Source: Bacilli bacterium
Lineage (GTDB): Bacteria; Bacillota_I; Bacilli_A; RFN20; CAG-826
Reading direction: 5' to 3'
NCBI GenBank assembly: GCA_041652475.1
Contig: JBAZHG010000003.1
Location: 4,656 to 68,655, forward strand
DNA: 64,000 bases
Program-made: the position numbers and the translations under genes
Notes under the pieces: generated by a model
What the model saw: only the letters and a program-made list of their open reading frames with translations
Told to the model about the DNA's origin: nothing
Databases searched by the model: none
Shown: one piece after another, positions 1 through 64,000 of the stretch
Position numbering within the stretch: the first letter of the stretch is position 1
Layout of the letters: each line of letters begins with the position of its first letter

Positions 1-944
1 AACTTGACCTCGGCCATGACGTTTTCGCGGTTGTAACCGTGGATTTCATGGTAGACGTTGATGACCCCGCCGGCGTTGATGACGAAGTCGGGGGCGTACA
101 AGATCCCGGCTGCGGTCAGCATCGGGCCGTGGATGTCTTCGTCCAAAAGGACGTTATTAGCGGTTCCGGCGACGATTCGGGCTTTGATTTTGGGAATACT
201 GTTATTGTCGAGGACGCCACCAAGGGCGCATGGGCTGAAGACGTCGACGTCAATCCCGTAAATGTCTTCCGGTGGAACGATGACGACCTCGGGATGCTCT
301 TTTTTCATCCGGTCGATGTGTTTGGGATTGATTTCGGCCAGATAGATTTTCTTGGCGCCGGCTTCAATTAGGTAGTTGATCAGGAAATACCCGGTTTGTC
401 CGGCTCCTTGGACGGCAAAACTATACTTGGCGACGTCGTCATCGCCGAATTTGTATTTCAAGGCGGCTTTGATGCCGTAGAAAGCTCCCAGCGCGGTGAT
501 TGGCGAGGGGTTGCCGGATTTGCCTTCCAAACCGACGACATAGTCGGTCTCCATATTGACGAAACTCATGTCTTGGGTCGAGGTGTTGACGTCTTCGGCC
601 GTGATGTAGCGGCCGTTGAGGCTTTGGACGTAACGGCCCAGGGCCCGGAAATAGGCTTCGGATTTGACTTTTGAGGCGTCGCCGATCAAAACGGTTTTCC
701 CGCCACCGAGGTTAAGCCCGGCGGCCGCGGACTTGTAGGTCATGCCCCGCGCCAAGCGCAAGGCGTCCATGACGGCGGCTTCTTCGGATTCGTAATTCCA
801 GATGCGGGTGCCGCCGAGGGCGGGCCCCAACTTCGTGTTGTGGATGGCGGTGATGCCGCGCAATCCGGTAGTCTTGTCGTAAAAATAGACGACCTGCTCA
901 TAATTGTGTTTGGCCATGTACTCAAACACTTTGAAATCGCTCAT
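1..944 (-). CDS. Leucine dehydrogenase-like Glu/Leu/Phe/Val dehydrogenase (C-terminus runs off the left window edge)
   Basis: Absent from the ORF track because it is open at the window edge. My reverse-strand translation starts at the ATG on the complement of 942-944, with AAGGAG upstream. It reads MSDFKVFEYMAKHNYEQVVYFYDKTTGLRGITAIHNTKLGPALGGTRIWNY...AAGLNLGGGKTVLIGD...VQGAGQTG. That is the Bacillus-type LeuDH pattern, including the GGGK catalytic-Lys motif and a GxGxxG motif. Confidence 0.85.
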   Translation of the reverse strand, partial: MSDFKVFEYMAKHNYEQVVYFYDKTTGLRGITAIHNTKLGPALGGTRIWNYESEEAAVMDALRLARGMTYKSAAAGLNLGGGKTVLIGDASKVKSEAYFRALGRYVQSLNGRYITAEDVNTSTQDMSFVNMETDYVVGLEGKSGNPSPITALGAFYGIKAALKYKFGDDDVAKYSFAVQGAGQTGYFLINYLIEAGAKKIYLAEINPKHIDRMKKEHPEVVIVPPEDIYGIDVDVFSPCALGGVLDNNSIPKIKARIVAGTANNVLLDEDIHGPMLTAAGILYAPDFVINAGGVINVYHEIHGYNRENVMAEVK

Positions 945-1172
945 GTCTTTCTCCTTTTGTTAGAAATATCGTAACCATTATACAACAAGGCCAACGCCCA
1001 TTTCCAATGAATGTGGTAGCGGTTACATGCCTTCCCGTCCATCGAAACCCGGTCGTCGGCCTTTTCTTTTCGATAACTCGCGGAAAAAGGCAAAAAACTA
1101 TCAAATTCTTATATTTGCCGACATACGGCTATGATAGTATTAAATTAATACTTAGCAATTGAGGAGAATGCA

Positions 1173-1931
1173 ATGAACAAATCCGATTTCAGCCTTCAGA
1201 ACATAAAAAATAATTTTAAGGCATTGTTCGCTGACAAGAAGCAATTCGTCTTTGAGTGTGTGCGAGTGGGATTGCTTATCTTATTTATGGTTTGGTTATG
1301 GTTGCCCTTTTTCACCTTTAGGGAAACTATTACCAACACGGTTGCCCATTTCGTTTTTAGAACCCATGCTGGATTCTGGCGGTTTTTGACTGTTATTCTA
1401 TTTTTAGCCTGGTTGTTGGGAATCCTTATCCATGAGTTTTTGCTGCTAACGCCATACAAGAAATACAGTATGTTCATCATGTTGGGAATCGGCGGAATCG
1501 AATTCCTATACTTCTTTGTCACATTGATTACATATTGGGTAAATTTGTCTGACGTAAACGACTTGAATATGCCCACTGCGAGCTTGCCTTTGAACATTGG
1601 CTTTTGGTTCATCCTATTGCACATCGCCTTGGTGGCCTTTCTCGCTTTCTTCCCGAAAGTATTCAAATCCATCACCGATAAGATCGTCGATGCGGCGATG
1701 AAACCCAAAGCCCCGAAACCCGTTACGAAAGACGAACCAGCCGTCACCCCGGCCGAAGAACCGAAGCCAGCCGAGGAACCGAAACCGGAACCGGCGGAAG
1801 AACCCAAACCGGAACCGGTCGAAGAAGTGAAACCGGAACCGGTCGAAGAAGTGAAACCGGAACCCTCGGCGGAACCGAAACCCGAAGAAAAGCCGGCGCC
1901 AAAGAAAACCAGCAAACCAAAAACCGAATAA
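1173..1931 (+). CDS. Polytopic membrane protein with a Pro/Glu/Lys-rich repetitive C-terminal tail
   Basis: 252-aa ORF with GAGGAG upstream of the ATG. It has about 4 hydrophobic segments, then an (E/V)EPKPEP repeat tail. A terminator follows. Confidence 0.7.
   Translation: MNKSDFSLQNIKNNFKALFADKKQFVFECVRVGLLILFMVWLWLPFFTFRETITNTVAHFVFRTHAGFWRFLTVILFLAWLLGILIHEFLLLTPYKKYSMFIMLGIGGIEFLYFFVTLITYWVNLSDVNDLNMPTASLPLNIGFWFILLHIALVAFLAFFPKVFKSITDKIVDAAMKPKAPKPVTKDEPAVTPAEEPKPAEEPKPEPAEEPKPEPVEEVKPEPVEEVKPEPSAEPKPEEKPAPKKTSKPKTE
1757..1890 (+). repeat. In-frame tandem repeats encoding PEPxEE(P/V)K units
   Basis: A perfect 24-bp tandem duplication, aaccggaaccggtcgaagaagtga, lies at 1807-1830 and 1831-1854. 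Degenerate copies flank it. Confidence 0.85.
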
Positions 1932-1952
1932 TTATCGGTTGATGCCTAACGC

Positions 1953-1985
1953 AAAACCACATCCCAACTCGATGTGGTTTTTTTC
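1953..1985 (+). terminator. Rho-independent terminator
   Basis: 8-bp stem accacatc/gatgtggt (1956-1963 / 1971-1978) followed by a T-run. Confidence 0.8.
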
Positions 1986-2081
1986 TCGGCTTTTCTCCGA
2001 GAACGATATCATTTCGTTACCACTTCAGGCCGTAAAAAAATGTATTAATGAAGCATCCAATGCCATAGAATATAATAGTCT

Positions 2082-2095
2082 GGCCCTTAAGGGCC
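2082..2095. promoter_or_regulatory. Perfect 14-bp palindrome between the -10 box and the RBS of the oxoamine synthase gene
   Basis: ggcccttaagggcc is its own reverse complement. TATAAT lies at 2071-2076, and GGAGGG plus the ATG at 2106 lie just downstream. Confidence 0.4.
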
Positions 2096-2105
2096 CGGAG
2101 GGACT

Positions 2106-3326
2106 ATGGATATCTTCAAGAAATGCCAGGAATTTGTTACCGTCAACGAAATCAAAAAAATGGGTATCTACCCTTATTTCCACGCGCTGGAAACGCGCCA
2201 AGACATCGAAGTTCAAATGGAGGGCGGTCACAAGATCATGATCGGCTCCAACAACTACCTCGGCTTGACGAGCGACCCTCGGGTGACCGAGGCCGGCATC
2301 GCCGCCTTGCGCGAATTCGGGTCCGGGGTGTCGGGATCGCGGTTTTTAAACGGGACCACGACCTTGCATTTGACGCTTGAAAAGGAATTGGCCGAATTCT
2401 TGCATAAAGAAGCCTGCGTCACTTTTTCAACCGGGTTTCAAACCAACCTTGGAATCATCTCGGCCATCGCCACCCACGGCGACATCATCATCGGCGACCG
2501 CGAAAACCACGCTTCGATTTATGACGGGGCCAAACTCAGCTACGCCCAATTCGTCCGCTATGAGCATAACGACATGGCGGAACTCGAAGAAATATTGTCC
2601 AAAGCCGATCCCAAGAAAGGCAAACTGATCGTCACCGACGGCGTCTTTTCGATGAGCGGCGACATCTGCAACCTGCCGGAAATCGTCAGATTAGCCCGCA
2701 AATACGAAGCCCGGGTCATGGTCGATGACGCCCATGGTTTCGGAGTGCTTGGAGCCTCCGGACGCGGCACCGCCGAATACTATGGTCTCGAAGACCAAGT
2801 CGACATCATCATGGGGACCTTTTCGAAATCGTTGGCCAGCTTGGGCGGCTACATGGTGGCCGACGAAGCCGTCGTCGATTACGTGCGCCACAAATCGCGT
2901 CCCTTTATTTTCTGCGCCGCCATCACCCCGTCGAACGTCGCCTGCGCCCTCGAAGCCCTGCGCATCCTCAAAGCCGAACCCGAACGGCCCCGCGCCTTAT
3001 TAGAAATCGCCGCCTATACGCGAAAACGGTTGTTGGAGAAGGGATTGAAGATTTTGGATCATTCGATTGCCCCCATCATCCCGATTTACACCTATTCGCA
3101 GCTGCGGACCTTGGTCGCCAGCAAAATGCTCTTCGACCGAGGCGTCTATGTCAACCCGGTCTTGCCCCCGGCGGCCCCCGAGGGCCAATGCCTGATCCGG
3201 ACGAGCTACACCGCCACCCATACCAAACAATTGATGGACCGCGCCGTCGCCACCATCGCCGATGTGCTGAACTCGCTTCCAGAAACCGATGAAGAACTAT
3301 TAGGTTTGCTGCATGGACAAAAATAA
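2106..3326 (+). CDS. PLP-dependent alpha-oxoamine synthase, serine-palmitoyltransferase-like (BioF/Kbl/SPT family)
   Basis: 406 aa. Motifs seen: SNNYLGL, GSGVSGSRFLNGT, HASIYDG, the PLP-lysine motif GTFSKSLASLGGY, and RPFIFCAAITPS. The GSGxxGSRxLNGT form resembles SPT more than BioF or Kbl. Confidence 0.8.
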   Translation: MDIFKKCQEFVTVNEIKKMGIYPYFHALETRQDIEVQMEGGHKIMIGSNNYLGLTSDPRVTEAGIAALREFGSGVSGSRFLNGTTTLHLTLEKELAEFLHKEACVTFSTGFQTNLGIISAIATHGDIIIGDRENHASIYDGAKLSYAQFVRYEHNDMAELEEILSKADPKKGKLIVTDGVFSMSGDICNLPEIVRLARKYEARVMVDDAHGFGVLGASGRGTAEYYGLEDQVDIIMGTFSKSLASLGGYMVADEAVVDYVRHKSRPFIFCAAITPSNVACALEALRILKAEPERPRALLEIAAYTRKRLLEKGLKILDHSIAPIIPIYTYSQLRTLVASKMLFDRGVYVNPVLPPAAPEGQCLIRTSYTATHTKQLMDRAVATIADVLNSLPETDEELLGLLHGQK

Positions 3327-4110
3327 GCTCGTAATCTTGATTACCGGAGCCTCTTCGGGCATCGGCCGGGCCACCGCCGAACATTTGACCAAACTTGGTC
3401 ACGAAGTGATCGGTTTGTCGCGCAAAGAACCACGGTCTCCCTATGGTTTCAAGCACCGGTCTTTGGACATATCGATTGAAGCTGATGTCAAAAACACGAT
3501 TGAATCAATCGTTAAGGACCATCATCGGATCGACGGGTTGATCAATTGCGCCGGAATCGGATTAAGCGGCCCCATCGAGCAAACGAACCTCGACCAAGCC
3601 CGCCGCCTGTTTGAAGTCAATCTTTTCGGGGCTTTTGCCATGAGCAAATACTGCTTGCCGCACCTGCGTGAAAGCCATGGTTTCATTTTCAACATCGGCT
3701 CGGTGGCCGGTCCGATCACAATCCCGTTCCAAACCTTTTACTCGATGAGCAAAAGCGCCCTCCAATCGTTCAGCGAAGGTCTACGGATGGAAACGAGGCC
3801 TTGGGGAGTTCGGGTAGTGACGATCCTTCCGGGAGACACCAAAACCGAATTCACCGACCGCCGCGAAAAAATCCCGGAAGACCATTTGTACGGGGCTCGT
3901 TTGGCTCGGTCCATCGCCGTGATGGAACAAGACGAACGCCACGGCAAAAGCCCGATGACGGTCGCCCGCGCCGTCGCCAAATTGATCAAGCGAAAGCATC
4001 CCCCGGTGACGGTCACCGTCGGATTCTCTTATAAAATCCTCGTCTGGCTGAGCCATAGGCTTCCGCGCCGTTGGACGCTCGCTATCATCAATCATATTTA
4101 CGGAAAATGA
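3313..4110 (+). CDS. Short-chain dehydrogenase/reductase (classical SDR)
   Basis: TGASSGIGRAT Rossmann motif and YSMSK catalytic YxxxK. Its start overlaps the upstream stop by 14 nt, indicating translational coupling. Confidence 0.85.
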   Translation: MDKNKLVILITGASSGIGRATAEHLTKLGHEVIGLSRKEPRSPYGFKHRSLDISIEADVKNTIESIVKDHHRIDGLINCAGIGLSGPIEQTNLDQARRLFEVNLFGAFAMSKYCLPHLRESHGFIFNIGSVAGPITIPFQTFYSMSKSALQSFSEGLRMETRPWGVRVVTILPGDTKTEFTDRREKIPEDHLYGARLARSIAVMEQDERHGKSPMTVARAVAKLIKRKHPPVTVTVGFSYKILVWLSHRLPRRWTLAIINHIYGK

Positions 4111-4114
4111 ACCA

Positions 4115-4135
4115 AGCACCCTCGCGGTGCTTTTT
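4115..4135 (+). terminator. Rho-independent terminator
   Basis: agcacc-ctcgc-ggtgct hairpin followed by TTTTT. Confidence 0.65.
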
Positions 4136-4165
4136 AATTGCAAACGAGCATCGAGTGCGCTTAAT

Positions 4166-4185
4166 ATATACCCGTGGGGGTATAT
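4166..4185. promoter_or_regulatory. CsoR operator (perfect 8-4-8 inverted repeat)
   Basis: atataccc-gtgg-gggtatat lies immediately upstream of the csoR ATG. The ATACCC-N4-GGGTAT core is the known CsoR box type. Confidence 0.75.
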
Positions 4186-4186
4186 T

Positions 4187-4465
4187 ATGGAACACACATC
4201 GGCCGTTAAACACATCAAACATCTGGCCACGCCGCGCATTCACCGGATCGTCGGCCAAGTCCAAGGCATCGAACGGATGATCGAAGACGAGAAGAGCTGT
4301 CCCGACATCCTGACGCAAATTAGCGCCATCCGGGCGTCGCTTTTGTCGTTATCGACCTTGCTGCTCGAAAACCACATCAACCACTGCGTCCGCGAGGACA
4401 TCGGAAGCGGTCACTTTGAAAAGATCGAAGAATTGAACACTTTGCTGTCCCGCTTATTGAAGTAA
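4187..4465 (+). CDS. csoR: Copper-sensing repressor CsoR
   Basis: 92 aa counted from MEHTS. Motifs seen: RIVGQVQGIERMIEDEKSCPDILTQISAIRASL and HINHC (the Cys/His/Cys copper ligand set). The 4127 GTG extension would run through the upstream terminator, so I rejected it. Confidence 0.85.
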   Translation: MEHTSAVKHIKHLATPRIHRIVGQVQGIERMIEDEKSCPDILTQISAIRASLLSLSTLLLENHINHCVREDIGSGHFEKIEELNTLLSRLLK

Positions 4466-4469
4466 TCTT

Positions 4470-6638
4470 ATGAGAATCGCCAAAATCAAAATCACCGACA
4501 TGGATTGCGCCATGTGCGCCAAGTCGATCGAAAACGCCTTCGTCGATCAAAAAGGGATCATTGCCGCCAACGTCAACTTGTCGGAAGGGTTTGCCCGCAT
4601 CAAATACGACGAGGAAGCCTGGAACGAAGGCAAATTGAGCGAAAGGATTCGCCAAACCGGTTACACGCCGGTCGCCTTCAAGGAAACGAAGGCCGTCAAT
4701 TGGTATTTGATTCGCATCATCTCGAGCATCGTTTTGTCGCTGCCGCTCCTGTGGACGATGTTCGCCCACATGGGACTCGGTGTCCTCGTGCCCGCTTGGC
4801 TCATGAATCCGTTCGTTCAGTGGGCGCTCGCCACCCCGGTGCAGTTTTGGATCGGGGCCACCTTCTATAAACGGGCCTTTTTCAATCTCAAGAACAAAAC
4901 CATCGGCATGGACGTCCTCGTCGCTTTGGCGACGACGATTGCCTATTTCTATTCCGTGTACGTCATCATCATGAATTTTGACCACATCGTGGCCATGGGC
5001 CACTATGAAGGGCTATTGTATTTCGAAGCGTCCTCGATCATCATCACAATCATCCTCTTGGGTCATTATCTCGAACACAAAGTCAAGCAACGGACCAGCA
5101 AATCGCTTCAAGAACTGATGGAATTGGCGTCCAAGGAAGCCTTGGTGCTCGTCGACGGGCGGGAAATCCTCCGTCCGATCGACATGATCGAACCGGGAGC
5201 CCTTTTATTGGTGCGCAAAGGCGAGAAGATCCCGCTTGACGGATTGATCGAAAACGGCCGCACCGTCATCGACGAATCGATGATCACCGGCGAGAGCCTC
5301 CCGGTCGCCCGCGAGGTTGGCCAAGCCGTCATCGGAGCGACCATGAACCTCGGGTCGACGATCACCGTCAAGGTGACCCATGGGCTCGGCGCCTCGATGC
5401 TCCAAAAGATCGTCGAAGCGGTCGAGGAAGCCCAGGGACGCAAACCCAAGATCCAACGGATCGCCGACTTGATCGCCTCAATCTTCGTCCCGGTCGTCGT
5501 CTTGATCGCCGCCGTCTCGTTCCTCGTCCACATCACCTGGCTCCAGCCGGGCGATTTCAACCAAGCCTTCAGCGCCGCCATCGCCGTCATGGTCATCTCC
5601 TGCCCATGCGCCCTCGGCCTCGCCACTCCAATGAGCATCATGGTCGGGTCGTCATTGTCGGCCCGCCAGGGCATCCTTTTCAAAAACGGGGCCGTGTTCG
5701 AGAAGACGCCGCAAATCACCGCGGTGGCTTTTGACAAAACCGGGACCTTGACCAAAGGTCAACCGGAAGTCACCGACGTGATCGGTCCTGACCTTTCCAT
5801 CCTTGCCAAGATGGAAGTTTCTTCCACCCATCCTCTTTCGAACGCGATTCGGGCTGCCTCCGAAGCCCGCGGGCAAGCATTTGACGAGGAACTGAGCGTT
5901 GGCGAGCTCCCGGGCGCCGGGCTTGAAACAACTTACCAAGGCCGTTTCTACCGGGCGGGGTCGGAAGCCTACGTCAAATCGTTTGCCCCAATCGATCCCG
6001 AGACGCGAAAAGCCATCGATAAATTCCACTCCGAGGGCAAAACCGTGGTTTTATTGGCCATCGACGACCAAGTGTCGACGCTCGTGGCTGTCAAAGACGT
6101 CGTCAAGGAATCGGCCGGTGCGGCCATCGCGCGATTGCATCAAGCCGGCCTTGCCACCTATCTCATCAGCGGCGACCACCCCGACGTAGCCCTGGCCTTG
6201 GCCCGCGAAGTCGGGATCCGTCCCGAACACGTTCGGGCCGGGATGACCCCGTTCGACAAGGCTGAATATATAAGAACGCTCCAAAAACAAAACCAGAAGG
6301 TGGCTTTCATCGGCGACGGCATCAACGACGCCATCGCCCTCCAAGAAGCCGATTTGTCGATGGCAATCGGCCATGGCTCGAGCATTGCCCTTGAAAACAG
6401 CGACGTCGCCTTGCTCCATAGCGACTTAACGGCCATCGTCCATGCTTTGACGATTTCGAAAGCCGTCCTCAAGAACATCAAGCTCGGGTTTTTCTGGGCT
6501 TTCAGCTACAACTTATTCGCGATTCCAATTGCCTTCATGGGCTTATTGTCGCCGGTCGTCGCCGCTTTGGCGATGGTTGTCAGCGACGTAACGGTCATCT
6601 TGAACGCCTTAAGGCTTTATCGCCTCAAACTCAAATAG
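4470..6638 (+). CDS. copA: Copper-translocating P1B-type ATPase
   Basis: N-terminal HMA motif MDCAMCAKS, plus CPCALGLATP, DKTGTLT and GDGINDA. Confidence 0.95.
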   Translation: MRIAKIKITDMDCAMCAKSIENAFVDQKGIIAANVNLSEGFARIKYDEEAWNEGKLSERIRQTGYTPVAFKETKAVNWYLIRIISSIVLSLPLLWTMFAHMGLGVLVPAWLMNPFVQWALATPVQFWIGATFYKRAFFNLKNKTIGMDVLVALATTIAYFYSVYVIIMNFDHIVAMGHYEGLLYFEASSIIITIILLGHYLEHKVKQRTSKSLQELMELASKEALVLVDGREILRPIDMIEPGALLLVRKGEKIPLDGLIENGRTVIDESMITGESLPVAREVGQAVIGATMNLGSTITVKVTHGLGASMLQKIVEAVEEAQGRKPKIQRIADLIASIFVPVVVLIAAVSFLVHITWLQPGDFNQAFSAAIAVMVISCPCALGLATPMSIMVGSSLSARQGILFKNGAVFEKTPQITAVAFDKTGTLTKGQPEVTDVIGPDLSILAKMEVSSTHPLSNAIRAASEARGQAFDEELSVGELPGAGLETTYQGRFYRAGSEAYVKSFAPIDPETRKAIDKFHSEGKTVVLLAIDDQVSTLVAVKDVVKESAGAAIARLHQAGLATYLISGDHPDVALALAREVGIRPEHVRAGMTPFDKAEYIRTLQKQNQKVAFIGDGINDAIALQEADLSMAIGHGSSIALENSDVALLHSDLTAIVHALTISKAVLKNIKLGFFWAFSYNLFAIPIAFMGLLSPVVAALAMVVSDVTVILNALRLYRLKLK

Positions 6639-6647
6639 GAGAGATTC

Positions 6648-6818
6648 ATGGTTTACAAAGTCAAAAACATGTCGTGCTCGCATTGCCTGAGCCGAATCCA
6701 AACCGCGTTGAAAAATAGTAACGTGACGGCCTCGGTCGATTTGGCCACGAAAACGGTCAACTCCGACGACACCCGGGTGCCGGGCATTTTAAAGAACATC
6801 GGCTACGAAGTCGAGTAG
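6648..6818 (+). CDS. copZ: Copper chaperone CopZ (HMA domain, 56 aa; below the ORF-track size cut-off)
   Basis: My translation: MVYKVKNMSCSHCLSRIQTALKNSNVTASVDLATKTVNSDDTRVPGILKNIGYEVE. It has the MxCxxC motif, GGAGAG upstream of the ATG, and lies directly after copA. Confidence 0.85.
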   Translation: MVYKVKNMSCSHCLSRIQTALKNSNVTASVDLATKTVNSDDTRVPGILKNIGYEVE

Positions 6819-6819
6819 A

Positions 6820-8010
6820 TTACCTTCGTTCAAGCACGAACTTGATGAAACGATCCACTTCCTCGAGGGAAGATAGTTTTGCCATGTAATAATAATCGCC
6901 CATCCCGACGCTGATGATCGGCGGGTAGGGACCGTATCGGAAAAGCGAGGTCTCGTAATCCTTCAGCACTTCTTCATGCGAGTGGACGTAGGCGATGCCG
7001 TTGCGGCGGGCCGGGGCGGCCACGAAATGATGGGGATACGCACCCTTGTCCTTGATTTCGCCATAGGCGATCACGTCGGCCCAGGCTTGGTAGAGCGACT
7101 GGCCGCGGGCCGATGAAATCATCTCCGGGGTGAAACCGCCGGCCGGGCGCATGTTGACCTCGAGTCCGAGCAATTCCCCGGCTTTTCCTAGGTGGGGATA
7201 ATCTTTGCCCAAACGGAAGAATTCCAAATGGAAAATGCGGTTTTGGACCCCGAAGGCCTTGATGACGCGGCGGCCATAGTCGGATAAATCGCCGGGCACT
7301 TCCATGACGGTGTAATAGAAGTCGTCGCTCAATTGGTTTACGACGAGGTAATTGGGAATCGGAAAGACGTTGCTGGCCTCATAGACGACGTCGCTTTTGC
7401 CGTCGGCGACTCCATCATACGACACGATCGTGCCTTCAATGAACTCTTCCATGATGTAGGATTCCTCGTGGGGCACGCTCATGAAGCGAAGCAACTCGTC
7501 TTCATTTGCGATTCGATAGGAGTTGTTGGACCCGACCCCGACGTTTGGCTTGACGAAGACCGGATAGCCGACTTTTTCAATGAAGGCGCGACAGCCCGCC
7601 AGGTCGTCGACGATTTGATAACGGGCCGTCGGGACCCCGGCGGCGCGATAATACTCCTTCATCAGCGATTTGGCTTTGTAGCGCATCACGTCGGGATATT
7701 GGATCCCGGTTTTGACGTTGAAATCAACCCGAAGCTTGGCATCGGAAAGGAGCCACCATTCGTTGTGGGATTCGATCCAGTCGATCTTGCCGTATTTGAA
7801 AGAAAAGAAAGCCGCGGCTTTGAACATGGCTTCGTAATCGTTCATGTTCGGGCAGAAGTAGTACTCCTTGAGGCTGGCCTTGACCTCGGGGGCCAATTGG
7901 TCGTAGGGGGTGTCGCCGATGCCTAAAACCGTCAGCCCGTTTTTGGCGAGGGCCAACGCGAATTTATAGTAGGTGCTTGGGAATTGGGGTGAAACCACAA
8001 CGAAGTTCAT
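6820..8010 (-). CDS. ATP-grasp domain protein of unknown substrate
   Basis: Typical ATP-grasp layout: GYPVFVKPNVGVGS, IMEEFIEG, LEVNMRPAGG. The start is taken at MNFVVVSPQF. An alternative TTG at 8040 is possible, and neither start has a clear SD. Confidence 0.7.
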   Translation of the reverse strand: MNFVVVSPQFPSTYYKFALALAKNGLTVLGIGDTPYDQLAPEVKASLKEYYFCPNMNDYEAMFKAAAFFSFKYGKIDWIESHNEWWLLSDAKLRVDFNVKTGIQYPDVMRYKAKSLMKEYYRAAGVPTARYQIVDDLAGCRAFIEKVGYPVFVKPNVGVGSNNSYRIANEDELLRFMSVPHEESYIMEEFIEGTIVSYDGVADGKSDVVYEASNVFPIPNYLVVNQLSDDFYYTVMEVPGDLSDYGRRVIKAFGVQNRIFHLEFFRLGKDYPHLGKAGELLGLEVNMRPAGGFTPEMISSARGQSLYQAWADVIAYGEIKDKGAYPHHFVAAPARRNGIAYVHSHEEVLKDYETSLFRYGPYPPIISVGMGDYYYMAKLSSLEEVDRFIKFVLERR

Positions 8011-8145
8011 AGCAGTAATATTATGATTACATTGTAGCAATTTTCCACAAGAAAGCGGTTTGCCGGGCCTTGACGCCGGTTAAAGGGATGACATAAAGCC
8101 GCTTTATGTTAAAATGTCTTGGTTAAAGAAAAGAGATTGCCAGCC

Positions 8146-9417
8146 ATGAAAGAAGTCGCCCTCATCTTATTCCTCGTCACCTACGTCGCCTTGCTGTTAT
8201 TCCCGAAAATCCGGTCCTATATCGCCGGGGGCATGGCCGTCATCTTCGTGATTCTCGGCATCGTCGATTTCTTCGAAGTTTGGACCCTGGCCATCAATTG
8301 GAACGTCATCTTGATGATTGCCGGCACGATGATCGTCGTGTCGCTGTTCATCGAATCGAAGATGCCAGCGCTTTTGGCTGACCTCATCATCGAAAAAGCT
8401 CCTAACGTCAAATGGGCCGTCATCATGCTGGCGGTATTCGCCGGGCTCATCTCGGCTTTCGTCGACAACGTGGCCACGGTTCTCATCGTCGCCCCGATTG
8501 CCTTGACGATATCCAAAAGGATCAACGTCTCGCCGGTGGCCCCAATCATCGCCATTGCCGTCAGCGCCAACATCCAAGGCTTCGCCACTTTGGTCGGCGA
8601 CACCACTTCGATCATGCTCGGCGGCATCGCCGGGATGAACTTCACCGATTTCTTTTGGCTCCAAGGCAAACCCGGTCCTTTTTTCGCGGTACAACTCGGC
8701 GCTTTGATGACCGTCTTCGTGATGATGTTCATCTTCCGCAAGATGAAGCAACCGGTGTCGGTCACTGAACGGGCCCAGGTCAACGACTATGTTCCGACGG
8801 TCATGCTCCTCGGCATTATCGCCCTTCTGGTCGTAGCTTCGTTCATCCCCAATAAACCCGACATCACCAACGGGCTTATCACCATGGGCATGGGCCTCGT
8901 CGCCATCGTTTATAAAGCTTTTAAGACCAAATCACTCAAAGCGACGATGGCCGTCGTCAAGGAAATCGATTTTCACACCTTGGGCCTTTTGGCCGGCTTG
9001 TTCGTGTTGATCTACGGCATCACTCAAGTGGGCATCATCGACGACATCGCCGCTTTCTTCCTCAACGTGTCTGGCAATAACGTTTTTCTCATTTACACCT
9101 TGGTCGTCTTCGTCTCGGTCGGCTTGTCGGCCTTCATCGACAACATTCCCTACGTGGCGACGATGCTCCCGGTCATGCTAACCGTTTCCACGGCCATGGG
9201 CATCAATCCCCTGCTACTTTATTTTGGATTGTTGTGCGGGGCGACCCTGGGCGGCAATTTGACCCCGATCGGAGCCAGCGCCAACATCGCCGGCATCGGC
9301 ATCTTGCGCAAAAACGGCCATGAAGTCAAAGTGGTCGACTTCCTGAAAATCGGGGTTCCGATGACGCTGGCCGCCGTTTTGAGCGGATACGGCCTCTTGT
9401 GGCTGCTTTGGTCATAA
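8146..9417 (+). CDS. ArsB/NhaD-superfamily (SLC13-like) permease
   Basis: About 11 TM segments, with GDTTSIMLG and GGNLTPIGASANI motifs. The start could also be the TTG at 8119. Confidence 0.65.
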   Translation: MKEVALILFLVTYVALLLFPKIRSYIAGGMAVIFVILGIVDFFEVWTLAINWNVILMIAGTMIVVSLFIESKMPALLADLIIEKAPNVKWAVIMLAVFAGLISAFVDNVATVLIVAPIALTISKRINVSPVAPIIAIAVSANIQGFATLVGDTTSIMLGGIAGMNFTDFFWLQGKPGPFFAVQLGALMTVFVMMFIFRKMKQPVSVTERAQVNDYVPTVMLLGIIALLVVASFIPNKPDITNGLITMGMGLVAIVYKAFKTKSLKATMAVVKEIDFHTLGLLAGLFVLIYGITQVGIIDDIAAFFLNVSGNNVFLIYTLVVFVSVGLSAFIDNIPYVATMLPVMLTVSTAMGINPLLLYFGLLCGATLGGNLTPIGASANIAGIGILRKNGHEVKVVDFLKIGVPMTLAAVLSGYGLLWLLWS

Positions 9418-9425
9418 CGCGAATC

Positions 9426-9449
9426 GAACCGGCAAAAACCGGTTCTTTT
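9426..9449 (+). terminator. Rho-independent terminator
   Basis: gaaccgg-caaaaa-ccggttc hairpin followed by TTTT. Confidence 0.8.
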
Positions 9450-9555
9450 CATCTAGAGGTTCGGTCGCGTCCATCGAAGCATATTCAATAAGCCATCGAT
9501 TTATGGTTAAATTATTAAAGAGTCGATATCTAATCGAATTAAAGGAGACAACCCC

Positions 9556-10011
9556 ATGATCGTCAAATTAATGTCGGAGATGACGCTGGCTTTTTGCTTT
9601 GCCGAAGGCGAAAACGCCCGGCGCGACAACGAAAAGAAAATCCGGGATTTTTTAAGCGGCCACGGTCTCGATCCCGAGGCCACCAAACGTTATTTCTTTC
9701 GGATCAGCGTGACCCATGGCGACCATAAGCACGTCACTCATATGCGCTACGCCTTGGTCCCAGAAGGAACCACCGGTACCCGTGAGGTGGCCGTCGTCCA
9801 TTTGCCGGCCGGCGAATATTTGTCATTATCCATATCCAAAAAGGACTATGAAGACGAAGCCAACGCGGCCGATGAAAAAATCAGCCAAGCGGCCAAAACT
9901 TGGCTAGCCGAAAACAACAAGCGCTTCGATATGAAAAACGTCATCGGTTTGATCGAGGAGGATTTCGTCGACGGATACGAGATGTACAACTTGTATTTCC
10001 CGATTAAATAA
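9556..10011 (+). CDS. Small cytoplasmic protein, possibly GyrI-like / effector-binding fold
   Basis: 151-aa ORF with AAAGGAG upstream. It ends ...YEMYNLYFPIK as GyrI-like domains often do. The family call is weak. Confidence 0.35.
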   Translation: MIVKLMSEMTLAFCFAEGENARRDNEKKIRDFLSGHGLDPEATKRYFFRISVTHGDHKHVTHMRYALVPEGTTGTREVAVVHLPAGEYLSLSISKKDYEDEANAADEKISQAAKTWLAENNKRFDMKNVIGLIEEDFVDGYEMYNLYFPIK

Positions 10012-10018
10012 CACCCAT

Positions 10019-10729
10019 ATGCTGAAAATCACCCATTTTTCCAAGTCTTATCAAAAAGGCGTCAAGGCCTGCGACGATTTATCGCTCGAGATTGAAAAAG
10101 GCGACATCTTCGGATTCGTCGGCCACAATGGCGCCGGGAAGACCACCCTCTTGAAGTCGATCGCCGGAATCCTCGATTTCGAGGAAGGCGAGATTACCTT
10201 CGACGGCTATTCGATCAAGCGCGATCCGATGGAGTTCAAGAAGAGACTGGCTTACATTCCCGACAACCCCGACGTCTATGAGTCGCTGACCGGGATCCAA
10301 TATTTGAATTTCATCGGGGACGTGTACCAAGTCCCGCTTGAAAAGCGGCGCGCCTTGATCGAAGAGTACGCCAAGATGTTTGAAATCGAAGGGGTCCTGG
10401 CCAACCCGATGTCGAGCTATTCCCACGGCATGAAGCAAAAGCTCGTCCTGATCAGCGCCTTGATCCACGAACCGGAACTTTTGATTCTCGACGAACCGTT
10501 CGTCGGGCTCGATCCCAAGGCCAGTTTCCTCTTGAAAAAAGTCTTGAAGCAAATGTGTGCCCGCGGCATGGCGATTTTCTTTTCGACCCATGTGCTGGAA
10601 GTGGTCGAGAAACTGTGCAACAAGATCGCCATCATCAAAAAAGGCCGCCTCGTCGCCCAGGGGGCCACGAATGATTTGCTAAAAGACCAAAGCCTCGAAA
10701 GCATCTTCATGGAGATCAACCAAAACTGA
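10019..10729 (+). CDS. ABC transporter ATP-binding protein (ABC-2 type)
   Basis: Walker A GHNGAGKTT, signature YSHGMKQKL, Walker B LLILDEP. Confidence 0.9.
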   Translation: MLKITHFSKSYQKGVKACDDLSLEIEKGDIFGFVGHNGAGKTTLLKSIAGILDFEEGEITFDGYSIKRDPMEFKKRLAYIPDNPDVYESLTGIQYLNFIGDVYQVPLEKRRALIEEYAKMFEIEGVLANPMSSYSHGMKQKLVLISALIHEPELLILDEPFVGLDPKASFLLKKVLKQMCARGMAIFFSTHVLEVVEKLCNKIAIIKKGRLVAQGATNDLLKDQSLESIFMEINQN

Positions 10730-12345
10730 TGAAAGTCGCCGCGCTGTTACGGGTTTTGATCAAAGAAAACCTGTCACTGAAACGCCTGTTTGGCTTTGAC
10801 CCGCGCGAAAGCAAGGGCAAAACCATCGGTATTACCATCGCCATCATTTACGGGCTGGGGGCCGTTTTGTTCAGCACCGGGTTCATGTTTTTCGATTTGG
10901 GAACGACGCTTGCGAGCGTCAACCAGATTTCGATTCTCCTCAACTTTATGTACGTCTACGTGTTCGGCTTCACGGCCTTGATGACCTTGATTCGGGCCAA
11001 CGCCTATTTGTTCCAATACAAAGACTATTCGATCTTGGGGCCGCTTCCGATCAAGCCGGCCACGATCATGGTGAGCAAGCTCCTCTTGATGATGCTTTTC
11101 ATCGAAGTGCCGAACCTAATCATCATTTTGCCAATCGCCTTCAGTTATTTTTGGTTCGCGGGCGTGACCTTCGCCGGAATCGCATTTTTCCTTTTGGGTT
11201 TTATCTTGGTATCGCTATTACCAATCGTCTTGATGTCGTTTGTTTCATTCTTGATTGCGCGCATTACCGCCAGGATGCCCCACAAGAACATTATTTCGCT
11301 CGTGTTCATGATCGCTCTTTTGGCCGGATACCTCGTCTATTCGTTCACCTCGCTCGACCAGACGAACGCCAACCCGCTTTTGGCCCAAACCGATTTGATG
11401 GGTCAGTTGTCGGCCTTCCTGTGGCCGCTGGCCTGGTTCGTCAGAAGCATTCACGAACAAGCTTGGCTCGATTTTCTGTTTTTAGCCCTGAGCCATGCGG
11501 CGATATTCGCCCTGTTTTGTCTTTTAGTGGCCCGATTGGCCATCAAGACCAACCAACTCGGGCAAGTCGTGGTCACCAAAAAGAAAAAAGCCAACGGGAC
11601 GAAACCCGATTATCAAGTCATCACCCAGCCGGTCATCAAGACCTTGGTCATCAAGGAATGGCGCAAATTCATCGCCTCGCCGATTTATGCCATGAATAGC
11701 GGCATCGGGCTCGTAATGATGCTGATTTTCGCCGTAATCAGCCTCTTTTACCGCAAAGCTATCACCGATTTCATGCCGATGCTGGCCACCGAGGGCTTTT
11801 CAAGCGCCCTCTTGATCATCGTCTTCGTCGGGTTTTGCGACGTGATGGTCTACACCCCGGCTATCAGCCTCTCGCTCGAGGGCAAGAATTTTTGGATCGT
11901 CAAAAGCCTGCCCCTGCGGGCGGAGACCGTCATGAAAGCCAAAATCGGTTTCAACCTTTTGATCAGCGTCCCGGTTACCCTCGTGGCGGTGACCATCTTC
12001 GGGATTGCCTTCAGGTTGGCCTGGTACGAGGTCATCGCCTTATTGGTTTGGGGCGTCTCGATCATCGTGTTGTCATCGACCCTTGGCGCCGGTATCAATC
12101 TCCTCTTGCCCAAAATGACCTTCAATAACGAAATGGAGGTCGTCAAGCAAAGCTTGGCCGCCCTGGTCGCCGTCTTCGGCGGTTTCGCCCTGGTGGCCAT
12201 TAACGGCTTCGGGTATTATTTCCTCGACGCGGTCATCACTCCTTTATTGGCCCTTGGCGCCTTGATAATTTTTAACGGGGGAATCGGCCTGGCCGTCTAC
12301 GGGTGGATCAAAAAGAAAAGCGCTTATTACTTCGCCAAGATTTAA
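10729..12345 (+). CDS. ABC exporter permease, large polytopic
   Basis: 538 aa with at least 10 TM segments. Its start codon overlaps the stop of the ATPase gene. Confidence 0.7.
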   Translation: MKVAALLRVLIKENLSLKRLFGFDPRESKGKTIGITIAIIYGLGAVLFSTGFMFFDLGTTLASVNQISILLNFMYVYVFGFTALMTLIRANAYLFQYKDYSILGPLPIKPATIMVSKLLLMMLFIEVPNLIIILPIAFSYFWFAGVTFAGIAFFLLGFILVSLLPIVLMSFVSFLIARITARMPHKNIISLVFMIALLAGYLVYSFTSLDQTNANPLLAQTDLMGQLSAFLWPLAWFVRSIHEQAWLDFLFLALSHAAIFALFCLLVARLAIKTNQLGQVVVTKKKKANGTKPDYQVITQPVIKTLVIKEWRKFIASPIYAMNSGIGLVMMLIFAVISLFYRKAITDFMPMLATEGFSSALLIIVFVGFCDVMVYTPAISLSLEGKNFWIVKSLPLRAETVMKAKIGFNLLISVPVTLVAVTIFGIAFRLAWYEVIALLVWGVSIIVLSSTLGAGINLLLPKMTFNNEMEVVKQSLAALVAVFGGFALVAINGFGYYFLDAVITPLLALGALIIFNGGIGLAVYGWIKKKSAYYFAKI

Positions 12346-12383
12346 AAGCACAAAAGAAAACGCACTCTAATGAGTGAGTTTTT

Positions 12384-13064
12384 TCATGCCGTTTGGGTTT
12401 GTTCGGCTTCCGGATTGACGAAGGGATTGACGTCGTAGGGGACCGTTTTCCCGTACTTCCGATTCAGCTCGTAGACGTAGCGGTGGTTTTCCTCGAAGGC
12501 CGATTCGCCCATGAAGGGGTAGCGGACGCTGCGGATGCGGTTGTAACCCTTGTCGTAAGCGACCGTGAATTCAAGCGCGTCCAGCAAGGTGTCGAACAGG
12601 GCCAGGTTGGCGACCGTGATTCCCATCGTCAATTCAATCAAGTCGAAATCGTCTTTGTTCAGTAGATGGTAGGGCAGTTTCATGTCGAGGTGATAGCCGT
12701 CGATCAAACCTTCGAAGAAGAGCGTCTTCATTTTCGCAAGTTCGATGCCGGTCGTGTAGACGATGATCGGCTTGCGGGTCGCCGCTTTGACGGCTTGGAG
12801 GTCGCTTCGGAGGTCGTCGAGCGATCCCCGGAGGAACTCGCCTCCGCTGAAGACGACGTAGTCGAACAGGTCGTGCTGCTTCAAAATCGTGTCGATGACT
12901 TGATCGATGAGATAGGGGTCTTTCGGCGTCGCCTTGATTAGCGAATCGTAATTGAAGCAGCGGAAGCAGTGGAAAGCGCACCCGGTCAAGCCATGGATCA
13001 ACAGGACCGGATGGGCGGGAATCTCCGCTAGGGACAAAATGATTTTATTGTAATATTTGATCAT
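12384..13064 (-). CDS. nrdG: Anaerobic ribonucleoside-triphosphate reductase activating protein (radical SAM)
   Basis: Start taken at MIKYYNK. CxxxCxxC cluster present in GCAFHCFRCFN. Overlaps the nrdD stop by 20 nt. The longer track ORF is an out-of-context extension into nrdD. Confidence 0.85.
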   Translation of the reverse strand: MIKYYNKIILSLAEIPAHPVLLIHGLTGCAFHCFRCFNYDSLIKATPKDPYLIDQVIDTILKQHDLFDYVVFSGGEFLRGSLDDLRSDLQAVKAATRKPIIVYTTGIELAKMKTLFFEGLIDGYHLDMKLPYHLLNKDDFDLIELTMGITVANLALFDTLLDALEFTVAYDKGYNRIRSVRYPFMGESAFEENHRYVYELNRKYGKTVPYDVNPFVNPEAEQTQTA

Positions 13065-15027
13065 CGCGGACGACGGGAGCCACGTCTTCGATCGGGGACA
13101 GGGCGTCGGCTTCCTTAAAGCGGCGCCGGGCGGCCCAGTCGTGGCGCCGGGCTTTGCTCCAGAAGTTGTAGTCGCCTTTGTAATAGCCTTTTTCGTCGAT
13201 GCGGATATTCTTGCGGGCAATCATCCGGACATAGCCGATCACGCGGCTGTAGGTGGCGATGTCGTCGCTATGGCATAGCGGGCAGAATTCAATCGTCTTG
13301 GCGTCTTTGGCCACCAGTTTGGTCCCGCATGAGAGACAGCTGGTAATCGTCGGGGTCAAGGTCAAGTAGTTGATTGGCTTCTTGAAGATGTTTTGGAGGT
13401 AATTGGACAAGATTTCCGGTTCGATTTCCGATTCGATGAAGTGGTGGAGGATCGATCCCGAGGTGGCGTAGCCTTGGAATTCGGCCGCGTTTTCAATCTG
13501 CTTGGTGAAATCCTCTTCCGAGAAGGGGAGCATGCACCCGGAGGTCAAAAACACGTTGTCGTCGGCCCCTTGGACGAATATTTGCCGGCCGTTGGCCTTG
13601 GCCCATTTGACGTCGTTGCGGGCGAGTTTGATGCCGGCATTCTCGGCCGGGGCGTATTCGATCCCGCAGGCGACTTTGTCGCGAACGATGAATTCGTTGA
13701 TGACGCCGGTCATGTACTGCATCAATTCGTGGGCGTAGAACTTGCCGACCGGGTCGGACATGCCGCCCCGGTAGCCGGCGTTGATCAAACCCTCGTGCAT
13801 GCCGGTGACCGCAAAGACGTTGAAATAATTCTTGAGGTTTTCGTTCAAGGCGAAGAAAGTCGGATACAGTTCCCGGTGGTTCTCGACCCAAGCCCGTTTG
13901 GCCATGTGGCCTTCCTGCATCACTTCGAGATATTCGCGAATCTTGCTTCGGAGCAAGTCTTCGTCGTGGCCGAATTCAATCAGCATCCGGTTCATGTTCA
14001 GATTCAACACTTGGATGGCGCCGACGTTTCCAACCGAGGAGCCGAAGATGCCGCCGCCGGCCCGCGAGAGCACGCTTAAGTCGATGTTCAACCGGCAGCA
14101 TAGGCTCCGGGAAACGCTCGGATCCTTGCTTTTGATGTAGGGGTTCAAATGGGTATAGTATTTGTCGCGGAAGGGGGCCGTGCGGAAATTCTCGAAATAG
14201 ACCCCGCCCCATTGGTACATTTTCTTGAGCAGGTACAAGAACACGTCGTTGTGGAAATTGAACTGGTCGTCGATTTGGACGGTAATCAGCGGGAAGGTAA
14301 GCGGGATGCCGTTTTTGGTTCCTTTGGCCATCGCGTCGATGAAAGCGTAGTTGATGCGGTCAAAATAGACTGAGGGAATGTCGCTGTATTTGTAGGGCAT
14401 CCCTTCGCCGCCGATGACGACGTATTCGTTTTTGATTTCCTCCGAGGGTTTGCCGAATTCGAGGGTGCAGTTCGAAAAGGCCGATTCGCTCCCGGAGCGG
14501 AGCGGCAGGTTCAACTCATAAATGAGTTGGTACATCAGTTTGGTCAAGGTCTTATCGGTGTAAAATTGGCCGTTGCGCTCCTCTTCGTACAAGAAGGAGG
14601 CCAAGACGGTCGTCATCTGCGAGAGCATGACCGCTCCCGAGACTTGTTGGCTCATCAAAGTGACCATGTTCGAAAAATGCCGGATCAAGGTCGGAATCGA
14701 ACTGGCGGCGTCCGATTCGAGCATGTTCTTGGCGATGCTCGGGATTCCGCGGGTGGCGATGTCCTTGCAGGAAACCGATTGGCAATACGACGACAGTTGC
14801 TTGTCGTGGATGTAGATGACCCCGTCTTCATAAAGCTCGACCAGGCGTTTCGGCAAGATGTGGTTCATCAGGAATTCTTCCTCGGCCTTGTTGGAAATGT
14901 TCTTTCGTAGCAAGGGCAGCGAGTAGACGAAATTGGAGTTTTCCCGCTTCAGGTAGTCGGCCCGTTTATCGTCGTCGTTGCCGATGAATTTCAGGACTAG
15001 CTCATCGGTGGTTTTGAACATGGACAT
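13045..15027 (-). CDS. nrdD: Anaerobic ribonucleoside-triphosphate reductase (class III)
   Basis: 660 aa. C-terminal Zn-ribbon CLSCG...CPLCH and glycyl-radical motif SRVIGY. Confidence 0.92.
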   Translation of the reverse strand: MSMFKTTDELVLKFIGNDDDKRADYLKRENSNFVYSLPLLRKNISNKAEEEFLMNHILPKRLVELYEDGVIYIHDKQLSSYCQSVSCKDIATRGIPSIAKNMLESDAASSIPTLIRHFSNMVTLMSQQVSGAVMLSQMTTVLASFLYEEERNGQFYTDKTLTKLMYQLIYELNLPLRSGSESAFSNCTLEFGKPSEEIKNEYVVIGGEGMPYKYSDIPSVYFDRINYAFIDAMAKGTKNGIPLTFPLITVQIDDQFNFHNDVFLYLLKKMYQWGGVYFENFRTAPFRDKYYTHLNPYIKSKDPSVSRSLCCRLNIDLSVLSRAGGGIFGSSVGNVGAIQVLNLNMNRMLIEFGHDEDLLRSKIREYLEVMQEGHMAKRAWVENHRELYPTFFALNENLKNYFNVFAVTGMHEGLINAGYRGGMSDPVGKFYAHELMQYMTGVINEFIVRDKVACGIEYAPAENAGIKLARNDVKWAKANGRQIFVQGADDNVFLTSGCMLPFSEEDFTKQIENAAEFQGYATSGSILHHFIESEIEPEILSNYLQNIFKKPINYLTLTPTITSCLSCGTKLVAKDAKTIEFCPLCHSDDIATYSRVIGYVRMIARKNIRIDEKGYYKGDYNFWSKARRHDWAARRRFKEADALSPIEDVAPVVRDDQILQ

Positions 15028-15202
15028 GGTTTTGTCTCCTATTTATACGGCTTACTAAGCGAGCCCGAGGGTTAATTTGGGGTGGGAAAAACATCAAGGT
15101 ATCAAAGTGCCGCGTCGCAATATGTGACCGCAGGGGATGGCGCCAGCGGGGAGCTTTTCCACATTATCCACAATAAAAAATGTGAATACAAGCAAAAACG
15201 TT

Positions 15203-15218
15203 TTGTAAATGTTTACAA
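15203..15218. promoter_or_regulatory. Perfect 16-bp palindrome TTGTAAA-TG-TTTACAA, a candidate redox/anaerobic operator upstream of nrdD
   Basis: Seen directly. It resembles Rex (TTGTGAA-N4-TTCACAA) and Crp/Fnr half-sites, but the spacing differs from both. Confidence 0.4.
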
Positions 15219-15292
15219 GAAAACGGACCGAAAGACACCGTGAATTTTCATAGTCCTTTTTTAGTAGCAAATAAACTCGTTAAGGTCGGTCT

Positions 15293-15311
15293 TTTACTTT
15301 TGTAAAGTAAA
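15293..15311. promoter_or_regulatory. Perfect 8-3-8 inverted repeat TTTACTTT-tgt-AAAGTAAA in the nrdD / VIT1 divergent intergenic region
   Basis: Seen directly. AT-rich, and followed by TAAATAATTAGTAAT, which is Fur/PerR-box-like in composition. Confidence 0.35.
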
Positions 15312-15421
15312 TAATTAGTAATGTAAAAACCTCTTCAATCGGAGATGCTTTTTATGTGGGGCCAGTTTTTGGCCCGGCGCAGTATAATAAAGGCATCAAA
15401 CCAGACCGCGAGGACCCAAAC

Positions 15422-16318
15422 ATGAATAATTTATCCACCGTCTCCCCGGAAACCGTCAAACAGCTCTTGATCATGCAGCGGGACGAAGAAACCGCCCATC
15501 TGATTTACCGCTCGATCGCCAAACGCATCAAAGACGAGGCGAACCGGAGCATCGTCGAGAAAATATCCCAAGACGAGCTCGGCCACGCCCGGACGATTGA
15601 AAAGTTCACCAAGCGAAAAGTCAAACCCAAATGGGGCCAAGTGCGGTTTTTCGGCTTTTTGGCCCGGGTGTTCGGCTTCACCTTCGCCATCAAGATCATG
15701 GAAAAATCCGAAGACAAAGCCCAAATCGATTATGGGCGCGTCATCGAAGAAATCCCGGACATGGCCAAGATCCAAAAAGACGAAGAGGAGCATGAAGAAA
15801 AACTCATCGGCATGCTCAATGAGGAACGGCTTAATTTCGTCGGCTCGATCGTGCTCGGCATGAACGACGCCCTGGTGGAGCTCACCGGCGCCCTGGCCGG
15901 CTTGACCTTGGCCTTCAACGACATGAAAATCATGATCTTGTCGGGTCTTGTGACCGGCTTGTCGGCCTCCTTCTCGATGGCGGCGTCCGATTATCTTTCG
16001 GCTCGAGCCGAAAACGACCCCAAGGCCGGCCGCGGAGCCCTTTATACCGGCGGGACGTACTTGGTCACGGTTTTACTGCTGGTTCTGCCTTATTTATTGT
16101 TCTTGAACAGCACCAATCCCCAAGTCGACAAATGGATCGCCCTCGGGATCATGCTGACGACGGTCATCGTCATCATCGCCGGATTCAATTATTACTTGTC
16201 CGTCGTCAAAAATTATTCGTTTAAGAAACGGTTCCTCGAAATGGCGCTGATCAGCGTCGGGGTGGCCGGATTCGCCTTCTTAGTCAGCTTCTTACTTTCG
16301 CTCGCTCTTGGCATTTAG
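15422..16318 (+). CDS. VIT1/CCC1-family iron/manganese transporter with an N-terminal ferritin/rubrerythrin-like domain
   Basis: Three ExxH motifs (EETAH, DELGH, EEEHE), followed by GMNDALVELTGALAG and a TM bundle. Start taken at the ATG at 15422 (MNNLSTV). Confidence 0.8.
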   Translation: MNNLSTVSPETVKQLLIMQRDEETAHLIYRSIAKRIKDEANRSIVEKISQDELGHARTIEKFTKRKVKPKWGQVRFFGFLARVFGFTFAIKIMEKSEDKAQIDYGRVIEEIPDMAKIQKDEEEHEEKLIGMLNEERLNFVGSIVLGMNDALVELTGALAGLTLAFNDMKIMILSGLVTGLSASFSMAASDYLSARAENDPKAGRGALYTGGTYLVTVLLLVLPYLLFLNSTNPQVDKWIALGIMLTTVIVIIAGFNYYLSVVKNYSFKKRFLEMALISVGVAGFAFLVSFLLSLALGI

Positions 16319-16681
16319 CTTTTGACAGTCACGGCAGTACCCATAGATGGTCATGTCGTGATGGGTGATTTGAAAATGGTTTCGGGCCGCCGCTTGATGG
16401 GCCATGGCTTCTAGGCGGCAGTCGACCGGAACCATTTTTTGGCACGTAAGGCAAATCATGAAATGTCGATGCGGCTCCTTGTTGCGGTAGTAATAAGCCC
16501 GTCCTTCCATCACGCTTTGGCCGAGCCAGCCTTCTTGGTGGAAACGGTCGAGGTTACGATAGACGGTCGAGAGGTTCATGAACCCGTCGGGGAGCCGCTC
16601 GAGGAGCGATTCAGCGTTTAACGGCTTGTCGCCTTGGTCGAAGAGGTCCAACAACATTTTTCTTTGTCGTGTCAAACGCAT
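16292..16681 (-). CDS. zur: Fur-family metalloregulator, Zur-like
   Basis: 129 aa counted from MRLTRQRKMLLDLF. Winged-helix N-terminus, plus CLTC...and CRDC Cys pairs. Last gene of the znu operon, with AGGAG inside the end of znuB. Confidence 0.8.
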   Translation of the reverse strand: MRLTRQRKMLLDLFDQGDKPLNAESLLERLPDGFMNLSTVYRNLDRFHQEGWLGQSVMEGRAYYYRNKEPHRHFMICLTCQKMVPVDCRLEAMAHQAAARNHFQITHHDMTIYGYCRDCQKLNAKSERK

Positions 16682-16685
16682 GGTT

Positions 16686-17492
16686 TCATCTCCTAATGAA
16701 TAATTTTGCAAGCGAACTGACCAGCAAGGCCGCCGCGTAGGCGACGACGATGGTGGCCCCGACCGGCCAGCCAAGCGGATGGGCTATGAATATGCCGACG
16801 ATCACGATGACGATTGAAGAAAATAGACCGATGACAAGCGTGTTTTTGAAGCTGCGGCTCCATTGGCTCGCCAAAACGGCCGGGAAGATGGTCAAGGCCG
16901 AGATGAGCAAAACCCCGATCGTCCGCACCCCGATGACGATGAACAGGGCCGTCAAGGCCGCCAGGGCGTAATTGAGCCAAGCCACCTTGACGCGGCTGAA
17001 ACGGGCGTAATCCTGATCATAGGCGATGAGCAGGAGCGACCGGTAATTCCACAAGATGAAGACGGCGCTCAAGGCCATGACCACCAGCGAGACGATCAAC
17101 TCGGTGGCCGAAGCCGTGAAGATGTTCCCGACCAGCATGCTCTCGATCGAGATGTTGAAGCCTTGGCCGGTTTTGACCAAGATCAGCCCGATGGCGAAGG
17201 AGGTGGCCGAGACGAGCCCGATGGCGGCGTCGCCATTGATGTTTTTCTGGTTGGCCAAATATTTGATCACGAGGCTCGCGGCGACCACGAACGGGATGGC
17301 GATGAACAGCGGTTCGCTTTGAAGCAAGATGCCGAGGACAATCCCGGCGAAACTGATGTGGGCCAACCCGTCCCCGATCATGGCTTGATGGTTCAAAACC
17401 AAAAACGGGCTCAAGAGGCTGGCGGTGATTCCAAGCGCCAGGCCGATAACGAAGGCTTGCTGAATGAAGCCGTATTGAAGCAGGTCAAGCAT
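16686..17492 (-). CDS. znuB: Zinc/manganese ABC transporter permease
   Basis: Polytopic ZnuB/MntB-like sequence. The start at MLDLLQYGF overlaps the znuC stop. Confidence 0.85.
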   Translation of the reverse strand: MLDLLQYGFIQQAFVIGLALGITASLLSPFLVLNHQAMIGDGLAHISFAGIVLGILLQSEPLFIAIPFVVAASLVIKYLANQKNINGDAAIGLVSATSFAIGLILVKTGQGFNISIESMLVGNIFTASATELIVSLVVMALSAVFILWNYRSLLLIAYDQDYARFSRVKVAWLNYALAALTALFIVIGVRTIGVLLISALTIFPAVLASQWSRSFKNTLVIGLFSSIVIVIVGIFIAHPLGWPVGATIVVAYAAALLVSSLAKLFIRR

Positions 17493-18153
17493 GGTGATGG
17501 CCCTCATGTTCGAATTTGGCAAAATTCTCGAACAAGCCGCAGTAGCGGATTTCCTGATCGACGTACATGGTCCGATCGCTCCCCCGGGCGACGCCGGTCA
17601 AATCGTGGGTCACGTTGATGACGGTCGCCTGGCGATCGTGATGGATTTTCTTCAGCAAATCATAGAATTTTTCCCTAAACGAGGGGTCGAGGGACGAGAC
17701 CGGCTCGTCCAAAATGATAAGGCCCGGTTCCGAAATCAAGGCCCGGATGATGTAGACCCGTTGTTGCTGGCCGCCGGAAAGGACGTGCAGGCTTTCGTGG
17801 TATAAATGGCCGATTTCGAATTTATCGAGCCAGGTTTTGATCAACTTGACTTCTTCGGGGGTCGGTTTCAGCTTGGGATGGGGCAAACCGCTGTAGACGA
17901 CTTCGGCCACCGTCAAGGGCAGTTTCTGGTTGATGGCGGCTTTTTGAGGCAAGTAACCCATGGTGCAGGGTGTGCGCGATATCGTCCCTGAACTCGGGGC
18001 CAATAAATCGACCAGCAATTTGACAAGCGTCGTCTTGCCGGAACCGTTCGGCCCGACGACATGCATGAAATCGCCTTTTTTGATTTGAAAACTGATGTTT
18101 TTCAAAGCGTAGAAGGAACCGAATTTCACCGACACATTTTCAAAGGTAATCAT
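17485..18153 (-). CDS. znuC: Zinc ABC transporter ATP-binding protein
   Basis: GPNGSGKTT, LSGGQQQR, IILDEP, and a His-rich C-terminus EHEGHHHA. Confidence 0.9.
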   Translation of the reverse strand: MITFENVSVKFGSFYALKNISFQIKKGDFMHVVGPNGSGKTTLVKLLVDLLAPSSGTISRTPCTMGYLPQKAAINQKLPLTVAEVVYSGLPHPKLKPTPEEVKLIKTWLDKFEIGHLYHESLHVLSGGQQQRVYIIRALISEPGLIILDEPVSSLDPSFREKFYDLLKKIHHDRQATVINVTHDLTGVARGSDRTMYVDQEIRYCGLFENFAKFEHEGHHHA

Positions 18154-18156
18154 GTT

Positions 18157-19092
18157 TCATCCTTCCAAGGCTTGTTTGACGTGAGCGATGTTGCGCGCGT
18201 ACAAATCGATATAGGTAAGGCCGGCCGCCGCGTCGGCTGCCGATCGGTTATGATAACCGTGCAATTCCAACAGCGTCAGTTCGTAATCGGATTTTGCGAG
18301 TTCGGCCTTGATGGTGGTCGCCGCTTTGGGAAGGACCATTTCTTCGATGAACAGGTGATGGCTCCCGGTATCCTTGACCGCGTTCGTGAAGGCAATCAGC
18401 TGCGCGCTCGACAAATCCTCATCCGGCTTGAAATCTTCAAAGAGCGCATGGATTTCGAGTTGGTGCCGAGACCCGAATAGCCCGAGGGCGTTATGTCCGG
18501 CGTAATAAAGGGTGGACTCGAAGTAGGAACCATCCGCAAGATAGTCGATGAAATCGGAGTAAACCGTTTCGATTGAATTGATATAGGTTTGGGCATTCGC
18601 TTCGTAAAGGTCGGCGTTGGCCGGATCGATGGATATGATTTTTTCAAGGATAGCTTCGGTTAGGTGGACGACGACGAGGGGGTCGACCCAATAGTGGATT
18701 TCGTCATGATCGTGCTCGTCTTCGATTCCGAGGGGTCCCTCGAAAGCCGTTTCCTCGTGATCGATGTCGGCATATTGGGACAAGTCCATGACCACGGTGT
18801 CCCCGTCGGCCAAGGCCGTTTCGTTCATCCAGGTGTCGATGGTCGCACTGGTGTAAATGACCAAACGGGCCTTTTCCATGGTCACCATGTCCCGGCTGGA
18901 AGCTTCAAAATCATGGACTTCGGCCCCTGGAGGCAAAATCGAATGGACCGAAATCTTGTCCCCGACGATGTTTTTGGCGATGTCGTATTGGGGAAACATC
19001 GTCACCACGATGTCGGTGTCCACCGGTTGATTGCAGGAGGAAACGCCCAGTAGCAACGTCGTCAGCAATAATGTCAATATTCTTGTTTTCAT
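18157..19092 (-). CDS. znuA: Zinc ABC transporter substrate-binding lipoprotein
   Basis: Lipobox LLGVSSC. Acidic/His loop EDEHDHDEIHYW, typical of ZnuA/AdcA. Confidence 0.88.
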   Translation of the reverse strand: MKTRILTLLLTTLLLGVSSCNQPVDTDIVVTMFPQYDIAKNIVGDKISVHSILPPGAEVHDFEASSRDMVTMEKARLVIYTSATIDTWMNETALADGDTVVMDLSQYADIDHEETAFEGPLGIEDEHDHDEIHYWVDPLVVVHLTEAILEKIISIDPANADLYEANAQTYINSIETVYSDFIDYLADGSYFESTLYYAGHNALGLFGSRHQLEIHALFEDFKPDEDLSSAQLIAFTNAVKDTGSHHLFIEEMVLPKAATTIKAELAKSDYELTLLELHGYHNRSAADAAAGLTYIDLYARNIAHVKQALEG

Positions 19093-19112
19093 CTTTGGCA
19101 GCCTTTTCTAAA

Positions 19113-19127
19113 TGCGAATGATTGGCA
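19113..19127. promoter_or_regulatory. Zur-box candidate (7-1-7 inverted repeat)
   Basis: TGCGAAT-g-ATTGGCA, with one mismatch between the arms, lies 21 nt upstream of the znuA start. It is similar to the Firmicute Zur box TCGTAATnATTACGA. Confidence 0.55.
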
Positions 19128-19171
19128 CATAAAAATATACACGTGGCGGCTTCTTAATGCAAATGGTTCGC

Positions 19172-19200
19172 AAAAGAAAAAACGACCGCCAGGGTCGTTT
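19172..19200 (-). terminator. Rho-independent terminator of sodA
   Basis: aacgacc/ggtcgtt stem with a U-run on the minus-strand transcript. Confidence 0.75.
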
Positions 19201-19220
19201 CTTCGTATTAATGAATGACT

Positions 19221-19826
19221 TTACTTGTTGAGAAATAGTTTTTCGACGTATTCCCAATTGACGACGTTCCAGAAGGCGTTGACGTAATCGGGGCGCCGAT
19301 TTTGGTAATTGAGGTAATAGGCGTGTTCCCACACGTCGAGAAGCAGAATCGGACGACCTTCGGCGAAGGGAATGTCTTGGTTAGCCGAAGAAGTCACTTT
19401 GAGCTTGCCGTCCTTGGTGACGACGAGCCAAGCCCAGCCGCTGCCGAAGCGGGTCTTGGCCGCGTTCGAGAATACTTCTTTGAAGGCTTCAAACGAGCCG
19501 AAGTTCGCGTCGATGGCCTGGGCTAACGCCGGCAAGGGTTTCTTGGCGCTGTTTGGGCCCATCACGAGCCAAAACAGGTTGTGGTTGTAGACGCCGCCGC
19601 CATTGTTGCGGACCGCCATCCGGATGTCTTCCGGGACGGCTTCGAGATTCGACATCAGCTTTTCAAGCGTATGGGCGAACAATTCGGGGTGTTTCTCCAA
19701 AGCGGCGTTCAAGTTGTTGACATAGGCTTGGTGGTGCTTGGTGTGGTGGATGTTCATCGTCCGTTCGTCGATGTACGGTTCCAGCGCGTTGTAGGCATAG
19801 GGTAGGGTTGGTAGGGTGTGTGCCAT
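19221..19826 (-). CDS. sodA: Fe/Mn superoxide dismutase
   Basis: [28 protein letters not shown]. Confidence 0.95.
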
Positions 19827-19933
19827 GTTATTGATCTCCTTATATTGGTTTTTCCAGGGTTATTCTCCCATCATAGCCAACAAGATTCAAATGATATGCT
19901 TGATGACGCTCAAATGGCCAAAATGACGAAAAT

Positions 19934-20605
19934 TTACATCGTTTTATTCAATCCGACCGTGCCACAAACGTCTTGGACGAAGATGATGCCGTTGCCCGGT
20001 TTCTCAATCTCGAGCTTGTCTTTGACCGAGGTGACGATGGCTTCGGTTTTCTCCCAACCGGAGATGATCAAAATGATTTCCTTCTCAGGTTCGATCGCCA
20101 TGTTTAGAAAGGTCATCGTCTCGTGGATGCCCGACCCGCGCGCGTTGATAATGGTGCCGCCTTGGGCTCCGGCCTCGGTGGCGGCTTTCATGGCCGCGGC
20201 TCCTTTACCTTTGTCGACAATGATGAAGATGGCTTGATGTTTCATGGTCTGGTCCTCGCTTTCGTTGGTTGATAAGAGTTCATAATGTTGGGAACCTAAA
20301 AATTGGGCGACGTCCATATAGAAGGCGATGCCGTGGTTAGGCCGGAGCAAGTGCAGTTCCTGGGTCAATCGTTCCAAAGCTTGATCGACAATATCCTGGG
20401 ATTCGACGACCATGAACACAATTTCCTTACGGAAATCGGCCAATTCCAGGAATTGCAACAAGGGAGCCGATTTGGTTCCGTGGCCGAGTACGATCGTGCC
20501 GCCTTTGATCCCGGCGCTTCGGCCGATGCGGATGACCCGGCTCGATAACCCGGGGTTGACGATGACGACCAACAATTTCCATTGTGGTTTTGCGATTTCG
20601 TTCAT
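19934..20605 (-). CDS. Tandem P-II-like signal-transduction protein
   Basis: Two P-II-like repeats (KLLVVIVNPG...GGTIVLGHGT and AIFIIVDKGKG...GGTIINARGSG). Immediately downstream of DUF1538, which is the usual pairing. Confidence 0.7.
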   Translation of the reverse strand: MNEIAKPQWKLLVVIVNPGLSSRVIRIGRSAGIKGGTIVLGHGTKSAPLLQFLELADFRKEIVFMVVESQDIVDQALERLTQELHLLRPNHGIAFYMDVAQFLGSQHYELLSTNESEDQTMKHQAIFIIVDKGKGAAAMKAATEAGAQGGTIINARGSGIHETMTFLNMAIEPEKEIILIISGWEKTEAIVTSVKDKLEIEKPGNGIIFVQDVCGTVGLNKTM

Positions 20606-20606
20606 G

Positions 20607-22082
20607 CTAGACTCCTCCTTTGACTGATTTCACTTTGTAGATGATGCCAAGAATTTCCAAAGTGATGATCGGCAAGACGGCTACCAGAGCCACCATCCCG
20701 AAGCTGTCGGCCGTCGTGGCCAGGGTGCCGCTGCTGTTGGCCATCCCTTGGACGAAAGCCGCGATGAAACTGACAATGATTGGGCCGGTTGCCACCCCAC
20801 CGGCGTCAAAAGCGATGGCCACGAATATTTTTGGAGTGAAGAACATCAAAACCAAGGCGATGACGAAACCCGGCAACAGAAAGTGCCACACTTTGATAGT
20901 TGGCCAGGAGATCCGAACGGCAATCAGAAAAATAGCCAAACCGACACCTAACGCCAAGGCCCCAAAAACGGCCTTGGGTTTGATGTAACCAGCGGTGACC
21001 TCTTCGATTTGAAGCGTCAAAACTCGAACGGCCGGTTCGGCGATGATGGTCAACGCACCTAATAAAAATGCGATTATGAACAAAATCGATATCCGATTGG
21101 ATTCCATGAGATTGCGGCCGAATTCCCATCCGATGTCCACGAACCCGCCGCGGACGCCAATCAGGAAAACGAATAGTCCAAGGTATACATAGACAAAACC
21201 TTTGATCATGCGGCCGAATTCCCGTCGGTGCAGTTTGAAACTGACGAGCTGGGCCAAGATGAATACCGCAAATAGGGGCAATATTACCAATAAAGACTCA
21301 AGCGCGACCGGCCCGGCCGTTTGTAAAAACGGCCACAAGATGCGGTTGTCGCTGACTACTGGTTGAAAATTGCCTGAAAATGCCAGGTTTCGATTGAATA
21401 AGCCTAATATCAGCATTGCAAAAACCGGTCCGGTTGAAGCCACGGCCACCAGGCCGAAACTATCCTTTTCAGAAGCCTTGCTGTCGCGCCGCATCGACGA
21501 GATACCAAAGGCGAGCGACAACAAAAATGGAACGGCCAAGATTCCGGTCGTGGCTCCGGAGGCGTCGAACGCCAAGGCGATAAATGAGGGATCAGAAAAA
21601 CAGGCCAAGACAAGAATCAGCCCGTAAAGCACCAGCAAAACGATATACAATGGCCAGCCTTTGATGGTGCGTAAGAGTCCGAAAGCCACCATGATCGCCA
21701 ATCCGATGGAAACATATACCACGATCAATAGATTGTTTAGTGCCCCGACGGTGGCTTGATCGATCTGGGACGCCAATACGAGCAGGCCGGGTTCGGCCAA
21801 CGAGACAAGGAATCCAAGCAGAAGACCGCCAAGGATGACCATCCACAAGCGATTGGTCTTAACTAGATGCAGCCCCGTGAGATTCCCCAAGGGAGTGATT
21901 GCCAAATCAACCCCAATCAAGAAAAAAGACAAACCGATGATTAAAAGCATGGTTCCGATTCCAAATCTGAAAACGAGACCGGGGCCGAAATCGGCAATGA
22001 AAAAATTCCCGATAAGAACGATGATAATTATTGGAAGAACAGCTAAGAAATTATTCCATAACTGTTTCGTCAAAATATTCAT
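20607..22082 (-). CDS. DUF1538-type polytopic membrane protein (duplicated domain)
   Basis: 491 aa, about 12 TM segments, with an internal duplication containing FDASGATTG / FDAGGVATGP motifs. Confidence 0.65.
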   Translation of the reverse strand: MNILTKQLWNNFLAVLPIIIIVLIGNFFIADFGPGLVFRFGIGTMLLIIGLSFFLIGVDLAITPLGNLTGLHLVKTNRLWMVILGGLLLGFLVSLAEPGLLVLASQIDQATVGALNNLLIVVYVSIGLAIMVAFGLLRTIKGWPLYIVLLVLYGLILVLACFSDPSFIALAFDASGATTGILAVPFLLSLAFGISSMRRDSKASEKDSFGLVAVASTGPVFAMLILGLFNRNLAFSGNFQPVVSDNRILWPFLQTAGPVALESLLVILPLFAVFILAQLVSFKLHRREFGRMIKGFVYVYLGLFVFLIGVRGGFVDIGWEFGRNLMESNRISILFIIAFLLGALTIIAEPAVRVLTLQIEEVTAGYIKPKAVFGALALGVGLAIFLIAVRISWPTIKVWHFLLPGFVIALVLMFFTPKIFVAIAFDAGGVATGPIIVSFIAAFVQGMANSSGTLATTADSFGMVALVAVLPIITLEILGIIYKVKSVKGGV

Positions 22083-22251
22083 AAATCAATTATAGATGAT
22101 ATTTATGACGGCCTCAAAAACAATAGTCGATAAACGATTACTTTTGTCAACTAAGGCAGGATGACAGTGAAAAAAGCCTCTTTTTGCTCAAAAAATGCAT
22201 TTTTTATCTAGAGATATCGTTCATACGATATTATTAAAGTGAGGTGATAAC

Positions 22252-22659
22252 ATGTTTTTGAAAATGGTCATTTTGTATGGTTTGACGCTGGTGGTTTTTC
22301 TAGGCATCGACTTAGTCTGGCTTTTAAAAATTGCCCCCAAATTCTATCGCAAGCATATAGGACATTTGATGGCGGATAAGCCCAACGGTCCGGCTGCTTT
22401 AGTATTTTACTTATTATTTATTGTCGGAATCGTCGTTTTCGCCGTTTATCCCAGCTATGACCATGGTCTTTGGTGGCAAGCCCCTCTTTATGGAGCCTTA
22501 TTCGGCTTAATGACTTATGGGACCTACGATTTGACCAATATGGCCACCTTGAAAGGTTGGCCCATCAAAGTCACTGTCATCGATTTAATATGGGGAACCT
22601 CCTTGTCGGCGGTTACCTCGACGATCGTGTTCTTCCTCGCGACGTTATTGGGGGTATAA
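22252..22659 (+). CDS. Small 4-TM membrane protein (DUF2177-like)
   Basis: 135 aa with GAGGTG upstream. The family name is recalled from memory only. Confidence 0.5.
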   Translation: MFLKMVILYGLTLVVFLGIDLVWLLKIAPKFYRKHIGHLMADKPNGPAALVFYLLFIVGIVVFAVYPSYDHGLWWQAPLYGALFGLMTYGTYDLTNMATLKGWPIKVTVIDLIWGTSLSAVTSTIVFFLATLLGV

Positions 22660-22663
22660 CCTT

Positions 22664-23467
22664 ATGTCAATCTGGCAATTCGTCATCCCGCTTGCGGTTA
22701 TTCTCGTTTATTTCACCGTCTTGTATTTCGTGGCCGAAGCCAAACGCAACTACGGCCTCGTCGACATCGGCTGGGGCGCGGGTTTCGTCATCGTGGCCAT
22801 TGTCTCGGCCATCCTGCAACTGGTATTTCATGGATTTCTTTCGGTCACGGCCATCGCCGTTTTGGCGGTGACGACGTTTTGGGGTTTACGCCTGTCTTGG
22901 CACATCCTTAAACGCAATCGCGGCCGGAGCGAGGATTTCCGTTACGTCGCCATGAGGGAGCGCTACGCTAAAAGAAAGCACCCGAAGCTAGCGGCTTACG
23001 CCCGCATATTCCTGACCCAAGCCTTTTTCATGATCGTCATCGGCTTGGTCGTCGTCCTCGGCATCGGACAAACGCGGCTAGCCAGTGATTTCTGGCACTA
23101 TGCATTGATTGGTTTGGGCTTGCTCATTTGGATTTTCGGATTCGTGTTCGAATCGGTCGGCGACGCCCAATTGGCCCGCTTCTTGAAGGACCCATCGAAC
23201 AAAGGCAAGATCATGGACCGCGGCCTGTGGCGTTATACCCGGCACCCGAATTATTTCGGCGAGGCGACCATGTGGGTCGGCGTCGGAGTGATGGCCTTGT
23301 CGGTTGCTTGGGGCTTTCTCGGGTTGATCAGTCCCTTGACGATCACCTGGCTCTTGGTGTTTGTTTCGGGCATTCCCCTGCTTGAAAAAGCCATGATGAA
23401 ACGGCCCGAATTTGTCGAATACGCCCGCAAAACCTCAATCTTTGTGCCTTGGTTCCCTAAAAAATAA
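22664..23467 (+). CDS. DUF1295 / steroid 5-alpha-reductase-like membrane protein
   Basis: WRYTRHPNYFGEATMW motif. Confidence 0.75.
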   Translation: MSIWQFVIPLAVILVYFTVLYFVAEAKRNYGLVDIGWGAGFVIVAIVSAILQLVFHGFLSVTAIAVLAVTTFWGLRLSWHILKRNRGRSEDFRYVAMRERYAKRKHPKLAAYARIFLTQAFFMIVIGLVVVLGIGQTRLASDFWHYALIGLGLLIWIFGFVFESVGDAQLARFLKDPSNKGKIMDRGLWRYTRHPNYFGEATMWVGVGVMALSVAWGFLGLISPLTITWLLVFVSGIPLLEKAMMKRPEFVEYARKTSIFVPWFPKK

Positions 23468-23498
23468 CTTCACTTATCAAAATGACCGGTACTCTTAA

Positions 23499-24344
23499 AT
23501 GAAAATGAGAATCATCACCGACAGCACCTCGGAAATCTCCCAACGAGAAGCCGCCGAATTGGGCATCATCGTCATTCCGCTCCACGTCGAAATCGAGGGA
23601 CGGGATTTCATCGACGGGGTGACGATCACCAACAAAGAATTTTTCAGTTATCTCCGCGTGGCTAAAAAACTTCCCCGAACCTCGGCTATCAATCCGGCCG
23701 CTTTCATCGAAGCTTTCTCCTCAGTTCCCGCCGAGGAACCGATCTTGGCGATTTTGCTTTCGAGCGAACTGTCGACCACTTATCAATCGTCGCTCATCGC
23801 CAAGGCCGAGCTTCAACGGCAAAATATCACCCTTTACGATTCGCATCAGGCGACTTTGGGGCTTTGTGCCTTAGTCAAGGCAGCGGTCCAATTCTGCAAC
23901 CAAGGTGACGACATCGAGACGATTACCGCCAAATTGGACGAGATTTCCTCACGGATGGTGTTGGAGGCCGCTTTCAATGACCTCAAATACCTCGCCATGG
24001 GAGGGCGGATGCCGAAAGCCGTCGCCACGATCGGCTCTTGGATCAACCTGCGGCCGATCATCACCATGAAACACGGCAAGATTCACCTGGCTTCGGCCAC
24101 CATCGGCATCGGGCGGGCCATGGGGCACATGGTCAAACGTTTGGCGGAAACCGATATCGACGAAACGCTCCCGCATTTCATTGCCCATTCAGACGCCCCG
24201 GAAATTTTCCAAAAATTTTCCCGTTTGATTGCCACGGCAAAGCCGGGGTTCCCGATTGATAACCCCAATTTCGTCGGAATCACGGTCGGAACCCATGCCG
24301 GGCCGGGCTGCGTCGGCCTCGTATATTTCAAAAAATCAAACTAA
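23499..24344 (+). CDS. degV: DegV-family fatty-acid-binding protein
   Basis: The N-terminus IITDSTSEIS... and overall length and pattern are typical of DegV. Confidence 0.85.
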   Translation: MKMRIITDSTSEISQREAAELGIIVIPLHVEIEGRDFIDGVTITNKEFFSYLRVAKKLPRTSAINPAAFIEAFSSVPAEEPILAILLSSELSTTYQSSLIAKAELQRQNITLYDSHQATLGLCALVKAAVQFCNQGDDIETITAKLDEISSRMVLEAAFNDLKYLAMGGRMPKAVATIGSWINLRPIITMKHGKIHLASATIGIGRAMGHMVKRLAETDIDETLPHFIAHSDAPEIFQKFSRLIATAKPGFPIDNPNFVGITVGTHAGPGCVGLVYFKKSN

Positions 24345-24371
24345 CTCATAAAGAAAGCCAAGTAATTTGCT

Positions 24372-24400
24372 TTGACAATTAGGATTCATAAATCTATAAT
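24372..24400 (+). promoter_or_regulatory. Consensus sigma-A promoter (TTGACA-17-TATAAT) driving riboswitch 1
   Basis: TTGACA at 24372-24377 and TATAAT at 24395-24400, with a 17-nt spacer. Confidence 0.75.
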
Positions 24401-24413
24401 TTCAATTGTAAAA

Positions 24414-24480
24414 GGCAAAGTTAGAGCAATCTAGCGACGCAAAACTATAGGGCCTTGATCCAAAAAGGTAGCCAGTTGCC
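24414..24480 (+). promoter_or_regulatory. c-di-GMP-I (GEMM-I) riboswitch aptamer, copy 1
   Basis: GNRA-capped hairpin TAGA-GCAA-TCTA (24422-24433), then GCGACGCAAAACTATAGGGCC ... GGTAGCCAGTTGCC. This matches the conserved GACGCAAAGC / GGGxC / GGUAGC...GUUGCC cores of known GEMM-I aptamers such as Vc2 and C. difficile Cd1. Confidence 0.8.
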
Positions 24481-24505
24481 ATATTTTGGTCAATTGGCTT
24501 TTTTC
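24471..24505 (+). terminator. Intrinsic terminator whose 5' arm is the 3' strand of aptamer 1 (expression platform)
   Basis: gccagttg (24471-24478) pairs with caattggc (24491-24498), including one G-U pair. TTTTTT follows. Confidence 0.65.
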
Positions 24506-24524
24506 TTTAAATAAGGACGAACCG

Positions 24525-25430
24525 ATGAAAAGGAAGCAGAAACTCATGGTATTCTCGGCTTTGACCCTCGTGGCGACGATTACCGCGTTGACGAGCTTTT
24601 CTTTGGCTTGGTTCGAAAACAATTTGCCGATCGATAACACCCTCACACTCTCATCGGGCGAATCGGTCGCTGCGGTCGAGGGCTACCTTTATCAGCAGAA
24701 TCCCAACAACCAACAAACCCAGGACTTGCTGGGTTTCTATAAAAACCAAGGCAGTTATCTCAATGTGACCCGGACGCCGGACGCGACCGACGTCGGGGCC
24801 TTTGACATCACTTTCTCGGATTCGATCTTTTTGGATTTGAACCTTTTGAACACTTATTTGAACGAATTCGCCTTGAACGAATTGGCGTTTCCAACCTACT
24901 ACATCGAATTGCGGATCATCAAAGAGAACTTCGATGCCTACGCCAAGATGACGATGGAGTATGTCGGCATCCCGACCGCGGGTTCAAACGAACTTGACTA
25001 TTCGAGCGAATACCCGTTCACGTATCGCTCGATCATTGCCAGCAATAACGCCGTCGATTTATATGAATCGCCGCTGCCGTCATTTCTTGACGAAATCGCC
25101 GCCGAGGAACCGGTTCCTTTCTTCGCCAATAGCGGCGATCGGACTAACGGCATCCCGGTTTTCACCCTTGACGATCTTGACGGAGCTCCGGTCGATCCCG
25201 AGACGCCCGGCTTGGCCCCGCAGCTTTACGTGCAGGGATTCCCTTATACCTCGGGCACGACGGGGGAACTCCTCTTCACCAAATCGATCGTGTTTGAGAT
25301 CAAACTCGACGTTTTGCAATTTTTGGAATACTTAAGGACGCAACCCGACGCCATGAACAAATCGATTCGATTTGGCATATCCTTCCGGATTGACGTCATC
25401 TATTCGAACGATCCGGTCATGGAGAGCTGA
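24525..25430 (+). CDS. Secreted protein with a SipW-cognate (TasA/camelysin-type) signal peptide; locus protein A
   Basis: Start at MKRKQKL, with AAGGA 8 nt upstream. N-terminus ...VATITALTSFSLAWFENN. No other recognised domain. Confidence 0.7.
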   Translation: MKRKQKLMVFSALTLVATITALTSFSLAWFENNLPIDNTLTLSSGESVAAVEGYLYQQNPNNQQTQDLLGFYKNQGSYLNVTRTPDATDVGAFDITFSDSIFLDLNLLNTYLNEFALNELAFPTYYIELRIIKENFDAYAKMTMEYVGIPTAGSNELDYSSEYPFTYRSIIASNNAVDLYESPLPSFLDEIAAEEPVPFFANSGDRTNGIPVFTLDDLDGAPVDPETPGLAPQLYVQGFPYTSGTTGELLFTKSIVFEIKLDVLQFLEYLRTQPDAMNKSIRFGISFRIDVIYSNDPVMES

Positions 25431-25431
25431 A

Positions 25432-27834
25432 ATGAAAAAAAGCGGCATCGTTAAATTCGGTTTGATTTCCACCCTGCTCGCGGCTTCGGCCTCGGTCATC
25501 GCTTTTACCTATGCCGCCTATTTGAATTACGATAAGTACATCCATCCGCTGGATTTGAACACGACCGCCCTCTCGAGCCATTTCGCCGGCGGGACCGGCA
25601 TTGAGACGAGTCCCTACCTGATTGCCAACAGCACCCATTTGCGGAATCTGCAAAAACTGACCACGCTTGGGGTATTCCGCAGCAACGCGTTCTTCGCCGT
25701 CCAAGATAGTTTCACATGGGACAACACCGACGGAGCCTTGCTTCCGATTGGGACCGAAGACAATCCGTTCTACGGCACTTTCGACGGCCGCGGCCGCACG
25801 ATCACCAACCTGATAGTAAACGGGGCGAACACCAACGACGTCGGCATGTTTGGTTACGTGGCCATGGAAGGGCTCATCCGCAATCTCGTCTTGAGCGCCC
25901 CAACTATTTATGTGACGGAAAACAGCGGTGAGGCCGCCGACAAGACGCGGCGGACCATGAATCCGCTTGATGATTATCTACTCACCTACGCGCAAGCGTT
26001 GAATGACGTCGACCTCGTGTCTTCGACCAGTTCCTCGGCCACCTTCTTGGTGCCGGAAACGAGCGTTTCCATTTCACTAGGCGGTTCCGTCGAGGATTTC
26101 GACATCGTCTACGAATCGACCGATACCGATCTTTTGTTTGAAAGTTCCCCCGGTTACTGGACGACGGCGGCCACCCCGGGTTCGACCAATCCGACCACCG
26201 ATCTCTATCCGGTGCAGTTATCGGCCCGCATCTTCGCCATTTACGAAGCGAAAGTAATTTCCTATACCTTGGAACGTTGGCAAATCAACGTCAAGGGCAA
26301 CGGCACCGTCGTCGATGACGCCGAATCCATTTTCAAGACCGTCCACCCGGCCGAAGCCGACCATGAGACATATGTCGGCATCTTCGTCGGGCATCTCGAC
26401 GGAGGTGCTTCTTATCTTGGATTATGGGGCGGGAATACTGACAGCACGACCGCTAACGGCAAGATTGTCGTCAACGGGCGAGCCGCCCGCAGTTTCAACG
26501 TCTTGGTGGGCCGGTCCCGGACCGACAATCCGCTCGATGCCACCGCGGCCAATTACTATAACCGTTTCATCAACTTCAACGAGGTCCTCTATAACAACCC
26601 GGGCATGCGCACCACATTGTGGTCGATTCCCCAGACCCCGCTGAGATCCTCCTATTTGACTCAAGAATCCAACGCCATTTCGGCGACGCAATCCTATGGA
26701 TTGACCGCGGCTGAGGCTGCCTATTTCCGGATTTATCCGCGCATTCAAAACACGGCCACCACGTTCGATGCCGTCGAAGACAATGGCACAATTACAACCG
26801 GCAAACCCTATTCGGGTTATGGAATCCGTTTCCAGCACGCCTCTTCGGGAGGGACAATCACCACTGACGGACGGTTGGGGGCAAGCGTCCGTGCCACCTT
26901 GCAAAGCACCACGTATTTCCGCCGCAATTTCAACGTCTTGAACGGATTATGGCTCTGGTCGACCGACAAGATCAACTCGCGGGCCGAAGACGTTTTTGGT
27001 TTAAACGAATTCGAAGTGTCGATCAATATGTCCTACGTGGCGACCTCGACCTCCTTGAACAATAAATTCCAAATCTTGTGGAACACTTATAATCCCGACG
27101 CCGTCTACAAGTTTTTATGGTGGACTTGGGAAGCCAACAAGGTCCAAAACGAGGCTTGGGGCGATTTGTCGGCCCAAACCACCGTGGTCGACGGAGTGAC
27201 GGTTCCGATTTACAGTCCCAACAACCATCCGTTGATCACCCAATTGACGCCGACCCGGACTTCGAGCGGCGTGATTCAGGAAACCTCGATCAATTTCGTC
27301 GTCAATCGCGAGGACAACGGCTTCTGGGAGAACTTATTTGACTACATCTTATTGAATGAACCCTATTACCCGATGTTTGCCTTCGGAGTCGGCAAAAACG
27401 GCACTTATACCACCGACGCTTACGTCCAACAAAGCATCAGCGGCACGACTTACCGCTTCTATGACGGCCGCTACGCCGTCGACAATTACACCTTGGACAT
27501 CTTGAGCATCGAGCTCCTTTTCACCGCCCGGGAAGGAAACATCTCCAATTTGCTGAACAACGTCGATTTCCTGTACTCGCTTCCGACCTACACCAACAAT
27601 CCGGACGGATCGACCACGTTCTCGGCTTGGAACAAAGCCTCGAAGGTCAAGGTTCAATTCAACGTCGAAGATCCCGCGCTGAACCAAAGCGGCACCACCT
27701 ATCGCTTCTGGCGGGTGGCCGGTTTCAGCGGCGTCAACTCCTACGTCAACGGCGTTTACACGACCGGGACCAATTACGCTCCCTTCAATACAGTTGGATA
27801 TGACAACGCCACATTGACCCCTGGAGCCGCTTAA
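25432..27834 (+). CDS. Large (800 aa) secreted/surface protein with an adhesin-like beta-helix/GLUG-type N-terminal module; locus protein B
   Basis: Start at MKKSGIVKFG, one nt after the stop of A. Signal ...ASASVIAFTYAAYLNY. Then GTGIETSPYLIANSTHLRNL...LPIGTEDNPFYGTFDGRGRTITNLIV...VGMFGYV..IRNL, a signature common to GLUG/beta-helix surface proteins. Confidence 0.6.
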   Translation: MKKSGIVKFGLISTLLAASASVIAFTYAAYLNYDKYIHPLDLNTTALSSHFAGGTGIETSPYLIANSTHLRNLQKLTTLGVFRSNAFFAVQDSFTWDNTDGALLPIGTEDNPFYGTFDGRGRTITNLIVNGANTNDVGMFGYVAMEGLIRNLVLSAPTIYVTENSGEAADKTRRTMNPLDDYLLTYAQALNDVDLVSSTSSSATFLVPETSVSISLGGSVEDFDIVYESTDTDLLFESSPGYWTTAATPGSTNPTTDLYPVQLSARIFAIYEAKVISYTLERWQINVKGNGTVVDDAESIFKTVHPAEADHETYVGIFVGHLDGGASYLGLWGGNTDSTTANGKIVVNGRAARSFNVLVGRSRTDNPLDATAANYYNRFINFNEVLYNNPGMRTTLWSIPQTPLRSSYLTQESNAISATQSYGLTAAEAAYFRIYPRIQNTATTFDAVEDNGTITTGKPYSGYGIRFQHASSGGTITTDGRLGASVRATLQSTTYFRRNFNVLNGLWLWSTDKINSRAEDVFGLNEFEVSINMSYVATSTSLNNKFQILWNTYNPDAVYKFLWWTWEANKVQNEAWGDLSAQTTVVDGVTVPIYSPNNHPLITQLTPTRTSSGVIQETSINFVVNREDNGFWENLFDYILLNEPYYPMFAFGVGKNGTYTTDAYVQQSISGTTYRFYDGRYAVDNYTLDILSIELLFTAREGNISNLLNNVDFLYSLPTYTNNPDGSTTFSAWNKASKVKVQFNVEDPALNQSGTTYRFWRVAGFSGVNSYVNGVYTTGTNYAPFNTVGYDNATLTPGAA

Positions 27835-27847
27835 TGGCGGACTAATT

Positions 27848-28729
27848 ATGAGTATGAACACTTCTTTAAAAAGAAAAATCCAATTATTCGCGACGATGAT
27901 GTCGTTGTCGCTTTCGCTGACGTCTTTCCTATATTTAAGCTACGCCTGGTTCACGAGCCAACGGCTCCATCAAACCCACATCATGGAAATCACCACCGAG
28001 GGCGGCCTCGAATACGCCATCAAGTATTATGATGGCAATTACAACACCCGCGACATCACAACCGGAACCAACTCCGGTTATCAAAGCCCGGCATCGCTCG
28101 TCAATCCGCTCGATCGGCTGGGCGTCAGCGATTATGAGGCCGAGTTCGATTTGATCACCCCCGAAATGATCGCCCCCGAATCGACGTCCAACCCCCTCCT
28201 TGTCGTCGACATCTATCCCGGCATCCAATACACCTTTGCGGTCGAAGTCACCAGTCAACTGGCGATGGAGCGCAACGTCGAATTCATCCTCAAGGAATTC
28301 ACGGCCCTGGGCGCCAGCAACGCGCGCGACAGCACTTCCGGCGACCCGATTTCACTAAGCAGCGCCATCGACATTTACGCGACGGCGATCGACACCCAGG
28401 ATATGACCGCCGGACAAGTGACCGCGGCTGCCCACGCCTTCGTGCAGGACTTGGCTCCGGTCGACCTGTTCGATAACGACAGCCAGGGTGGTTTGGTCTA
28501 TATTCCGCTAGTCGAGGACACTTTGGCCCCGATTGAAGGAGAAGACGAAAACAAAATCGTATTTTTGTTCACAATCAAGTTCTCGGACAGCTCCGATTCC
28601 TTTTATCGCTGGGTCTCTTATTCAAGCGGGATCAACTACTACGAAAAGAGTCCGCTCGGCAACTCCAACGTCTATCAAGCCAAGTCGTTTACCATTAACG
28701 AATTTTTGGTCCACGTCAAGGAACAGTGA
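27848..28729 (+). CDS. Secreted protein with a SipW-cognate signal peptide; locus protein C
   Basis: N-terminus ...SLSLTSFLYLSYAWFTSQ. Acidic, Thr/Ser-rich, with no Cys. Confidence 0.7.
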   Translation: MSMNTSLKRKIQLFATMMSLSLSLTSFLYLSYAWFTSQRLHQTHIMEITTEGGLEYAIKYYDGNYNTRDITTGTNSGYQSPASLVNPLDRLGVSDYEAEFDLITPEMIAPESTSNPLLVVDIYPGIQYTFAVEVTSQLAMERNVEFILKEFTALGASNARDSTSGDPISLSSAIDIYATAIDTQDMTAGQVTAAAHAFVQDLAPVDLFDNDSQGGLVYIPLVEDTLAPIEGEDENKIVFLFTIKFSDSSDSFYRWVSYSSGINYYEKSPLGNSNVYQAKSFTINEFLVHVKEQ

Positions 28730-28877
28730 AAAAAATCGTTGATGATTTCACAATTTGAAGAAGCGAAAAAAACGCGTCAAAGACGATCTTATTCTTTATA
28801 AGAAACGTGCGTGGATTATGCGTGCACGAGGGCAAAAAGAGCCCTAAAATAATTTTGAAAAATCGTAATCAAAATAC

Positions 28878-28906
28878 TTGCATTCGAAAAAAGGCATGCT
28901 TATACT
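28878..28906 (+). promoter_or_regulatory. Sigma-A-type promoter (TTGCAT-17-TATACT) for protein D
   Basis: Hexamers at 28878-28883 and 28901-28906. They leave a structured 5' UTR of about 140 nt. Confidence 0.55.
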
Positions 28907-29054
28907 ATAGGTGCCAATACAACAACATTGCCCCCTCAATGATTGCATGTGATTAGCGAAATTGCCCGTTAATTCATTGGCTTGGACCCATTACCCAGGC
29001 CGTAAACTCTTCCGAAAAATCGGGAGGGAAATCCAGAGGAGGATTTTTGTCATT

Positions 29055-29933
29055 ATGAAGACCACCAATAAATTACTGCTCTCAGCTTCCGCGATGTTAG
29101 TCCTCAGCGCCGGCGCCATGGTCACCGGAACCGTTGCTTGGTTTACCGCTACCCGTCAAATCGATGTCAATTTCTCGAACGTCAAAGTCATGACGACCCA
29201 AGCTGATTTGGCCGTCGAACTTGTCGGCACCGCTTATACCGCCACTCCTTCGCAAGGCGTCCTGGACATCTCAGGTGTCGATAGCACCGCCACCGATATT
29301 TCCGGCGACGGCGTCAACTTCTACAAGCCCGTTTGGGACGTTGACGAAGGCGTCACCGCCCTTGCCATTGACGACGTTACCGATTTATCTACTTATGAAG
29401 GATATTACGTAGAATTCCAGTTGAAAATCTCCCGTCTCAATCCGACCCCTGAAAATGGTTTCATGGTTTACTTGGGTGAAAACACCGCCATTGAACCGAT
29501 GACCACTGGAGATGCAGACGTTGCCGCGGCTGATTCCGCCCGCGTCGCCATCCTTAACTCCGCCAAGACCACCCGCAAAATCGTGTGGACTCCCGATACC
29601 GACGATAGCACCTATCAATACCTGGACTCCGTCGTTAGCGAAGAAGCTTATGGAGTTGATGACTTCGATTTAGTGTCCTATCCGGCCGAATCTACAACTG
29701 TCGATGATTTCTTAGTTGGTGATTTTGTGAAGCACGATACAATTGTTTCTACCACTGGTCACTCAGGTGGTAACTCCCCAGTCATCGCCGACTTGTCCAA
29801 TCCGACAAATTTCGAAATCATTACCGTCCGCATTTGGATTGAAGGTACTGATGAAGATACGGAAGAGAATACCGCCAAAGAAGGACAATTCACCATTACT
29901 TTGGATCTCTACTCAATGGGATTCTCAATCTAA
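29055..29933 (+). CDS. Candidate major fibre subunit, TasA-like SipW substrate; locus protein D
   Basis: Start at MKTTNKLLL, with GGAGG 12 nt upstream. Signal ...SAGAMVTGTVAWFTATRQ. C-terminal motif VRIWIEGTDEDT. Monocistronic, sitting between its own promoter and a strong terminator. Confidence 0.7.
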   Translation: MKTTNKLLLSASAMLVLSAGAMVTGTVAWFTATRQIDVNFSNVKVMTTQADLAVELVGTAYTATPSQGVLDISGVDSTATDISGDGVNFYKPVWDVDEGVTALAIDDVTDLSTYEGYYVEFQLKISRLNPTPENGFMVYLGENTAIEPMTTGDADVAAADSARVAILNSAKTTRKIVWTPDTDDSTYQYLDSVVSEEAYGVDDFDLVSYPAESTTVDDFLVGDFVKHDTIVSTTGHSGGNSPVIADLSNPTNFEIITVRIWIEGTDEDTEENTAKEGQFTITLDLYSMGFSI

Positions 29934-29989
29934 CAATCGATAGCTTAACTGCAAAAAACATCTGATTTACTAGTCTGATAAATAGAAAA

Positions 29990-30032
29990 GTCAGGGAAAA
30001 TCGCGCAAACGATTTACACCCTGGCTTTTTTT
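29990..30032 (+). terminator. Strong rho-independent terminator after protein D
   Basis: Compound stem gtcaggg..aaatcg / cgattt..ccctggc followed by TTTTTTT. Confidence 0.8.
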
Positions 30033-30113
30033 GTGTAGTATGAGGATTGGATAAAAAAACGTAATTTTTTATTACCATTATGTTATTATTTATTACATCA
30101 GGCGGAATATTTA

Positions 30114-30512
30114 ATGGAAAATGCTAGCAATAAGCCTAATAAGCGCGTCATCAATCTTGTTTTGACGATTGTCGAAATCGTCGTCATCGCCGTCTTGCTG
30201 ACCATCTCCTTGGTGGCCATGTTCACTCTCGAATCGAATACGGCCCCGGCCAACTGGTTCATGAAGTTCATTTTCTTCCTCCAGACCCAGACCATCTGGT
30301 TCTTCATCCTGATCGTCTTGCCGTTGATCGCTTTCTTCCTTTTCAATGGTTATCTACTGTTCCGAGTGATTTATAACGAGAAGGCCTCCAAGCCGGCCCC
30401 CGTCGTCGAAACCGTCGACAAGCAAGCCATGATCGAGGAAGCCAAGCGCCAGCTGCGCGAAGAGCTCTTGAAAGAAATAAAGAGCAAAGAATCCGAGAAA
30501 CCGAGCGAATAA
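30114..30512 (+). CDS. Small membrane protein (2-3 TM) with a charged amphipathic C-terminal tail; locus protein E
   Basis: 132 aa. The tail EEAKRQLREELLKEIK resembles the SipW tail. Confidence 0.6.
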   Translation: MENASNKPNKRVINLVLTIVEIVVIAVLLTISLVAMFTLESNTAPANWFMKFIFFLQTQTIWFFILIVLPLIAFFLFNGYLLFRVIYNEKASKPAPVVETVDKQAMIEEAKRQLREELLKEIKSKESEKPSE

Positions 30513-30532
30513 AGTCCCTTAAGGGACTTTTT
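30511..30532 (+). terminator. Rho-independent terminator after protein E
   Basis: aagtccc-ttaa-gggactt hairpin followed by a T-run. Confidence 0.75.
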
Positions 30533-30563
30533 CTTAATGATGATATTTTTTCAATCAATTTTG

Positions 30564-30591
30564 TTGACATCGACAAGCAGATGATTATAAT
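30564..30591 (+). promoter_or_regulatory. Consensus sigma-A promoter (TTGACA-16-TATAAT) driving riboswitch 2
   Basis: TTGACA at 30564-30569 and TATAAT at 30586-30591. Confidence 0.75.
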
Positions 30592-30605
30592 TGTAGGTGG
30601 AAAAG

Positions 30606-30680
30606 AGCAAAACTAGGGAAACCTAGCGACGCAAAGCTAAAGGGCCTGTACTCGAATAGAGGGATGGTAGCCAGTTGCCT
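30606..30680 (+). promoter_or_regulatory. c-di-GMP-I (GEMM-I) riboswitch aptamer, copy 2
   Basis: Hairpin CTAGG-GAAA-CCTAG (30613-30626), then GCGACGCAAAGCTAAAGGGCC ... GGTAGCCAGTTGCC. The cores are identical to copy 1. Confidence 0.8.
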
Positions 30681-30716
30681 AACGCGGAATAAGAACCGAC
30701 TTATCCGATCCCGGGC

Positions 30717-30741
30717 AATGATTGGTTAACCATCGTTTTTT
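30717..30741 (+). terminator. Candidate intrinsic terminator in the riboswitch-2 leader
   Basis: aatgattgg-ttaa-ccatcgtt (one bulge) followed by TTTTTT. The upstream GGCAA..TGG can pair instead with the aptamer 3' strand CCAGTTGCC. Confidence 0.5.
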
Positions 30742-30837
30742 ATTCCAAGGGGCTTTCCAGGGACGAATTTTCGTTCCTATGGGAGGTTACCACAGGTGAT
30801 TTGGCCAGCGTCTATATTAATGGGATAGACCATGCTG

Positions 30838-30870
30838 AACACCGGTGGAAACGATTCTAGCGGTGTTTTT
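30838..30870 (+). terminator. Second terminator-like hairpin in the same leader
   Basis: Perfect 7-bp stem aacaccg/cggtgtt with a 16-nt loop, followed by TTTT. Confidence 0.4.
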
Positions 30871-30908
30871 AATTAACATCGCCGCTGTTGGAAGGAGGAT
30901 GGCTCGTA

Positions 30909-31772
30909 ATGACGTATACCGAAAAGTATGCAGCTAGAAGGCGTCGAAGAATTTTCGCCTCGTTCATGCTTCTGGTATCAACAATTGCGATCGTCACCTT
31001 TATCCTCATCGCCTACTTAGGCAACGAAGTCGGACGCTACACGATTCAACTCAAGAGCAACAATACCCAGCTCACGATGGATTACTCGCGCGACTTCACC
31101 CGACCGACCACGCTATTAAGAGCCGACAGCCTCGAAAAAGTCTATCCGATCATGGCCGACAGTTTGCCGGAAGATGACGAGATCGACAATCAGGCGGGTT
31201 CCCACAACGGGGAATATCGGGATCAATACGACGAATTTGTTTACTCCTTGTACTTCGCCTATACCTTCTTCGTGAAGAATACGGGCGACACCCCGGCCGA
31301 CTATCAAGTCTGGGTGCGGTTGAAAACCTCGACTTCCGGCAATGCCGATGAAATGTCGATCGATGAATACGTCCGGGTTCGCATCTACGAAAACAGCGAC
31401 AACGGGACGGGCGAAGCCCTGACCCACGACAGTCGCACGATGGCTAAACGAACCAATCAAATCATCTACGACGACGAGAATCAACCTGAATACCGCGAAT
31501 GCGTAGCCCGCACGAGCGAAGACTACCGGACGTGTACGGCGAATAAGACGATTAACGCCCAACGCGCCGAAGAATTCCTGAATGTCCAAGAAATCACGCG
31601 CTATGAAATAACCGGGTTCGCCCCGCAAGCCGTCATGCGCTACACGATCGTCGTTTGGCTTGAAGGCGACGACCCCGATTGCCGGGGTCAAATTCCGACG
31701 AACGCCTCATTGGAGTTCTCGATGGACATCTCCTCGTTCTCGGAAGACGAAAGTTCCTCGATATCTGAATGA
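30909..31772 (+). CDS. N-terminally anchored or SipW-processed paralogue; locus protein F
   Basis: Start at MTYTEK, with GGAGG 10 nt upstream. RRRRR followed by a TM ending IAYLGNE. FFVKNTGDTP is a TasA-like F-x-N-x-G strand. Also carries the VVWLEGDDPDC motif. Confidence 0.65.
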   Translation: MTYTEKYAARRRRRIFASFMLLVSTIAIVTFILIAYLGNEVGRYTIQLKSNNTQLTMDYSRDFTRPTTLLRADSLEKVYPIMADSLPEDDEIDNQAGSHNGEYRDQYDEFVYSLYFAYTFFVKNTGDTPADYQVWVRLKTSTSGNADEMSIDEYVRVRIYENSDNGTGEALTHDSRTMAKRTNQIIYDDENQPEYRECVARTSEDYRTCTANKTINAQRAEEFLNVQEITRYEITGFAPQAVMRYTIVVWLEGDDPDCRGQIPTNASLEFSMDISSFSEDESSSISE

Positions 31773-31800
31773 TATTTAAAATGAAAGGCAAAATGAATTT

Positions 31801-32949
31801 ATGAAAAACAACAAACGAATCGCTATCGCCGCCGCCACCTTTGGAATCGCCGCTTTAGCGATGGGAGGCAGCACCTTCGCCTGGTTCCAAGTGGCGAACA
31901 CTGCCAACTTAGCTCTTGAAGGGACCGTCGTCGGAGTTGACAACAATCTCGACGTTGGTTTTAAGACGACTAATCCGGTGGACGGATTTGCCGCTTTAGG
32001 TCTAGATTTTGACGGAGAATTGAGCACCGTCGTGGCGTCTCCGCTTGATCCCGAAGCGCCGGTTTACCCTGATGAGTACGAAGACTTCGTCTACTGGGCG
32101 CCCCACAGCGTCAACTCCGGCATCATGGCGGCCGTGATTGAAGCTTCCGGCTTCAACTCCAGCAATATCTTGAACACGATTACTTCGGGTTCGTTCGACC
32201 GCGACGCGGTCGTCGCCGAAGAAATCCTTCCTCTATACTTGCGTCCGGAATTCGATGCCAACCGCACCGAGCGCTACGTCGCTATCGACAGCGTCGCCCC
32301 GACGACCAGTTATGTCGGATTCTCGATTCTGTTCCGAGCCCTCGACGAAGAACTTGAAGGGGTGGAAACCGCCATCTACTTCGACGAAGGCACCCAAGTA
32401 GCCGCCAGCAAGAACGCCGTCGGCGCCCTGCGGGTCGGCTTTGACAACGGGATCCGTCCCGACATCATCAAACCGAGCGCCGTTGCGGCCGACTCGATTG
32501 CCGTTGGCGGCGTCATGGATCTCAATGGCGACGGTGCCAATGACTACACGCTCCAACAATACGACGAAGTGACGGCCTTGCCGCTTCCGCTTTACGAAGT
32601 CGCTTATGGCGAATTCGACGAAGTCCTCGTCAATGGGGATTGGGACGATGAAGCTGAAGATGCTGGCGTCACTCCGAGCCGGCTCAGCAATGACAAGTTC
32701 TACGAAGGCGAGACGGCTACGGGCGTCAACGCTTTCTTGTCCGGCGCCAAGGCCTTGACCGCCGATTTCAACACCTTTGCCGCCTACAGCGCGACCGGCA
32801 CCCCGATCGCGACCACTGATGACACGACCGGCATCGCCGAAGTCGACTTCATGATGTGGCTCGAAGGCTGGGATTTGGCCGCGGTCAATTCCATCTCCAA
32901 CGCCAAAGTCGGCGCGGCCCTGGCCTTCATCGCTCCGGATCTCTACTAA
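31801..32949 (+). CDS. TasA-like SipW substrate paralogue; locus protein G
   Basis: Signal ...AALAMGGSTFAWFQVANT. Motifs AIYFDEGTQV, ALRVGFDNG, MMWLEGWDLAAV. Confidence 0.7.
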   Translation: MKNNKRIAIAAATFGIAALAMGGSTFAWFQVANTANLALEGTVVGVDNNLDVGFKTTNPVDGFAALGLDFDGELSTVVASPLDPEAPVYPDEYEDFVYWAPHSVNSGIMAAVIEASGFNSSNILNTITSGSFDRDAVVAEEILPLYLRPEFDANRTERYVAIDSVAPTTSYVGFSILFRALDEELEGVETAIYFDEGTQVAASKNAVGALRVGFDNGIRPDIIKPSAVAADSIAVGGVMDLNGDGANDYTLQQYDEVTALPLPLYEVAYGEFDEVLVNGDWDDEAEDAGVTPSRLSNDKFYEGETATGVNAFLSGAKALTADFNTFAAYSATGTPIATTDDTTGIAEVDFMMWLEGWDLAAVNSISNAKVGAALAFIAPDLY

Positions 32950-33022
32950 TACTACTTTCTACCCGCTTTCATGATTGAAAGCCATCATAAATCATTTTAA
33001 ACATAACGAAGGGGGTGTGGCG

Positions 33023-34105
33023 ATGAACAGCCGTATTATTGAAAATGCCAAGCTTTCGCTCGCCACCCTCGCCTTCATAGCATCAGTCGGATCGCTGATC
33101 ATTGGCACGGTGGCGTGGTTTGCTTCTAGCAACTATCTCGAACTCGCCAACTTCAAAATCGCCATGGGCGAAGCCGAACAAGTGGAAATCGGACTGGTGG
33201 TTCCCGAAGGGAAACCCAATCTGGGCGAAGCCGAATCAATCGTCTATTACGAGACGGTCACCGACGAAATGCTCCTCAATCACGAATACTACCAGCCAGG
33301 GACGACCCTCAAAGCCGTTTCCAGCATGTTCCAGTCGCAATGGCTCTCCGAGGAAACCGACTTGACCGACCCGGATCTGTATCCGGTTCTGCGAAGCCAT
33401 TACCTCGCCAACCAATCGCGGACCGACAGCGTGGTGGCCCATAGCAACTTCTACCAATTCGAAATCTACATCCGATCGACCGTCCGCATCGACTTGTATC
33501 TGGACGAGGGCACCTATCTAATGGCCAATGAAACCAAGAACCAACAAGCCGCTTACAAATACGGTCTTGACGCGGCCAAACTGAACCAAGTCGACCAAGC
33601 GATGCGCGTCAGCTTTCTTACCCCCGAGCAATTCGCCATTTGGGAACCGAACACCGACGTGGTCGGCACGACCGAATTCGGCGGACGCCTCGACGTCTAT
33701 GACTACGACAACTACTTTGACTATGATTACGACACTAAGTTAGAATATATGTTTGGTGAGTATAACGCCGACGCCTATCTCGTCTATGACGAAAGCGCCC
33801 GAACCGTGGCTGTGACCGAATTCTCTTCTTTCGCGGCCAACACCGCCGAGGAAGCGATTCCGCTCAGCATTCCGATGTCGAAGCAAAACGGCCTCGTGAT
33901 CCAACGGGAATCGAGCGTGACCAAGCATTATCTGACCGATCAAACGAACCCCGATGCCGCTTTGATGCGCCTATATCCCAACGAACCGCAACGGATGGTC
34001 GTCACCGCCTACGCCGAAGGCTGGGATCGTGATACCACCAACGCCATCAACTTCGCCAACTTCTCGCTGAATCTCGTCTTCGGAGGCATTTACGCCCCCT
34101 TGTAA
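33023..34105 (+). CDS. TasA-like SipW substrate paralogue; locus protein H
   Basis: Start at MNSRIIEN, with GGGGGTG upstream. Signal ...GSLIIGTVAWFASSNY. Motifs DLYLDEGTYL, AMRVSFL, YAEGWDRDT. Confidence 0.7.
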   Translation: MNSRIIENAKLSLATLAFIASVGSLIIGTVAWFASSNYLELANFKIAMGEAEQVEIGLVVPEGKPNLGEAESIVYYETVTDEMLLNHEYYQPGTTLKAVSSMFQSQWLSEETDLTDPDLYPVLRSHYLANQSRTDSVVAHSNFYQFEIYIRSTVRIDLYLDEGTYLMANETKNQQAAYKYGLDAAKLNQVDQAMRVSFLTPEQFAIWEPNTDVVGTTEFGGRLDVYDYDNYFDYDYDTKLEYMFGEYNADAYLVYDESARTVAVTEFSSFAANTAEEAIPLSIPMSKQNGLVIQRESSVTKHYLTDQTNPDAALMRLYPNEPQRMVVTAYAEGWDRDTTNAINFANFSLNLVFGGIYAPL

Positions 34106-34132
34106 TCCTTAAAGATTGGAGTCCAATCGTCG

Positions 34133-35641
34133 ATGAGTGATTTCTTCCTTTACATCCGAATGATGTTCCAAGCCGTGTTTACCAACCTCGGGGCTTTTTT
34201 CAAGAAGGCCATCATCGATCCCTGGGGGACCGTGCCGACGCAATTCGTCTATTACAAGGATTATTTTGAAGAATACTCACCCGGATTTGGATTTTGGGGT
34301 TGGACCTTTTACATCCTCTTCCTATTGATAGTCTTAGCTTTTTTTGCCGCGTTGGTCTATCTATGCGTCCGATTGATCCGCCACTATGTGGCCAATTACG
34401 GATCCAAGGTCGAAAAAGCCAAGCTTATTGATCAAATCCAAAAGCTCAACTACGAATTGTTCATGGCCGTGAGCGAGAAAAACCGGCTCCTCAATTTGAA
34501 GATGGGTAACATCCCGATGCCGAAAGGCGAAGAAGACGAAGACCAAGAGGAAGACATCCGTTTCCCGAAGCTGATTGCCGTCGACCGCAAGTACGAGAAT
34601 TTGAACCTCACGATCGAAATCCCGGCCTCAGACGCGATCCCGCTCGACGAGATGGCGACCCGCTTCCGGGCCTTTGCCGCCTCGCAGCTCGGCCTCTATT
34701 ACGACATCGACCTGGTCCGGTTGATGTTCGCTGGCATGGGCACGACCAAAGTCATCATCCTGGAAGGTATCTCCGGCACCGGCAAAACTTCCTTTCCGTA
34801 CGCCCTTGGAAAATTCTTCCAAAACGACGCCCAGATTTGCTCGGTCCAGCCCTCGTGGCGCGACCGGAGCGAACTTTTGGGCTATTTTAACGAATTCACG
34901 AAGAAATTCAACGAAACCGACTTCTTGAAAGCGTTGTACGAAGCCTCGTGGCGCAAAGACAACAACATCATCGTCCTCGACGAAATGAACTTGGCTCGGA
35001 TCGAATACTATTTCGCCGAATTCCTCTCGATGATGGAAATGCCCGACTTCAGCGAATGGAAAATCGAGCTGATCAACAATCCGGACTCCGATGATCCCAA
35101 GAATCTCAACGAAGGCAAGCTTTTGATTCCCCAGAACGTCTGGTTCTTCGGCACGGCCAATAACGACGACTCGACTTTCTCGATCACCGACAAAGTCTAC
35201 GACCGGGCCGTCTCGATCACCTTCGAGCACATGGGCGAACCGTTCGACATCGAATTCAAGGAACCGGTCCTCATCACCTACGATTATATGAACGATTTGT
35301 TCGCCAAAGCGCGGACGAACTTCCCGATCAGCGCGAAGGCGCTCGAGAAATTCGACAAACTCGACGATTTGGTCTTGAGCAAGTTCAAAGTGGCCTTTGG
35401 AAACCGGACCATGAAGCAATTGAAAAGCTTCGCTCCGATCTACGTCGCCGCCGGAGGCACCGAGGTCGACGCCATCGACTTTATCTTCGCGACCAAGGTC
35501 TTGAAGAAGTTCGAAACCTTGAACGTCGCCTTCCTGCGGAACGAGCTCAAAGAGCTCCTGTCGGAAATCGACAAGCTCTTCGGCAAATCGGCCTTCCAGA
35601 AATCCAAGGCGTTCATCAATAACCTGATCAAGATGGGATAA
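34133..35641 (+). CDS. Membrane-anchored McrB-family (AAA_5) AAA+ NTPase; locus protein I
   Basis: One TM (WTFYILFLLIVLAFFAALVYLCV), then a coiled coil. Walker A GISGTGKTS, SVQPSWRDRSELLGYF, Walker B IIVLDEMNLARIEYYFAEFLSMME, and FFGTANNDDSTFSITDKVYDRA. These are all McrB-family hallmarks. Confidence 0.75.
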   Translation: MSDFFLYIRMMFQAVFTNLGAFFKKAIIDPWGTVPTQFVYYKDYFEEYSPGFGFWGWTFYILFLLIVLAFFAALVYLCVRLIRHYVANYGSKVEKAKLIDQIQKLNYELFMAVSEKNRLLNLKMGNIPMPKGEEDEDQEEDIRFPKLIAVDRKYENLNLTIEIPASDAIPLDEMATRFRAFAASQLGLYYDIDLVRLMFAGMGTTKVIILEGISGTGKTSFPYALGKFFQNDAQICSVQPSWRDRSELLGYFNEFTKKFNETDFLKALYEASWRKDNNIIVLDEMNLARIEYYFAEFLSMMEMPDFSEWKIELINNPDSDDPKNLNEGKLLIPQNVWFFGTANNDDSTFSITDKVYDRAVSITFEHMGEPFDIEFKEPVLITYDYMNDLFAKARTNFPISAKALEKFDKLDDLVLSKFKVAFGNRTMKQLKSFAPIYVAAGGTEVDAIDFIFATKVLKKFETLNVAFLRNELKELLSEIDKLFGKSAFQKSKAFINNLIKMG

Positions 35642-35644
35642 ACC

Positions 35645-37159
35645 ATGAAAAAGCCCGAATCGACAATTAAAAAACTGCAAACCAAATATTCCTCGCGGTT
35701 TTTGAAGTTGTTCAAAACCAACGCCGAATTCCAGCAATTCGTCGATTTGATTCGGAATTCCAAAGGAAACGTCTTCTCGTCGTTAGCCCGGGTCGAAACC
35801 CGCAAGTTCGACGAGGAATGGATCAAAGAGGTGGAAGCCGGCGTCGTCGCCATCGAGAACATCATCATCAACCCGAAACGGTTCATCAAGTTCCAATCGG
35901 AAGTAGTTCCGATCGAGATGGCCAAGAAGACCGGATCGGAGAGCATCCGCCACCTGGCCATGAATTCCCAGTTCATCAAGAAAATCGACGACAAGGGCAA
36001 CGTCATGCCCGAGAAGATCTTGAACATCTCCACCGATGACGAGCTGGCCATTTACGAAAACCGGTTCGTGGTCACCTTGATCCGCAAGTTGGTCCGCTTC
36101 ATCGAACTGCGCTACGACTATATCCAAAAGAAAGCCGAAATCCGCGATAGCGATTTGCTCTTCATGAAGAGCAGCCTCGAGATCGAAGGCGCCGTCTATG
36201 AATACGAAGGTAAGCTCCGTTTGTCAATCCCGTCGGCCGAAGGCGGCCAAAAGGACGCTAACGACGAACTTTTGAAGCGGATCACCGAAGTGCGGCAACG
36301 GGTCATCTTCATGCTTTCGTCCGAATTCATGAAAACGCTCAAAAACGCCATCCCGGTCACCAACCCGATCCAGATGACCAACATCATGAAGAAGAACCTC
36401 GACTACATCAAGGCTCATGACCTGTGGAAGTTCCTGGACCGCTACGACCAATTGGGCGTCACTTTCCAAATCAAGGAAACGACCAACCAGTTCAACGAGA
36501 ACAACTTAAAAGACATATACGCGCACATCGGCGCCTCGCTATTGATGGTCAACACCGACAAGACCAAGAAGATCAAGGTACCGAAAGACCAAATCAAACG
36601 CCACAAGATCATGCCGCGTTTCGAAAACCCGATCCTGGACAAGGACTTGACCGACGAGCGCTTCCAAGTGTTCGATAGCGGCCGCAAGGTCAGCGTCAAA
36701 ACCTTGACCCCGGCCCAGGAAGCGGCCTTGAAGAAACGCCGAGAATTAGCCGAAAAGAAACGTCAAATCAAACAAGCGCTGCTAGCTAAGAAGAAAAAAC
36801 GCGATCAGGAACGCAAAGAACGCGAAAAAGAACGCCAACGCCAGCTCGAAATCGAACGCAAAGAAAAAGCCGAAACCCGGCGCCTGGCCGCCGTCGAAAA
36901 GGAACGCCTGGCGAAAATCGCCGCCGAGGAACGGGCTCAAACCTTGGCTCTTGAAAAAGCCGAACGCGAATCGTTGAAGAAAATACTCGACGAAGAAAAA
37001 CGCCGCTTGGCCGAAGCCCGCCGCCATGTCAAAGCCATCGCCGCCGCGCAACGGAAAAGCGAAGAACCGCAACCGGCGGTCGCCGAAAACCCCGCCTCCG
37101 AGAATATCCCCGAGGATAATCCGGAACCGGCCGAAGCAATCACCGACATCACCCAGTAG
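35645..37159 (+). CDS. McrC/DUF2357-like N-terminal domain protein without a recognisable nuclease motif, with a long Lys/Glu/Arg coiled-coil tail; locus protein J
   Basis: Starts 3 nt after I. Has ..SIRHLAMNSQF..IYENRFVVTLIRKL.., as in McrC-like partners, but I found no D-x(n)-(D/E)-x-K block. The last 150 aa or so are a KKRRELAEKKRQ...EKERLAKIAAEERA charged helix. Confidence 0.5.
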   Translation: MKKPESTIKKLQTKYSSRFLKLFKTNAEFQQFVDLIRNSKGNVFSSLARVETRKFDEEWIKEVEAGVVAIENIIINPKRFIKFQSEVVPIEMAKKTGSESIRHLAMNSQFIKKIDDKGNVMPEKILNISTDDELAIYENRFVVTLIRKLVRFIELRYDYIQKKAEIRDSDLLFMKSSLEIEGAVYEYEGKLRLSIPSAEGGQKDANDELLKRITEVRQRVIFMLSSEFMKTLKNAIPVTNPIQMTNIMKKNLDYIKAHDLWKFLDRYDQLGVTFQIKETTNQFNENNLKDIYAHIGASLLMVNTDKTKKIKVPKDQIKRHKIMPRFENPILDKDLTDERFQVFDSGRKVSVKTLTPAQEAALKKRRELAEKKRQIKQALLAKKKKRDQERKEREKERQRQLEIERKEKAETRRLAAVEKERLAKIAAEERAQTLALEKAERESLKKILDEEKRRLAEARRHVKAIAAAQRKSEEPQPAVAENPASENIPEDNPEPAEAITDITQ

Positions 37160-37173
37160 AAGGAGCGCCGCCC

Positions 37174-37917
37174 ATGACCAAGGAAAACAAAAAAGCCAAG
37201 AGCATTGGATCGAAAATCGTATCATGGATTTTCGGGACTTTGATCGTGGCCATGCTGGCCTTTGAAGGCTATGGGCTCATCAGTTCACGAAGCAACCACG
37301 GAGTTCCGAATTTCTTCGGCTATCAATTCCTGGTCATCCAAACCGATTCGATGGACCTCGGCCCCGACACCTATCCGGTCGACATGGGCATCGTTGTCAA
37401 AAAAGTGGATCCCTCCACCTTGGTGGCCTCAACCGAGACCTCGGCTCACGACGGCGACGTGATTACGTTCTACCGTCGGTTGGATGGACGCGTGGTCACC
37501 CATCGCATCATTGAAATCGACGAAAACGCCTCCGGCTTGGTGTTTGTCTGCCTCGGCGACAACCTTGATGCCGAAACCTGCCCCGCCGGCGGTTGCAGCG
37601 AATCGAACGCCGACCGCATTCCCGAAGCCGACGTGATGGGCAAAGTCGTCAACAAGTCGGCCGCCCTTGGCACCGCCTATCGCTTCTTGTCGAATCCGGC
37701 CACGATGCTCTTGCTCGTATTGATTCCCCTGGCGATTCTCGTGGTCCTGTCGGCCATCGATTTCGTCAAAGCCTTGAAAATGAAGCAAGCTCCCGCCCCG
37801 GTGGGAGCGCCGATACTGACAAAAGAAGACATGGAAGCCATCAAAGAGGAGGCCCGCCGCTCGCTTTTAGAAGAATTAAAGGCGGCCCCCAAGGAGGATG
37901 AAACCAGTGAAAAATGA
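37174..37917 (+). CDS. sipW: Signal peptidase I, SipW (ER/archaeal) type
   Basis: GAAGGAG upstream. FFGYQFLVIQTDSM (catalytic Ser), GDVITF, VTHRII (catalytic His), GDN, a C-terminal TM and a charged tail. Collinear with B. subtilis SipW. Confidence 0.85.
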   Translation: MTKENKKAKSIGSKIVSWIFGTLIVAMLAFEGYGLISSRSNHGVPNFFGYQFLVIQTDSMDLGPDTYPVDMGIVVKKVDPSTLVASTETSAHDGDVITFYRRLDGRVVTHRIIEIDENASGLVFVCLGDNLDAETCPAGGCSESNADRIPEADVMGKVVNKSAALGTAYRFLSNPATMLLLVLIPLAILVVLSAIDFVKALKMKQAPAPVGAPILTKEDMEAIKEEARRSLLEELKAAPKEDETSEK

Positions 37918-39478
37918 AGAAAAACGATTAAAACACCGGTTTTTTGCCATTCAATTTGACATCCCGATTGCGATATTGGGGGCGAGTTTGATCGCCATCA
38001 TCGTCGTGGCGAGCGTCATCATGGACAATGGCGTCACCGACGGGCTCTTGACCGCCGAATTGCAGACGACCTTGATGACCTTCGGGGCCTTGATTGTCGC
38101 CATCATGGTGGCGCTGGCCTTCGTTGGCACCTTCCGGAGCAAATTCATTCACGGCCGCCGCTTGAACGAAGACATTTTCGCCACCGATCGCGGCGTCTTC
38201 AGCGAGAAGATGTTCGTCGATTCGATTTCAAAACGGGTCGGCCGCTACAACGGCCAGGCGGCCATCATCGCCTTCTCGATTTTCGAATTGAAGAAAATCG
38301 TCTTGAACATGTTCGGCTACCGGATGGTGGCCAAGATCGCCGGCTCGATTTCGAGCACGCTCATCAACCGCTACCAAGGCAAAGAGCATCGCGACATCGT
38401 CTATGGCTTCGACTACAACGAAAACTTCCTGTTGTTCCTGCCTTTCAGCAAGGGTCCCGACGAGGTGGCCGAGGAAATCAACAAGCTTAACGAAGAAATC
38501 CAAACGATGATCTTCAAGAACGGCTTGAACATGGACATCAACATCTTCTACGGCGTGTACATTCACAACAACCCGAACCTCAACAGTTACGAAATGATCC
38601 GGCGCGCCTTGATTGCCGCCGATTTCGGCATCCGCAACAAGATCAAGACCAACCAATTCGAAGAATACATGCTCGACGCCAACCAAACCGACCTCGTGCT
38701 GTCCAACGAATTGTCGGCGGCCATCGAACGCAAGGAACTCGAAATTTTCTACCAGCCGAAATTCGACATTAAATTGAACCGGTTCTTCGGAGCCGAGGCC
38801 CTGATCCGGTGGAACCACCCGACCCGCGGCCTTTTGTATCCGTCGTCGTTCATCCCCTTTGCCGAACGCAGCGACCTCATCACCCGGATTGACCGCTACG
38901 TCATCCGTCAGGTGATGGAAGACATCGCCTACTGGAAGGACAATTCGAAACGGCTCTTGACGGTGTCCATCAACTTATCGCGCCGCAGCCTTTATCAAAG
39001 CGATTTGATGGATTACGTCAACCAAACCATCAAGGAGACGCGGGCCAACCCGCTTTTGATGGAATTCGAATTGACCGAATCGACCGCTTCGCGCGACCTG
39101 TTGTTCGTCTCGGCGATGATGAAGCGATTCAAGAACATCGGCATCAAAGTCTCGATCGACGACTTCGGGACCGGCTATTCGTCCTTGAGCTACCTGAAGA
39201 AGATGCCCTTCGACACCATGAAAATCGACAAATCGTTCTTCGACGACATCGAAGTCGACAAGAAAGCCCGCGACGTCGTCAAAGCGATGATCGACGTGGC
39301 CTTGGCCCTCAACGTCTACGTGGTGGCTGAGGGCGTCCAGACCGCCAAGCAAGTCGCCCTCCTCAAACAGATGGGCTGCCACGCCATCCAAGGCTTCTAT
39401 TATTCGCACTCGCTGGCGCGTGACAAATACGAGCAATTCCTGCAAAATAATAAATTCGAGGGGGATAAAGCACCATGA
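37907..39478 (+). CDS. Membrane-bound EAL-domain c-di-GMP phosphodiesterase with a degenerate GGDEF domain
   Basis: Two TM segments. The GGDEF position reads FDYNENF. The EAL domain is intact: GAEALIRW, SINLS, ELTES, DDFGTGYSS, KIDKSF, EGVQ, QGFY. GTG at 37907 has the best SD spacing (GGAGG at 37893-37897); the ATG at 37898 is an alternative. Confidence 0.85.
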   Translation: MKNEEKRLKHRFFAIQFDIPIAILGASLIAIIVVASVIMDNGVTDGLLTAELQTTLMTFGALIVAIMVALAFVGTFRSKFIHGRRLNEDIFATDRGVFSEKMFVDSISKRVGRYNGQAAIIAFSIFELKKIVLNMFGYRMVAKIAGSISSTLINRYQGKEHRDIVYGFDYNENFLLFLPFSKGPDEVAEEINKLNEEIQTMIFKNGLNMDINIFYGVYIHNNPNLNSYEMIRRALIAADFGIRNKIKTNQFEEYMLDANQTDLVLSNELSAAIERKELEIFYQPKFDIKLNRFFGAEALIRWNHPTRGLLYPSSFIPFAERSDLITRIDRYVIRQVMEDIAYWKDNSKRLLTVSINLSRRSLYQSDLMDYVNQTIKETRANPLLMEFELTESTASRDLLFVSAMMKRFKNIGIKVSIDDFGTGYSSLSYLKKMPFDTMKIDKSFFDDIEVDKKARDVVKAMIDVALALNVYVVAEGVQTAKQVALLKQMGCHAIQGFYYSHSLARDKYEQFLQNNKFEGDKAP

Positions 39479-40209
39479 TCCTGATCCTTGGCTCCAACGA
39501 AGACGACATTCTTTATTTCATCAACCGCATGAACGTCGCCGGCATCGAGGAAATCGGCAGCCGCGTCAAAGTATACACGGGCGATTTCGCCCGGCAGCAA
39601 GTCGTGGTCACCTATACCGGAACCACGATGATGATGGCTTCGATGATCGCCGGGATGATGATTCAAAAATACCGGCCCTACCTCGTCGTCAACGTCGGAA
39701 GTGCCCACTCGATCCATCCCAAACTGAAACAAGGCGACCTCTTCCTGGCCGAGCGGGTTTACCTCAGCCACGTCGACCAGACGCCTTTAAACAGCAAAAT
39801 CAAATTCGGGCAGTTGCCCAGCGGGGCGATGTTCACCCACTCGGAAGACATGTGTCTGAACATCATCGAAATGCACAACAACCGCGAAGCCAACAAGACG
39901 ATCGTCCGCGGCTTCATCCTTAGTTCCAACCTTTTGATCACCAATCTTGAGGAAGCCAAGGACCTCGTCAAGAAGTACTACCAGCCTTTGAGCGAGATGA
40001 TCGCCATGGATACCGAAGTCGGCGGCATCGCCGTCGCCTGCCAATTCTACGACGTCCCGATCGTCTGCCTCAAAGCGATTACCTATGAAATCGGCAACAA
40101 GGAGCAATTCCTCTCCCGGGAACGCATCGGCGTCGAGATGACGCCCATCGTCGGCAACTTGATCGGACACCTCTTTCTGGAGTTGGCCAGCCAAGAACCG
40201 GTGCAATAA
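39475..40209 (+). CDS. PNP_UDP_1-family protein, MTA/SAH-nucleosidase-like but divergent
   Basis: ATGA overlap with the EAL gene. LILGSNEDD, VVNVGSAHS and AMDTEVGGIAVAC align by eye to MtnN. The (S/T)D catalytic Asp position reads ITYE. Confidence 0.55.
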   Translation: MILILGSNEDDILYFINRMNVAGIEEIGSRVKVYTGDFARQQVVVTYTGTTMMMASMIAGMMIQKYRPYLVVNVGSAHSIHPKLKQGDLFLAERVYLSHVDQTPLNSKIKFGQLPSGAMFTHSEDMCLNIIEMHNNREANKTIVRGFILSSNLLITNLEEAKDLVKKYYQPLSEMIAMDTEVGGIAVACQFYDVPIVCLKAITYEIGNKEQFLSRERIGVEMTPIVGNLIGHLFLELASQEPVQ

Positions 40210-40219
40210 TATGTCAAAG

Positions 40220-40250
40220 ACGCCCGCGCCACCGTCGCGGGCGTTTGCTT
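40220..40250 (+). terminator. Rho-independent terminator ending the riboswitch-2 operon
   Basis: 9-bp GC-rich stem acgcccgcg/cgcgggcgt followed by TTTGCTTT. Confidence 0.75.
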
Positions 40251-40278
40251 TAACGAACCTTGAAAGGAGACCCAACGT

Positions 40279-40824
40279 ATGAAAACCCTCGAAACCCCGC
40301 GTTTGATCCTCCGGTCGTTCTTATGGTCGGACCTCCCGTCTTTCAACCACTACGCCCAAAAAGCCACCATCGGGCCCAACGCCGGGTGGAAACCCCATGA
40401 ATCGATCCAGGAATCGGAAGCGATCTTGGCCAAATTCATCGAAGGCCAGGAAGTCTGGGCCATCACCTCGAAACGGGACGGCCGCCTCTTGGGCTCGATC
40501 GGCCTCCATCCCGACAACCATCGCCGCAACCCGCGGGCCCGTTCGATCGGATACGTCCTCGATGACGAGTTTTGGGGCCAGGGCTACATTACCGAGGCCA
40601 CTCGGCGCGTGATTCGATTTGCGTTTGAGGAGCTGGGTCTTGATTTGGTGACCGTCACCCATTATCCGTTCAACGAACGGTCTAAGCGCGTGATCGAACG
40701 CTGCGGCTTTGTTTACGAGGGCACATTGAAACAAGCCACGGTCCGCTACGACGGGGTCATCCTCGACGAAGTTTTGTACTACCTCGACCTCGAGCAATAT
40801 CAAAAGATCAAGCACCTGATTTGA
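40279..40824 (+). CDS. GNAT-family N-acetyltransferase (RimJ/RimL-like)
   Basis: The TPRLILR N-terminus, WGQGYITEA and the overall pattern. Confidence 0.8.
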   Translation: MKTLETPRLILRSFLWSDLPSFNHYAQKATIGPNAGWKPHESIQESEAILAKFIEGQEVWAITSKRDGRLLGSIGLHPDNHRRNPRARSIGYVLDDEFWGQGYITEATRRVIRFAFEELGLDLVTVTHYPFNERSKRVIERCGFVYEGTLKQATVRYDGVILDEVLYYLDLEQYQKIKHLI

Positions 40825-40831
40825 GAGCGAC

Positions 40832-40864
40832 AAAAAACGGGACTGATGCCAGTCCCGTTTTCTT
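40832..40864. terminator. Bidirectional terminator
   Basis: aacgggact-gatgcc-agtcccgtt flanked by A- and T-runs, between convergent genes. Confidence 0.8.
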
Positions 40865-40868
40865 ATGC

Positions 40869-42602
40869 TTATTTCTTTAAGAACTTGCGTTTTTCGGGGT
40901 CAACGTCGAAGCCGAGGGTTCCGCCTGGATTCATGATGTTGTCGGGATCGAAATAGTGCTTGAGGGCTTTCAAGGTGCCGTATTCGAGCGAACCGAGCGA
41001 ACCTTCGAGCCAAGGACCGAACATCTTGCCGATGCCGTGGTGGTGGCTCATGCTGGCGCCCGAGACTTGAATCGCGTCGAGAATGCCGCTATGGTAGGCC
41101 AGATAGTCGTCGATGTCGTTCATCTTGGTGATGAAGATGAAGTACAAATTGGCTCCTTGGGGATAGGCATGCGACAAGTGGGTGGTCACGATCGTGTTTG
41201 GGCGCGAATGGCAGTAAGCCCGGACGCTTTGATGGACTTTTTCCATGTTCGACCACAAGACGCTGCACTCGAGGGTGTCGGTCAGGATGCCGAAATCCTG
41301 CATCGAATCGCGGAGGTAGGGATCGGTGAACCGCCCGTGCTCCCAGGCGTTTGTCACGATACTCGTCAAACTCTTGCCACCGTGCTTGCGGGCGATCCGG
41401 CGGATGTTATTGGCCACGTTGCGGGCAAAGCCCTTCTCGCCTTCGCTCCACCCGATGAAGAGGCAGCGTTTCATTGGGAACATGCCCCACATCCGAAGCA
41501 AGGGGGCGATCGGCGATTCATCGACGTTATAAAGCCGCATCATCACGTCGGTTTCCTCTTCGTCCGAGAGCCGGAAAACCGAAGCGAACCCGGCTTCGCA
41601 TTGCATCATTTCGCGGGCGGCGGCCATGCCGTCAGCCCATGATTTGAACATGTAAGAGAATTTGTGGCGGTTTTGCTTACTCAAGCGGAAAATTCGAAGC
41701 GTGACTTCCGTCAAGACTCCAAAGGCGCCTTCCGAACCCATCAAGATATGGTTCAAGGAGGGGCCGGTGGCTTCGCGCGGGTAAGGCGAAGTCACAATCG
41801 GGCCGATCGGAGTGGCGTATTTCTGCTGGAGGACGATGTCCTCGATTTTGCCGTAGTAGGTGCTGTTTTGCCCCGCCCCGCGAGTGACGATCCACCCGCC
41901 GACGGAACTGTACTCGAACGATTGCGGGAAATGGCCGCAGGTATAGGCTCGTTTGGCTTTGAAGCGCTCAGGGGCTTCGTTTAGGATTTTTTCGAGCAGA
42001 GGGCCGCTCATGCCGGTCTGGACCGTGATCGTTTGGTCGATTTCGTTGAAATCGATCACTTTGTTGTAGCGCAGCCGCATGTCGAGGGAAACCCCGCCTT
42101 TCATGCACTCGACGCCACGGGTGACGCTGGAACCGCCCCCATAGACGTAAACCGGGATTTTTTCCTTGGCGCAATAGGAAACGACGGCTTCGATTTGATC
42201 GCGCGTATCGGGATATAAAACGACATCGGGAAGGTTTTCGATCTTTTGTTGGCGGATTCGTAGCACGTCGTACATCGTTTTGCCGTAGGCGACGCTCAGG
42301 CGCGAGTAATCGTCGGTGCGGACAAAGTCTTTCCCGAAAATGGCCACGAAGGCGTCGAGATGGCGCTTTTCGATCTGGGACGGGACGTTGTAGGCCACGC
42401 GGCCGAAACCGATGTCGCCGTCATAATGCTTGAAATCTTCGTCGTTAAGACCGAATTTTTCCTTGATGGCCTGATACAGGGTCTCTTTCGGCCATTTGAA
42501 GTAGGCGGGATCGCCCCAGCGGAAAATCGATCGAAACGAGTTCGAAGGAGCTGGTCGGTTGATCCATTCGGGAGAAAATCCCTTATACGGTTTGTTGGAC
42601 AT
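40869..42602 (-). CDS. FAD-linked oxidase (PCMH type), alkylglycerone-phosphate-synthase / GlcD-like
   Basis: 577 aa. FAD-binding segment VYVYGGGSSVTRG, and a C-terminus HHHGIGK...DPDNIMNPG typical of the family. Confidence 0.75.
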   Translation of the reverse strand: MSNKPYKGFSPEWINRPAPSNSFRSIFRWGDPAYFKWPKETLYQAIKEKFGLNDEDFKHYDGDIGFGRVAYNVPSQIEKRHLDAFVAIFGKDFVRTDDYSRLSVAYGKTMYDVLRIRQQKIENLPDVVLYPDTRDQIEAVVSYCAKEKIPVYVYGGGSSVTRGVECMKGGVSLDMRLRYNKVIDFNEIDQTITVQTGMSGPLLEKILNEAPERFKAKRAYTCGHFPQSFEYSSVGGWIVTRGAGQNSTYYGKIEDIVLQQKYATPIGPIVTSPYPREATGPSLNHILMGSEGAFGVLTEVTLRIFRLSKQNRHKFSYMFKSWADGMAAAREMMQCEAGFASVFRLSDEEETDVMMRLYNVDESPIAPLLRMWGMFPMKRCLFIGWSEGEKGFARNVANNIRRIARKHGGKSLTSIVTNAWEHGRFTDPYLRDSMQDFGILTDTLECSVLWSNMEKVHQSVRAYCHSRPNTIVTTHLSHAYPQGANLYFIFITKMNDIDDYLAYHSGILDAIQVSGASMSHHHGIGKMFGPWLEGSLGSLEYGTLKALKHYFDPDNIMNPGGTLGFDVDPEKRKFLKK

Positions 42603-42603
42603 G

Positions 42604-44160
42604 TTATTTCTCCTCTTCGCTATTGAAACGGCGCAATTCGCGGTAGAGCGGTCTCAAGGACGGATAAATGCGCTCGTAAATGCGGTTGTATAATTTTTCG
42701 TAGATGCGATGGACCTCGGGATTCGGGACGTAGGTCTTGGTGTAATGAACCATATGTTTGACCGCTTCATGGTAATCCTTATAGACGCCCATCGAAACGA
42801 AGGCCACCAGGGAACTTCCAAGGCCGCAAGCTTCGTAGGTTTGAATCTTGTGGACCGGTCGGTTGAACATATCGGCCGTGATTTGACATATTTCGTCGCT
42901 TTGCGAACCGCCGCCGGACACCGTCAAAGATTTGATGGGGGCTTTAAGGCGTTTCTCGAGATGGCGCATTCCCTCGAGGAGGCCGTAACCGATTCCTTCG
43001 ATGATGGCCCGATAGATATGGCTGCGGGTATGGTCGCCGGAAAAACCGATGATGGCACCCCGGGCTTCCGGACTCTTGAGCAAAGGGGCCCAATACGGCT
43101 GGAGCATCAATCCTTCGCATCCGGGCGGAACTTCTTTCAGCCGTTGGTTTAAAAGCTCTTCGGGGGCGAGGCCCTTTTCTTTGGCGTCGCGGACTTCCTT
43201 TTCGGCGAATTCCTTTTTGAACCAGCTGACCATCCAATAGCCGCGGTAGATTTGGATTTCGGGATTGTAGGTTCCCGGAGCCACGCCGGGATAGGCCGGC
43301 ATGAATTGGACCGGTTCGACGTAGGTCCGGGTCGTGGTTTGAATCGTGGCCGTGGTGCCGAAACTCAAGGAGGCCATCGAAGAATCGACGACTCCGGTTC
43401 CAAGCGTCTCGCATCCCTTGTCGCTTCCGGTGGCAATGAGGGGCAATCCTTCGGCGAGACCGAACCGTTTCGAGGCTTCGGGAGTGATATGCCCAAGGAC
43501 GGTCCCCGGTTCGACGATCGGAGCCAATTTATTTGGGGCGACGTTGAATATCGGATATTTGAAATGGTTTTCGGCGTACCAGACTTTGTTCTTGAAATCA
43601 TAGGGGATGTGGCCGATCTGGCTGGCGGAGCTATCGATGATTTTCCCCACCAACAGCGAGACCATATAAGTCGAAAACATCACGTACTTGGCGGTTTTTG
43701 CCCACAAATCCGGCTCGTTTTCGATCAACCAGTTGCTTTTGGTTATTTTGCGTTGATCCAGTATGGCCTCTTTCATGCCGGCGACCGCAAAGGCGAGCCG
43801 GGAGACCATCGGCATCGGATTGGCGCACTTGGCCTGGCGTTGGTCGAGCCAGACGATGATGTCGCGAAGCGGTTTGCCGGATTCATCCAGGCAGACGCAG
43901 GTATCGCGAATGGTGGTAATCGTCACTGCGATGACGTGGCTGACCAAGTCCGGATTTTTTTCATGGATGGCCAAGGATACTTCCCTCAGGGCTTCCTCGT
44001 AGACCGCGGGCTTTTGTTCGGCGTAACCCGGCTTCAGCGAATAATAAGGGGCAAAGGCTTTCTGCTCCTTGGCGAGAATCTCGCCCTTTTGATTGAAGAG
44101 CAAGGCGCGGATGCTTTGAGTTCCGCAGTCGAAAGTCAAAACCAATGGATCGTGATGCAT
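42604..44160 (-). CDS. FGGY-family carbohydrate kinase (not canonical GlpK)
   Basis: LTFDCGTQSIRALLF N-terminus and GGGSQSD C-terminal motif. Confidence 0.8.
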   Translation of the reverse strand: MHHDPLVLTFDCGTQSIRALLFNQKGEILAKEQKAFAPYYSLKPGYAEQKPAVYEEALREVSLAIHEKNPDLVSHVIAVTITTIRDTCVCLDESGKPLRDIIVWLDQRQAKCANPMPMVSRLAFAVAGMKEAILDQRKITKSNWLIENEPDLWAKTAKYVMFSTYMVSLLVGKIIDSSASQIGHIPYDFKNKVWYAENHFKYPIFNVAPNKLAPIVEPGTVLGHITPEASKRFGLAEGLPLIATGSDKGCETLGTGVVDSSMASLSFGTTATIQTTTRTYVEPVQFMPAYPGVAPGTYNPEIQIYRGYWMVSWFKKEFAEKEVRDAKEKGLAPEELLNQRLKEVPPGCEGLMLQPYWAPLLKSPEARGAIIGFSGDHTRSHIYRAIIEGIGYGLLEGMRHLEKRLKAPIKSLTVSGGGSQSDEICQITADMFNRPVHKIQTYEACGLGSSLVAFVSMGVYKDYHEAVKHMVHYTKTYVPNPEVHRIYEKLYNRIYERIYPSLRPLYRELRRFNSEEEK

Positions 44161-44168
44161 AAATCCTC

Positions 44169-44516
44169 CTATCGGTCGAGCGAGGCCGTGGTGATCACGT
44201 CGACGCCGGTCATAGCTACATTCTCGACGATGACGCTGCCTTTTGGCAATCTTTGATCAACGATTACTTTTTGCAATTCTTTCATGACCTGGGCGATGGA
44301 CGCTTTCGGTATTTCGCCGGAGGTCCGCACGCTGACGAGGGGATGGTCGCTGAAGACGGTGCGGACGCTCGTCGTCAAGGTCCGTTTCGGGTTGGTGATT
44401 TCCTGGCGGCCATAGGCTTCGCCACGCGGACATTGCTGCCCAATGACCTTCATGGTCGTTTCATCGACTTGCAGATGGCAGGAATTGGGACAAACGATGC
44501 AGATGACGTCTTTCAT
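44169..44516 (-). CDS. DUF1667 domain protein
   Basis: CIVCPNSCHL..CPRG Cys pattern. ATGA overlap with the upstream gene. Confidence 0.7.
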   Translation of the reverse strand: MKDVICIVCPNSCHLQVDETTMKVIGQQCPRGEAYGRQEITNPKRTLTTSVRTVFSDHPLVSVRTSGEIPKASIAQVMKELQKVIVDQRLPKGSVIVENVAMTGVDVITTASLDR

Positions 44517-45769
44517 TCGTCGGCCTCCAAACGGATTTCGATAGTTTCCTTAATGGCGTTTTTTGACAAATCGAGCTTCAGCCGTTCCATTTCGGGCGGC
44601 CGGACTTGTTTGTATTTTCGGGTCATGACGGAGACGCCGTCGACCAGTAGCGTCAATTTCTGCTTGGTCAAGCAATCGCGGCTCCGAAAGTAGAAGACGA
44701 CGCCATCGAGCGGCTTATTGACGTCGAGGTGGCTAGGAACGACATACGCCAAGGCCTCGTTCGTTTTGATCGGGATTAGATTACGGGGCGATTGATTATC
44801 TAATGAAGTCGAGGCGGCGGCGATTTCACCGGTTTCTGAAACCATGTCGGCCACGTCACTGACATGAAGGGCGTTCCCGCAGCTAAAGACTCCGGGCACG
44901 AGCGTCTCGAACGTTTGGTCGACGAAAGGGCCTTTGGTGGCCGGATTCAGCGGCACGCCCAGCATTTCGGCCATCTCGTTTTCAGGAATGAGACCGACCG
45001 AAAGGATCAAGGCGTCGCAATCAAGGCGTTTCTCGGTTCCTGGAATCGGACGGAAACGGTCGTCGACCCGGGCTACCTCCACGCTTTCGAGCCGATCATG
45101 GCCAAATACGCGGGTAACCGTCGTTGATAAATATAGCGGGATCGAGAAATCGTCCAGGCATTGGATTAAGTTGCGGGTCAATCCCGAGGGTTGGTTTTTG
45201 ATTTCGTAGACGCCGAGCACTTGTCCGCCTTCAAGCGTAATCCGGCGCGCCATGATGAGACCGATGTCGCCGCTTCCCAGAATCACGCATTTTTTGGTCG
45301 GCATTTGCCCGAGGATATTCATGTAATACTGGGCACTTCCAGCTGTCAAGACGCCGCTCGGGTTGGTGCCATGGATTGCCACTTGTTTGGCGGTCCGTTC
45401 CCGGCACCCGGTGGCCAGAATCAATTTTTGGGCCCGAATCGTTTCAAGGCCCTGGCGAGTGACTAACGAAATCAAGAACAAATCTTCGGATTTCTCGATT
45501 CTCGTGACGAAAGACAAAGTTTTAATCTTCGTGGCGGTTTTTTTGACTTTTTCAATCTCGCGTTCGGCGTATTCGGGGCCGCTCAGCTTTTCTTTATAGC
45601 GCATGAGCCCGAACCCGTCGTGGATGCATTGTTTCAATATGCCGCCGAGCTTGGCTTCCCGCTCGATCAATAAAACGGACTGTTTTCCCGAGGCGGCCCG
45701 ATTGGCGGCGGCTAATCCAGCCGGTCCTCCGCCGATGATGACGATGTCATAAGTTTCCATAAGTGTCAT
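44513..45769 (-). CDS. FAD/NAD(P)-binding pyridine-nucleotide-disulfide oxidoreductase-family protein
   Basis: YDIVIIGGGPAGLAAA and VILGSGDIGL dinucleotide folds. Confidence 0.8.
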   Translation of the reverse strand: MTLMETYDIVIIGGGPAGLAAANRAASGKQSVLLIEREAKLGGILKQCIHDGFGLMRYKEKLSGPEYAEREIEKVKKTATKIKTLSFVTRIEKSEDLFLISLVTRQGLETIRAQKLILATGCRERTAKQVAIHGTNPSGVLTAGSAQYYMNILGQMPTKKCVILGSGDIGLIMARRITLEGGQVLGVYEIKNQPSGLTRNLIQCLDDFSIPLYLSTTVTRVFGHDRLESVEVARVDDRFRPIPGTEKRLDCDALILSVGLIPENEMAEMLGVPLNPATKGPFVDQTFETLVPGVFSCGNALHVSDVADMVSETGEIAAASTSLDNQSPRNLIPIKTNEALAYVVPSHLDVNKPLDGVVFYFRSRDCLTKQKLTLLVDGVSVMTRKYKQVRPPEMERLKLDLSKNAIKETIEIRLEADE

Positions 45770-47474
45770 CCTTGGTGCCCTTCAATATCAAAGGACCGTG
45801 GCCCTTTTTATTGATGTCTCGATAATCAATTTTCAATTCTTCGTGGATGATTTGGGTGACCAAGGGACCGCAGAAGCCGCCTTGGCAGCGGCCCATCCCG
45901 GCGCGAACCCGGCGCTTTATTCCGTCGATCGTGGGGACGACCAAGGGACGATGGAGGGCATCGATGATCTCGCCGCGGGAAATTTCCTCGCAGCGGCAGA
46001 CGATTTGGCCGTAATCGGGATTGGACTTGATTAACTGTTCGCGGGTCGCCGCGTCCATGTGATTGGTGGGCATGGTCACTTTTCTGATTGGATCGAAGAA
46101 GGGATTGACGTTTAAAGATCCGCCGTTCAAGATGGCGACCAACTTGGCGATTTCCTGGGCGATGCCGGGAGCGGCCGTCAGACCCGGGGATTGAATCCCG
46201 GCCGCGTGGATGATGTTCTTAGTCCACTTTCCGATTCGGACGATGAAGTCTTCTTCGTAAGTGGCGGCGCGGATTCCGGCAAAATAGGTAATGACGTCGG
46301 AAGGATGTAAATCAGGAAGCGTTTCCTTGTGTCGTTCGAAGAGTTGGCGCACGCTTTCGGAATCGGTCGAGAAATCCTCGCGCTCGGGCGTTTCATACGC
46401 GGTGGGCCCGATTAAGACGTTGCCGTCGACGGTTGGGATGACCCCGCCGCCCTTGGAGTGGTCTTTTTGCCGATCACTGGCCCCGCGATACATCGAGATT
46501 GAGCGATTGGTGGCCCGGCCGCGGGCTTTCTTGTCTAAAATCAATTCAATGCCCTTGCGTGGATGGATCGTGAAGAATTGGTCGTTGGCCATGGCGGCGA
46601 CTTTGTCGGAAAACGTCCCGGCGGCATTAATGACGATGAATGGGCGGATTGTCCCGCGGTTGGTGGACACTTCAACGATGCGGTCGTCGAGGACCTTCAT
46701 ACCGGTTACGGCGGTGTCCAAACTGATTTTGACGCCGTTTTGAACGGCGTTTTCGGCCAGGGCAATTACCGTTTCATAGGGACAGATTGTGGCTCCGTCC
46801 GGGAAAAAGGCTGCAAATTCGACGTTATTTCCGATGGACGGCACTTCTTCAAGCAAACGATCGTGCTTCCAAATTTCCATGCCATAGATTTGCCGATGCT
46901 TGGCTTTTCGATTGAGCAAGAACATGAAATGCCGCATCCATTTTTTGGAAAAGGCGATGATTTGGCCATTGCGGTGGTAGGGGACTTTCAATTCATCGGT
47001 CAATTGTTTGTAAAGGGGAACAGCCTGACGCAGATACCGGGACTTTTCGGTTTTGACTTTGAGGTCGATGCCGATGTGGATGACCCCGTCGTTGCGGCTG
47101 CTGGCGTGCGTGGCGACGTCGCTTTCCTTGTCGACCAACAAGGTTTTGAGTTCGTACTTCGATAACTCCCTGGCAATGGCGCATCCAATGATGCCCCCTC
47201 CGATGATTAGTACGTCGACTTCAGTTCCTTCAAGCGATTGATCGACGATCGGGGCCATGCGCATCGGCGTTTCGACATGGCCACGGAGTTTAATGCGATT
47301 GACGACGCCTTCGCCTTTGGCTTCCGTGGCTAAAAATCCGGCGGCGACGACTTGCTCATAATCCGACATTTCCCCATCGAGAAAAACGACGTCGTCGCGG
47401 ATGGTCACGGAGACGTCCGGGAAAGCTTCGGCGAAAGATTTTTGCAATTTAAATAGTCTCTTGTCGGATATCAT
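45747..47474 (-). CDS. FAD-dependent glycerol-3-phosphate-dehydrogenase-like oxidoreductase with a BFD-like [2Fe-2S] domain
   Basis: DVLIIGGGIIGCAIA plus CRCEEISRGEI...GRCQGGFC. Confidence 0.8.
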   Translation of the reverse strand: MISDKRLFKLQKSFAEAFPDVSVTIRDDVVFLDGEMSDYEQVVAAGFLATEAKGEGVVNRIKLRGHVETPMRMAPIVDQSLEGTEVDVLIIGGGIIGCAIARELSKYELKTLLVDKESDVATHASSRNDGVIHIGIDLKVKTEKSRYLRQAVPLYKQLTDELKVPYHRNGQIIAFSKKWMRHFMFLLNRKAKHRQIYGMEIWKHDRLLEEVPSIGNNVEFAAFFPDGATICPYETVIALAENAVQNGVKISLDTAVTGMKVLDDRIVEVSTNRGTIRPFIVINAAGTFSDKVAAMANDQFFTIHPRKGIELILDKKARGRATNRSISMYRGASDRQKDHSKGGGVIPTVDGNVLIGPTAYETPEREDFSTDSESVRQLFERHKETLPDLHPSDVITYFAGIRAATYEEDFIVRIGKWTKNIIHAAGIQSPGLTAAPGIAQEIAKLVAILNGGSLNVNPFFDPIRKVTMPTNHMDAATREQLIKSNPDYGQIVCRCEEISRGEIIDALHRPLVVPTIDGIKRRVRAGMGRCQGGFCGPLVTQIIHEELKIDYRDINKKGHGPLILKGTKDDTYGNL

Positions 47475-48040
47475 TTCGAGGACCCGATTTTTTTCACGAG
47501 GGCGATCATGCGCTCCTGGTCCATGCCGGGAATTTCAAGGACGTCATGGACGATGAGCCCATCTATGATTGTAAGAAGCAACCCGGCGAAAGTGTCCGGG
47601 TCCGGGCAATTGGGAAAAACGTTTAGCAGGCCACGTTTGAACTCGCCGCGCCACTCTTGGTATTTCTCGAGATAGCGTTGTTTCAAGGTTTCGTTTTCCG
47701 ACATGCATTGATTGGTGATGAAAACGTGGAGGCGGGCCCGGTTGAACAACTTGACGGCTTTGTAGAAGATGATTTCCAAGAACCGTTCCGGGGTCAAGTC
47801 GGTTTTATGACGTTCAAGCCAGGCGATGTATTCGGTTTTCAGCTCGTCGATGTGGCGCGAGATGATGTCGAAAACAAGATCGTCCTTCGAGGCGTAATGA
47901 TAAAAGAGGGTGCCCGGGCTCAAATGCGTCTCGTTGGCGATGTCGCGAAGCGAAAAATGGTTAATGCCTTTTTGGGCAATCAGCCGTTCCACCGCCTCGA
48001 GTATTTTCTGTTTGCTTTTGCTGCCGAGAGGACGTCCCAT
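47471..48040 (-). CDS. TetR/AcrR-family transcriptional regulator
   Basis: Start taken at MGRPLGSKSKQKILEAVERLIAQKGINHFSLRDIANETHLSPGTLFYHY (HTH). ATGA overlap with the next gene. Confidence 0.85.
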   Translation of the reverse strand: MGRPLGSKSKQKILEAVERLIAQKGINHFSLRDIANETHLSPGTLFYHYASKDDLVFDIISRHIDELKTEYIAWLERHKTDLTPERFLEIIFYKAVKLFNRARLHVFITNQCMSENETLKQRYLEKYQEWRGEFKRGLLNVFPNCPDPDTFAGLLLTIIDGLIVHDVLEIPGMDQERMIALVKKIGSSK

Positions 48041-48247
48041 ATGACCATTTATTCGGTCAACTGACCGATTATTACCTACATTGTAGCACGCCATTTGGCA
48101 AATCAACATTATTTGTGGTCGTCGAGTAAAGAAAACCAATCTTTAAAAGATCGAAACGCCCCCCTAATAGCGATTAGTGGCGAAAATCATCCTCAAACGA
48201 CGCCACAACCGCAAATAATTTCCTATAATATATGCAAGGAGTAACCT

Positions 48248-48748
48248 ATGAAAAAATACTATTTGAAACAAAAAGTGTTTTCCATTCGTGATCGTTACAA
48301 AGTGTTTGACGAAGAACAGATCCTGGCTTACTACTGCGAAGCCAAGATGTTTAGTTTCTCGCATCAGATGGATTTCTTCAAAGCCGAGGACAACGCCCAT
48401 GTCTTCACCATCAAACGGCAACTGTTCTCATTCCTCCCCAAGTATCGGCTCCTGAGACACGACGGCCAGGAAGCGGCCGTGGTCCAAAAGAAATTCGCCT
48501 TGATGAAGCATAGCTTCGACATCACGAGCGAACTCGGCTCCTTGAGGATGGACGGCAACATGTGGGGTTATGATTTCCAAGTGAAATCCGACGCCGGATT
48601 GCTCCTCGAAGTCCATAAGAAATGGCTCTCCTGGGGCGATACATACGAAATCACCATCCACGACGAAAGCAAGACCGACCTTTTGATCGCCTTAGTGCTG
48701 ATGATTGATGATTGCTTGCACGACAATCAAAATTCCGGCCATCGCTGA
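48248..48748 (+). CDS. LURP-one-related / YxjI-like (tubby C-terminal-like fold) protein
   Basis: MKKYYLKQKVFSIRDRYKVFDE... and KKWLSWGDTYEI are typical of the family. Confidence 0.7.
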   Translation: MKKYYLKQKVFSIRDRYKVFDEEQILAYYCEAKMFSFSHQMDFFKAEDNAHVFTIKRQLFSFLPKYRLLRHDGQEAAVVQKKFALMKHSFDITSELGSLRMDGNMWGYDFQVKSDAGLLLEVHKKWLSWGDTYEITIHDESKTDLLIALVLMIDDCLHDNQNSGHR

Positions 48749-48765
48749 GACACTTCGACCGGATG

Positions 48766-48790
48766 AAGCGGGGGTAGCCCCGCTTTTTTT
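48766..48790 (+). terminator. Rho-independent terminator
   Basis: aagcgggg-gtag-ccccgctt hairpin followed by TTTTT. Confidence 0.8.
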
Positions 48791-48818
48791 AATGTTATTT
48801 TATTAAAGAGGTGGTTTT

Positions 48819-50555
48819 ATGAGCAAATTCGTGACCTTCTTGAAACACGCCCTTTGGGAACCCTTCGTTCGCAGTTTCTTCCGTTATACGGAAACCGTCA
48901 GTTTAAGCTTGATTATCGTCGTCTTGACGATTGTTAAAAACGAAACGCGGCTCGAGGTTTTGATTCCGATCATCCGCAGCCTTTGGCTTTTGATGGTGGG
49001 AACCGTCTTGGTGATCATGGTCATCGAGCGTTTCCGTTTGAAGACGATGTGGCGCTATGTCGGGATGGGAATCGCCCTGGCCTTGGCCGTCACCTATTAC
49101 TTCGTGGCGCCCTTGGAGCCGAACGATGCCATTTACTACATGCGCTACTTCAGTTTGATTGGAATCGCCGCCATGTTGGCGCTTTGCGTCCCCTATTTTC
49201 CGAAACGGGCCAATTTTTCGATTTTCGTCCTGTACATCGCCAACAAGTTGTTCGCGACGGCCTTCTATGCCGGAGTGCTGTATGGGTCATTGGTGGCCGT
49301 GTGCGCCGCGATTGAGTCGCTCTTCAGCGTCGAATTAGGCACCTATATTTACATTAATCTGCTCTCGATCGTGATCGGGCTCGTCGCCATCCCGATTTTC
49401 CTCGGGTTCATCCCCAAGATGGATCAAGACATGACCGCGGCTGATTTCCACAAGATTTGGAAGTCGGTTTTCTCGTTCATCATCGTCCCGATCGTCATGG
49501 TGTTTTCGTTGATACTGTTTGTTTACATCGTGACCTCGACTTTCAATCAAAACTATTATCCCGATGTCTTCTTGATTGCCACGATCGGGGTCGGATCCAT
49601 CGGCCTCATGGCTCTTTTCTCCCTCGAGACGATCATCAAGGAAACGCCGCATCTTGCTTTTTATGACCGCTTTTGGCCTTATGTGATGCTGGCGATTTCA
49701 ATCGGCTACATCGTCGAATTGGGTCTTCAGATTGCCTTGACCGGATTCACGATGAATAACGCCGCCTACATTTACCTTGGCATTTGGCTCGTGTTGACGC
49801 TTGTCGGACGCATCGTCAAGAAGCTCTTCAAAGCCTTCAGTTACGGCCAAAGCTTTTTCCTGTCGGTCATCGACACCGTCTTCCTGGTGACGATGTTCCC
49901 GTTTATCAACGTGATCAATATCGCTACCTATCACCATAACGCGGCCATTCGGCGCGTGCTTGAAAAATACGACATGCTCGTGGACGGCCATATCGTCCCG
50001 CGGAGCAATCTCGAAGACGCCGAGGAAGTGGAGATTTCCGAGGTGGTCTACGACAGCTTCGAAGTCGGGATTGAGCGTGTCAAGTACCTGCCGGAGGGGT
50101 TTGAGCTGATCAAGGACTTCCCGGACGTGTTTGGGTTCGAGTTCGCCCTCGACATCGATTCGACCCACTTCACCAACATCTATCTCCAGACCGAGGAAAG
50201 CATCTTCGACCTGGGAGCCATGCCCGCTTACGATCACTTGCTCGAAGTCGAGAACCTGCTGTTTGAAACCGAAACGATCGGAGGCTTGACCTTGACCTAT
50301 GGCCAACATGCCCTGGGAGTCACTGACGGCACCTTTGCCTTCGAGGTCGATTTCACCGACGTGACTTACCATTTTATGAACACGCTTGAAGAACTCACCG
50401 CGGTTTATACCTTGGCCGAACTGGTCTACGAAGACGATACCGCGGAAGTCTCGTTTGCCATGTATTTCAAATATTTCTCGCTCACCTACGGCGAGGATGA
50501 CGGTTCTTTGATGAACCTTAGCGCCCAATTTTACCTCGGCATCAACATCTTATAA
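48819..50555 (+). CDS. Polytopic membrane protein with a C-terminal soluble domain (function unknown)
   Basis: 578 aa with AGAGGTGG upstream. About 10 TM segments, then an acidic domain of about 190 aa. Confidence 0.55.
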   Translation: MSKFVTFLKHALWEPFVRSFFRYTETVSLSLIIVVLTIVKNETRLEVLIPIIRSLWLLMVGTVLVIMVIERFRLKTMWRYVGMGIALALAVTYYFVAPLEPNDAIYYMRYFSLIGIAAMLALCVPYFPKRANFSIFVLYIANKLFATAFYAGVLYGSLVAVCAAIESLFSVELGTYIYINLLSIVIGLVAIPIFLGFIPKMDQDMTAADFHKIWKSVFSFIIVPIVMVFSLILFVYIVTSTFNQNYYPDVFLIATIGVGSIGLMALFSLETIIKETPHLAFYDRFWPYVMLAISIGYIVELGLQIALTGFTMNNAAYIYLGIWLVLTLVGRIVKKLFKAFSYGQSFFLSVIDTVFLVTMFPFINVINIATYHHNAAIRRVLEKYDMLVDGHIVPRSNLEDAEEVEISEVVYDSFEVGIERVKYLPEGFELIKDFPDVFGFEFALDIDSTHFTNIYLQTEESIFDLGAMPAYDHLLEVENLLFETETIGGLTLTYGQHALGVTDGTFAFEVDFTDVTYHFMNTLEELTAVYTLAELVYEDDTAEVSFAMYFKYFSLTYGEDDGSLMNLSAQFYLGINIL

Positions 50556-50569
50556 GGAGAATGCAAAAC

Positions 50570-51567
50570 ATGCTTTTATTCGAACCGATTTCAATCAAAG
50601 GATTGACCCTCCGCAACCGCACCGTCATGGCTCCGATGTGCATGTATTCAGCCCTCGAAGGAGCGAAAGTATCGCCTTTCCATCGGACCCATTACGCCAC
50701 CCGGGCGTATGGAGGCCTCGGGCTCATCATCCAGGAAGCCACCGGGATCGAACCCCGGGGACGGATCACCGACCACGACCTCGGGATTTGGTCCGATGAA
50801 CACATCGAAGGACTGGCCGCCCTCGTCGACGAGGTCCACGCGGCCGGATGCAAGATGGCGATTCAAATCGCCCATGCCGGACGCAAGTCGCGGGCGACCG
50901 GGGAACCGATCGTTTCCTGCACGGAGAAACCGTTCAACGAAAAATATGAAACCCCGCGCGCTTTGTCGATTGAGGAAATCCATCAAGTGGTCGCCGCCTT
51001 CAAAGCCGCGGCCCGACGGGCGCGCTTGTCCGGTTACGACGCGATCGAAATCCATGCTGCGCATGGCTATCTCATCAATCAGTTTCTCTCGCCGATCACC
51101 AACGAACGCCAAGACGAATACGGCGGTTCTTTGCCGAAACGGACCCGCTTCCTGATCGAAGTCATCGCCGCGATCCGAAGCGAATGGACCGGCCCGCTAT
51201 GGGTCCGCCTTTCGGCCGACGAGTACGAGCCGAGCGGCCATCACCTCGAGGAAACCTTGAAAGTCATCGAACTCATCAAGGATGACATCGACGCCGTCAA
51301 CGTCAGCTCGGGCGGGGTCGTCCCCTTCGCCCCGGCGGCTTATCCCGGCTATCAACTGGAGTTTGCCGCCGCCATCAAGAAGATGGGGCTTTTGACTTTG
51401 GGTGGGGCATGATCCAGTCGGTCGATGACGCCGAAAAGGCTTTGCAGGACCATAAAGCCGATTTGATTTATTTCGGGCGGCCGCTCCTACTTCGTCCGAT
51501 GATGCTCCTCGAAGCGGCCAAAACCCATTGCCCGGAATTGATTCCATTCCAGTACGAGCGCGGTTGA
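50570..51567 (+). pseudogene. namA: NADH:flavin oxidoreductase (Old Yellow Enzyme, YqjM/NamA-like) interrupted by a 1-nt frameshift
   Basis: The N-terminal frame runs 50570-51412 (MLLFEPISIKGLTLRNRTVMAPMCMYS...HAAHGYLINQF). The conserved C-terminus GMIQSVDDAEKALQDHKADLIYFGRPLLLRP...IPFQYERG continues in another frame (51409-51567). The break lies in the G-run at 51404-51407. Confidence 0.7.
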
Positions 51568-51577
51568 TGTCCAAATG

Positions 51578-51608
51578 AAAAGCGTTTCTTGACGGAAACG
51601 CTTTTTTT
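51578..51608. terminator. Bidirectional terminator
   Basis: agcgtttc-ttgacg-gaaacgct flanked by A- and T-runs. Confidence 0.8.
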
Positions 51609-51620
51609 ATTGGGACGAGG

Positions 51621-52301
51621 CTATTCTTTCTTCTCGCGTTTGAAGCACATGAACCAGTCGAGGCAGTACATGTCGTCGTCTTGGGATTCCATCCGTTCCT
51701 TGGCGGTGCCGCAACTGCCGGCGGTCGGGACGATCACGTCTTGGCCGGGACGCCAGTCGGCCGGGGTGGCCACGTGGTCCTGGTCGGCTTTTTGAAGCGC
51801 GAGGATGACCCGTTTGATTTCATCAAAGTTGCGGCCGGTCGACAAGGGATAGTACAGCATCAGGCGAATGATGCCCTTGGGATCGATGATGAAGACGGCG
51901 CGGACGGCCTGGGTATTGCTTTGCCCGGGTTGGATCATGCCATAAAGGTTGGCCACTTCCATCCGGATGTCTTCGATCAACGGGAATTTGACTTCGACGT
52001 TCTTGAATTTCTTCCATTTGATGTTCTTGATGGTCCGCAGCCAGGCGATATGGGCGTACAGCGAATCGACCGACAAACCGACCAATTCGGTATTCAGGGC
52101 TTTGAATTCGTCGGCCATCGACGCGAAAGTCATGAACTCGGTCGTGCAGACGGGGGTGAAATCGGCCGGGTGCGAGAACAAGATCACCCATTTGCCTTTG
52201 TAATCTTCGGGGAAATTGATTTTCCCTTGGGTCGTCGTCGCCACGAAATGGGGGGCCGGTTCGCCGATCAGCGGCATGTGATAGACTTTGTTTTCTTCCA
52301 T
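51621..52301 (-). CDS. Peroxiredoxin (Prx6-like AhpC/TSA family)
   Basis: FSHPADFTPVCTTEF peroxidatic-Cys motif. AAGGAG upstream. Confidence 0.9.
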   Translation of the reverse strand: MEENKVYHMPLIGEPAPHFVATTTQGKINFPEDYKGKWVILFSHPADFTPVCTTEFMTFASMADEFKALNTELVGLSVDSLYAHIAWLRTIKNIKWKKFKNVEVKFPLIEDIRMEVANLYGMIQPGQSNTQAVRAVFIIDPKGIIRLMLYYPLSTGRNFDEIKRVILALQKADQDHVATPADWRPGQDVIVPTAGSCGTAKERMESQDDDMYCLDWFMCFKREKKE

Positions 52302-52389
52302 GGTTTTCTCCTTTTTTCATGAAGACGACATCGTTAAATGAATGATCGAAATCATGATTCCTGCTTACATTATATATTCGGATGGGGAA

Positions 52390-52545
52390 TTAGTCTTCGT
52401 CAACGCTCTTCGAGGGGGCGGATTGGCTCTTCTTTCTGGCCCTGATTTTGTCAAAAAGGAAAAGTTTCAGGGCGCCCAATCCGATGACGCCCACGCCGAT
52501 GAGGACCCAGCCCCACCACGGCATCGCTTCAAAAACCACAAACAT
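52390..52545 (-). CDS. Small single-TM protein (51 aa; below the ORF-track cut-off)
   Basis: My translation: MFVVFEAMPWWGWVLIGVGVIGLGALKLFLFDKIRARKKSQSAPSKSVDED. GGAGG lies 7 nt upstream, and the ORF starts 4 nt after the ABC permease stop. Confidence 0.5.
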   Translation of the reverse strand: MFVVFEAMPWWGWVLIGVGVIGLGALKLFLFDKIRARKKSQSAPSKSVDED

Positions 52546-52548
52546 AAG

Positions 52549-53358
52549 TTAACCTCCGTGCGCTTGTTTTTTGGCAAATGAATAGATGGAAAAAACCGCT
52601 AATAGAGCCATGTAGATTCCACCGACGAGCATATAGCCCCAAAAGGGCAAATCGTCGCCCCCGGATGCGTTCAGCGCCGCGTTCAAGAGAGCCTTGACCG
52701 GCCAAAAGTTCGGAGTGACCCCCAAAAGGTATTGCTTCCAATCCCGGAAGGCGTCTAAAAGGACGAGAGCCGGAATCATGACGAGCAAGCCGCCGCTTTT
52801 CATGAAGGCAAAGCCTTCGATCTTGTTCTTGGCGATGGAGGCAATCAAGGTCCCGATCGCCGGCACGAGCAAGGAACCGACCAAGGAGAATATGATTATT
52901 TGCCCATAGGTCAGGTTATCGAAACCGAACGTCATCGAGGCGAAAGTGAAAGAATAAGCCTCGGAAGCCCACCATTTGATGCCCAAAATCAAAAAGAGGT
53001 TGCCGAACACCGACAAGGCATAGGAATATATCGTCTTGAAGATGATGTACCCGGTGACCGACACCGGGGTCACGGCGATGGAATTAATCGTCTTTTCGTC
53101 TTTGTTCTCCAATAATGAAAACCCGAGCAAGGCCCCGGCGATGTAGCCACCGATGGAGATGACCACCACGAAGGTGATCATCATGGTGATGCTGTAAGCC
53201 GGATTGGTATTGCCCAAACCGCCCCGATTGAGGCCAAGCGGCAACAACCAACCGATCAACGCCAACATGAACGCCGGATAAATCAGCATGAAGAAATTCA
53301 TCGGATCGCGGACGATCGTCTTCATTTCATAAGTCAGCAGACGCAGGTATTTCTTCAT
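52549..53358 (-). CDS. ABC-2 type exporter permease
   Basis: Start at MKKYLRLL, with 6 TM segments. The track ORF extension overlaps the upstream permease gene. Confidence 0.7.
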   Translation of the reverse strand: MKKYLRLLTYEMKTIVRDPMNFFMLIYPAFMLALIGWLLPLGLNRGGLGNTNPAYSITMMITFVVVISIGGYIAGALLGFSLLENKDEKTINSIAVTPVSVTGYIIFKTIYSYALSVFGNLFLILGIKWWASEAYSFTFASMTFGFDNLTYGQIIIFSLVGSLLVPAIGTLIASIAKNKIEGFAFMKSGGLLVMIPALVLLDAFRDWKQYLLGVTPNFWPVKALLNAALNASGGDDLPFWGYMLVGGIYMALLAVFSIYSFAKKQAHGG

Positions 53359-53360
53359 AC

Positions 53361-54077
53361 TCAACCCCGGATGGCGTAAGCCTTGAACTTCGGATAAACG
53401 ACGAGGGGATAAAGCACGGAGGGAAAAGCCGCCAGGACGGCAATGCCCAAAGCAATAAACCATCCGTCCTTGGCGACGAAGACGCTTTCAATCAAGTATT
53501 GGGCGGCGAAACTTGGCGATAAGAACGCCAGGTACATGTTGCCGTCGTCGATGATGCCCAAGAGCACCAACAGGACCGGTACCATCAACAAAACGGCCAA
53601 GCCCATGTATTTCATCAGGAAAGACATGAAGTCGACGCTATAAAAAACGATGATGTATCCGAGGGCCACATGGGCCACGGTCGACAAAATGACATAGATC
53701 AAAGCCAAGCCATAATTGATGAAGACTCCATGGACGAGAGCCATCGCCACGCCGACGAGGGCCATCGAAATGATGCCCGACAGCAAGGAAGCGACGATTT
53801 TCGCGCTTAAAAGCTGGGTAATGGACACGGGGGCGACGAACAATGATTTGATGGTGTTTTCCTGTTTCTCGTAATAAAAGCTCGAGGCCAGAAGGATAAT
53901 CGACATCATGCCGGTGTCCATCACCAATAGGAAGGGCATTAAAGCCTTGGCCTCGGTTTCGGCCGATAAGGACAATATCAAAACCCAAATGAGCGAGAGG
54001 GTAATTCCAAACCACATGATCTTGTATTTGAAGAGGCGCACGACTTCGCCTTTAAGCAAGAGAAGCCAGTTTTTCAT
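53361..54077 (-). CDS. ABC-2 type exporter permease
   Basis: 238 aa with 6 TM segments. Its start overlaps the ATPase stop. Confidence 0.7.
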   Translation of the reverse strand: MKNWLLLLKGEVVRLFKYKIMWFGITLSLIWVLILSLSAETEAKALMPFLLVMDTGMMSIILLASSFYYEKQENTIKSLFVAPVSITQLLSAKIVASLLSGIISMALVGVAMALVHGVFINYGLALIYVILSTVAHVALGYIIVFYSVDFMSFLMKYMGLAVLLMVPVLLVLLGIIDDGNMYLAFLSPSFAAQYLIESVFVAKDGWFIALGIAVLAAFPSVLYPLVVYPKFKAYAIRG

Positions 54078-54937
54078 GGCTTTGCCTTTTGGCCAACCAC
54101 GTCGATGAAGATTTGCTCCATGCTCATTTCGTCGCTGTGGATGGTGACCAGCGTATGATTCTTAATGATGTCGAGGAAAGACGGATTGGTGCCTAGGTTT
54201 TCCAAAGGAAAGAGGGCTTGATTGGCGGTTGGGCCGACCATGTATTCAATCCGCACCTGGGGTTTGCCGTACTTTAGTTTCAAAGCCTTGGGACTGGATA
54301 TCTCCAGAACCTTGCCGTTGGCGATGAAAGCCACCTGGTCGCACAACTGTTCGACGTCACCCATCAAATGGGTGGAGATGAAGATGGTCTTGCCGGCGGC
54401 TTTCTGCTCCAAAATAATGTCCTTGATGATGCGGGCATTCGTGGGATCGAGCCCATTGGTCGGTTCGTCCAAGAAAATCACTTTAGGATCGTTCAGCAGC
54501 GCCCGGACGAAATTCAAGCGGGCTTTCATGCCTTTGGAGTATTGGCCCACCTGTTGATGTTTGGCTTCGCCCAGGCCGACGCGGACCAATAAGGCTTCAT
54601 AATCGATTTTTCGGCCATAGAGATTGGCGAAGAATGAGAGATTCTCCATCGCCGTCAGTTTGTTGAAATGAACCGGCATCTCGAATCCGACGCCGATGTC
54701 TTCGTAAAACGATTTGTTGAATTTTTTGAGATCTTTGCCGAAATAGGTTATTTCACCCTCGTAATCGGACAAGAGCTTCGACATCAATTTCTGGGTGGTC
54801 GATTTGCCGGCCCCGCTCGGTCCGAGCAAGCCGAAGATGGTTCCCGGGGCCACGTCGAAGGACACGTCCTGGAGTACTTCCGGGCGTTTCTTGCTGTAAC
54901 GGAAATTGATGTGTTTGAGGCTGAAAGCGTATTCCAT
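54074..54937 (-). CDS. ABC transporter ATP-binding protein
   Basis: GPSGAGKST, YSKGMKARL, IFLDEP. Confidence 0.9.
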   Translation of the reverse strand: MEYAFSLKHINFRYSKKRPEVLQDVSFDVAPGTIFGLLGPSGAGKSTTQKLMSKLLSDYEGEITYFGKDLKKFNKSFYEDIGVGFEMPVHFNKLTAMENLSFFANLYGRKIDYEALLVRVGLGEAKHQQVGQYSKGMKARLNFVRALLNDPKVIFLDEPTNGLDPTNARIIKDIILEQKAAGKTIFISTHLMGDVEQLCDQVAFIANGKVLEISSPKALKLKYGKPQVRIEYMVGPTANQALFPLENLGTNPSFLDIIKNHTLVTIHSDEMSMEQIFIDVVGQKAKP

Positions 54938-55068
54938 AAAAGGGGGTCTCCATTAAAAAATAGCTTCGTCGTGATGGTCAACTAAGACAAAGTCGACCTT
55001 TTCTTATGCAGAAGTCACGCCGTTCGCATAAAATAATTATATTACATCTCGCATAAAAGGAGAAATCC

Positions 55069-56172
55069 ATGGGTTTTTTTAGAAAAAGAATCTTACGTCC
55101 GTTAATTACCATCGCCGTGATTGCCGCCCCAATCGTCTTATTCGCCAAGGGTGGCTTCAGCTTCACGTTCGGGACGAGCGATGATAACTACTCGTATGTC
55201 CTCCGGGACGGGGTCGAAAATGGTGCCGCCCGCGTGGTTGACATCGCCATGCTCGGGGCCCACGACGCTTTCAGCCATTTAATCAAAACCGATTCGCCGG
55301 TCGATCCGGGCGAAGCCGAAGACTCCTTGCTTCGAAACGAGACGCTCGGAAAATTCGCCGACGGGGTGTTCGTCCGTCTGGCCCGGGCCCAGAAAAGCGG
55401 GGCCGAGGCTTTGTTGTCCGCCGGTGTTCGTTACTTCGACGTCCGGCTCAGCTACTATGAAAACGATTGGTACATCAAGCATGGCCTCATCTCGGGGCAA
55501 TTATCGCTTTACCTCGATGAAATGATCCCGTTCTTGAAGGAAAATCCTGGCGAGTTCATCGTCTTCGACCTGCAACACGTCTATTTCACCGACGCCGTCA
55601 GTTATGACGATTTGTTCACCTATCTCGAGACCTATGAAGTCGATGGAACGAGTCTCCTTGACTTCATCCATTACAATCCCTTGGCCGTGGCGTTGGGCGA
55701 TTTGACCTATGACCAGGTAACCGCGTCCGGAACCGAAGCCGGACTGGTGGTGTTGGCCAAAGCCGACGCCGACGCTAGTCTGCCTTATCACTACGAACGG
55801 GGTAACGGCGACACCGCGGTCATCAACATCCGGAGCCTCTGGCACGAAACCTCGGACACCGCAACCCTTTTGACCGGCATCCGGGCTGAATACGATTACC
55901 TGGAAAGCACCGTTATCTTTGATGATATCTTCCGGGTGAACCAAGCCCAGAAGACCGGAGCTTTGGGCGGGAGCGATCTCTGGGACACCATTTTCGGCTG
56001 GTCGCTTCTGGACATGGCCAACAATTCCAACGATAAGTTGGTCCATGAATCCGATTTCTCGACTTGGCTCGAGGAAATGCCGATTTTCATGGTCGATTTC
56101 GCCAATTCCGCCAAAGGCGATTTCAACCAACTGGCCAACGAAGCCATAATCGCTTATAATCAATCGCTGTGA
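55069..56172 (+). CDS. PI-PLC X-domain-like phosphodiesterase, signal-anchored
   Basis: N-terminal TM, then MLGAHDAFSH and VRYFDVRLS motifs. AAAGGAG upstream. Confidence 0.6.
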   Translation: MGFFRKRILRPLITIAVIAAPIVLFAKGGFSFTFGTSDDNYSYVLRDGVENGAARVVDIAMLGAHDAFSHLIKTDSPVDPGEAEDSLLRNETLGKFADGVFVRLARAQKSGAEALLSAGVRYFDVRLSYYENDWYIKHGLISGQLSLYLDEMIPFLKENPGEFIVFDLQHVYFTDAVSYDDLFTYLETYEVDGTSLLDFIHYNPLAVALGDLTYDQVTASGTEAGLVVLAKADADASLPYHYERGNGDTAVINIRSLWHETSDTATLLTGIRAEYDYLESTVIFDDIFRVNQAQKTGALGGSDLWDTIFGWSLLDMANNSNDKLVHESDFSTWLEEMPIFMVDFANSAKGDFNQLANEAIIAYNQSL

Positions 56173-56176
56173 CCGT

Positions 56177-57127
56177 ATGAAACAAGAAACTCGCCGCCCA
56201 ACTAAACGCGATCCCTACTCCCAAGAGTTCCGCGTCAAAAAAACCAGTGGACTATTGGAATTTTTGCTTGAAAACATGACCGGGGTATCGCGGAACAACG
56301 TCAAGGGATTGCTCAAACGGCGGCAAGTGGCCGTCGACGGGGCCCCGGTGGCCCAGTTCGATTTCGAGGTGGTCCCCGGCGACATCGTGATGATCGGCAA
56401 GGAGCGCCTAGAGCGAAGATCAACGCGGCCGACCATCGACATCATCTATGAAGACGAAGAGATGATTGCTATCAACAAACCCCATGGCTTACTATCAATC
56501 GCCAGCGACAAGGAAAAAGAAGCGACGGCCTACCGGCAGGTGACTGCCCATGTCCGAACCACCGATCCGAAAGCCCGCGTTTTCGTGGTCCACCGGATCG
56601 ACCAGGATACTTCCGGCGTGCTCCTATTCGTCAAGAACAACCGCTTGCGCGACCTGTGGCAAGACCAATGGAACGACCTCGTTACCAAGCGAGGTTACTA
56701 CGCGGTCGTAGTCGGGCAACCATCCAGTGATAAAGACACGCTTCGGCACTACTTGAAGGAGACGACCACCCACATGATGTATGTCTCCGATCGGCCGGGC
56801 GACGGTCAGTTGGCGGTCACCCATTATCAGGTGATGAAAACTAACAGTCAGTATTCCTTATTGGACGTGACCATCGATTCGGGCCGCAAAAACCAAATCC
56901 GGGTCCAGCTGCGCCATATCGGCCATCCCATCGTCGGCGACGACAAATACGACACGCTGCTCAATCCGATCGACCGGCTCGGTTTGCATGCCTACCATTT
57001 GAGCCTCAAACATCCGGAAACGGGTCGTCTCTATGAGTTCAAAGCCACGATGCCGCCTTCTTTTACCAACTTATTCAAGAACAAAACCGCTTCAAAACCG
57101 GCCCCAAACAACAAAAGGAAACCGTGA
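56177..57127 (+). CDS. rluD: RluA-family 23S rRNA pseudouridine synthase with an S4 domain
   Basis: HRIDQDTSGVLLF catalytic motif and an S4-like N-terminus. Confidence 0.85.
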   Translation: MKQETRRPTKRDPYSQEFRVKKTSGLLEFLLENMTGVSRNNVKGLLKRRQVAVDGAPVAQFDFEVVPGDIVMIGKERLERRSTRPTIDIIYEDEEMIAINKPHGLLSIASDKEKEATAYRQVTAHVRTTDPKARVFVVHRIDQDTSGVLLFVKNNRLRDLWQDQWNDLVTKRGYYAVVVGQPSSDKDTLRHYLKETTTHMMYVSDRPGDGQLAVTHYQVMKTNSQYSLLDVTIDSGRKNQIRVQLRHIGHPIVGDDKYDTLLNPIDRLGLHAYHLSLKHPETGRLYEFKATMPPSFTNLFKNKTASKPAPNNKRKP

Positions 57128-57192
57128 AGCACATTTGCGCATAGGCAAGCCCGCGCCTTGTGGCTATAATTGATTATGCGATATTTTTACCG

Positions 57193-60100
57193 ATGAACCA
57201 GACCATGAATAAAATTAAAACCGCCTTTCAAAAAGGCTTTTGCGCCCTCAAGGTTTTTTTCATAACCCGCTATCAAAGGTTCGTGATTAACCTCAAAAAC
57301 CCGGACAGCATGTTGCGCTACGTCCTGTATCTGATCATGGTCGGGGTCCTTTTCTATGGCGTGGCGCTCGTCAGCAATGCCTTCACGATTCCCCTTAGTG
57401 GCGATTACGTGATGCAGCAAATCCCGTTTTACTATAACGGCTACGACGATTGGTGGCATTTCTTCAAAACGGGCGAGTTCGTCTTGTGGGACAGCTCGAC
57501 CTATCTCGGGTCGAGCAACATCGGCAGCAACTCGTTTTATTACTACATGAATCCGTTCTTCCTGCCGATTTTGATTTTCCCCCGTGTTTTAGTTCCCCAA
57601 GGATTGGCCGTGTTGATGATCGGCAAGATGGTCGGGGCCGGCCTCGTGATGCGCGTTTACTTGAAGTATTTCGGCTTGAGCGAGAAAACCGCCCGGTTGT
57701 TTGGCCTCGTCTACGCCTATTGCGGCTGGATCACCTATTACCTGTGGTTCAACCACTTCATGGAAGTGGCCATCGTCTTCCCGCTGATCATGCTCGGGAT
57801 CGAAAAGCTTCTCAAGGAGAAGCGACCCTGGCTTTTGTCGTTCGCCATTTTCCTGATGGGAATCACCAATTACTTTTTCCTAGTATCAAGCGCCATCGCC
57901 GGGGTCATGTACGCGCTGTTCCGCTATTTCCAATTGGCGCCCAAGAAAAACTGGGAAGACCGTTTCCAGATCGCGGCCTTCGGGCTTCTGTCGTTTGCCG
58001 TTGGCATCGTAATGTCGGCTTTGGTCTTTTGGCCTTCGATTGTCGTCGCCACGACGAGCAATCGCGTCAGCGAGGCTTTTTACCTCGCGCAACTCAAGAT
58101 TTACTGGGACGCCAAGGACTGGACCAAATTGCTGGACTATGTCCTTATTTGGCATAACCGCTATGGCTCGGAAACGCCGTACGACAAGTTCTACCCGCTC
58201 ATTTCGTTCTTGTTCCCGACCGTCAGCGATCGGTCCTCGACGTTGCTGCGGACCAGCAGCTACGACAACACGATCTCAAGCTTGTTTGTCTACACCCCGA
58301 TCATGCTGCTTTTGATTCCCTCGCTGTTACGGTCGATCCGTCGAAGAAAATTCGGCCACCTGCTACCGGTGGTTTTCTTCCTGTTCGCGTTGTTTACGCC
58401 CTTTTTCTATAACCTATTTCATGGATTCACCATCGATTACGGCCGTTGGCAGATCTTCGTGGTCGTGTCGATGATTGCTTATATCGCCATCAATTACGAA
58501 CATCGCGAACAGTTCCGGCGTTGGTATTACGACGTCTCCTTCGTGATCATCTTGGGCTTGGCTGCCTATACTTTCTATGAGGCGAGCCAGTACCAAAACC
58601 AATATAATTTCACGGAACTGGAAGAACGTTTCTACGTCGGCATCTATCAGCTGGCGGTCATCGTTGCCGCCTACGTCGTGACGCGAATCCACGCCCGGAG
58701 GCAACTATTCACCCGGTACGTGACTTGGTTCGTTACCCTAGAAGCCATCGTCATGGGGGCGATGACCATGTCGATGCACGGCCTCAATTTTTACGTCACC
58801 GATTACGATAACGGGCTGAAGACCGTTTCCGACGAACGAGCCATCGTCAAGAAGATCCAAGCCGACGACAAGGATTTCTTCCGCGTCTACAACCTGAACG
58901 CCGGAGAATCGAGCAACATCGCCATGAAGCTCGGTTATAACGGGCTGACGGCTTTCCATTCGCTTTATAATTTCTACCTCATGGAATTCAACGAGTGGTC
59001 GCACATGAACTACAACCACAACGGCTGGTCGATGGGCTATCACGAAAAACGTTATAACCTTGACCTTTTCCTAAACGTCAAATACTACATCATGCGCAAC
59101 ATTTACGATTCCTACAACAGCGTCGTCGACGGAGAAGGCGTGCGCCATTACCTTTATCAAAACGTCCCCTTCGGCTTTGAGGAGGTACCCGATTACAACA
59201 CCGAGCTGCACACGGTTTACCGCAATGGCAACTTCATCGAGGGCGGATTCAGTTACGACAACATCATTTATACCGGCTACGACGAGAACAATGGGTACTC
59301 CGATTTCTATTCGAACACCTTCAACGAGGTGCTCCGGAACGAAGAAGCCTACCTGAAAGGCGGCATCCTGCGCGACGATGACGCCGCTGAAGTCGTGGAG
59401 GAAGCCCCGAACCTGACTTTGGGGCCGATCCCGGCCCGCGATATGGATTACGCCAGCGCTAAAGTCAAATTGGTGACTTGCCCGGCCGACATATACTTCG
59501 ACCCCTACCGCGATGATGACCTTGACGACTGCACCGTGAAAACCTTCACCCCGAACGCGACGGTGACTGGATTCACGGCCCACAAGTCGGCCATCTACGT
59601 CGAACCGCTGATCGGCACCCACTTTGGGAATGGGGTCGACGACTATTTCTTCGCCTTGACGCTGGCCTTGAGCCAGCATGCGACCGTGTACTTGTTCAAC
59701 GAAGAGAACGAAATCATCGTTCGGGACGCCCATTCTTTCGTCAACGGTTCCTTTAAGTTCATACGCGGGTATTACGCCGACGAACCGGTAGCCCGCATCG
59801 TCATCATCCCGAAGTCGGGCAACCCCTTGACCTCGACCCTTTACTATCCCACCTTGTACATGGAACCTTACGCCGATTATCTGACCCGTCATCAAACCTT
59901 GAGCGAATACCCACTGGAGGATTTCGCCCACACGGCCAACACCCAGACCTTCACGACCGATTACGAAAATCGGCGTTTCATCGTCTTGTCGACCCCCTAC
60001 GATCCCGGCTGGTCGGTGAAAGCCACCCAAGCCGACGGGACGATTACCCGTCCGACCGTTTACAAAGCCCAAGGCGGTTTCGTCGGATTCCTGTCGGAAC

Positions 60101-60282
60101 AAGGGCCGACCACCTACAAAGTGTCGTACATGACTCCGTACCTCCCCGAAGGGCTCTTGGCATCGCTAGCTGGATTCGCCCTGTTCGGAGGTTCGTGGGC
60201 CGCCGTCTATTTGATTCAGAAAAAAAAGAAAAACCGGGGCGAACCCGGTGAAATCGATCCTGAAAAACCCGCCGCCGACTAG
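57193..60282 (+). CDS. yfhO: YfhO-family membrane glycosyltransferase-like protein
   Basis: About 1030 aa. The N-terminal multi-TM region, large extracytoplasmic domain and single C-terminal TM match YfhO architecture. The start is uncertain (57160 GTG, 57193 ATG or 57205 ATG). Confidence 0.7.
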   Translation: MNQTMNKIKTAFQKGFCALKVFFITRYQRFVINLKNPDSMLRYVLYLIMVGVLFYGVALVSNAFTIPLSGDYVMQQIPFYYNGYDDWWHFFKTGEFVLWDSSTYLGSSNIGSNSFYYYMNPFFLPILIFPRVLVPQGLAVLMIGKMVGAGLVMRVYLKYFGLSEKTARLFGLVYAYCGWITYYLWFNHFMEVAIVFPLIMLGIEKLLKEKRPWLLSFAIFLMGITNYFFLVSSAIAGVMYALFRYFQLAPKKNWEDRFQIAAFGLLSFAVGIVMSALVFWPSIVVATTSNRVSEAFYLAQLKIYWDAKDWTKLLDYVLIWHNRYGSETPYDKFYPLISFLFPTVSDRSSTLLRTSSYDNTISSLFVYTPIMLLLIPSLLRSIRRRKFGHLLPVVFFLFALFTPFFYNLFHGFTIDYGRWQIFVVVSMIAYIAINYEHREQFRRWYYDVSFVIILGLAAYTFYEASQYQNQYNFTELEERFYVGIYQLAVIVAAYVVTRIHARRQLFTRYVTWFVTLEAIVMGAMTMSMHGLNFYVTDYDNGLKTVSDERAIVKKIQADDKDFFRVYNLNAGESSNIAMKLGYNGLTAFHSLYNFYLMEFNEWSHMNYNHNGWSMGYHEKRYNLDLFLNVKYYIMRNIYDSYNSVVDGEGVRHYLYQNVPFGFEEVPDYNTELHTVYRNGNFIEGGFSYDNIIYTGYDENNGYSDFYSNTFNEVLRNEEAYLKGGILRDDDAAEVVEEAPNLTLGPIPARDMDYASAKVKLVTCPADIYFDPYRDDDLDDCTVKTFTPNATVTGFTAHKSAIYVEPLIGTHFGNGVDDYFFALTLALSQHATVYLFNEENEIIVRDAHSFVNGSFKFIRGYYADEPVARIVIIPKSGNPLTSTLYYPTLYMEPYADYLTRHQTLSEYPLEDFAHTANTQTFTTDYENRRFIVLSTPYDPGWSVKATQADGTITRPTVYKAQGGFVGFLSEQGPTTYKVSYMTPYLPEGLLASLAGFALFGGSWAAVYLIQKKKKNRGEPGEIDPEKPAAD

Positions 60283-61130
60283 TTGCGGTGAATCAATTTG
60301 TAAATGTAGTTTTTGCTGACCTTCAAAACGCCGGTCGCCTGTTTGATGGCGTCTTTGGTCGAAATTCCGACATCGGTCAACGATTTGATGAAGGCCATGA
60401 TTTCATCGTCCCCGATTTTAGTTTGCAGTTCATCGGCGTTTCCGGCGATGACGACGGCCATTTCCCCTTTGAGCGTCTCGGGGTCGAGGTCGGCGAGTTC
60501 GTTCAGGGTCCCGTAGATGTATTCTTCGAATTTCTTGGTCAACTCCCGGGCGATGCAGGCCTCGCGGTTGCCAAAAACATCTTTCATCGCTTTGAGGGTC
60601 GTGCCGATGCGATGGGGCGCTTCGTAAAAGATCAAGGTCTCGGGCCGATGGTAGAGGGCGGTCAATTCCGATTTGCGGGCGTTGGCCTTGGTCGGAAGGA
60701 AACCGTGGAAATAAAACCTCGAGGCGTCAAGCCCGGAACCGACGAGGGCGTTCAAGATGGCGCTTGGGCCCGAGATGACGCTGACTTTGATGTCCGATTG
60801 GAGCGCAAAGGCAACCAGTCGGCGGCCGGGATCGGAAATGCCCGGGTAACCGGCGTCGGACACGTAAGCGACTTTCTTTTGGTCGCGCAGCATTTCGATC
60901 AGCTCGTTAGCGGCCAGTACTTCGTTATGTTCGTGACAGGCGAATAGCGGCTTATGAATCTCGAAATGTTTCAAAAGCAGCCCGCTGACACGGGTGTCTT
61001 CGCAGGCGATGATGTCGACTTCCCGGAGCACGCTCAAAGCCCGGGGGCTCATTTCCGAGAGATTGCCAATCGGGGTGGCGACGAGATATAACCGGGCTTC
61101 GGGACGATCGAAGCTGCGATGGCGTTTCAT
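60279..61130 (-). CDS. rsmI: 16S rRNA (cytidine1402-2'-O)-methyltransferase
   Basis: LYLVATPIGNLSEMSPRAL...IACEDTR. Confidence 0.9.
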   Translation of the reverse strand: MKRHRSFDRPEARLYLVATPIGNLSEMSPRALSVLREVDIIACEDTRVSGLLLKHFEIHKPLFACHEHNEVLAANELIEMLRDQKKVAYVSDAGYPGISDPGRRLVAFALQSDIKVSVISGPSAILNALVGSGLDASRFYFHGFLPTKANARKSELTALYHRPETLIFYEAPHRIGTTLKAMKDVFGNREACIARELTKKFEEYIYGTLNELADLDPETLKGEMAVVIAGNADELQTKIGDDEIMAFIKSLTDVGISTKDAIKQATGVLKVSKNYIYKLIHRN

Positions 61131-61990
61131 TTTTGATAGTGCGGTTCGGCCGATACCTTCGGCAGCTTGTTGACGTCTTCGAGTGGCAAAAAGTGGACCG
61201 CGTTCATGTTTTCGATTTTAATCATGCGCGTCAAGACGTTCATCGAGGTGATGCGGAAGGTCTCGCCTTCGTAAGTGACCCGTTGGCCGACTTTCGGGAA
61301 GGCTTCCTTCAGTTCCGTGTAGGCATCGTCTTCGTATTTGAGGCAGCAAATCAGTTTGCCGCAGTGGCCGGACAGTTTCGGGATATTAAGGGTCAAAAGT
61401 TGGTTTTTGGCCCGATTGATCGAGATGTTGTCGAATTCGTTCAAGAAGGTGGCGCAGCATAGGGGCAAACCGCAGATGCCGATGCCGCCGATCATCTTGG
61501 CTTTGTCGCGGCTGCCAATTTGGCGGAGGTCGATCCGGGTGTGAAAATGGCCAGCCAAAATCTTTAGCAATTCACGGAAATCGACCCGTTCGTCGGCCAA
61601 ATACGAGAAGATGAGCTTGCTGCGGTCCAAGGTATACTCGGCCGAGACGAGGTTCATGCCCAGGTTCAAACTGGCGATTTGCTCGCTGCAATACTTGTGG
61701 GCGTAATGGCCCAGCTCGCGGTTTTCGTCGAAGGCGGCGACATCGCTCGGGCTGGCCACGCGCAAAATCGGTTTCAGGCTCAGGCTGCTTTGATACTTGT
61801 TGAGGGGAACCGGCAACATCGAGACATAGCCAAGTTCCAAGCCCCGCACCGTTTCCACGATGACCGGGGTGTTCATCTCCAAATGGGATTCGACCGTTTC
61901 GAAATAATAGGATTTTCCGGTATCCGAGAAACGGATGCCGACGAAGTAACCGGGCATGCCCGATTCAAGGGTTTGTTCATAGGTCGTCAT
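61127..61990 (-). CDS. ricT: PSP1-domain protein RicT/YaaT
   Basis: PSP1 pattern with a Cys cluster GICGLPLCC...GHCGKLICCL. Conserved position between holB and rsmI. Confidence 0.85.
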   Translation of the reverse strand: MTTYEQTLESGMPGYFVGIRFSDTGKSYYFETVESHLEMNTPVIVETVRGLELGYVSMLPVPLNKYQSSLSLKPILRVASPSDVAAFDENRELGHYAHKYCSEQIASLNLGMNLVSAEYTLDRSKLIFSYLADERVDFRELLKILAGHFHTRIDLRQIGSRDKAKMIGGIGICGLPLCCATFLNEFDNISINRAKNQLLTLNIPKLSGHCGKLICCLKYEDDAYTELKEAFPKVGQRVTYEGETFRITSMNVLTRMIKIENMNAVHFLPLEDVNKLPKVSAEPHYQK

Positions 61991-62972
61991 GGATATACTC
62001 CTTCAGTATGCGGATGAATATATGGTCGAGCAACAGCGCGGGGTTGACGTTTAATTCGATTTGGCCCCGGGCCAGCAATACCTCCAGCAAGGCCGCTTCG
62101 AGATGGGCGAAGCGCGCGGGGAGGGGCGTCATTATTTTACCATAACTGGACAGGAGCGGGGCTTGTCCGTTTTGGCGGGCGAGGATATCGGTCAAAAACA
62201 GGGCCAAGACGTCAATTAAGAATCTCAATGATTCTTTTTGGGAAAAGCGCTCGACGATGTCGTTCAAACATTGCACCCGCGCTTCGGCGTACGATTTCGG
62301 CAAGGTCTCGAAAAAAGTCAAAAGCGCGGTCAGGCTTTGGCGGTAATCGTCGGCTTGGCTCATCTCGCGCATCGCGTTGACGTCGTGATGGAAAAACGAC
62401 AGGATGTCGGCGTCGTGCGGGTCGATGCCCGAGGCAATCGCCTCGGCGACGATGTTTCGGCGGTCGGCGGGAAGGACCCGAAGCCTTTGACTCCGGGAAA
62501 TAATCGTTTCCAAGACCTTACTTTCGTTTTCGGTTGTCAGGAACGCATAGACTTCCTGATGGGGTTCTTCCAGAAATTTCAAGAGGGAATTGACGGCTTC
62601 CGGGGTCAGGTTCTCGACGAGATGAAGAATGTAAATCAAGCGCCCGGCCGGTTCCACCGGGGTTTTTTCAAACGAGGACTCGAGGTCTTGGATGTCGGTT
62701 TTTCTAATAGTGGCCGTCGCCCCATTGTAGACGATGATGTCGGCGTAATTGCCGTCTTCGACGCGCAGGCACGACCAGCAGGTCTCATCGGCGAAGGGAT
62801 GGGGATTCTCGCACACGAGCGATTTGGCAAGGTAGGTGGCGATTTCGAGAAGCGGGGTGCCCGGCTCCCCGGTCAACAAGTAGGCGTGGGAAAGGTGCCC
62901 ATGGCTCAAAGCGGCGGCAAACTGCCGCTTGAGCAAGGGTTGATGGTTGGCGAGATAAGCGGAAATGTTCAT
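61977..62972 (-). CDS. holB: DNA polymerase III subunit delta'
   Basis: LSHAYLLTGEPGT..., a Zn-module-like C..C, and synteny with tmk. Confidence 0.85.
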   Translation of the reverse strand: MNISAYLANHQPLLKRQFAAALSHGHLSHAYLLTGEPGTPLLEIATYLAKSLVCENPHPFADETCWSCLRVEDGNYADIIVYNGATATIRKTDIQDLESSFEKTPVEPAGRLIYILHLVENLTPEAVNSLLKFLEEPHQEVYAFLTTENESKVLETIISRSQRLRVLPADRRNIVAEAIASGIDPHDADILSFFHHDVNAMREMSQADDYRQSLTALLTFFETLPKSYAEARVQCLNDIVERFSQKESLRFLIDVLALFLTDILARQNGQAPLLSSYGKIMTPLPARFAHLEAALLEVLLARGQIELNVNPALLLDHIFIRILKEYIHDDL

Positions 62973-63592
62973 CGCGCGATGAGGGCTTTTCGGATGATCG
63001 ACTCGGCTTGGGCCACCACCTCGTCGAAGGAAAGCGAAGCGTCGATGACGACGTAGCGGTCGGCGTATTTGCGGGCCAACTTCAAAAAGGCGCGCCGCAC
63101 CTTGCGGTGAAAGGAGAGGGCTTCAAGGTCGAGCCGGTTGACTTCACGGTTGGCCGTTTTATTGATGCGCGACAATCCGATTTTCGGATCGATGTCGAAC
63201 AAAAGGGTCATATCGGGATAAAAGGCTTCGGTGGCGAACAGGTTGACCTTCAGGACCGGGTTGACGCCCAAGGCCCGAGCGCCGCCTTGATAGGCCAACG
63301 ACGAATCGAGAAAACGGTCGCAGATGACGATTTGTCCTGCTTTTAAGGCCGGCCACACCTTTTCGACCAAGTGTTGGCGCCGACTGGCGGCATATAGAAG
63401 GGCCTCGGCCCGAGGATCGAGGTTGGTATTCGCTTTGTCGAGGATGATGTCACGGATTTTCTCGGCAATCGGTGTGCCGCCGGGTTCCCGGGTGCGCACG
63501 ATCGGATAGCCCTCGGCTAACAGGCGGGAACAAACGAGGTTCATGACGCTCGTTTTGCCGCTGCCTTCGGGTCCTTCGATGGTGATGAACAT
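62969..63592 (-). CDS. tmk: Thymidylate kinase
   Basis: MFITIEGPEGSGKTS P-loop, and DRF..S motif. Confidence 0.93.
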   Translation of the reverse strand: MFITIEGPEGSGKTSVMNLVCSRLLAEGYPIVRTREPGGTPIAEKIRDIILDKANTNLDPRAEALLYAASRRQHLVEKVWPALKAGQIVICDRFLDSSLAYQGGARALGVNPVLKVNLFATEAFYPDMTLLFDIDPKIGLSRINKTANREVNRLDLEALSFHRKVRRAFLKLARKYADRYVVIDASLSFDEVVAQAESIIRKALIAR

Positions 63593-63593
63593 A

Positions 63594-64000
63594 CTATTCC
63601 CCTTTCAATTTGGTGCGATTGGCCAAGGCCTTCGCCAAAGTGAGGCTGTCGGCATAATCGAGATGGCCTCCCATCGGGAGGCCATAGGCCAATCGGGTGA
63701 CTTTGACGGGGCGGTTTTCCAGCAATTTGGTGATGAACAAAGCGGTCGTTTCCCCTTCGATGGTGGGATTGGTAGCCAAGACGACTTCTTTGACGTGTTC
63801 GGTTTCAATCCGCTTAAGAAGGCCGTCGATCGACAGATCGTCGATGCCGATGCCCTTGACGGCTGAGAGAACCCCGCCCAAGACATGGTAGACGAACCGG
63901 CTTCCTTCGATCCGCTCGAAGGCGTAAACGTCTTTGACGTAGCTCGTGACCACCAAGGTGTCGTGGCTTCGATCCTTGTCGGAGCAAATTTCGCAGGTTT
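63594..64000 (-). CDS. recR: Recombination protein RecR (N-terminus beyond the window)
   Basis: Toprim region VKEVVLATNPTIEGETTA and C-terminus RLAYGLPMGG.LDYAD. The ORF continues to the window edge. Confidence 0.88.
   Translation of the reverse strand, partial: TCEICSDKDRSHDTLVVTSYVKDVYAFERIEGSRFVYHVLGGVLSAVKGIGIDDLSIDGLLKRIETEHVKEVVLATNPTIEGETTALFITKLLENRPVKVTRLAYGLPMGGHLDYADSLTLAKALANRTKLKGE

Follow-up and report, generated by a model that had tools for sequence, protein, structure and literature searches.

In Bacillus subtilis, the tapA-sipW-tasA operon encodes one major subunit and TapA alongside a dedicated ER/archaeal-type signal peptidase I, under SinR/transcription-factor control. 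Members of the TasA superfamily (TasA, CalY, BsaA, AbpA, AbpX, TafE and CanA) are β-sandwich subunits with a signal ending in T-x-A↓x-F (the arrow marks the cleavage site), encoded with accessory, anchor and tip genes and tied to biofilm second-messenger signaling. To our knowledge, the TasA-type filaments known so far need no NTPase. In Clostridioides difficile, a c-di-GMP riboswitch turns on surface adhesion at high c-di-GMP (pilA1 and CD2831); these ON cases involve class II aptamers and concern type IV pili or sortase-anchored adhesins. Published TasA-superfamily filament loci comprise a dedicated SPase I, a tip, minor subunits and an anchor (bioRxiv 10.64898/2026.01.04.697558). Bell et al. 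(eLife 2024, PMC11090510) gave the name CoCoPALM to a core of McrB, McrC and a signal peptidase, in a treatment of three sentences that deferred its analysis. They reported FtsB homology for the N-terminal fusion of the McrB-like GTPase and independently linked this McrBC clade to pilus assembly. Our literature search found no later work on CoCoPALM.

Here, we describe a 16 kb locus that combines secreted proteins, a SipW-type peptidase and a McrBC-derived pair with two c-di-GMP riboswitches, in a window of 64,000 nt (the whole stretch of DNA that was analysed; coordinates are those of its + strand). Our preferred reading, which we hold to be probable, is that it encodes a CoCoPALM-type system, induced by c-di-GMP, for assembling filaments or adhesins on the cell surface. 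The sequence-level statements of an earlier note on this DNA were all checked and its observation is confirmed, including the positions of the genes for the SipW-type peptidase, the McrB-like AAA+ protein, its DUF2357 partner, the EAL protein and the nucleosidase-like protein. At least 592 GTDB species carry the AAA+ gene, I. The hosts of the locus are mostly uncultured, Mollicutes-like and mostly wall-less Bacilli, and the locus concentrates in Acholeplasma-, Izemoplasma- and RFN20-like lineages. The proposal that the genes travel as a unit in related genomes is borne out in 31–34 of the 34 loci whose flanks are long enough: I has an aptamer upstream in 32/34, an F-type anchor gene is present in 32/34, ORFs with T-x-A-W-F/Y signals in 31/34 and a [WYF]xEG C-terminus in all 34, while J and SipW, counted only where the flank was long enough, are both kept in 31/31. 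The novelty claimed for the locus has to be reduced by the McrB, McrC and signal peptidase core, already named in 2024. As in CoCoPALM, the McrB-like GTPase carries an N-terminal fusion of a TM segment and a coiled coil, its McrC/DUF2357 partner has a tail resembling a coiled coil, signal-peptidase-family genes are constantly associated and a link to pilus assembly is predicted. Bell et al. describe neither the control by c-di-GMP-I ON riboswitches nor the subunit superfamily defined by T-x-A-W-F/Y and W-x-E-G-x-D, the F anchor, the EAL gene, the nucleosidase-like gene or the host range.

Two sigma-70 promoters, both matching the consensus at 12/12 positions, each head a c-di-GMP-I (GEMM-I) aptamer, as first proposed. 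Promoter 1 (TTGACA-17-TATAAT, 24372–24400) precedes aptamer 1 (24404–24483; RF01051, 64.1 bits, E 3.2e-10) and promoter 2 (TTGACA-16-TATAAT, 30564–30591) precedes aptamer 2 (30596–30682; RF01051, 63.9 bits); the gathering threshold of the model is 35 bits. In the MFE fold, the 3′ strand of aptamer 1 (AGCCAGUUGCC) is the 5′ arm of the terminator 1 hairpin (24470–24508; −15.9 kcal/mol, followed by the U tract UUUUUCUU). Terminator 2 (30663–30744; −28.6 kcal/mol, followed by the U tract GUUUUUUA) likewise uses the 3′ strand of aptamer 2. Because an aptamer 3′ strand that doubles as terminator 5′ arm makes an ON-switch expression platform, both riboswitches are, as folded here, terminator-type ON switches. 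The suggested c-di-GMP gating of both operons is supported, and the ON-type design is family-wide, with 50/56 family aptamers against 28/150 random controls (19%). Like pilA1 and CD2831, the locus has c-di-GMP riboswitches that would switch on a surface structure, here with class I ON aptamers on a SipW/McrBC-linked system, and riboswitches take the place of the SinR-type control of tapA-sipW-tasA.

The putatively secreted proteins are distributed over both operons and the region between them. The accessory operon begins with A (24525–25430; S-L-A-W-F signal), which has no Pfam or NCBIfam match and has homologues in loci L001, L006 and L035, plus L003, where it is cut off by the locus end. Adjoining it is B (25432–27834; T-Y-A-A-Y-L signal), an 800-aa candidate adhesin with no family match and no relative in Pfam, NCBIfam and PDB comparisons; its homologues are flanked by A- and C-type genes in L001, while in L006 and L035 they lie downstream of the PNP-like gene. 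C (27848–28729) has an S-Y-A-W-F signal. Outside both operons lies the monocistronic D (29055–29933; T-V-A-W-F signal), a candidate major subunit that is all-β, in which the motifs TDISGDG..F.KP, R163 and W-x-E-G-x-D are conserved, and whose family comprises 4783 representative clusters. G (31801–32949; T-F-A-W-F signal) and H (33023–34105; T-V-A-W-F signal, C-terminal Y-A-E-G-W-D motif) are paralogues (hhalign probability 99.9%, 311 columns), and D, F, G and H have terminal regions in common at 90–97% (hhalign). In A, C, D, G and H the hydrophobic segment closes with A-W-F, in B with A-A-Y-L; their Kyte-Doolittle values are 1.6–2.1. Over 163 ORFs, the signal consensus is T (75%), A (94%) and W (100%), then F or Y; the putative site T-x-A↓W-F/Y stands in the same register as the T-W-A↓A-F of TasA, whose mature form begins AFNDIK. 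This supports the proposal of several paralogous putative substrates with a TasA-like cleavage motif. The seven TasA/camelysin-style N-termini originally counted are reduced to those of A, B, C, D, G and H. We rejected F (30909–31772) as a SipW-type signal protein: its segment ends in I-A-Y-L-G and forms a signal anchor of strong hydrophobicity (Kyte-Doolittle 2.6). F is a jelly-roll-like protein with a predicted N-in/C-out topology and a C-terminal W-L-E-G-D-D-P-D-C motif, and is a candidate membrane anchor or base. The locus holds five to seven paralogues, in contrast to the one major subunit and TapA of tapA-sipW-tasA.

The dedicated peptidase that had been proposed is encoded by sipW (37174–37917), a signal peptidase I of the SipW/ER type that has two TM segments and keeps the catalytic motifs S-M, H-R and G-x-N. 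It is recognisably of the SipW/archaeal type, though under the NCBIfam cut-offs (NF046067, E 2.8e-15, 56 bits against 190; TIGR02228, 33.6 bits against 51.85). E (30114–30512), a small membrane protein with TM segments 16–34 and 61–79, resembles the C-terminal part of SipW, its TM segment and tail (BLAST E 4e-5); it is present in 46 loci and lies outside both operons here.

Whether the subunits are TasA-like in fold is answered in part. For the TasA/camelysin reading speak the cleavage motif and the marginal fold similarity of F, whose AF2 model (pLDDT 82.5) has the TasA fibre, AbpA and CanA within its top 15 Foldseek PDB matches, weakly (E 0.003–0.014, above 1e-3; TM 0.33 or less). Against it, neither Peptidase_M73/TasA nor any consistent Pfam family was found in 136 subunit homologues, the TIGR04088 SipW-signal model stayed below threshold (13 bits for D against 19; weak matches in 3/136), hhalign of the subunits against TasA was insignificant, and the AF2 model of D (pLDDT 81) matches nothing in the PDB (best E 0.035, TM 0.23 or less), contrary to the TasA-like fold expected of it. 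Membership of the subunits in the Peptidase_M73 or TIGR04088 families is not supported by these sequence comparisons, and similarity to the TasA superfamily is confined to a marginal one of fold, for F alone. The roles first proposed (major subunit for D, minor subunits for G and H, anchor for F, tip for B) and donor-strand polymerisation stay putative. The missing M73 match of the subunits, the TIGR04088 and hhalign results, the missing PDB match of D, the weakness of the F matches, the resemblance of I to a defence-system AAA+ protein and the presence of an NTPase pair, which known TasA-type filaments do without, count against a filament.

It is conceivable, though rather unlikely, that the secreted paralogues do not polymerise and are instead c-di-GMP-induced individual surface or coat proteins or adhesins, F-anchored or released; the I–J NTPase would then have a regulatory or quality-control part in their export or turnover. 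The absence of a significant structural match of D to filament subunits and the marginal matches of F would fit this, as would the size (290–380 aa) and high divergence of the subunits, reminiscent of variable surface antigens, and the several D copies per locus in other genomes. However, all paralogues carry the invariant T-x-A-W-F/Y N-terminus and a conserved C-terminal W-x-E-G-x-D strand, which suggests a common assembly interface and not independent adhesins, and the layout of anchor, minor subunits and peptidase mirrors that of published TasA-superfamily filament loci. This layout and the pilus link made by Bell et al. were counted for the filament reading.

The McrBC-derived pair has no counterpart in described TasA-type loci. 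I (34133–35641) is a McrB-type AAA+ NTPase with AAA_5 in 19/19 homologues, more than 8000 homologue clusters and, as its sole PDB relative (E 1.9e-5), McrB of the E. coli type IV restriction system McrBC; the AAA+ cores align over Walker A, Walker B (DE-x-N-x-A) and the N-x-x-D region. In place of the DNA-binding domain of McrB, I has a predicted topology of a conserved, aromatic outside segment of 60 residues, one TM segment (61–79) and a cytoplasmic coiled coil. J (35645–37159), found in 80/83 loci, matches the McrC N-terminal domain (DUF2357) over residues 1–352 (28.3 bits against a cut-off of 23.3; 31/32 homologues) and continues in a K/R/E-rich helical tail; the PD-(D/E)xK nuclease of E. 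coli McrBC was not detected. These findings bear out the membrane-tethered NTPase and DUF2357 partner first described, and homology shows I and J to be a nuclease-less McrBC-like NTPase complex with a predicted place at the cytoplasmic face.

Downstream of sipW, the riboswitch-regulated operon contains, as had been noted, a membrane EAL phosphodiesterase (37898–39478; PF00563, 1.9e-71). All catalytic motifs are present in an alignment to MorA (4rnh), so the enzyme is probably active; no GGDEF domain was detected. The PNP-like gene (39475–40209), which comes after the EAL gene in 34 loci, encodes an MTA/SAH-nucleosidase-like protein (PNP_UDP_1; TIGR01704, 76.2 bits against 73.8) with active-site substitutions. 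A GNAT gene (40279–40824) may be on the same transcript, since the operon is not followed by a strong intrinsic terminator until 40834–40861, behind this gene.

We regard as unlikely a machine linked to the envelope or to cell division in wall-less Bacilli. In it, membrane or cytoskeletal structure would be organised by the FtsB-like TM segment and coiled coil of I together with J's long charged helix, and the secreted proteins would build a scaffold outside the cell that serves shape or cell–cell cohesion. The core-gene-like distribution of I (52–63% identity among the related Bacilli lineages listed) suits such a machine, as do the FtsB homology reported by Bell et al. (PMC11090510), a J tail that ranges from 460 to about 2300 aa, like a spacer or ruler, and a weak similarity of the nucleosidase-like protein to the Spiroplasma Fib N-domain. 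Yet the FtsB homology was not reproduced here with Pfam, where FtsB/DivIC was absent from the families listed, at E up to 1, for 19 homologues of I; MTA/SAH nucleosidases are much closer to the PNP-like protein than Fib is (5e-24 vs 3e-7), and c-di-GMP ON control with EAL feedback fits facultative adhesion or biofilm better than housekeeping. That I–J serves anti-phage defence as a McrBC-type module which just happens to share an operon with unrelated secreted proteins is highly improbable, for although I matches the AAA+ protein of the PADLOC candidate system PDC-M26A (E 9.6e-40), has McrB as its only PDB relative and is paired with a McrC N-domain in J, I is predicted to be membrane-anchored, neither a DNA-binding domain nor a nuclease was detected (J has no Pfam nuclease and no conserved D/E-x-K), the synteny with F/G/H and SipW is fixed in 31–34 of 34 loci across several orders, GC content equals that of the surrounding genome, and the identity of I is unlike that of patchy defence islands.

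Returning to the c-di-GMP-induced assembly system, we infer a filament function for the locus and a role in it for the GTPase. High c-di-GMP should stabilise both aptamers; the overlapping terminators could then not form, and transcription would read through into A-B-C and F-G-H-I-J-sipW-EAL-PNP, while the co-transcribed EAL enzyme, if active, would reduce c-di-GMP and provide negative feedback. Motifs and synteny suggest that A, C, D, G, H and probably B are exported via Sec and that the dedicated peptidase cuts the T-x-A↓W-F/Y motif behind its invariant Ala. The subunits would have a common β-sandwich with a C-terminal W-x-E-G-x-D strand and would probably polymerise like TasA-superfamily filaments, with D as the major subunit (own promoter, fast divergence, multi-copy elsewhere), G and H as minor or adaptor subunits and A-B-C as an accessory adhesin module. 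In mostly wall-less hosts, the membrane-anchored paralogue F may serve as the base, and the I–J complex may couple nucleotide hydrolysis to the assembly, anchoring or turnover of the filament.

The order of genes read earlier from the sequence alone is borne out, with the same genes in the same places of the window. An operon of three genes encoding secreted or surface proteins (A-B-C; 24525-28729) is followed by two genes standing alone, one for a further secreted protein (D; 29055-29933) and one for a small membrane protein (E; 30114-30512), with a terminator behind E (30511-30530). The second operon (30909-40209) encodes three more secreted or surface proteins (F, G and H), a McrB-like AAA+ NTPase (I), its McrC/DUF2357 partner (J), a SipW-type signal peptidase (sipW), an EAL-type c-di-GMP phosphodiesterase and an MTA/SAH-nucleosidase-like protein (PNP-like). 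The first strong terminator past this operon (40834-40861) lies 3′ of a GNAT acetyltransferase gene (40279-40824). All these features lie on the forward strand. The GC content of the locus equals that of its flanks, on which ground a horizontally acquired island was rejected, and the adjoining genes are housekeeping genes. We consider it probable that the locus encodes a surface filament or adhesin system that is induced by c-di-GMP, processed by SipW and equipped with an NTPase module derived from McrBC; both filament formation and the role of the NTPase are inferred.

The proposal that the gene set is conserved as a unit holds across related loci from other genomes. Among the 34 loci with at least 6 kb of upstream sequence, F-like genes are found in 32, ORFs with a T-x-A-W-F/Y signal in 31 (on average 2.3 per locus) and a [WYF]xEG C-terminus in all 34, while J and SipW are each encoded in 31 of the 31 loci with enough downstream sequence. 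In RFN20-type loci, the EAL and PNP-like genes lie downstream (46 and 34 matches, respectively); in loci of the Acholeplasma and Izemoplasma types, EAL genes lie upstream of F. The A-B-C genes form an accessory module present in a few loci, where they also stand behind an aptamer of their own.

Each operon is headed by a perfect-consensus sigma-70 promoter (TTGACA-17-TATAAT at 24372-24400 and TTGACA-16-TATAAT at 30564-30591), followed after a gap of 4-5 nt by a c-di-GMP-I aptamer (24404-24483 and 30596-30682). Both riboswitches claimed in the earlier note were recovered with the RF01051 covariance model, scoring 64.1 and 63.9 bits (gathering threshold 35) and spanning model positions 1-87 of 87. 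In the minimum-energy fold of either leader, the conserved 3′ strand of the aptamer (AGCCAGUUGCC) pairs with a downstream segment to form a terminator hairpin with a U tract (24470-24508 and 30663-30744). Because the terminators share this strand, the ligand-stabilised aptamer and the terminator would be mutually exclusive, and both elements are predicted to be ON switches. The arrangement recurs in the family: a covariance model trained on 12 aptamers and run on the 83 related loci found 64 aptamers, of which 63 lie on the same strand as the operon, and placed an aptamer 2.2-7.9 kb upstream of the I gene in 32 of the 34 loci with at least 7 kb of upstream sequence. A terminator sharing the aptamer strand was found for 50 of the 56 family aptamers tested, compared with 28 of 150 random segments.

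Further features of the leaders were observed. Some lineages carry two or three c-di-GMP-I aptamers ahead of one operon, in tandem about 40-60 nt apart (L042 2003-2222, L051 6012-6200, L053 127-440 and L061 6150-6335) or, in L082 (5204-6189), about 840 nt apart. The F leader contains a second terminator-like hairpin with a U tract (ACACCGGUGG...CUAGCGGUGU; 30839-30871), about 95 nt past the riboswitch terminator and 40 nt ahead of the F start, which may act as a second attenuation step. Gene D is preceded by a putative promoter of its own and by a leader of about 150 nt (within 28730-29054), in which Rfam searches for another riboswitch gave zero matches even at E up to 1.

The secreted proteins had been described as having TasA/camelysin-style N-termini, which fits A, C, D, G and H: these start with a basic n-region and a 15-20-residue h-region of moderate hydrophobicity, followed by A-W-F. 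Among 163 such ORFs from related loci, the signal consensus is T (75%)-x-A (94%)-W (100%)-F/Y, in the same register as T-W-A|A-F of TasA. In TasA (UniProt P54507), T-W-A belongs to the signal part; the mature N-terminus, AFNDIK, was confirmed against PDB 8AUR. By analogy, the peptidase would cleave between A and W of A-W-F. The description does not fit F, in which a cytoplasmic tail rich in R leads into a transmembrane (TM) segment of strong hydrophobicity; F has an N-in/C-out topology (K/R 4.2 ahead of the TM segment versus 1.2 behind it) and carries the family motif FLG..G.FT. Type IV pilins were rejected as an identity for these proteins, as a prepilin peptidase is missing and their hydrophobic stretch lies ahead of the conserved motif, not behind it.

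Pairwise BLAST matches among the secreted proteins of the locus are weak. Profile comparisons show that G and H are homologous from end to end (99.9%), that D, G and H have a common N-terminal region (94-97%), and that D, F, G and H have a common C-terminal W-x-E-G-x-D strand (90-96%). Near-invariant in 136 members are R163, E263 and G264 (D numbering). A word-indexed search recovers 36 homologues of D, and an exhaustive profile search (E up to 1e-3) recovers 4783 representative clusters at 50% identity; the subunit family is large yet fast-evolving. Pfam and NCBIfam searches with all window proteins returned zero matches for A-H, and PDB sequence searches with the D and B profiles returned zero relatives. 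Some loci have two or three adjacent, divergent genes of the D type (L006 4651-6478, L024 1-2163, L034 4800-7037 and L075 5147-7000), as would be expected if the candidate major subunit were diversifying in antigenicity or function.

As far as sequence comparison reaches, the subunits are not TasA-like, and their earlier placement in the TasA/camelysin family is not supported. Peptidase_M73 matches none of the 136 homologues of D, G, H, F, A and C at E up to 0.1 and no window protein at E 0.01, and no Pfam family is found consistently among these homologues. The model of the SipW-cognate signal, TIGR04088, scores 13 bits (E 0.09) on the D N-terminus, below its cut-off of 19 bits, and matches only 3 of the 136 members, weakly (best E 0.021). 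Profiles of D and F aligned to the TasA sequence with hhalign gave insignificant results. The interpretation put forward in the earlier note is partly supported: it holds for the riboswitches, the McrBC-like pair and the conserved unit, but not for Peptidase_M73 or TIGR04088 membership.

Of the predicted monomers, D gave no match to the expected TasA-like fold, and F gave marginal ones. The D model (pLDDT 81, pTM 0.81) has no match in the PDB (Foldseek, best E 0.035). Searched against 350,542 PDB chains, the F model (pLDDT 82.5) matches none at E 1e-3 or better; its top 15 includes three independent TasA-superfamily filaments, all matched weakly: AbpA (7UEG; E 2.6e-3), the TasA fibre (8AUR; E 5.1e-3, probability 0.90, TM 0.28/0.33) and CanA (9HDI; E 1.4e-2). 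These matches of a predicted structure possibly reflect a very distant jelly-roll relationship rather than membership of the TasA superfamily. Loci of that superfamily combine a dedicated SPase I with accessory, tip, minor and anchor genes, and sometimes adjoin c-di-GMP enzymes (bioRxiv 10.64898/2026.01.04.697558). Their description mentions neither an ATPase nor a riboswitch.

The signal peptidase of the window matches the SipW model NF046067 (E 2.8e-15) with 56 bits, under the cut-off of 190, and the archaeal SPase I model TIGR02228 with 33.6, under the cut-off of 51.85. The S-M, H-R and G-x-N motifs are intact in it, as they are in 71 of its 89 homologues in the loci, and two TM segments are predicted. 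In 29 related loci, a second complete SipW copy with its catalytic motifs lies directly upstream of I; the window has no second copy there. E is a small two-TM protein resembling the C-terminal TM segment and charged tail of SipW (BLAST E 4e-5).

The NTPase I has more than 8000 homologue clusters, the best 120 of which are 52-92% identical over the full length, and is carried by at least 592 species in GTDB, among them Bacilli MAGs, Acholeplasma, Paracholeplasma, Anaeroplasmataceae, Izemoplasmatales, Enteromonas/Enterosoma and Onthovivens. Its proposed kinship with McrB was confirmed: AAA_5 is found in 19 of 19 homologues, and the sole PDB relative is E. coli McrB (6hz4, E 1.9e-5), with which the motifs GisGtGKT (Walker A) and DElNlA (DE-x-N-x-A, Walker B) align, and whose N-T-A-D aligns with N-N-D-D of I. 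The DNA-binding domain of McrB was not found in I, which starts with an outside segment and a TM segment (61-79), followed by a heptad-like segment (84-130). The charge distribution (K/R 0.37 ahead of the TM segment, 4.58 behind it) predicts an N-out/C-in topology, so that residues 1-60 (window 34133-34315), which are highly conserved and aromatic-rich, would lie outside the cell. Invariant among 19 homologues are F5, P30, W31, Y41, F52, G53, G56 and W57, and this conservation suggests a likewise conserved partner outside the cell.

The DUF2357 partner expected for I is also present: residues 1-352 of J correspond to this McrC N-domain (PF09823, 28.3 bits against 23.3), which was missed with full-length J as query and matched once the charged tail was removed; 31 of 32 J homologues match it. 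Residues 345-470 form a helix of 50% K/R/E, and the tail (window 36680-37159), with about 50% K/R/E, resembles a single charged α-helix. From one locus to another (including the J genes of L009, L026 and L046), the total length of J lies anywhere between 460 and about 2300 aa, as though the tail acted as an adjustable spacer. J has no nuclease family match and no conserved D/E-x-K among its invariant columns, and its profile finds zero relatives among PDB sequences. The pair thus has the AAA+ motifs and DUF2357 in common with E. coli McrBC, whose PD-(D/E)xK nuclease and DNA-binding domain were not found in I-J. Related NTPases occur in candidate defence islands, as shown by a match of I to PDC-M26A (E 9.6e-40), a candidate defence model of PADLOC; the strict synteny of the locus argues against an embedded defence system here.

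The EAL domain proposed within the operon is matched by PF00563 at 1.9e-71. Aligned to MorA (4rnh), EAL-R, N, ELTE, DDFGTGYSS, K, E and Q are all present, and the sole motif change is Gln for the second Glu of EGVE. As every catalytic motif is present, the protein is likely an active phosphodiesterase that would give negative feedback. An inactive EAL receptor was rejected on the K-to-E spacing of 36 residues, which, by the numbering of RocR and TBD1265, makes the conserved first Glu of EGVQ the catalytic one. The PNP-like gene is always 3′ of the EAL gene (34 loci). Its product just passes the MTA/SAH nucleosidase equivalog model TIGR01704 (76.2 versus 73.8), and differs from the S. aureus MTAN active site by Asp for the catalytic Glu (Glu12), Glu plus a one-residue insertion for Asp197, Thr for Met173 and Leu for Phe151. 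The PNP-like protein (39475-40209) also weakly matches the model of the N-domain of the Spiroplasma fibril protein Fib (E 3.2e-7). In many loci, a GGDEF-EAL protein of about 1,010-1,060 aa is encoded just downstream of the PNP-like gene (L002 17829-21005, with equivalents in L011, L016, L021, L022, L036, L037, L039 and L044), mostly directly after it, with a 572-aa ORF in between in L002 and L003. In the window, the GNAT gene takes its place.

A large clade of McrB homologues that carry a fused FtsB-like TM segment and coiled coil has been named CoCoPALM in a note of three sentences, with its analysis deferred to a later paper (Bell et al., eLife 2024, PMC11090510). The literature searched contained no such follow-up, and no paper tying SipW or c-di-GMP riboswitches to Acholeplasma. 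The I-J-sipW core fits the CoCoPALM description: the TM and heptad-like segments of I correspond to those of the McrB homologue, although FtsB homology was not recovered by Pfam, and the helix of J and the SipW gene (31 of 31 loci with enough flank) correspond to the coiled coil of the McrC homologue and the signal peptidase gene. The invariant N343-N-D-D346 of I can be read as the NxD signature followed by D, or as NxxD. Riboswitches, subunit superfamily, candidate anchor (F), EAL/PNP pair and host range of this locus do not feature in that paper. Compared with characterised systems, the locus is a new variant; within CoCoPALM, so far little more than a name, it is a member with an anatomy described here for the first time.

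A bolder and rather doubtful extension is that a McrBC-derived GTPase hexamer serves as the transmembrane engine or gatekeeper of an unrecognised class of extracellular filaments in wall-less Bacilli, as part of a machine that c-di-GMP riboswitches directly switch on as a whole. Its NTPase-coupled pathway would be unlike the type IV, chaperone-usher, sortase, curli and passive TasA-type pathways. If the main reading given at the outset is right, the CoCoPALM note would become a parts list with testable predictions (cleavage site, ON switch, anchor and feedback phosphodiesterase), and the known surface-filament proteins of bacteria would gain a Pfam-less family of 4783 clusters. The locus would also be a case, open to experiment, in which a McrBC GTPase of the restriction type has been put to a new use in the cell envelope. 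A single conserved, c-di-GMP-induced surface structure, so far unseen, would then be common to thousands of Mollicutes-like Bacilli from gut, rumen and environmental sources, nearly all of them uncultured, and would give these lineages a concrete output of c-di-GMP.

Follow-up and report, generated by a model that had tools for sequence, protein, structure and literature searches.

A membrane-anchored McrB-type GTPase and its nuclease-free McrC-like partner in a SipW gene cluster of Bacilli

The closest described architecture to the one studied here was named 'CoCoPALM' in a single paragraph that deferred its study (Bell et al., eLife 2024). It was defined by an NxD-type McrB-like GTPase with a transmembrane (TM) and coiled-coil N-terminus, a McrC (DUF2357) homolog with a long helical extension, and an association with the signal peptidase family; by HHpred, its N-terminal module was reported to resemble FtsB (Bell et al., eLife 2024). 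We analyzed a window of 64,000 nucleotides from a Bacilli bacterium (GCA_041652475.1, contig JBAZHG010000003.1, positions 4,656 to 68,655), in which two adjacent genes, I and J, agree with CoCoPALM on every defined feature, without difference in architecture. As a kind, the pair is already published and thus is no discovery. All features given below lie on the + strand of the window.

Gene I (34133-35641) encodes a membrane-anchored protein of 502 amino acids, in which an earlier note, made from the letters alone, had recognized an McrB-family AAA+ protein. The motifs that it quoted are present: Walker A GISGTGKTS at residue 212, QPSWRDRSELLGYF at 239, VLDEMNLARIEYYFAEFLSMME at 281, GTANNDDS at 340, and DRA at 357. 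They align with Walker A, Walker B/'DEINRANLSKVFGEVMMLME' and 'MNTADRS...RRR' of E. coli McrB, the sole family in the PDB that I matched by sequence (profile E 5.8e-06). The AAA+ GTPase core, of the NxD group (residues ~170-365; 34640-35227), holds Walker A at 34766-34792, Walker B at 34973-34990, the N-N-D-D signature at 35159-35170, and DKVYDR at 35189-35206; none of the NTPase motifs varies among the homologs (123/123), and 40/42 members of the I family match AAA_5. The Foldseek comparison proposed in the earlier note returned AAA+ proteins for the AF2 model of I (MCM, RavA, BrxL, NorQ, dynein, and TgMcrB). At the level of sequence, these comparisons demonstrate that the McrB-type AAA+ GTPase is intact in its catalytic motifs. 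It is followed by an all-helical, lid-like C-terminal domain (residues 383-501; 35279-35635; AF2 helices, pLDDT 78-92), and a FGNR..KQ motif is conserved in the C-terminal region.

The N-terminus of I proved to be a TM helix plus a coiled coil, as had been read from the sequence. The TM helix (residues 56-79; 34298-34369) has a Kyte-Doolittle value of 2.45 (mean over 40 homologs 2.55, range 2.03-2.98) and lies within an AF2 helix that is unbroken from residue 53 to 124. Lys and Arg within 15 amino acids of it average 0.48 on the N side versus 4.45 on the C side; by the positive-inside rule, this skew places the N-terminus outside and the C-terminus inside, and the family sequences thus establish, as a prediction, an N-out/C-in single-pass membrane protein with its GTPase in the cytoplasm. 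Residues 1-55 (34133-34297) would then form a conserved extracytoplasmic or interfacial module, in which an amphipathic helix (3-23) precedes the aromatic-rich segment 'DPW..VP..F..Y...FG..GW'; P30, W31, F38, Y41, F52, G53, G56, and W57 are invariant or nearly so in and around it. Helix 3-23 was considered as a TM segment and rejected (family Kyte-Doolittle 0.49, hydrophobic moment 1.04). On the C side, a coiled-coil stalk (80-124) and an acidic disordered linker (125-145) together span 34370-34567. The stalk shows heptads, with hydrophobic residues at 62% of a/d positions within 81-124 versus 35% elsewhere; pLDDT is below 50 at residues 123-139, and the linker, which varies from 24 to 51 amino acids across the family, always ends in RFPK, RFSK, or RFPR.

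Gene J (35645-37159; 504 amino acids) starts 3 nt past the stop codon of I, at the junction TAA-ACC-ATG, just as the earlier note had it. Residues 1-310 (35645-36574) form a globular domain resembling the N-terminal part of McrC (DUF2357), with AF2 pLDDT 80-96 and a long beta-hairpin at 167-196. The patterns that had suggested this likeness, SIRHLAMNS (residue 100) and YENRF (137), are present. No Pfam family reached threshold with J's own sequence; DUF2357 was matched by 26/57 members of its family (best E 1.1e-13) and, above the gathering score, by 6/10 further relatives, whose residues ~64-190 correspond to profile positions 94-218. H103, P122, Y137, E138, N139, and R156 are invariant in the family, and the highest-probability Foldseek match for J is E. 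coli McrC (6hz4_M), a weak one (probability 0.72, E 0.11). The lack of a nuclease, also claimed from the letters, is borne out: the globular part stops near residue 310, no conserved acidic/Lys triad was found in J, and no nuclease family was found in the 57 + 10 relatives searched. That these relatives never carry a nuclease is new here.

Beyond the globular domain, AF2 shows one long Lys/Glu/Arg-rich helix (residues 356-470; 36710-37054; 115 residues) and an acidic, proline-containing tail (471-504; 37055-37156), disordered by composition and pLDDT (<50). The earlier note had called J a coiled-coil partner; its long charged helix and acidic tail stand, but the coiled coil needs correcting. 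The helix is 54% charged, with hydrophobic a/d occupancy of 24-35%, so that it resembles a single helix of the ER/K type more closely than a classical coiled coil; in a profile search of the PDB, the matches were all charged helices of the kind seen in TolA domain II, myosin VI, and IF2. Among relatives of J, the tail is of variable length (median 313 amino acids). Of McrC, J has evidently kept the N-terminal DUF2357 domain alone, extended by the charged helix and the acidic tail.

Both genes belong to an operon, F-G-H-I-J-K-L-M, headed by a promoter-like site (30564-30591; 12/12 consensus) and a c-di-GMP-I riboswitch (30596-30682; Rfam RF01051, 63.9 bits, gathering score 35). The gaps H-I and J-K measure 27 and 14 nt, and K-L and L-M overlap. 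As previously proposed, the pair has no internal promoter or terminator: no + strand promoter-like site was found within I or J, nor any + strand terminator-like site in 30530-38070. In 16/16 loci (the window and 15 others), the I/J operon is preceded by such a riboswitch. Genes A-B-C are headed by their own promoter-like site (24372-24400; 12/12 consensus) and by a second c-di-GMP-I-type riboswitch (24405-24484; RF03167, 55.7 bits, E 6.5e-11, just under the gathering score of 59). Gene L (37898-39478) encodes a membrane EAL phosphodiesterase (Pfam EAL 1.9e-71), and gene M (39475-40209), at the operon end, a PNP_UDP_1 phosphorylase-superfamily protein (Pfam PNP_UDP_1 2e-14); the order K-L-M is conserved among related loci. 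The riboswitch at the head of the I/J operon and the EAL gene inside it are new here.

The surroundings named in the earlier note, an operon with SipW and with A-W-F-type signal proteins, are found on both sides of the pair, with F, G, and H upstream and K downstream. Genes F (30888-31772), G (31801-32949), and H (32975-34105) encode SipW-type-signal proteins with a C-terminal W-x-E-G-x-D; T25, A27, W28, E355, G356, and W357 are conserved in the G family, and proteins of this type adjoin I in 73/90 loci. Genes A (24486-25430), B (25372-27834), C (27848-28729), and D (28962-29933), syntenic in loci L001, L006, and L009, encode secreted or membrane proteins whose N-terminal hydrophobic segment is followed by A-W-F, or by A-A-Y in B; W26 does not vary in the D family, where A25 and F27 are conserved in at least 90%. 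For the mature domains, no likeness to TasA/camelysin (Peptidase_M73) or to any PDB entry could be detected, which leaves the TasA nature once suggested for these substrates without sequence support; therefore, a 'fiber' or 'pilus' is here something that we infer.

Gene K (37174-37917) encodes a SipW-like (ER/archaeal-type) signal peptidase I with SM, THR, and GDN boxes, which in NCBIfam matches SipW (E 2.8e-15) and TIGR02228 (E 3.2e-08), both under the cut-offs. The small membrane protein E (30114-30512) is equivalent to the C-terminal module of SipW, with its pre-TM segment, TM, and tail, but lacks the catalytic domain; comparison of its family with SipW-like families by hhalign gave probabilities of 97-98% (E 2e-11 to 3e-14). 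Judged by these profiles, E is a SipW C-terminal remnant. It is mutually exclusive with a second, upstream SipW (31 and 33 loci, respectively, 0 with both), and two cluster types, E...I-J-K and K-I-J-K, are found among relatives. K and E share a conserved cytoplasmic tail motif (37819-37887 and 30417-30488). It occurs in 38/112 SipW-like proteins and in 5/31 E proteins, and is absent from every other assigned family and from the unassigned ORFs (0/1896). The shared motif and the remnant are both new here.

We surveyed 90 related loci. J adjoins I in 82/83, and a SipW-like peptidase lies downstream of J in 72/73; thus I, J, and SipW form an almost invariant triad, which is not absolute since one locus from a Clostridia MAG (L004) is I-J-I', without SipW or riboswitch. 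The genes flanking the cluster are metabolic, and I/J homologs are almost always linked to SipW and not to defense islands. Of the 13 genes in the cluster, I is conserved best, with 55-57% identity across distant lineages versus 24-46% for the other genes. Synteny spans Acholeplasma, Izemoplasmatales, Onthovivens, and Clostridia-labeled MAGs, and a relative is present in at least 592 species genomes, including that of the cultured Acholeplasma laidlawii. No full-length copy was found on 72,556 plasmids and 50,697 phages.

The most likely reading, which we hold with middling confidence, is that an McrBC-derived GTPase module was exapted from restriction into a vertically inherited part of the c-di-GMP-regulated cluster of SipW and its substrates, where I and J would act as a GTP-driven, membrane-tethered ring coupling SipW processing to surface-fiber assembly. 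By analogy with McrBC, six I subunits would form the ring, and one J would dock onto it with its DUF2357 domain and beta-hairpin, triggering GTP hydrolysis. Six stalk-TM-ectodomain legs would stand in for the DNA-binding domains of McrB, so that the hydrolysis cycle could be passed across the membrane (mechanotransmission). With SipW cleaving its signals between A and W-F at the outer face, processing could thus be coupled to the ordered release, polymerization, or anchoring of fiber subunits. The ring or the J helix probably docks on the conserved cytoplasmic tail of a SipW copy or of the remnant E, and expression would be set by c-di-GMP via the riboswitch, with feedback via the operon's EAL enzyme. 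The energy requirement is not obvious, because SipW cuts at the outer face and, to our knowledge, TasA-type fibers of B. subtilis assemble without an NTPase.

The earlier note had offered a repurposed motor or a degenerate defense module trapped in the operon; the invariant motifs, the rank of I as best conserved gene, and the wide synteny favor the former as the probable role and lead us to reject the latter. The invariant catalytic residues and the conserved stalk-TM-ectodomain are also more typical of force-transmitting machines, and so strong a conservation of I would be unusual for a mere modulator. Both points weigh against the idea, possible though on the unlikely side, that I-J is a regulatory GTPase switch and not a motor: a nucleotide-state timer or checkpoint licensing SipW activity or fiber initiation, for example via the SipW tail, with J's variable charged helix as a spacer or a tether to another cytoplasmic partner. 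Such a switch would suit the tail motif common to SipW and E, as a regulatory docking site, and the embedding of the operon in c-di-GMP signaling; SipW-dependent secretion elsewhere, as of B. subtilis TasA, is not known to need a dedicated NTPase, and the C-terminus of B. subtilis SipW reportedly has a signaling role separate from peptidase activity.

We consider it improbable that the pair still serves defense, as an McrBC-derived sensor guarding the pilus or fiber apparatus, for instance against phages or DNA entry at that site. Its strict synteny and housekeeping-like conservation across about 600 species contrast with patchy, mobile defense islands, c-di-GMP riboswitches such as the one that controls it typically serve surface and lifestyle genes, and the metabolic flanks, the lack of full-length copies on the plasmids and phages searched, the missing nuclease, and the absence of a PADLOC match for J all point the same way. 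A defense role would accord with the Type IV restriction ancestry, with nearest annotated relatives that are CoCoNuT-like plasmid systems, and with the PADLOC model PDC-M26A, a defense candidate that matches I (E 9.6e-40). PNP_UDP_1-type domains are nucleotide-degrading effectors in some defense systems, and the conserved protein M at the operon end could be a non-nuclease effector, as could membrane disruption via the TM legs of I. Highly improbable, in our view, is a cell-division or envelope-organizing factor of wall-less Bacilli, in which the GTPase would be brought to the divisome by its FtsB-like TM and coiled coil, the SipW link being secondary. Besides the published FtsB similarity, it could draw on one homolog labeled 'cell division protein FtsL' by JGI and on the Pfam DivIC match of 1/42 members (E 0.019). 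However, FtsB homology of the N-terminus was not reproduced in the I family (hhalign probability 0.9% against a single approximate E. coli FtsB sequence, weak either way), no division genes occur in the 90 loci, where SipW and secreted proteins are the constant neighbors, and the system is also present in Clostridia-labeled MAGs, whose hosts may have a wall.

With McrBC (E. coli, 6hz4/6ut6; Thermococcus gammatolerans, 6ut3), the pair shares alignable Walker A/B, N-x-(x)-D signature, and Arg fingers, as well as a DUF2357 partner gene directly downstream, the two genes being apparently translationally coupled. It differs in that I has an ectodomain, TM helix, and stalk in place of the N-terminal DNA-binding domain, that J lacks the PD-(D/E)xK nuclease, that sequence similarity is low (E ~1e-3 to 1e-6), and that I/J are chromosomal, syntenic, and vertically conserved in a secretion operon, in contrast to a mobile defense island. 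The nearest annotated relatives of I are plasmid NxD-type coiled-coil GTPases adjoining DUF2357 genes (E 1e-47 to 2e-55), whose GTANHDE(TT) or GTMNEDE(TT) aligns column for column with GTANNDD. These CoCoNuT GTPases (found here, for example, at plasmid loci in Deinococcus sp. AJ005 p96k, Rhodoferax antarcticus, and Synechocystis pSYSX) belong to the same NxD(+D/E) group, with 28-42% identity to I over residues ~140-480, helical extensions, and DUF2357 partners. They are, however, ~720-800 amino acids long and lack a TM, their long coiled coils being soluble, and as coiled-coil nuclease tandems the systems by definition always contain HEPN, PLD, or other nucleases (a PLD gene is present at the pSYSX locus), whereas no nuclease gene was found in the window cluster.

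Like the SipW fiber systems (B. subtilis TapA-SipW-TasA, B. cereus CalY/TasA, and C. perfringens SipW-BsaA), the cluster encodes an ER/archaeal-type peptidase together with its substrates, and regulation is tied to a biofilm or surface lifestyle. The substrates have a hydrophobic segment and then A-x-F, with an aromatic residue at P2'; in TasA, Phe at P2' requires SipW (PMC10269814). Those systems have no known NTPase, and this cluster type stands apart by its riboswitch, its 6-8 paralogous substrates, and its one or two SipW copies, whose cytoplasmic tail is conserved. Type IV pilus, Tad, and archaellum machines, with MacB/FtsEX mechanotransmission, offer a functional analogy only: a cytoplasmic hexameric NTPase acts alongside several pilin-like substrates and a signal peptidase dedicated to them, and energy crosses the membrane although the NTPase transports no substrate of its own. 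Their NTPases (PilB/secretion ATPase or ABC) are unrelated to the AAA+ McrB type, the aspartyl PilD cuts on the cytoplasmic side whereas the unrelated Ser-type SipW cuts outside, and no polytopic platform protein like PilC was recognized in the window cluster. Beyond CoCoPALM, we add the c-di-GMP-I riboswitch, the SipW/E tail motif with E as a probable SipW remnant, the predicted N-out topology with its conserved ectodomain, the two cluster types, the prevalence, and the cultured hosts, and find an McrBC-like pair fixed in a surface-protein gene cluster of hundreds of wall-less and related Bacilli.

Protein I, the GTPase of the pair (34133-35641, forward strand, 502 aa), and protein J, its McrC-like partner (35645-37159, forward strand, 504 aa), are separated in the ORF list by a TAA-ACC-ATG junction. 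All the sequence motifs that the earlier note had quoted for the two proteins were found in their places, and its assignment of I to the McrB family of AAA+ proteins is borne out: the core motifs can be aligned to those of E. coli McrB, the sole PDB family matched by the I sequence (E 9e-4 with the single sequence, E 5.8e-06 with a profile of 42 sequences). The alignment covers residues 177-351 of McrB and pairs GISGTGKT with GPPGVGKT, VLDEMNLARIEYYFAEFLSMME with IIDEINRANLSKVFGEVMMLME, and GTANNDDST...DKVYDR with GLMNTADRS...DYALRR. Pfam AAA_5 was matched by 40 of 42 members of the I family, with the window protein itself below threshold. The GTANNDDST motif is unchanged in 123/123 homologues, and to judge from these alignments the catalytic elements of I are all kept, apparently under strict purifying selection. 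With a score of 16.5 bits under the NCBIfam McrB model (cut-off 637), I counts as a distant relative of McrB and not as an equivalog. Much closer to it (E 1e-47 to 2e-55, versus about 1e-3 for E. coli McrB) are the coiled-coil GTPases of CoCoNuT-like plasmid loci, which presumably belong to the NxD clade; in a MAFFT alignment, N343-N344-D345-D346 of I falls on their GTANHDE/GTMNEDE. NNDD of I also satisfies NxxD when placed ungapped against NTAD of E. coli McrB, which leaves the NxD "deletion" in I a putative one.

The first 145 residues of I comprise an ectodomain, a transmembrane (TM) helix, a stalk and an acidic linker, and scans of I and its relatives detected no DNA-binding (modified-base reader) family. 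The TM helix (residues 56-79) has a Kyte-Doolittle hydropathy of 2.45 (family mean 2.55), and the AF2 model places it within one uninterrupted helix (53-124), of which residues 81-124 form the stalk and show heptad bias. Lysine plus arginine counts around the TM helix (0.48 versus 4.45 on the two sides) indicate, by the positive-inside rule, an N-out/C-in orientation, which would make the GTPase cytoplasmic and leave a conserved module of 55 residues outside. Hydropathy, predicted structure and charge asymmetry all speak for a genuine membrane anchor. A second TM helix at residues 3-23 is ruled out, as this segment is strongly amphipathic and has a family hydropathy of only 0.49.

For J itself, the Pfam scan gave no match reaching threshold. 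Of its aligned relatives, 26 of 57 match DUF2357, the N-terminal domain of McrC (best E 1.1e-13), as do 6 of 10 further ones above the gathering score. Searched exhaustively with HMMER, J residues 1-320 gave 1443 clusters at 50% identity, and the YEN[RK] motif is present in 145 of the best 146. In the AF2 model of J (pLDDT 79), residues 1-310 are a confidently predicted globular part that includes a long beta-hairpin (167-196); a disordered linker, a single helix (356-470) and a disordered acidic tail follow. Residues 200-310 are chiefly helical, with one strand and without a conserved acidic/Lys triad, and no PD-(D/E)xK-like triad occurs among the family invariants (H103, P122, Y137, E138, N139 and R156). 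Scans of J and 67 relatives, among them the ten whose C-terminal extensions are least charged, revealed no nuclease family. Family scans, predicted fold and the lack of a conserved catalytic triad together rule out a cryptic nuclease, and the view of J as a nuclease-less, McrC-like protein holds through the DUF2357 of its relatives. In Foldseek, the match of highest probability for J was E. coli McrC (6hz4_M, 0.72), but with a weak E-value of 0.11; for the full-length model of I, generic AAA+ proteins (MCM, RavA, BrxL, NorQ) ranked above McrB. The long helices that dominate both models are the likely cause of these weak results. The helix of J is 54% charged with poor heptad hydrophobicity, and profile searches with it match TolA domain II, myosin VI and IF2; it therefore resembles a variable-length ER/K single helix more than a classical coiled coil. 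Charged tails occur throughout the family, with a median of 313 aa in the relatives. One protein of 2240 aa (P0299) carries a J-like DUF2357 at about 221-482 fused to 15 Big_2 Ig-like repeats and other Ig/PKD domains. Either a cytoplasmic-type domain has truly been joined to surface repeats here, or the protein is an artefact of gene calling or assembly.

The pair belongs to a cluster of 13 genes (24486-40209), which encodes seven proteins (A-D and F-H) whose N termini bear hydrophobic signal-type segments, the small membrane protein E, I and J, the SipW-like peptidase K, the membrane EAL protein L and the PNP_UDP_1 protein M. The gene of K lies 14 nt downstream of J, which agrees with the placement of the pair within a SipW operon. 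Synteny of the cluster extends to close relatives (L001-L003), to a 1.48-Mb Bacilli contig (L006), to Candidatus Onthovivens (L007/8) and to a MAG labelled Erysipelotrichaceae (L009/10); at distant syntenic loci I keeps 55-57% identity, versus 24-46% for the other cluster genes. A scan of 185,579 species genomes identified a relative in at least 592. We fetched 80 of them and annotated 90 loci in all by profiles: J is adjacent to I in 82/83, and a SipW-like gene follows within 1.5 kb downstream in 72/73 and stands immediately upstream as a second copy in 28/78. Proteins of the A/C/D/F/G/H families are encoded in 73 of the 90 loci, and an EAL gene in 52 of the 90. M (39475-40209), a member of the nucleoside phosphorylase superfamily, overlaps the end of the EAL gene and is kept at the operon end in clusters with E; nucleotide-signal turnover and an effector function are possibilities for it. 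Bacilli-type clusters also occur on contigs filed as Escherichia coli, Bacteroides uniformis, Hallerella, Paludibacteraceae and Bacteroidales "cleanbin" or co-assembly MAGs (L026, L044, L021, L034, L068, L070), which are probably mis-binned or wrongly labelled.

The only locus without a downstream SipW gene, in a Clostridia MAG (L004, Tb.RUG.494, 9668-19009), has the order I-J-I': two I paralogues of 473 and 449 aa, both with a TM helix, surround a J-like gene (557 aa). A 194-aa membrane protein comes next, then a membrane-anchored protein of 1383 aa with a transglutaminase-like motif seen by eye. This variant lies directly after rpsM-rpsK-rpsD-rpoA-rplQ, and neither a SipW-like gene nor a riboswitch was detected in it.

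The window has two perfect sigma-70-like promoters (12/12 each), and a c-di-GMP-I-type aptamer lies no more than a few bases behind each of them. The first of these (24405-24484, forward strand) precedes gene A. The second (30596-30682, forward strand) lies between a terminator-like hairpin (30511-30530) and gene F, and therefore heads a unit of F-G-H-I-J-K-L-M; two weak candidates for a hairpin plus U-run are found between 30720 and 30870. The same aptamer stands directly upstream of an F-like first gene in 15/15 other loci in which the region is present (16/16 with the window), and the aptamer-bearing loci include Acholeplasma laidlawii (L094, CP103951.1) and three Clostridia-labelled MAGs. 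Further examples, each just after a perfect promoter-like site, are at 2643-2717 and 8488-8571 of L006, 764-839 and 6887-6962 of L009, and 6317-6395 of L094, among others. With a riboswitch and an EAL gene in one operon, the system is likely a surface or lifestyle module under c-di-GMP control, with its own feedback built in. We found no publication linking c-di-GMP riboswitches, Acholeplasma and SipW.

K appears to be a SipW relative at family level and not an equivalog: it matches NCBIfam SipW with E 2.8e-15, at 56 bits against a cut-off of 190, and TIGR02228 with 33.6 bits against 51.85, and its sequence shows the Ser (DSM), His (THRI) and GDN boxes. SipW-like proteins carry an amphipathic tail behind the C-terminal TM helix (e.g., EDRERLKKELLNEML; at 37819-37887 for SipW in the window). 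A simple regular expression for this tail matched 38/112 SipW-like proteins and 5/31 E proteins, with 0/1896 matches in unassigned ORFs and none in any other family. E (30114-30512) is aligned by hhalign to the module of SipW that consists of the pre-TM segment, TM helix and tail (probability 97-98%, E 2e-11 to 3e-14), and is a SipW C-terminal module that lacks the peptidase domain. E and the upstream second SipW exclude each other: the two are found in 31 and 33 loci, and together in none. This homology and exclusion define a core of [SipW or SipW remnant]...I-J-SipW, and there are two types of cluster, E...I-J-K and K-I-J-K. Both SipW and E would expose the same tail to the cytoplasm, the side on which the I-J complex is predicted to sit.

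The putative substrates share two motifs. An A-W-F stands right behind the hydrophobic segment of A, C, D, G and H; the D and G families keep it invariant or nearly so, with W invariant in D and near-invariant in G. According to PMC10269814, a Phe at P2' demands SipW in the cleavage of TasA, a context that A-W-F resembles. A W-x-E-G-x-D near the C terminus is common to the D and G families and to F and H of the window (e.g., IWIEGTDED, VVWLEGDDPD, MWLEGWDLA and AYAEGWDRD among D, F, G and H). TIGR04088 was matched weakly by 3 of 40 members (best E 0.021) and Peptidase_M73 (TasA/camelysin) by 1 of 38 (E 0.29); no Pfam, NCBIfam or PDB family, the latter in two profile-versus-PDB searches, was otherwise matched by the substrates. 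An identity with TasA or camelysin is thus unsupported at the level of sequence. D, F, G and H appear to form an undescribed family of SipW-type substrates. Two secreted proteins are very large, B (25372-27834, 820 aa) and a protein of at least 2476 aa downstream in A. laidlawii (L094, 17394-21542); neither has a family match, and they could be tip adhesins or cargo. The TTG starts of D (28962-29933), A (24486-25430), B and F (30888-31772) were set mechanically and are probably too far upstream; likelier ATG starts are MKTTNK at about 29055 (D), MKRKQK at about 24522 (A), MKKSGI at about 25432 (B) and MTYTEK at 30909 (F), the last preceded by GGAAGGAGG.

In the McrBC literature, McrB forms a hexameric ring that McrC binds via its N-terminal domain, and a conserved Arg/Lys of McrC repositions the signature Asp and stimulates GTP hydrolysis. 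By its family features, J would keep this ring-binding, stimulating domain and nothing catalytic. The most economical reading, by analogy with McrBC, is a J-regulated GTPase ring hung from the membrane. The parts of McrBC that serve its DNA function would be replaced by six stalk-TM-ectodomain legs on I, and on J by the long charged helix and acidic tail. The ring would hang about one stalk length below the membrane, with the SipW and E tails as docking points, and the legs would relay its conformational cycle to the outer face, the side on which the A-W-F proteins are processed by SipW (between A and W); cleavage could thereby be coupled to ordered release, polymerisation or anchoring. That the role of I and J is mechanical, in assembly or mechanotransmission, seems to us quite possible, if short of probable. 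More tentatively, I6-J might power an unrecognised class of NTP-driven surface filaments, in which a ring tethered under the membrane and docked to SipW tails mechanically couples cleavage to the polymerisation or anchoring of a new family of pilins (A-W-F, W-x-E-G-x-D). Such filaments would be switched by c-di-GMP, would be the main surface organelle of wall-less Bacilli such as Acholeplasma and Izemoplasmatales, and would represent a principle of pilus assembly that owes nothing to the sortase, chaperone-usher, type IV or TasA-type ones.

The main rival to a motor is a regulatory GTPase switch that performs no mechanical work. We regard this switch as rather unlikely. Two points count against the motor: the SipW-dependent fibres of other systems are not known to need an NTPase, and the substrates are only putative fibre proteins. 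The genomic context is the decisive evidence on the role of the pair, and it leaves a defence system very unlikely. Homologues are not found mainly in defence islands: besides the SipW link in 72/73 loci, the flanks in the window are metabolic (DegV, GNAT, FAD oxidase, FGGY kinase, GlpA-like dehydrogenases), and a tblastn search of 72,556 plasmids and 50,697 phages yielded no full-length copy, the matches being NTPase cores only, 28-42% identical and without the TM module. The degenerate defence module that the earlier note had offered as its second option is rejected, given the invariant catalytic motifs, the synteny and this context; its observation is confirmed and its interpretation supported, with the repurposed McrBC-like motor as the favoured one of its two options. 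Cell division is a further candidate role, which we hold to be extremely unlikely. Bell et al. (2024) describe a GTPase fused to an FtsB-homologous domain with transmembrane and coiled-coil helices; in the I family, Pfam DivIC was matched by 1 of 42 members (E 0.019), and hhalign against a single E. coli FtsB sequence, a weak comparison either way, gave a probability of 0.9%; the FtsB homology was thus not reproduced.

The textbook example of a GTP-dependent restriction enzyme is McrBC. One of its branches, without DNA binding and nuclease and conserved as a membrane machine in roughly 600 species, would be a clear example of a defence module exapted to cell-surface biogenesis. If the ring truly powers or gates SipW-dependent fibre assembly, this would overturn the view of energy-free self-assembly and tell us what the surface organelle is in Acholeplasma, Izemoplasmatales and many gut "Bacilli" MAGs. 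With the riboswitch there is a ready handle, the c-di-GMP level, for switching the system on or off, and the locus of the cultured A. laidlawii makes the question experimentally accessible.

Compared with canonical McrBC, I has the AAA+ core with Walker A/B, N-x-x-D and Arg fingers but not the N-terminal DNA-binding domain of McrB, and J lacks the PD-(D/E)xK nuclease of McrC. The substrates have the SipW-cognate signal of SipW/TasA fibre systems (a hydrophobic segment, then A-x-F/Y), but do not resemble TasA/camelysin (Peptidase_M73) subunits in sequence. The "McrB" in a C. perfringens SipW paper is only an E. coli strain genotype. In PADLOC, I matches PDC-M26A (E 9.6e-40) in the NTPase core only (residues 186-305), which probably reflects similarity to defence-type McrB-like GTPases; because no PADLOC model matched J at E up to 1, PDC-M26 is not present as a two-component system, and we found no publication on "PDC-M26". 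The nearest annotated plasmid relatives are the CoCoNuT-like loci of Deinococcus p96k, Rhodoferax and Synechocystis pSYSX. Each encodes an AAA ATPase of about 720-800 aa beside a DUF2357 protein, and pSYSX has a PLD nuclease as well. An NxD-type GTPase core, 33% identical to residues 145-459 of I, lies at 39950-41104 of MT835511.1, an unannotated 46-kb "Bacteriophage sp." contig from human faeces, and may belong to a phage-borne CoCoNuT-like system. In CoCoNuT, the nuclease-less McrC is always paired with nucleases in tandem or adjacent to it (HEPN, PLD, Vsr-like and others), whereas no nuclease family was found among the 13 cluster proteins and the flanking genes. The architecture was named CoCoPALM by Bell et al. 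(2024), who deferred its analysis to a future paper, which limits any claim of discovery; we found no later publication using the name. What the present analysis adds are testable handles: the riboswitch, the tail motif, the topology of I and, as a cultured host, A. laidlawii. CoCoPALM systems are functionally uncharacterised and biologically striking, and we are confident that I and J are a member with a dedicated non-defence role: I has the NxD signature in the sense of that paper, usually followed by E or a second D (here NNDD), and the N-terminal TM helix and coiled coil on the GTPase; J is the DUF2357 McrC homologue (by its relatives) with a helical extension; and the signal-peptidase association is seen in the SipW-like gene next to J.
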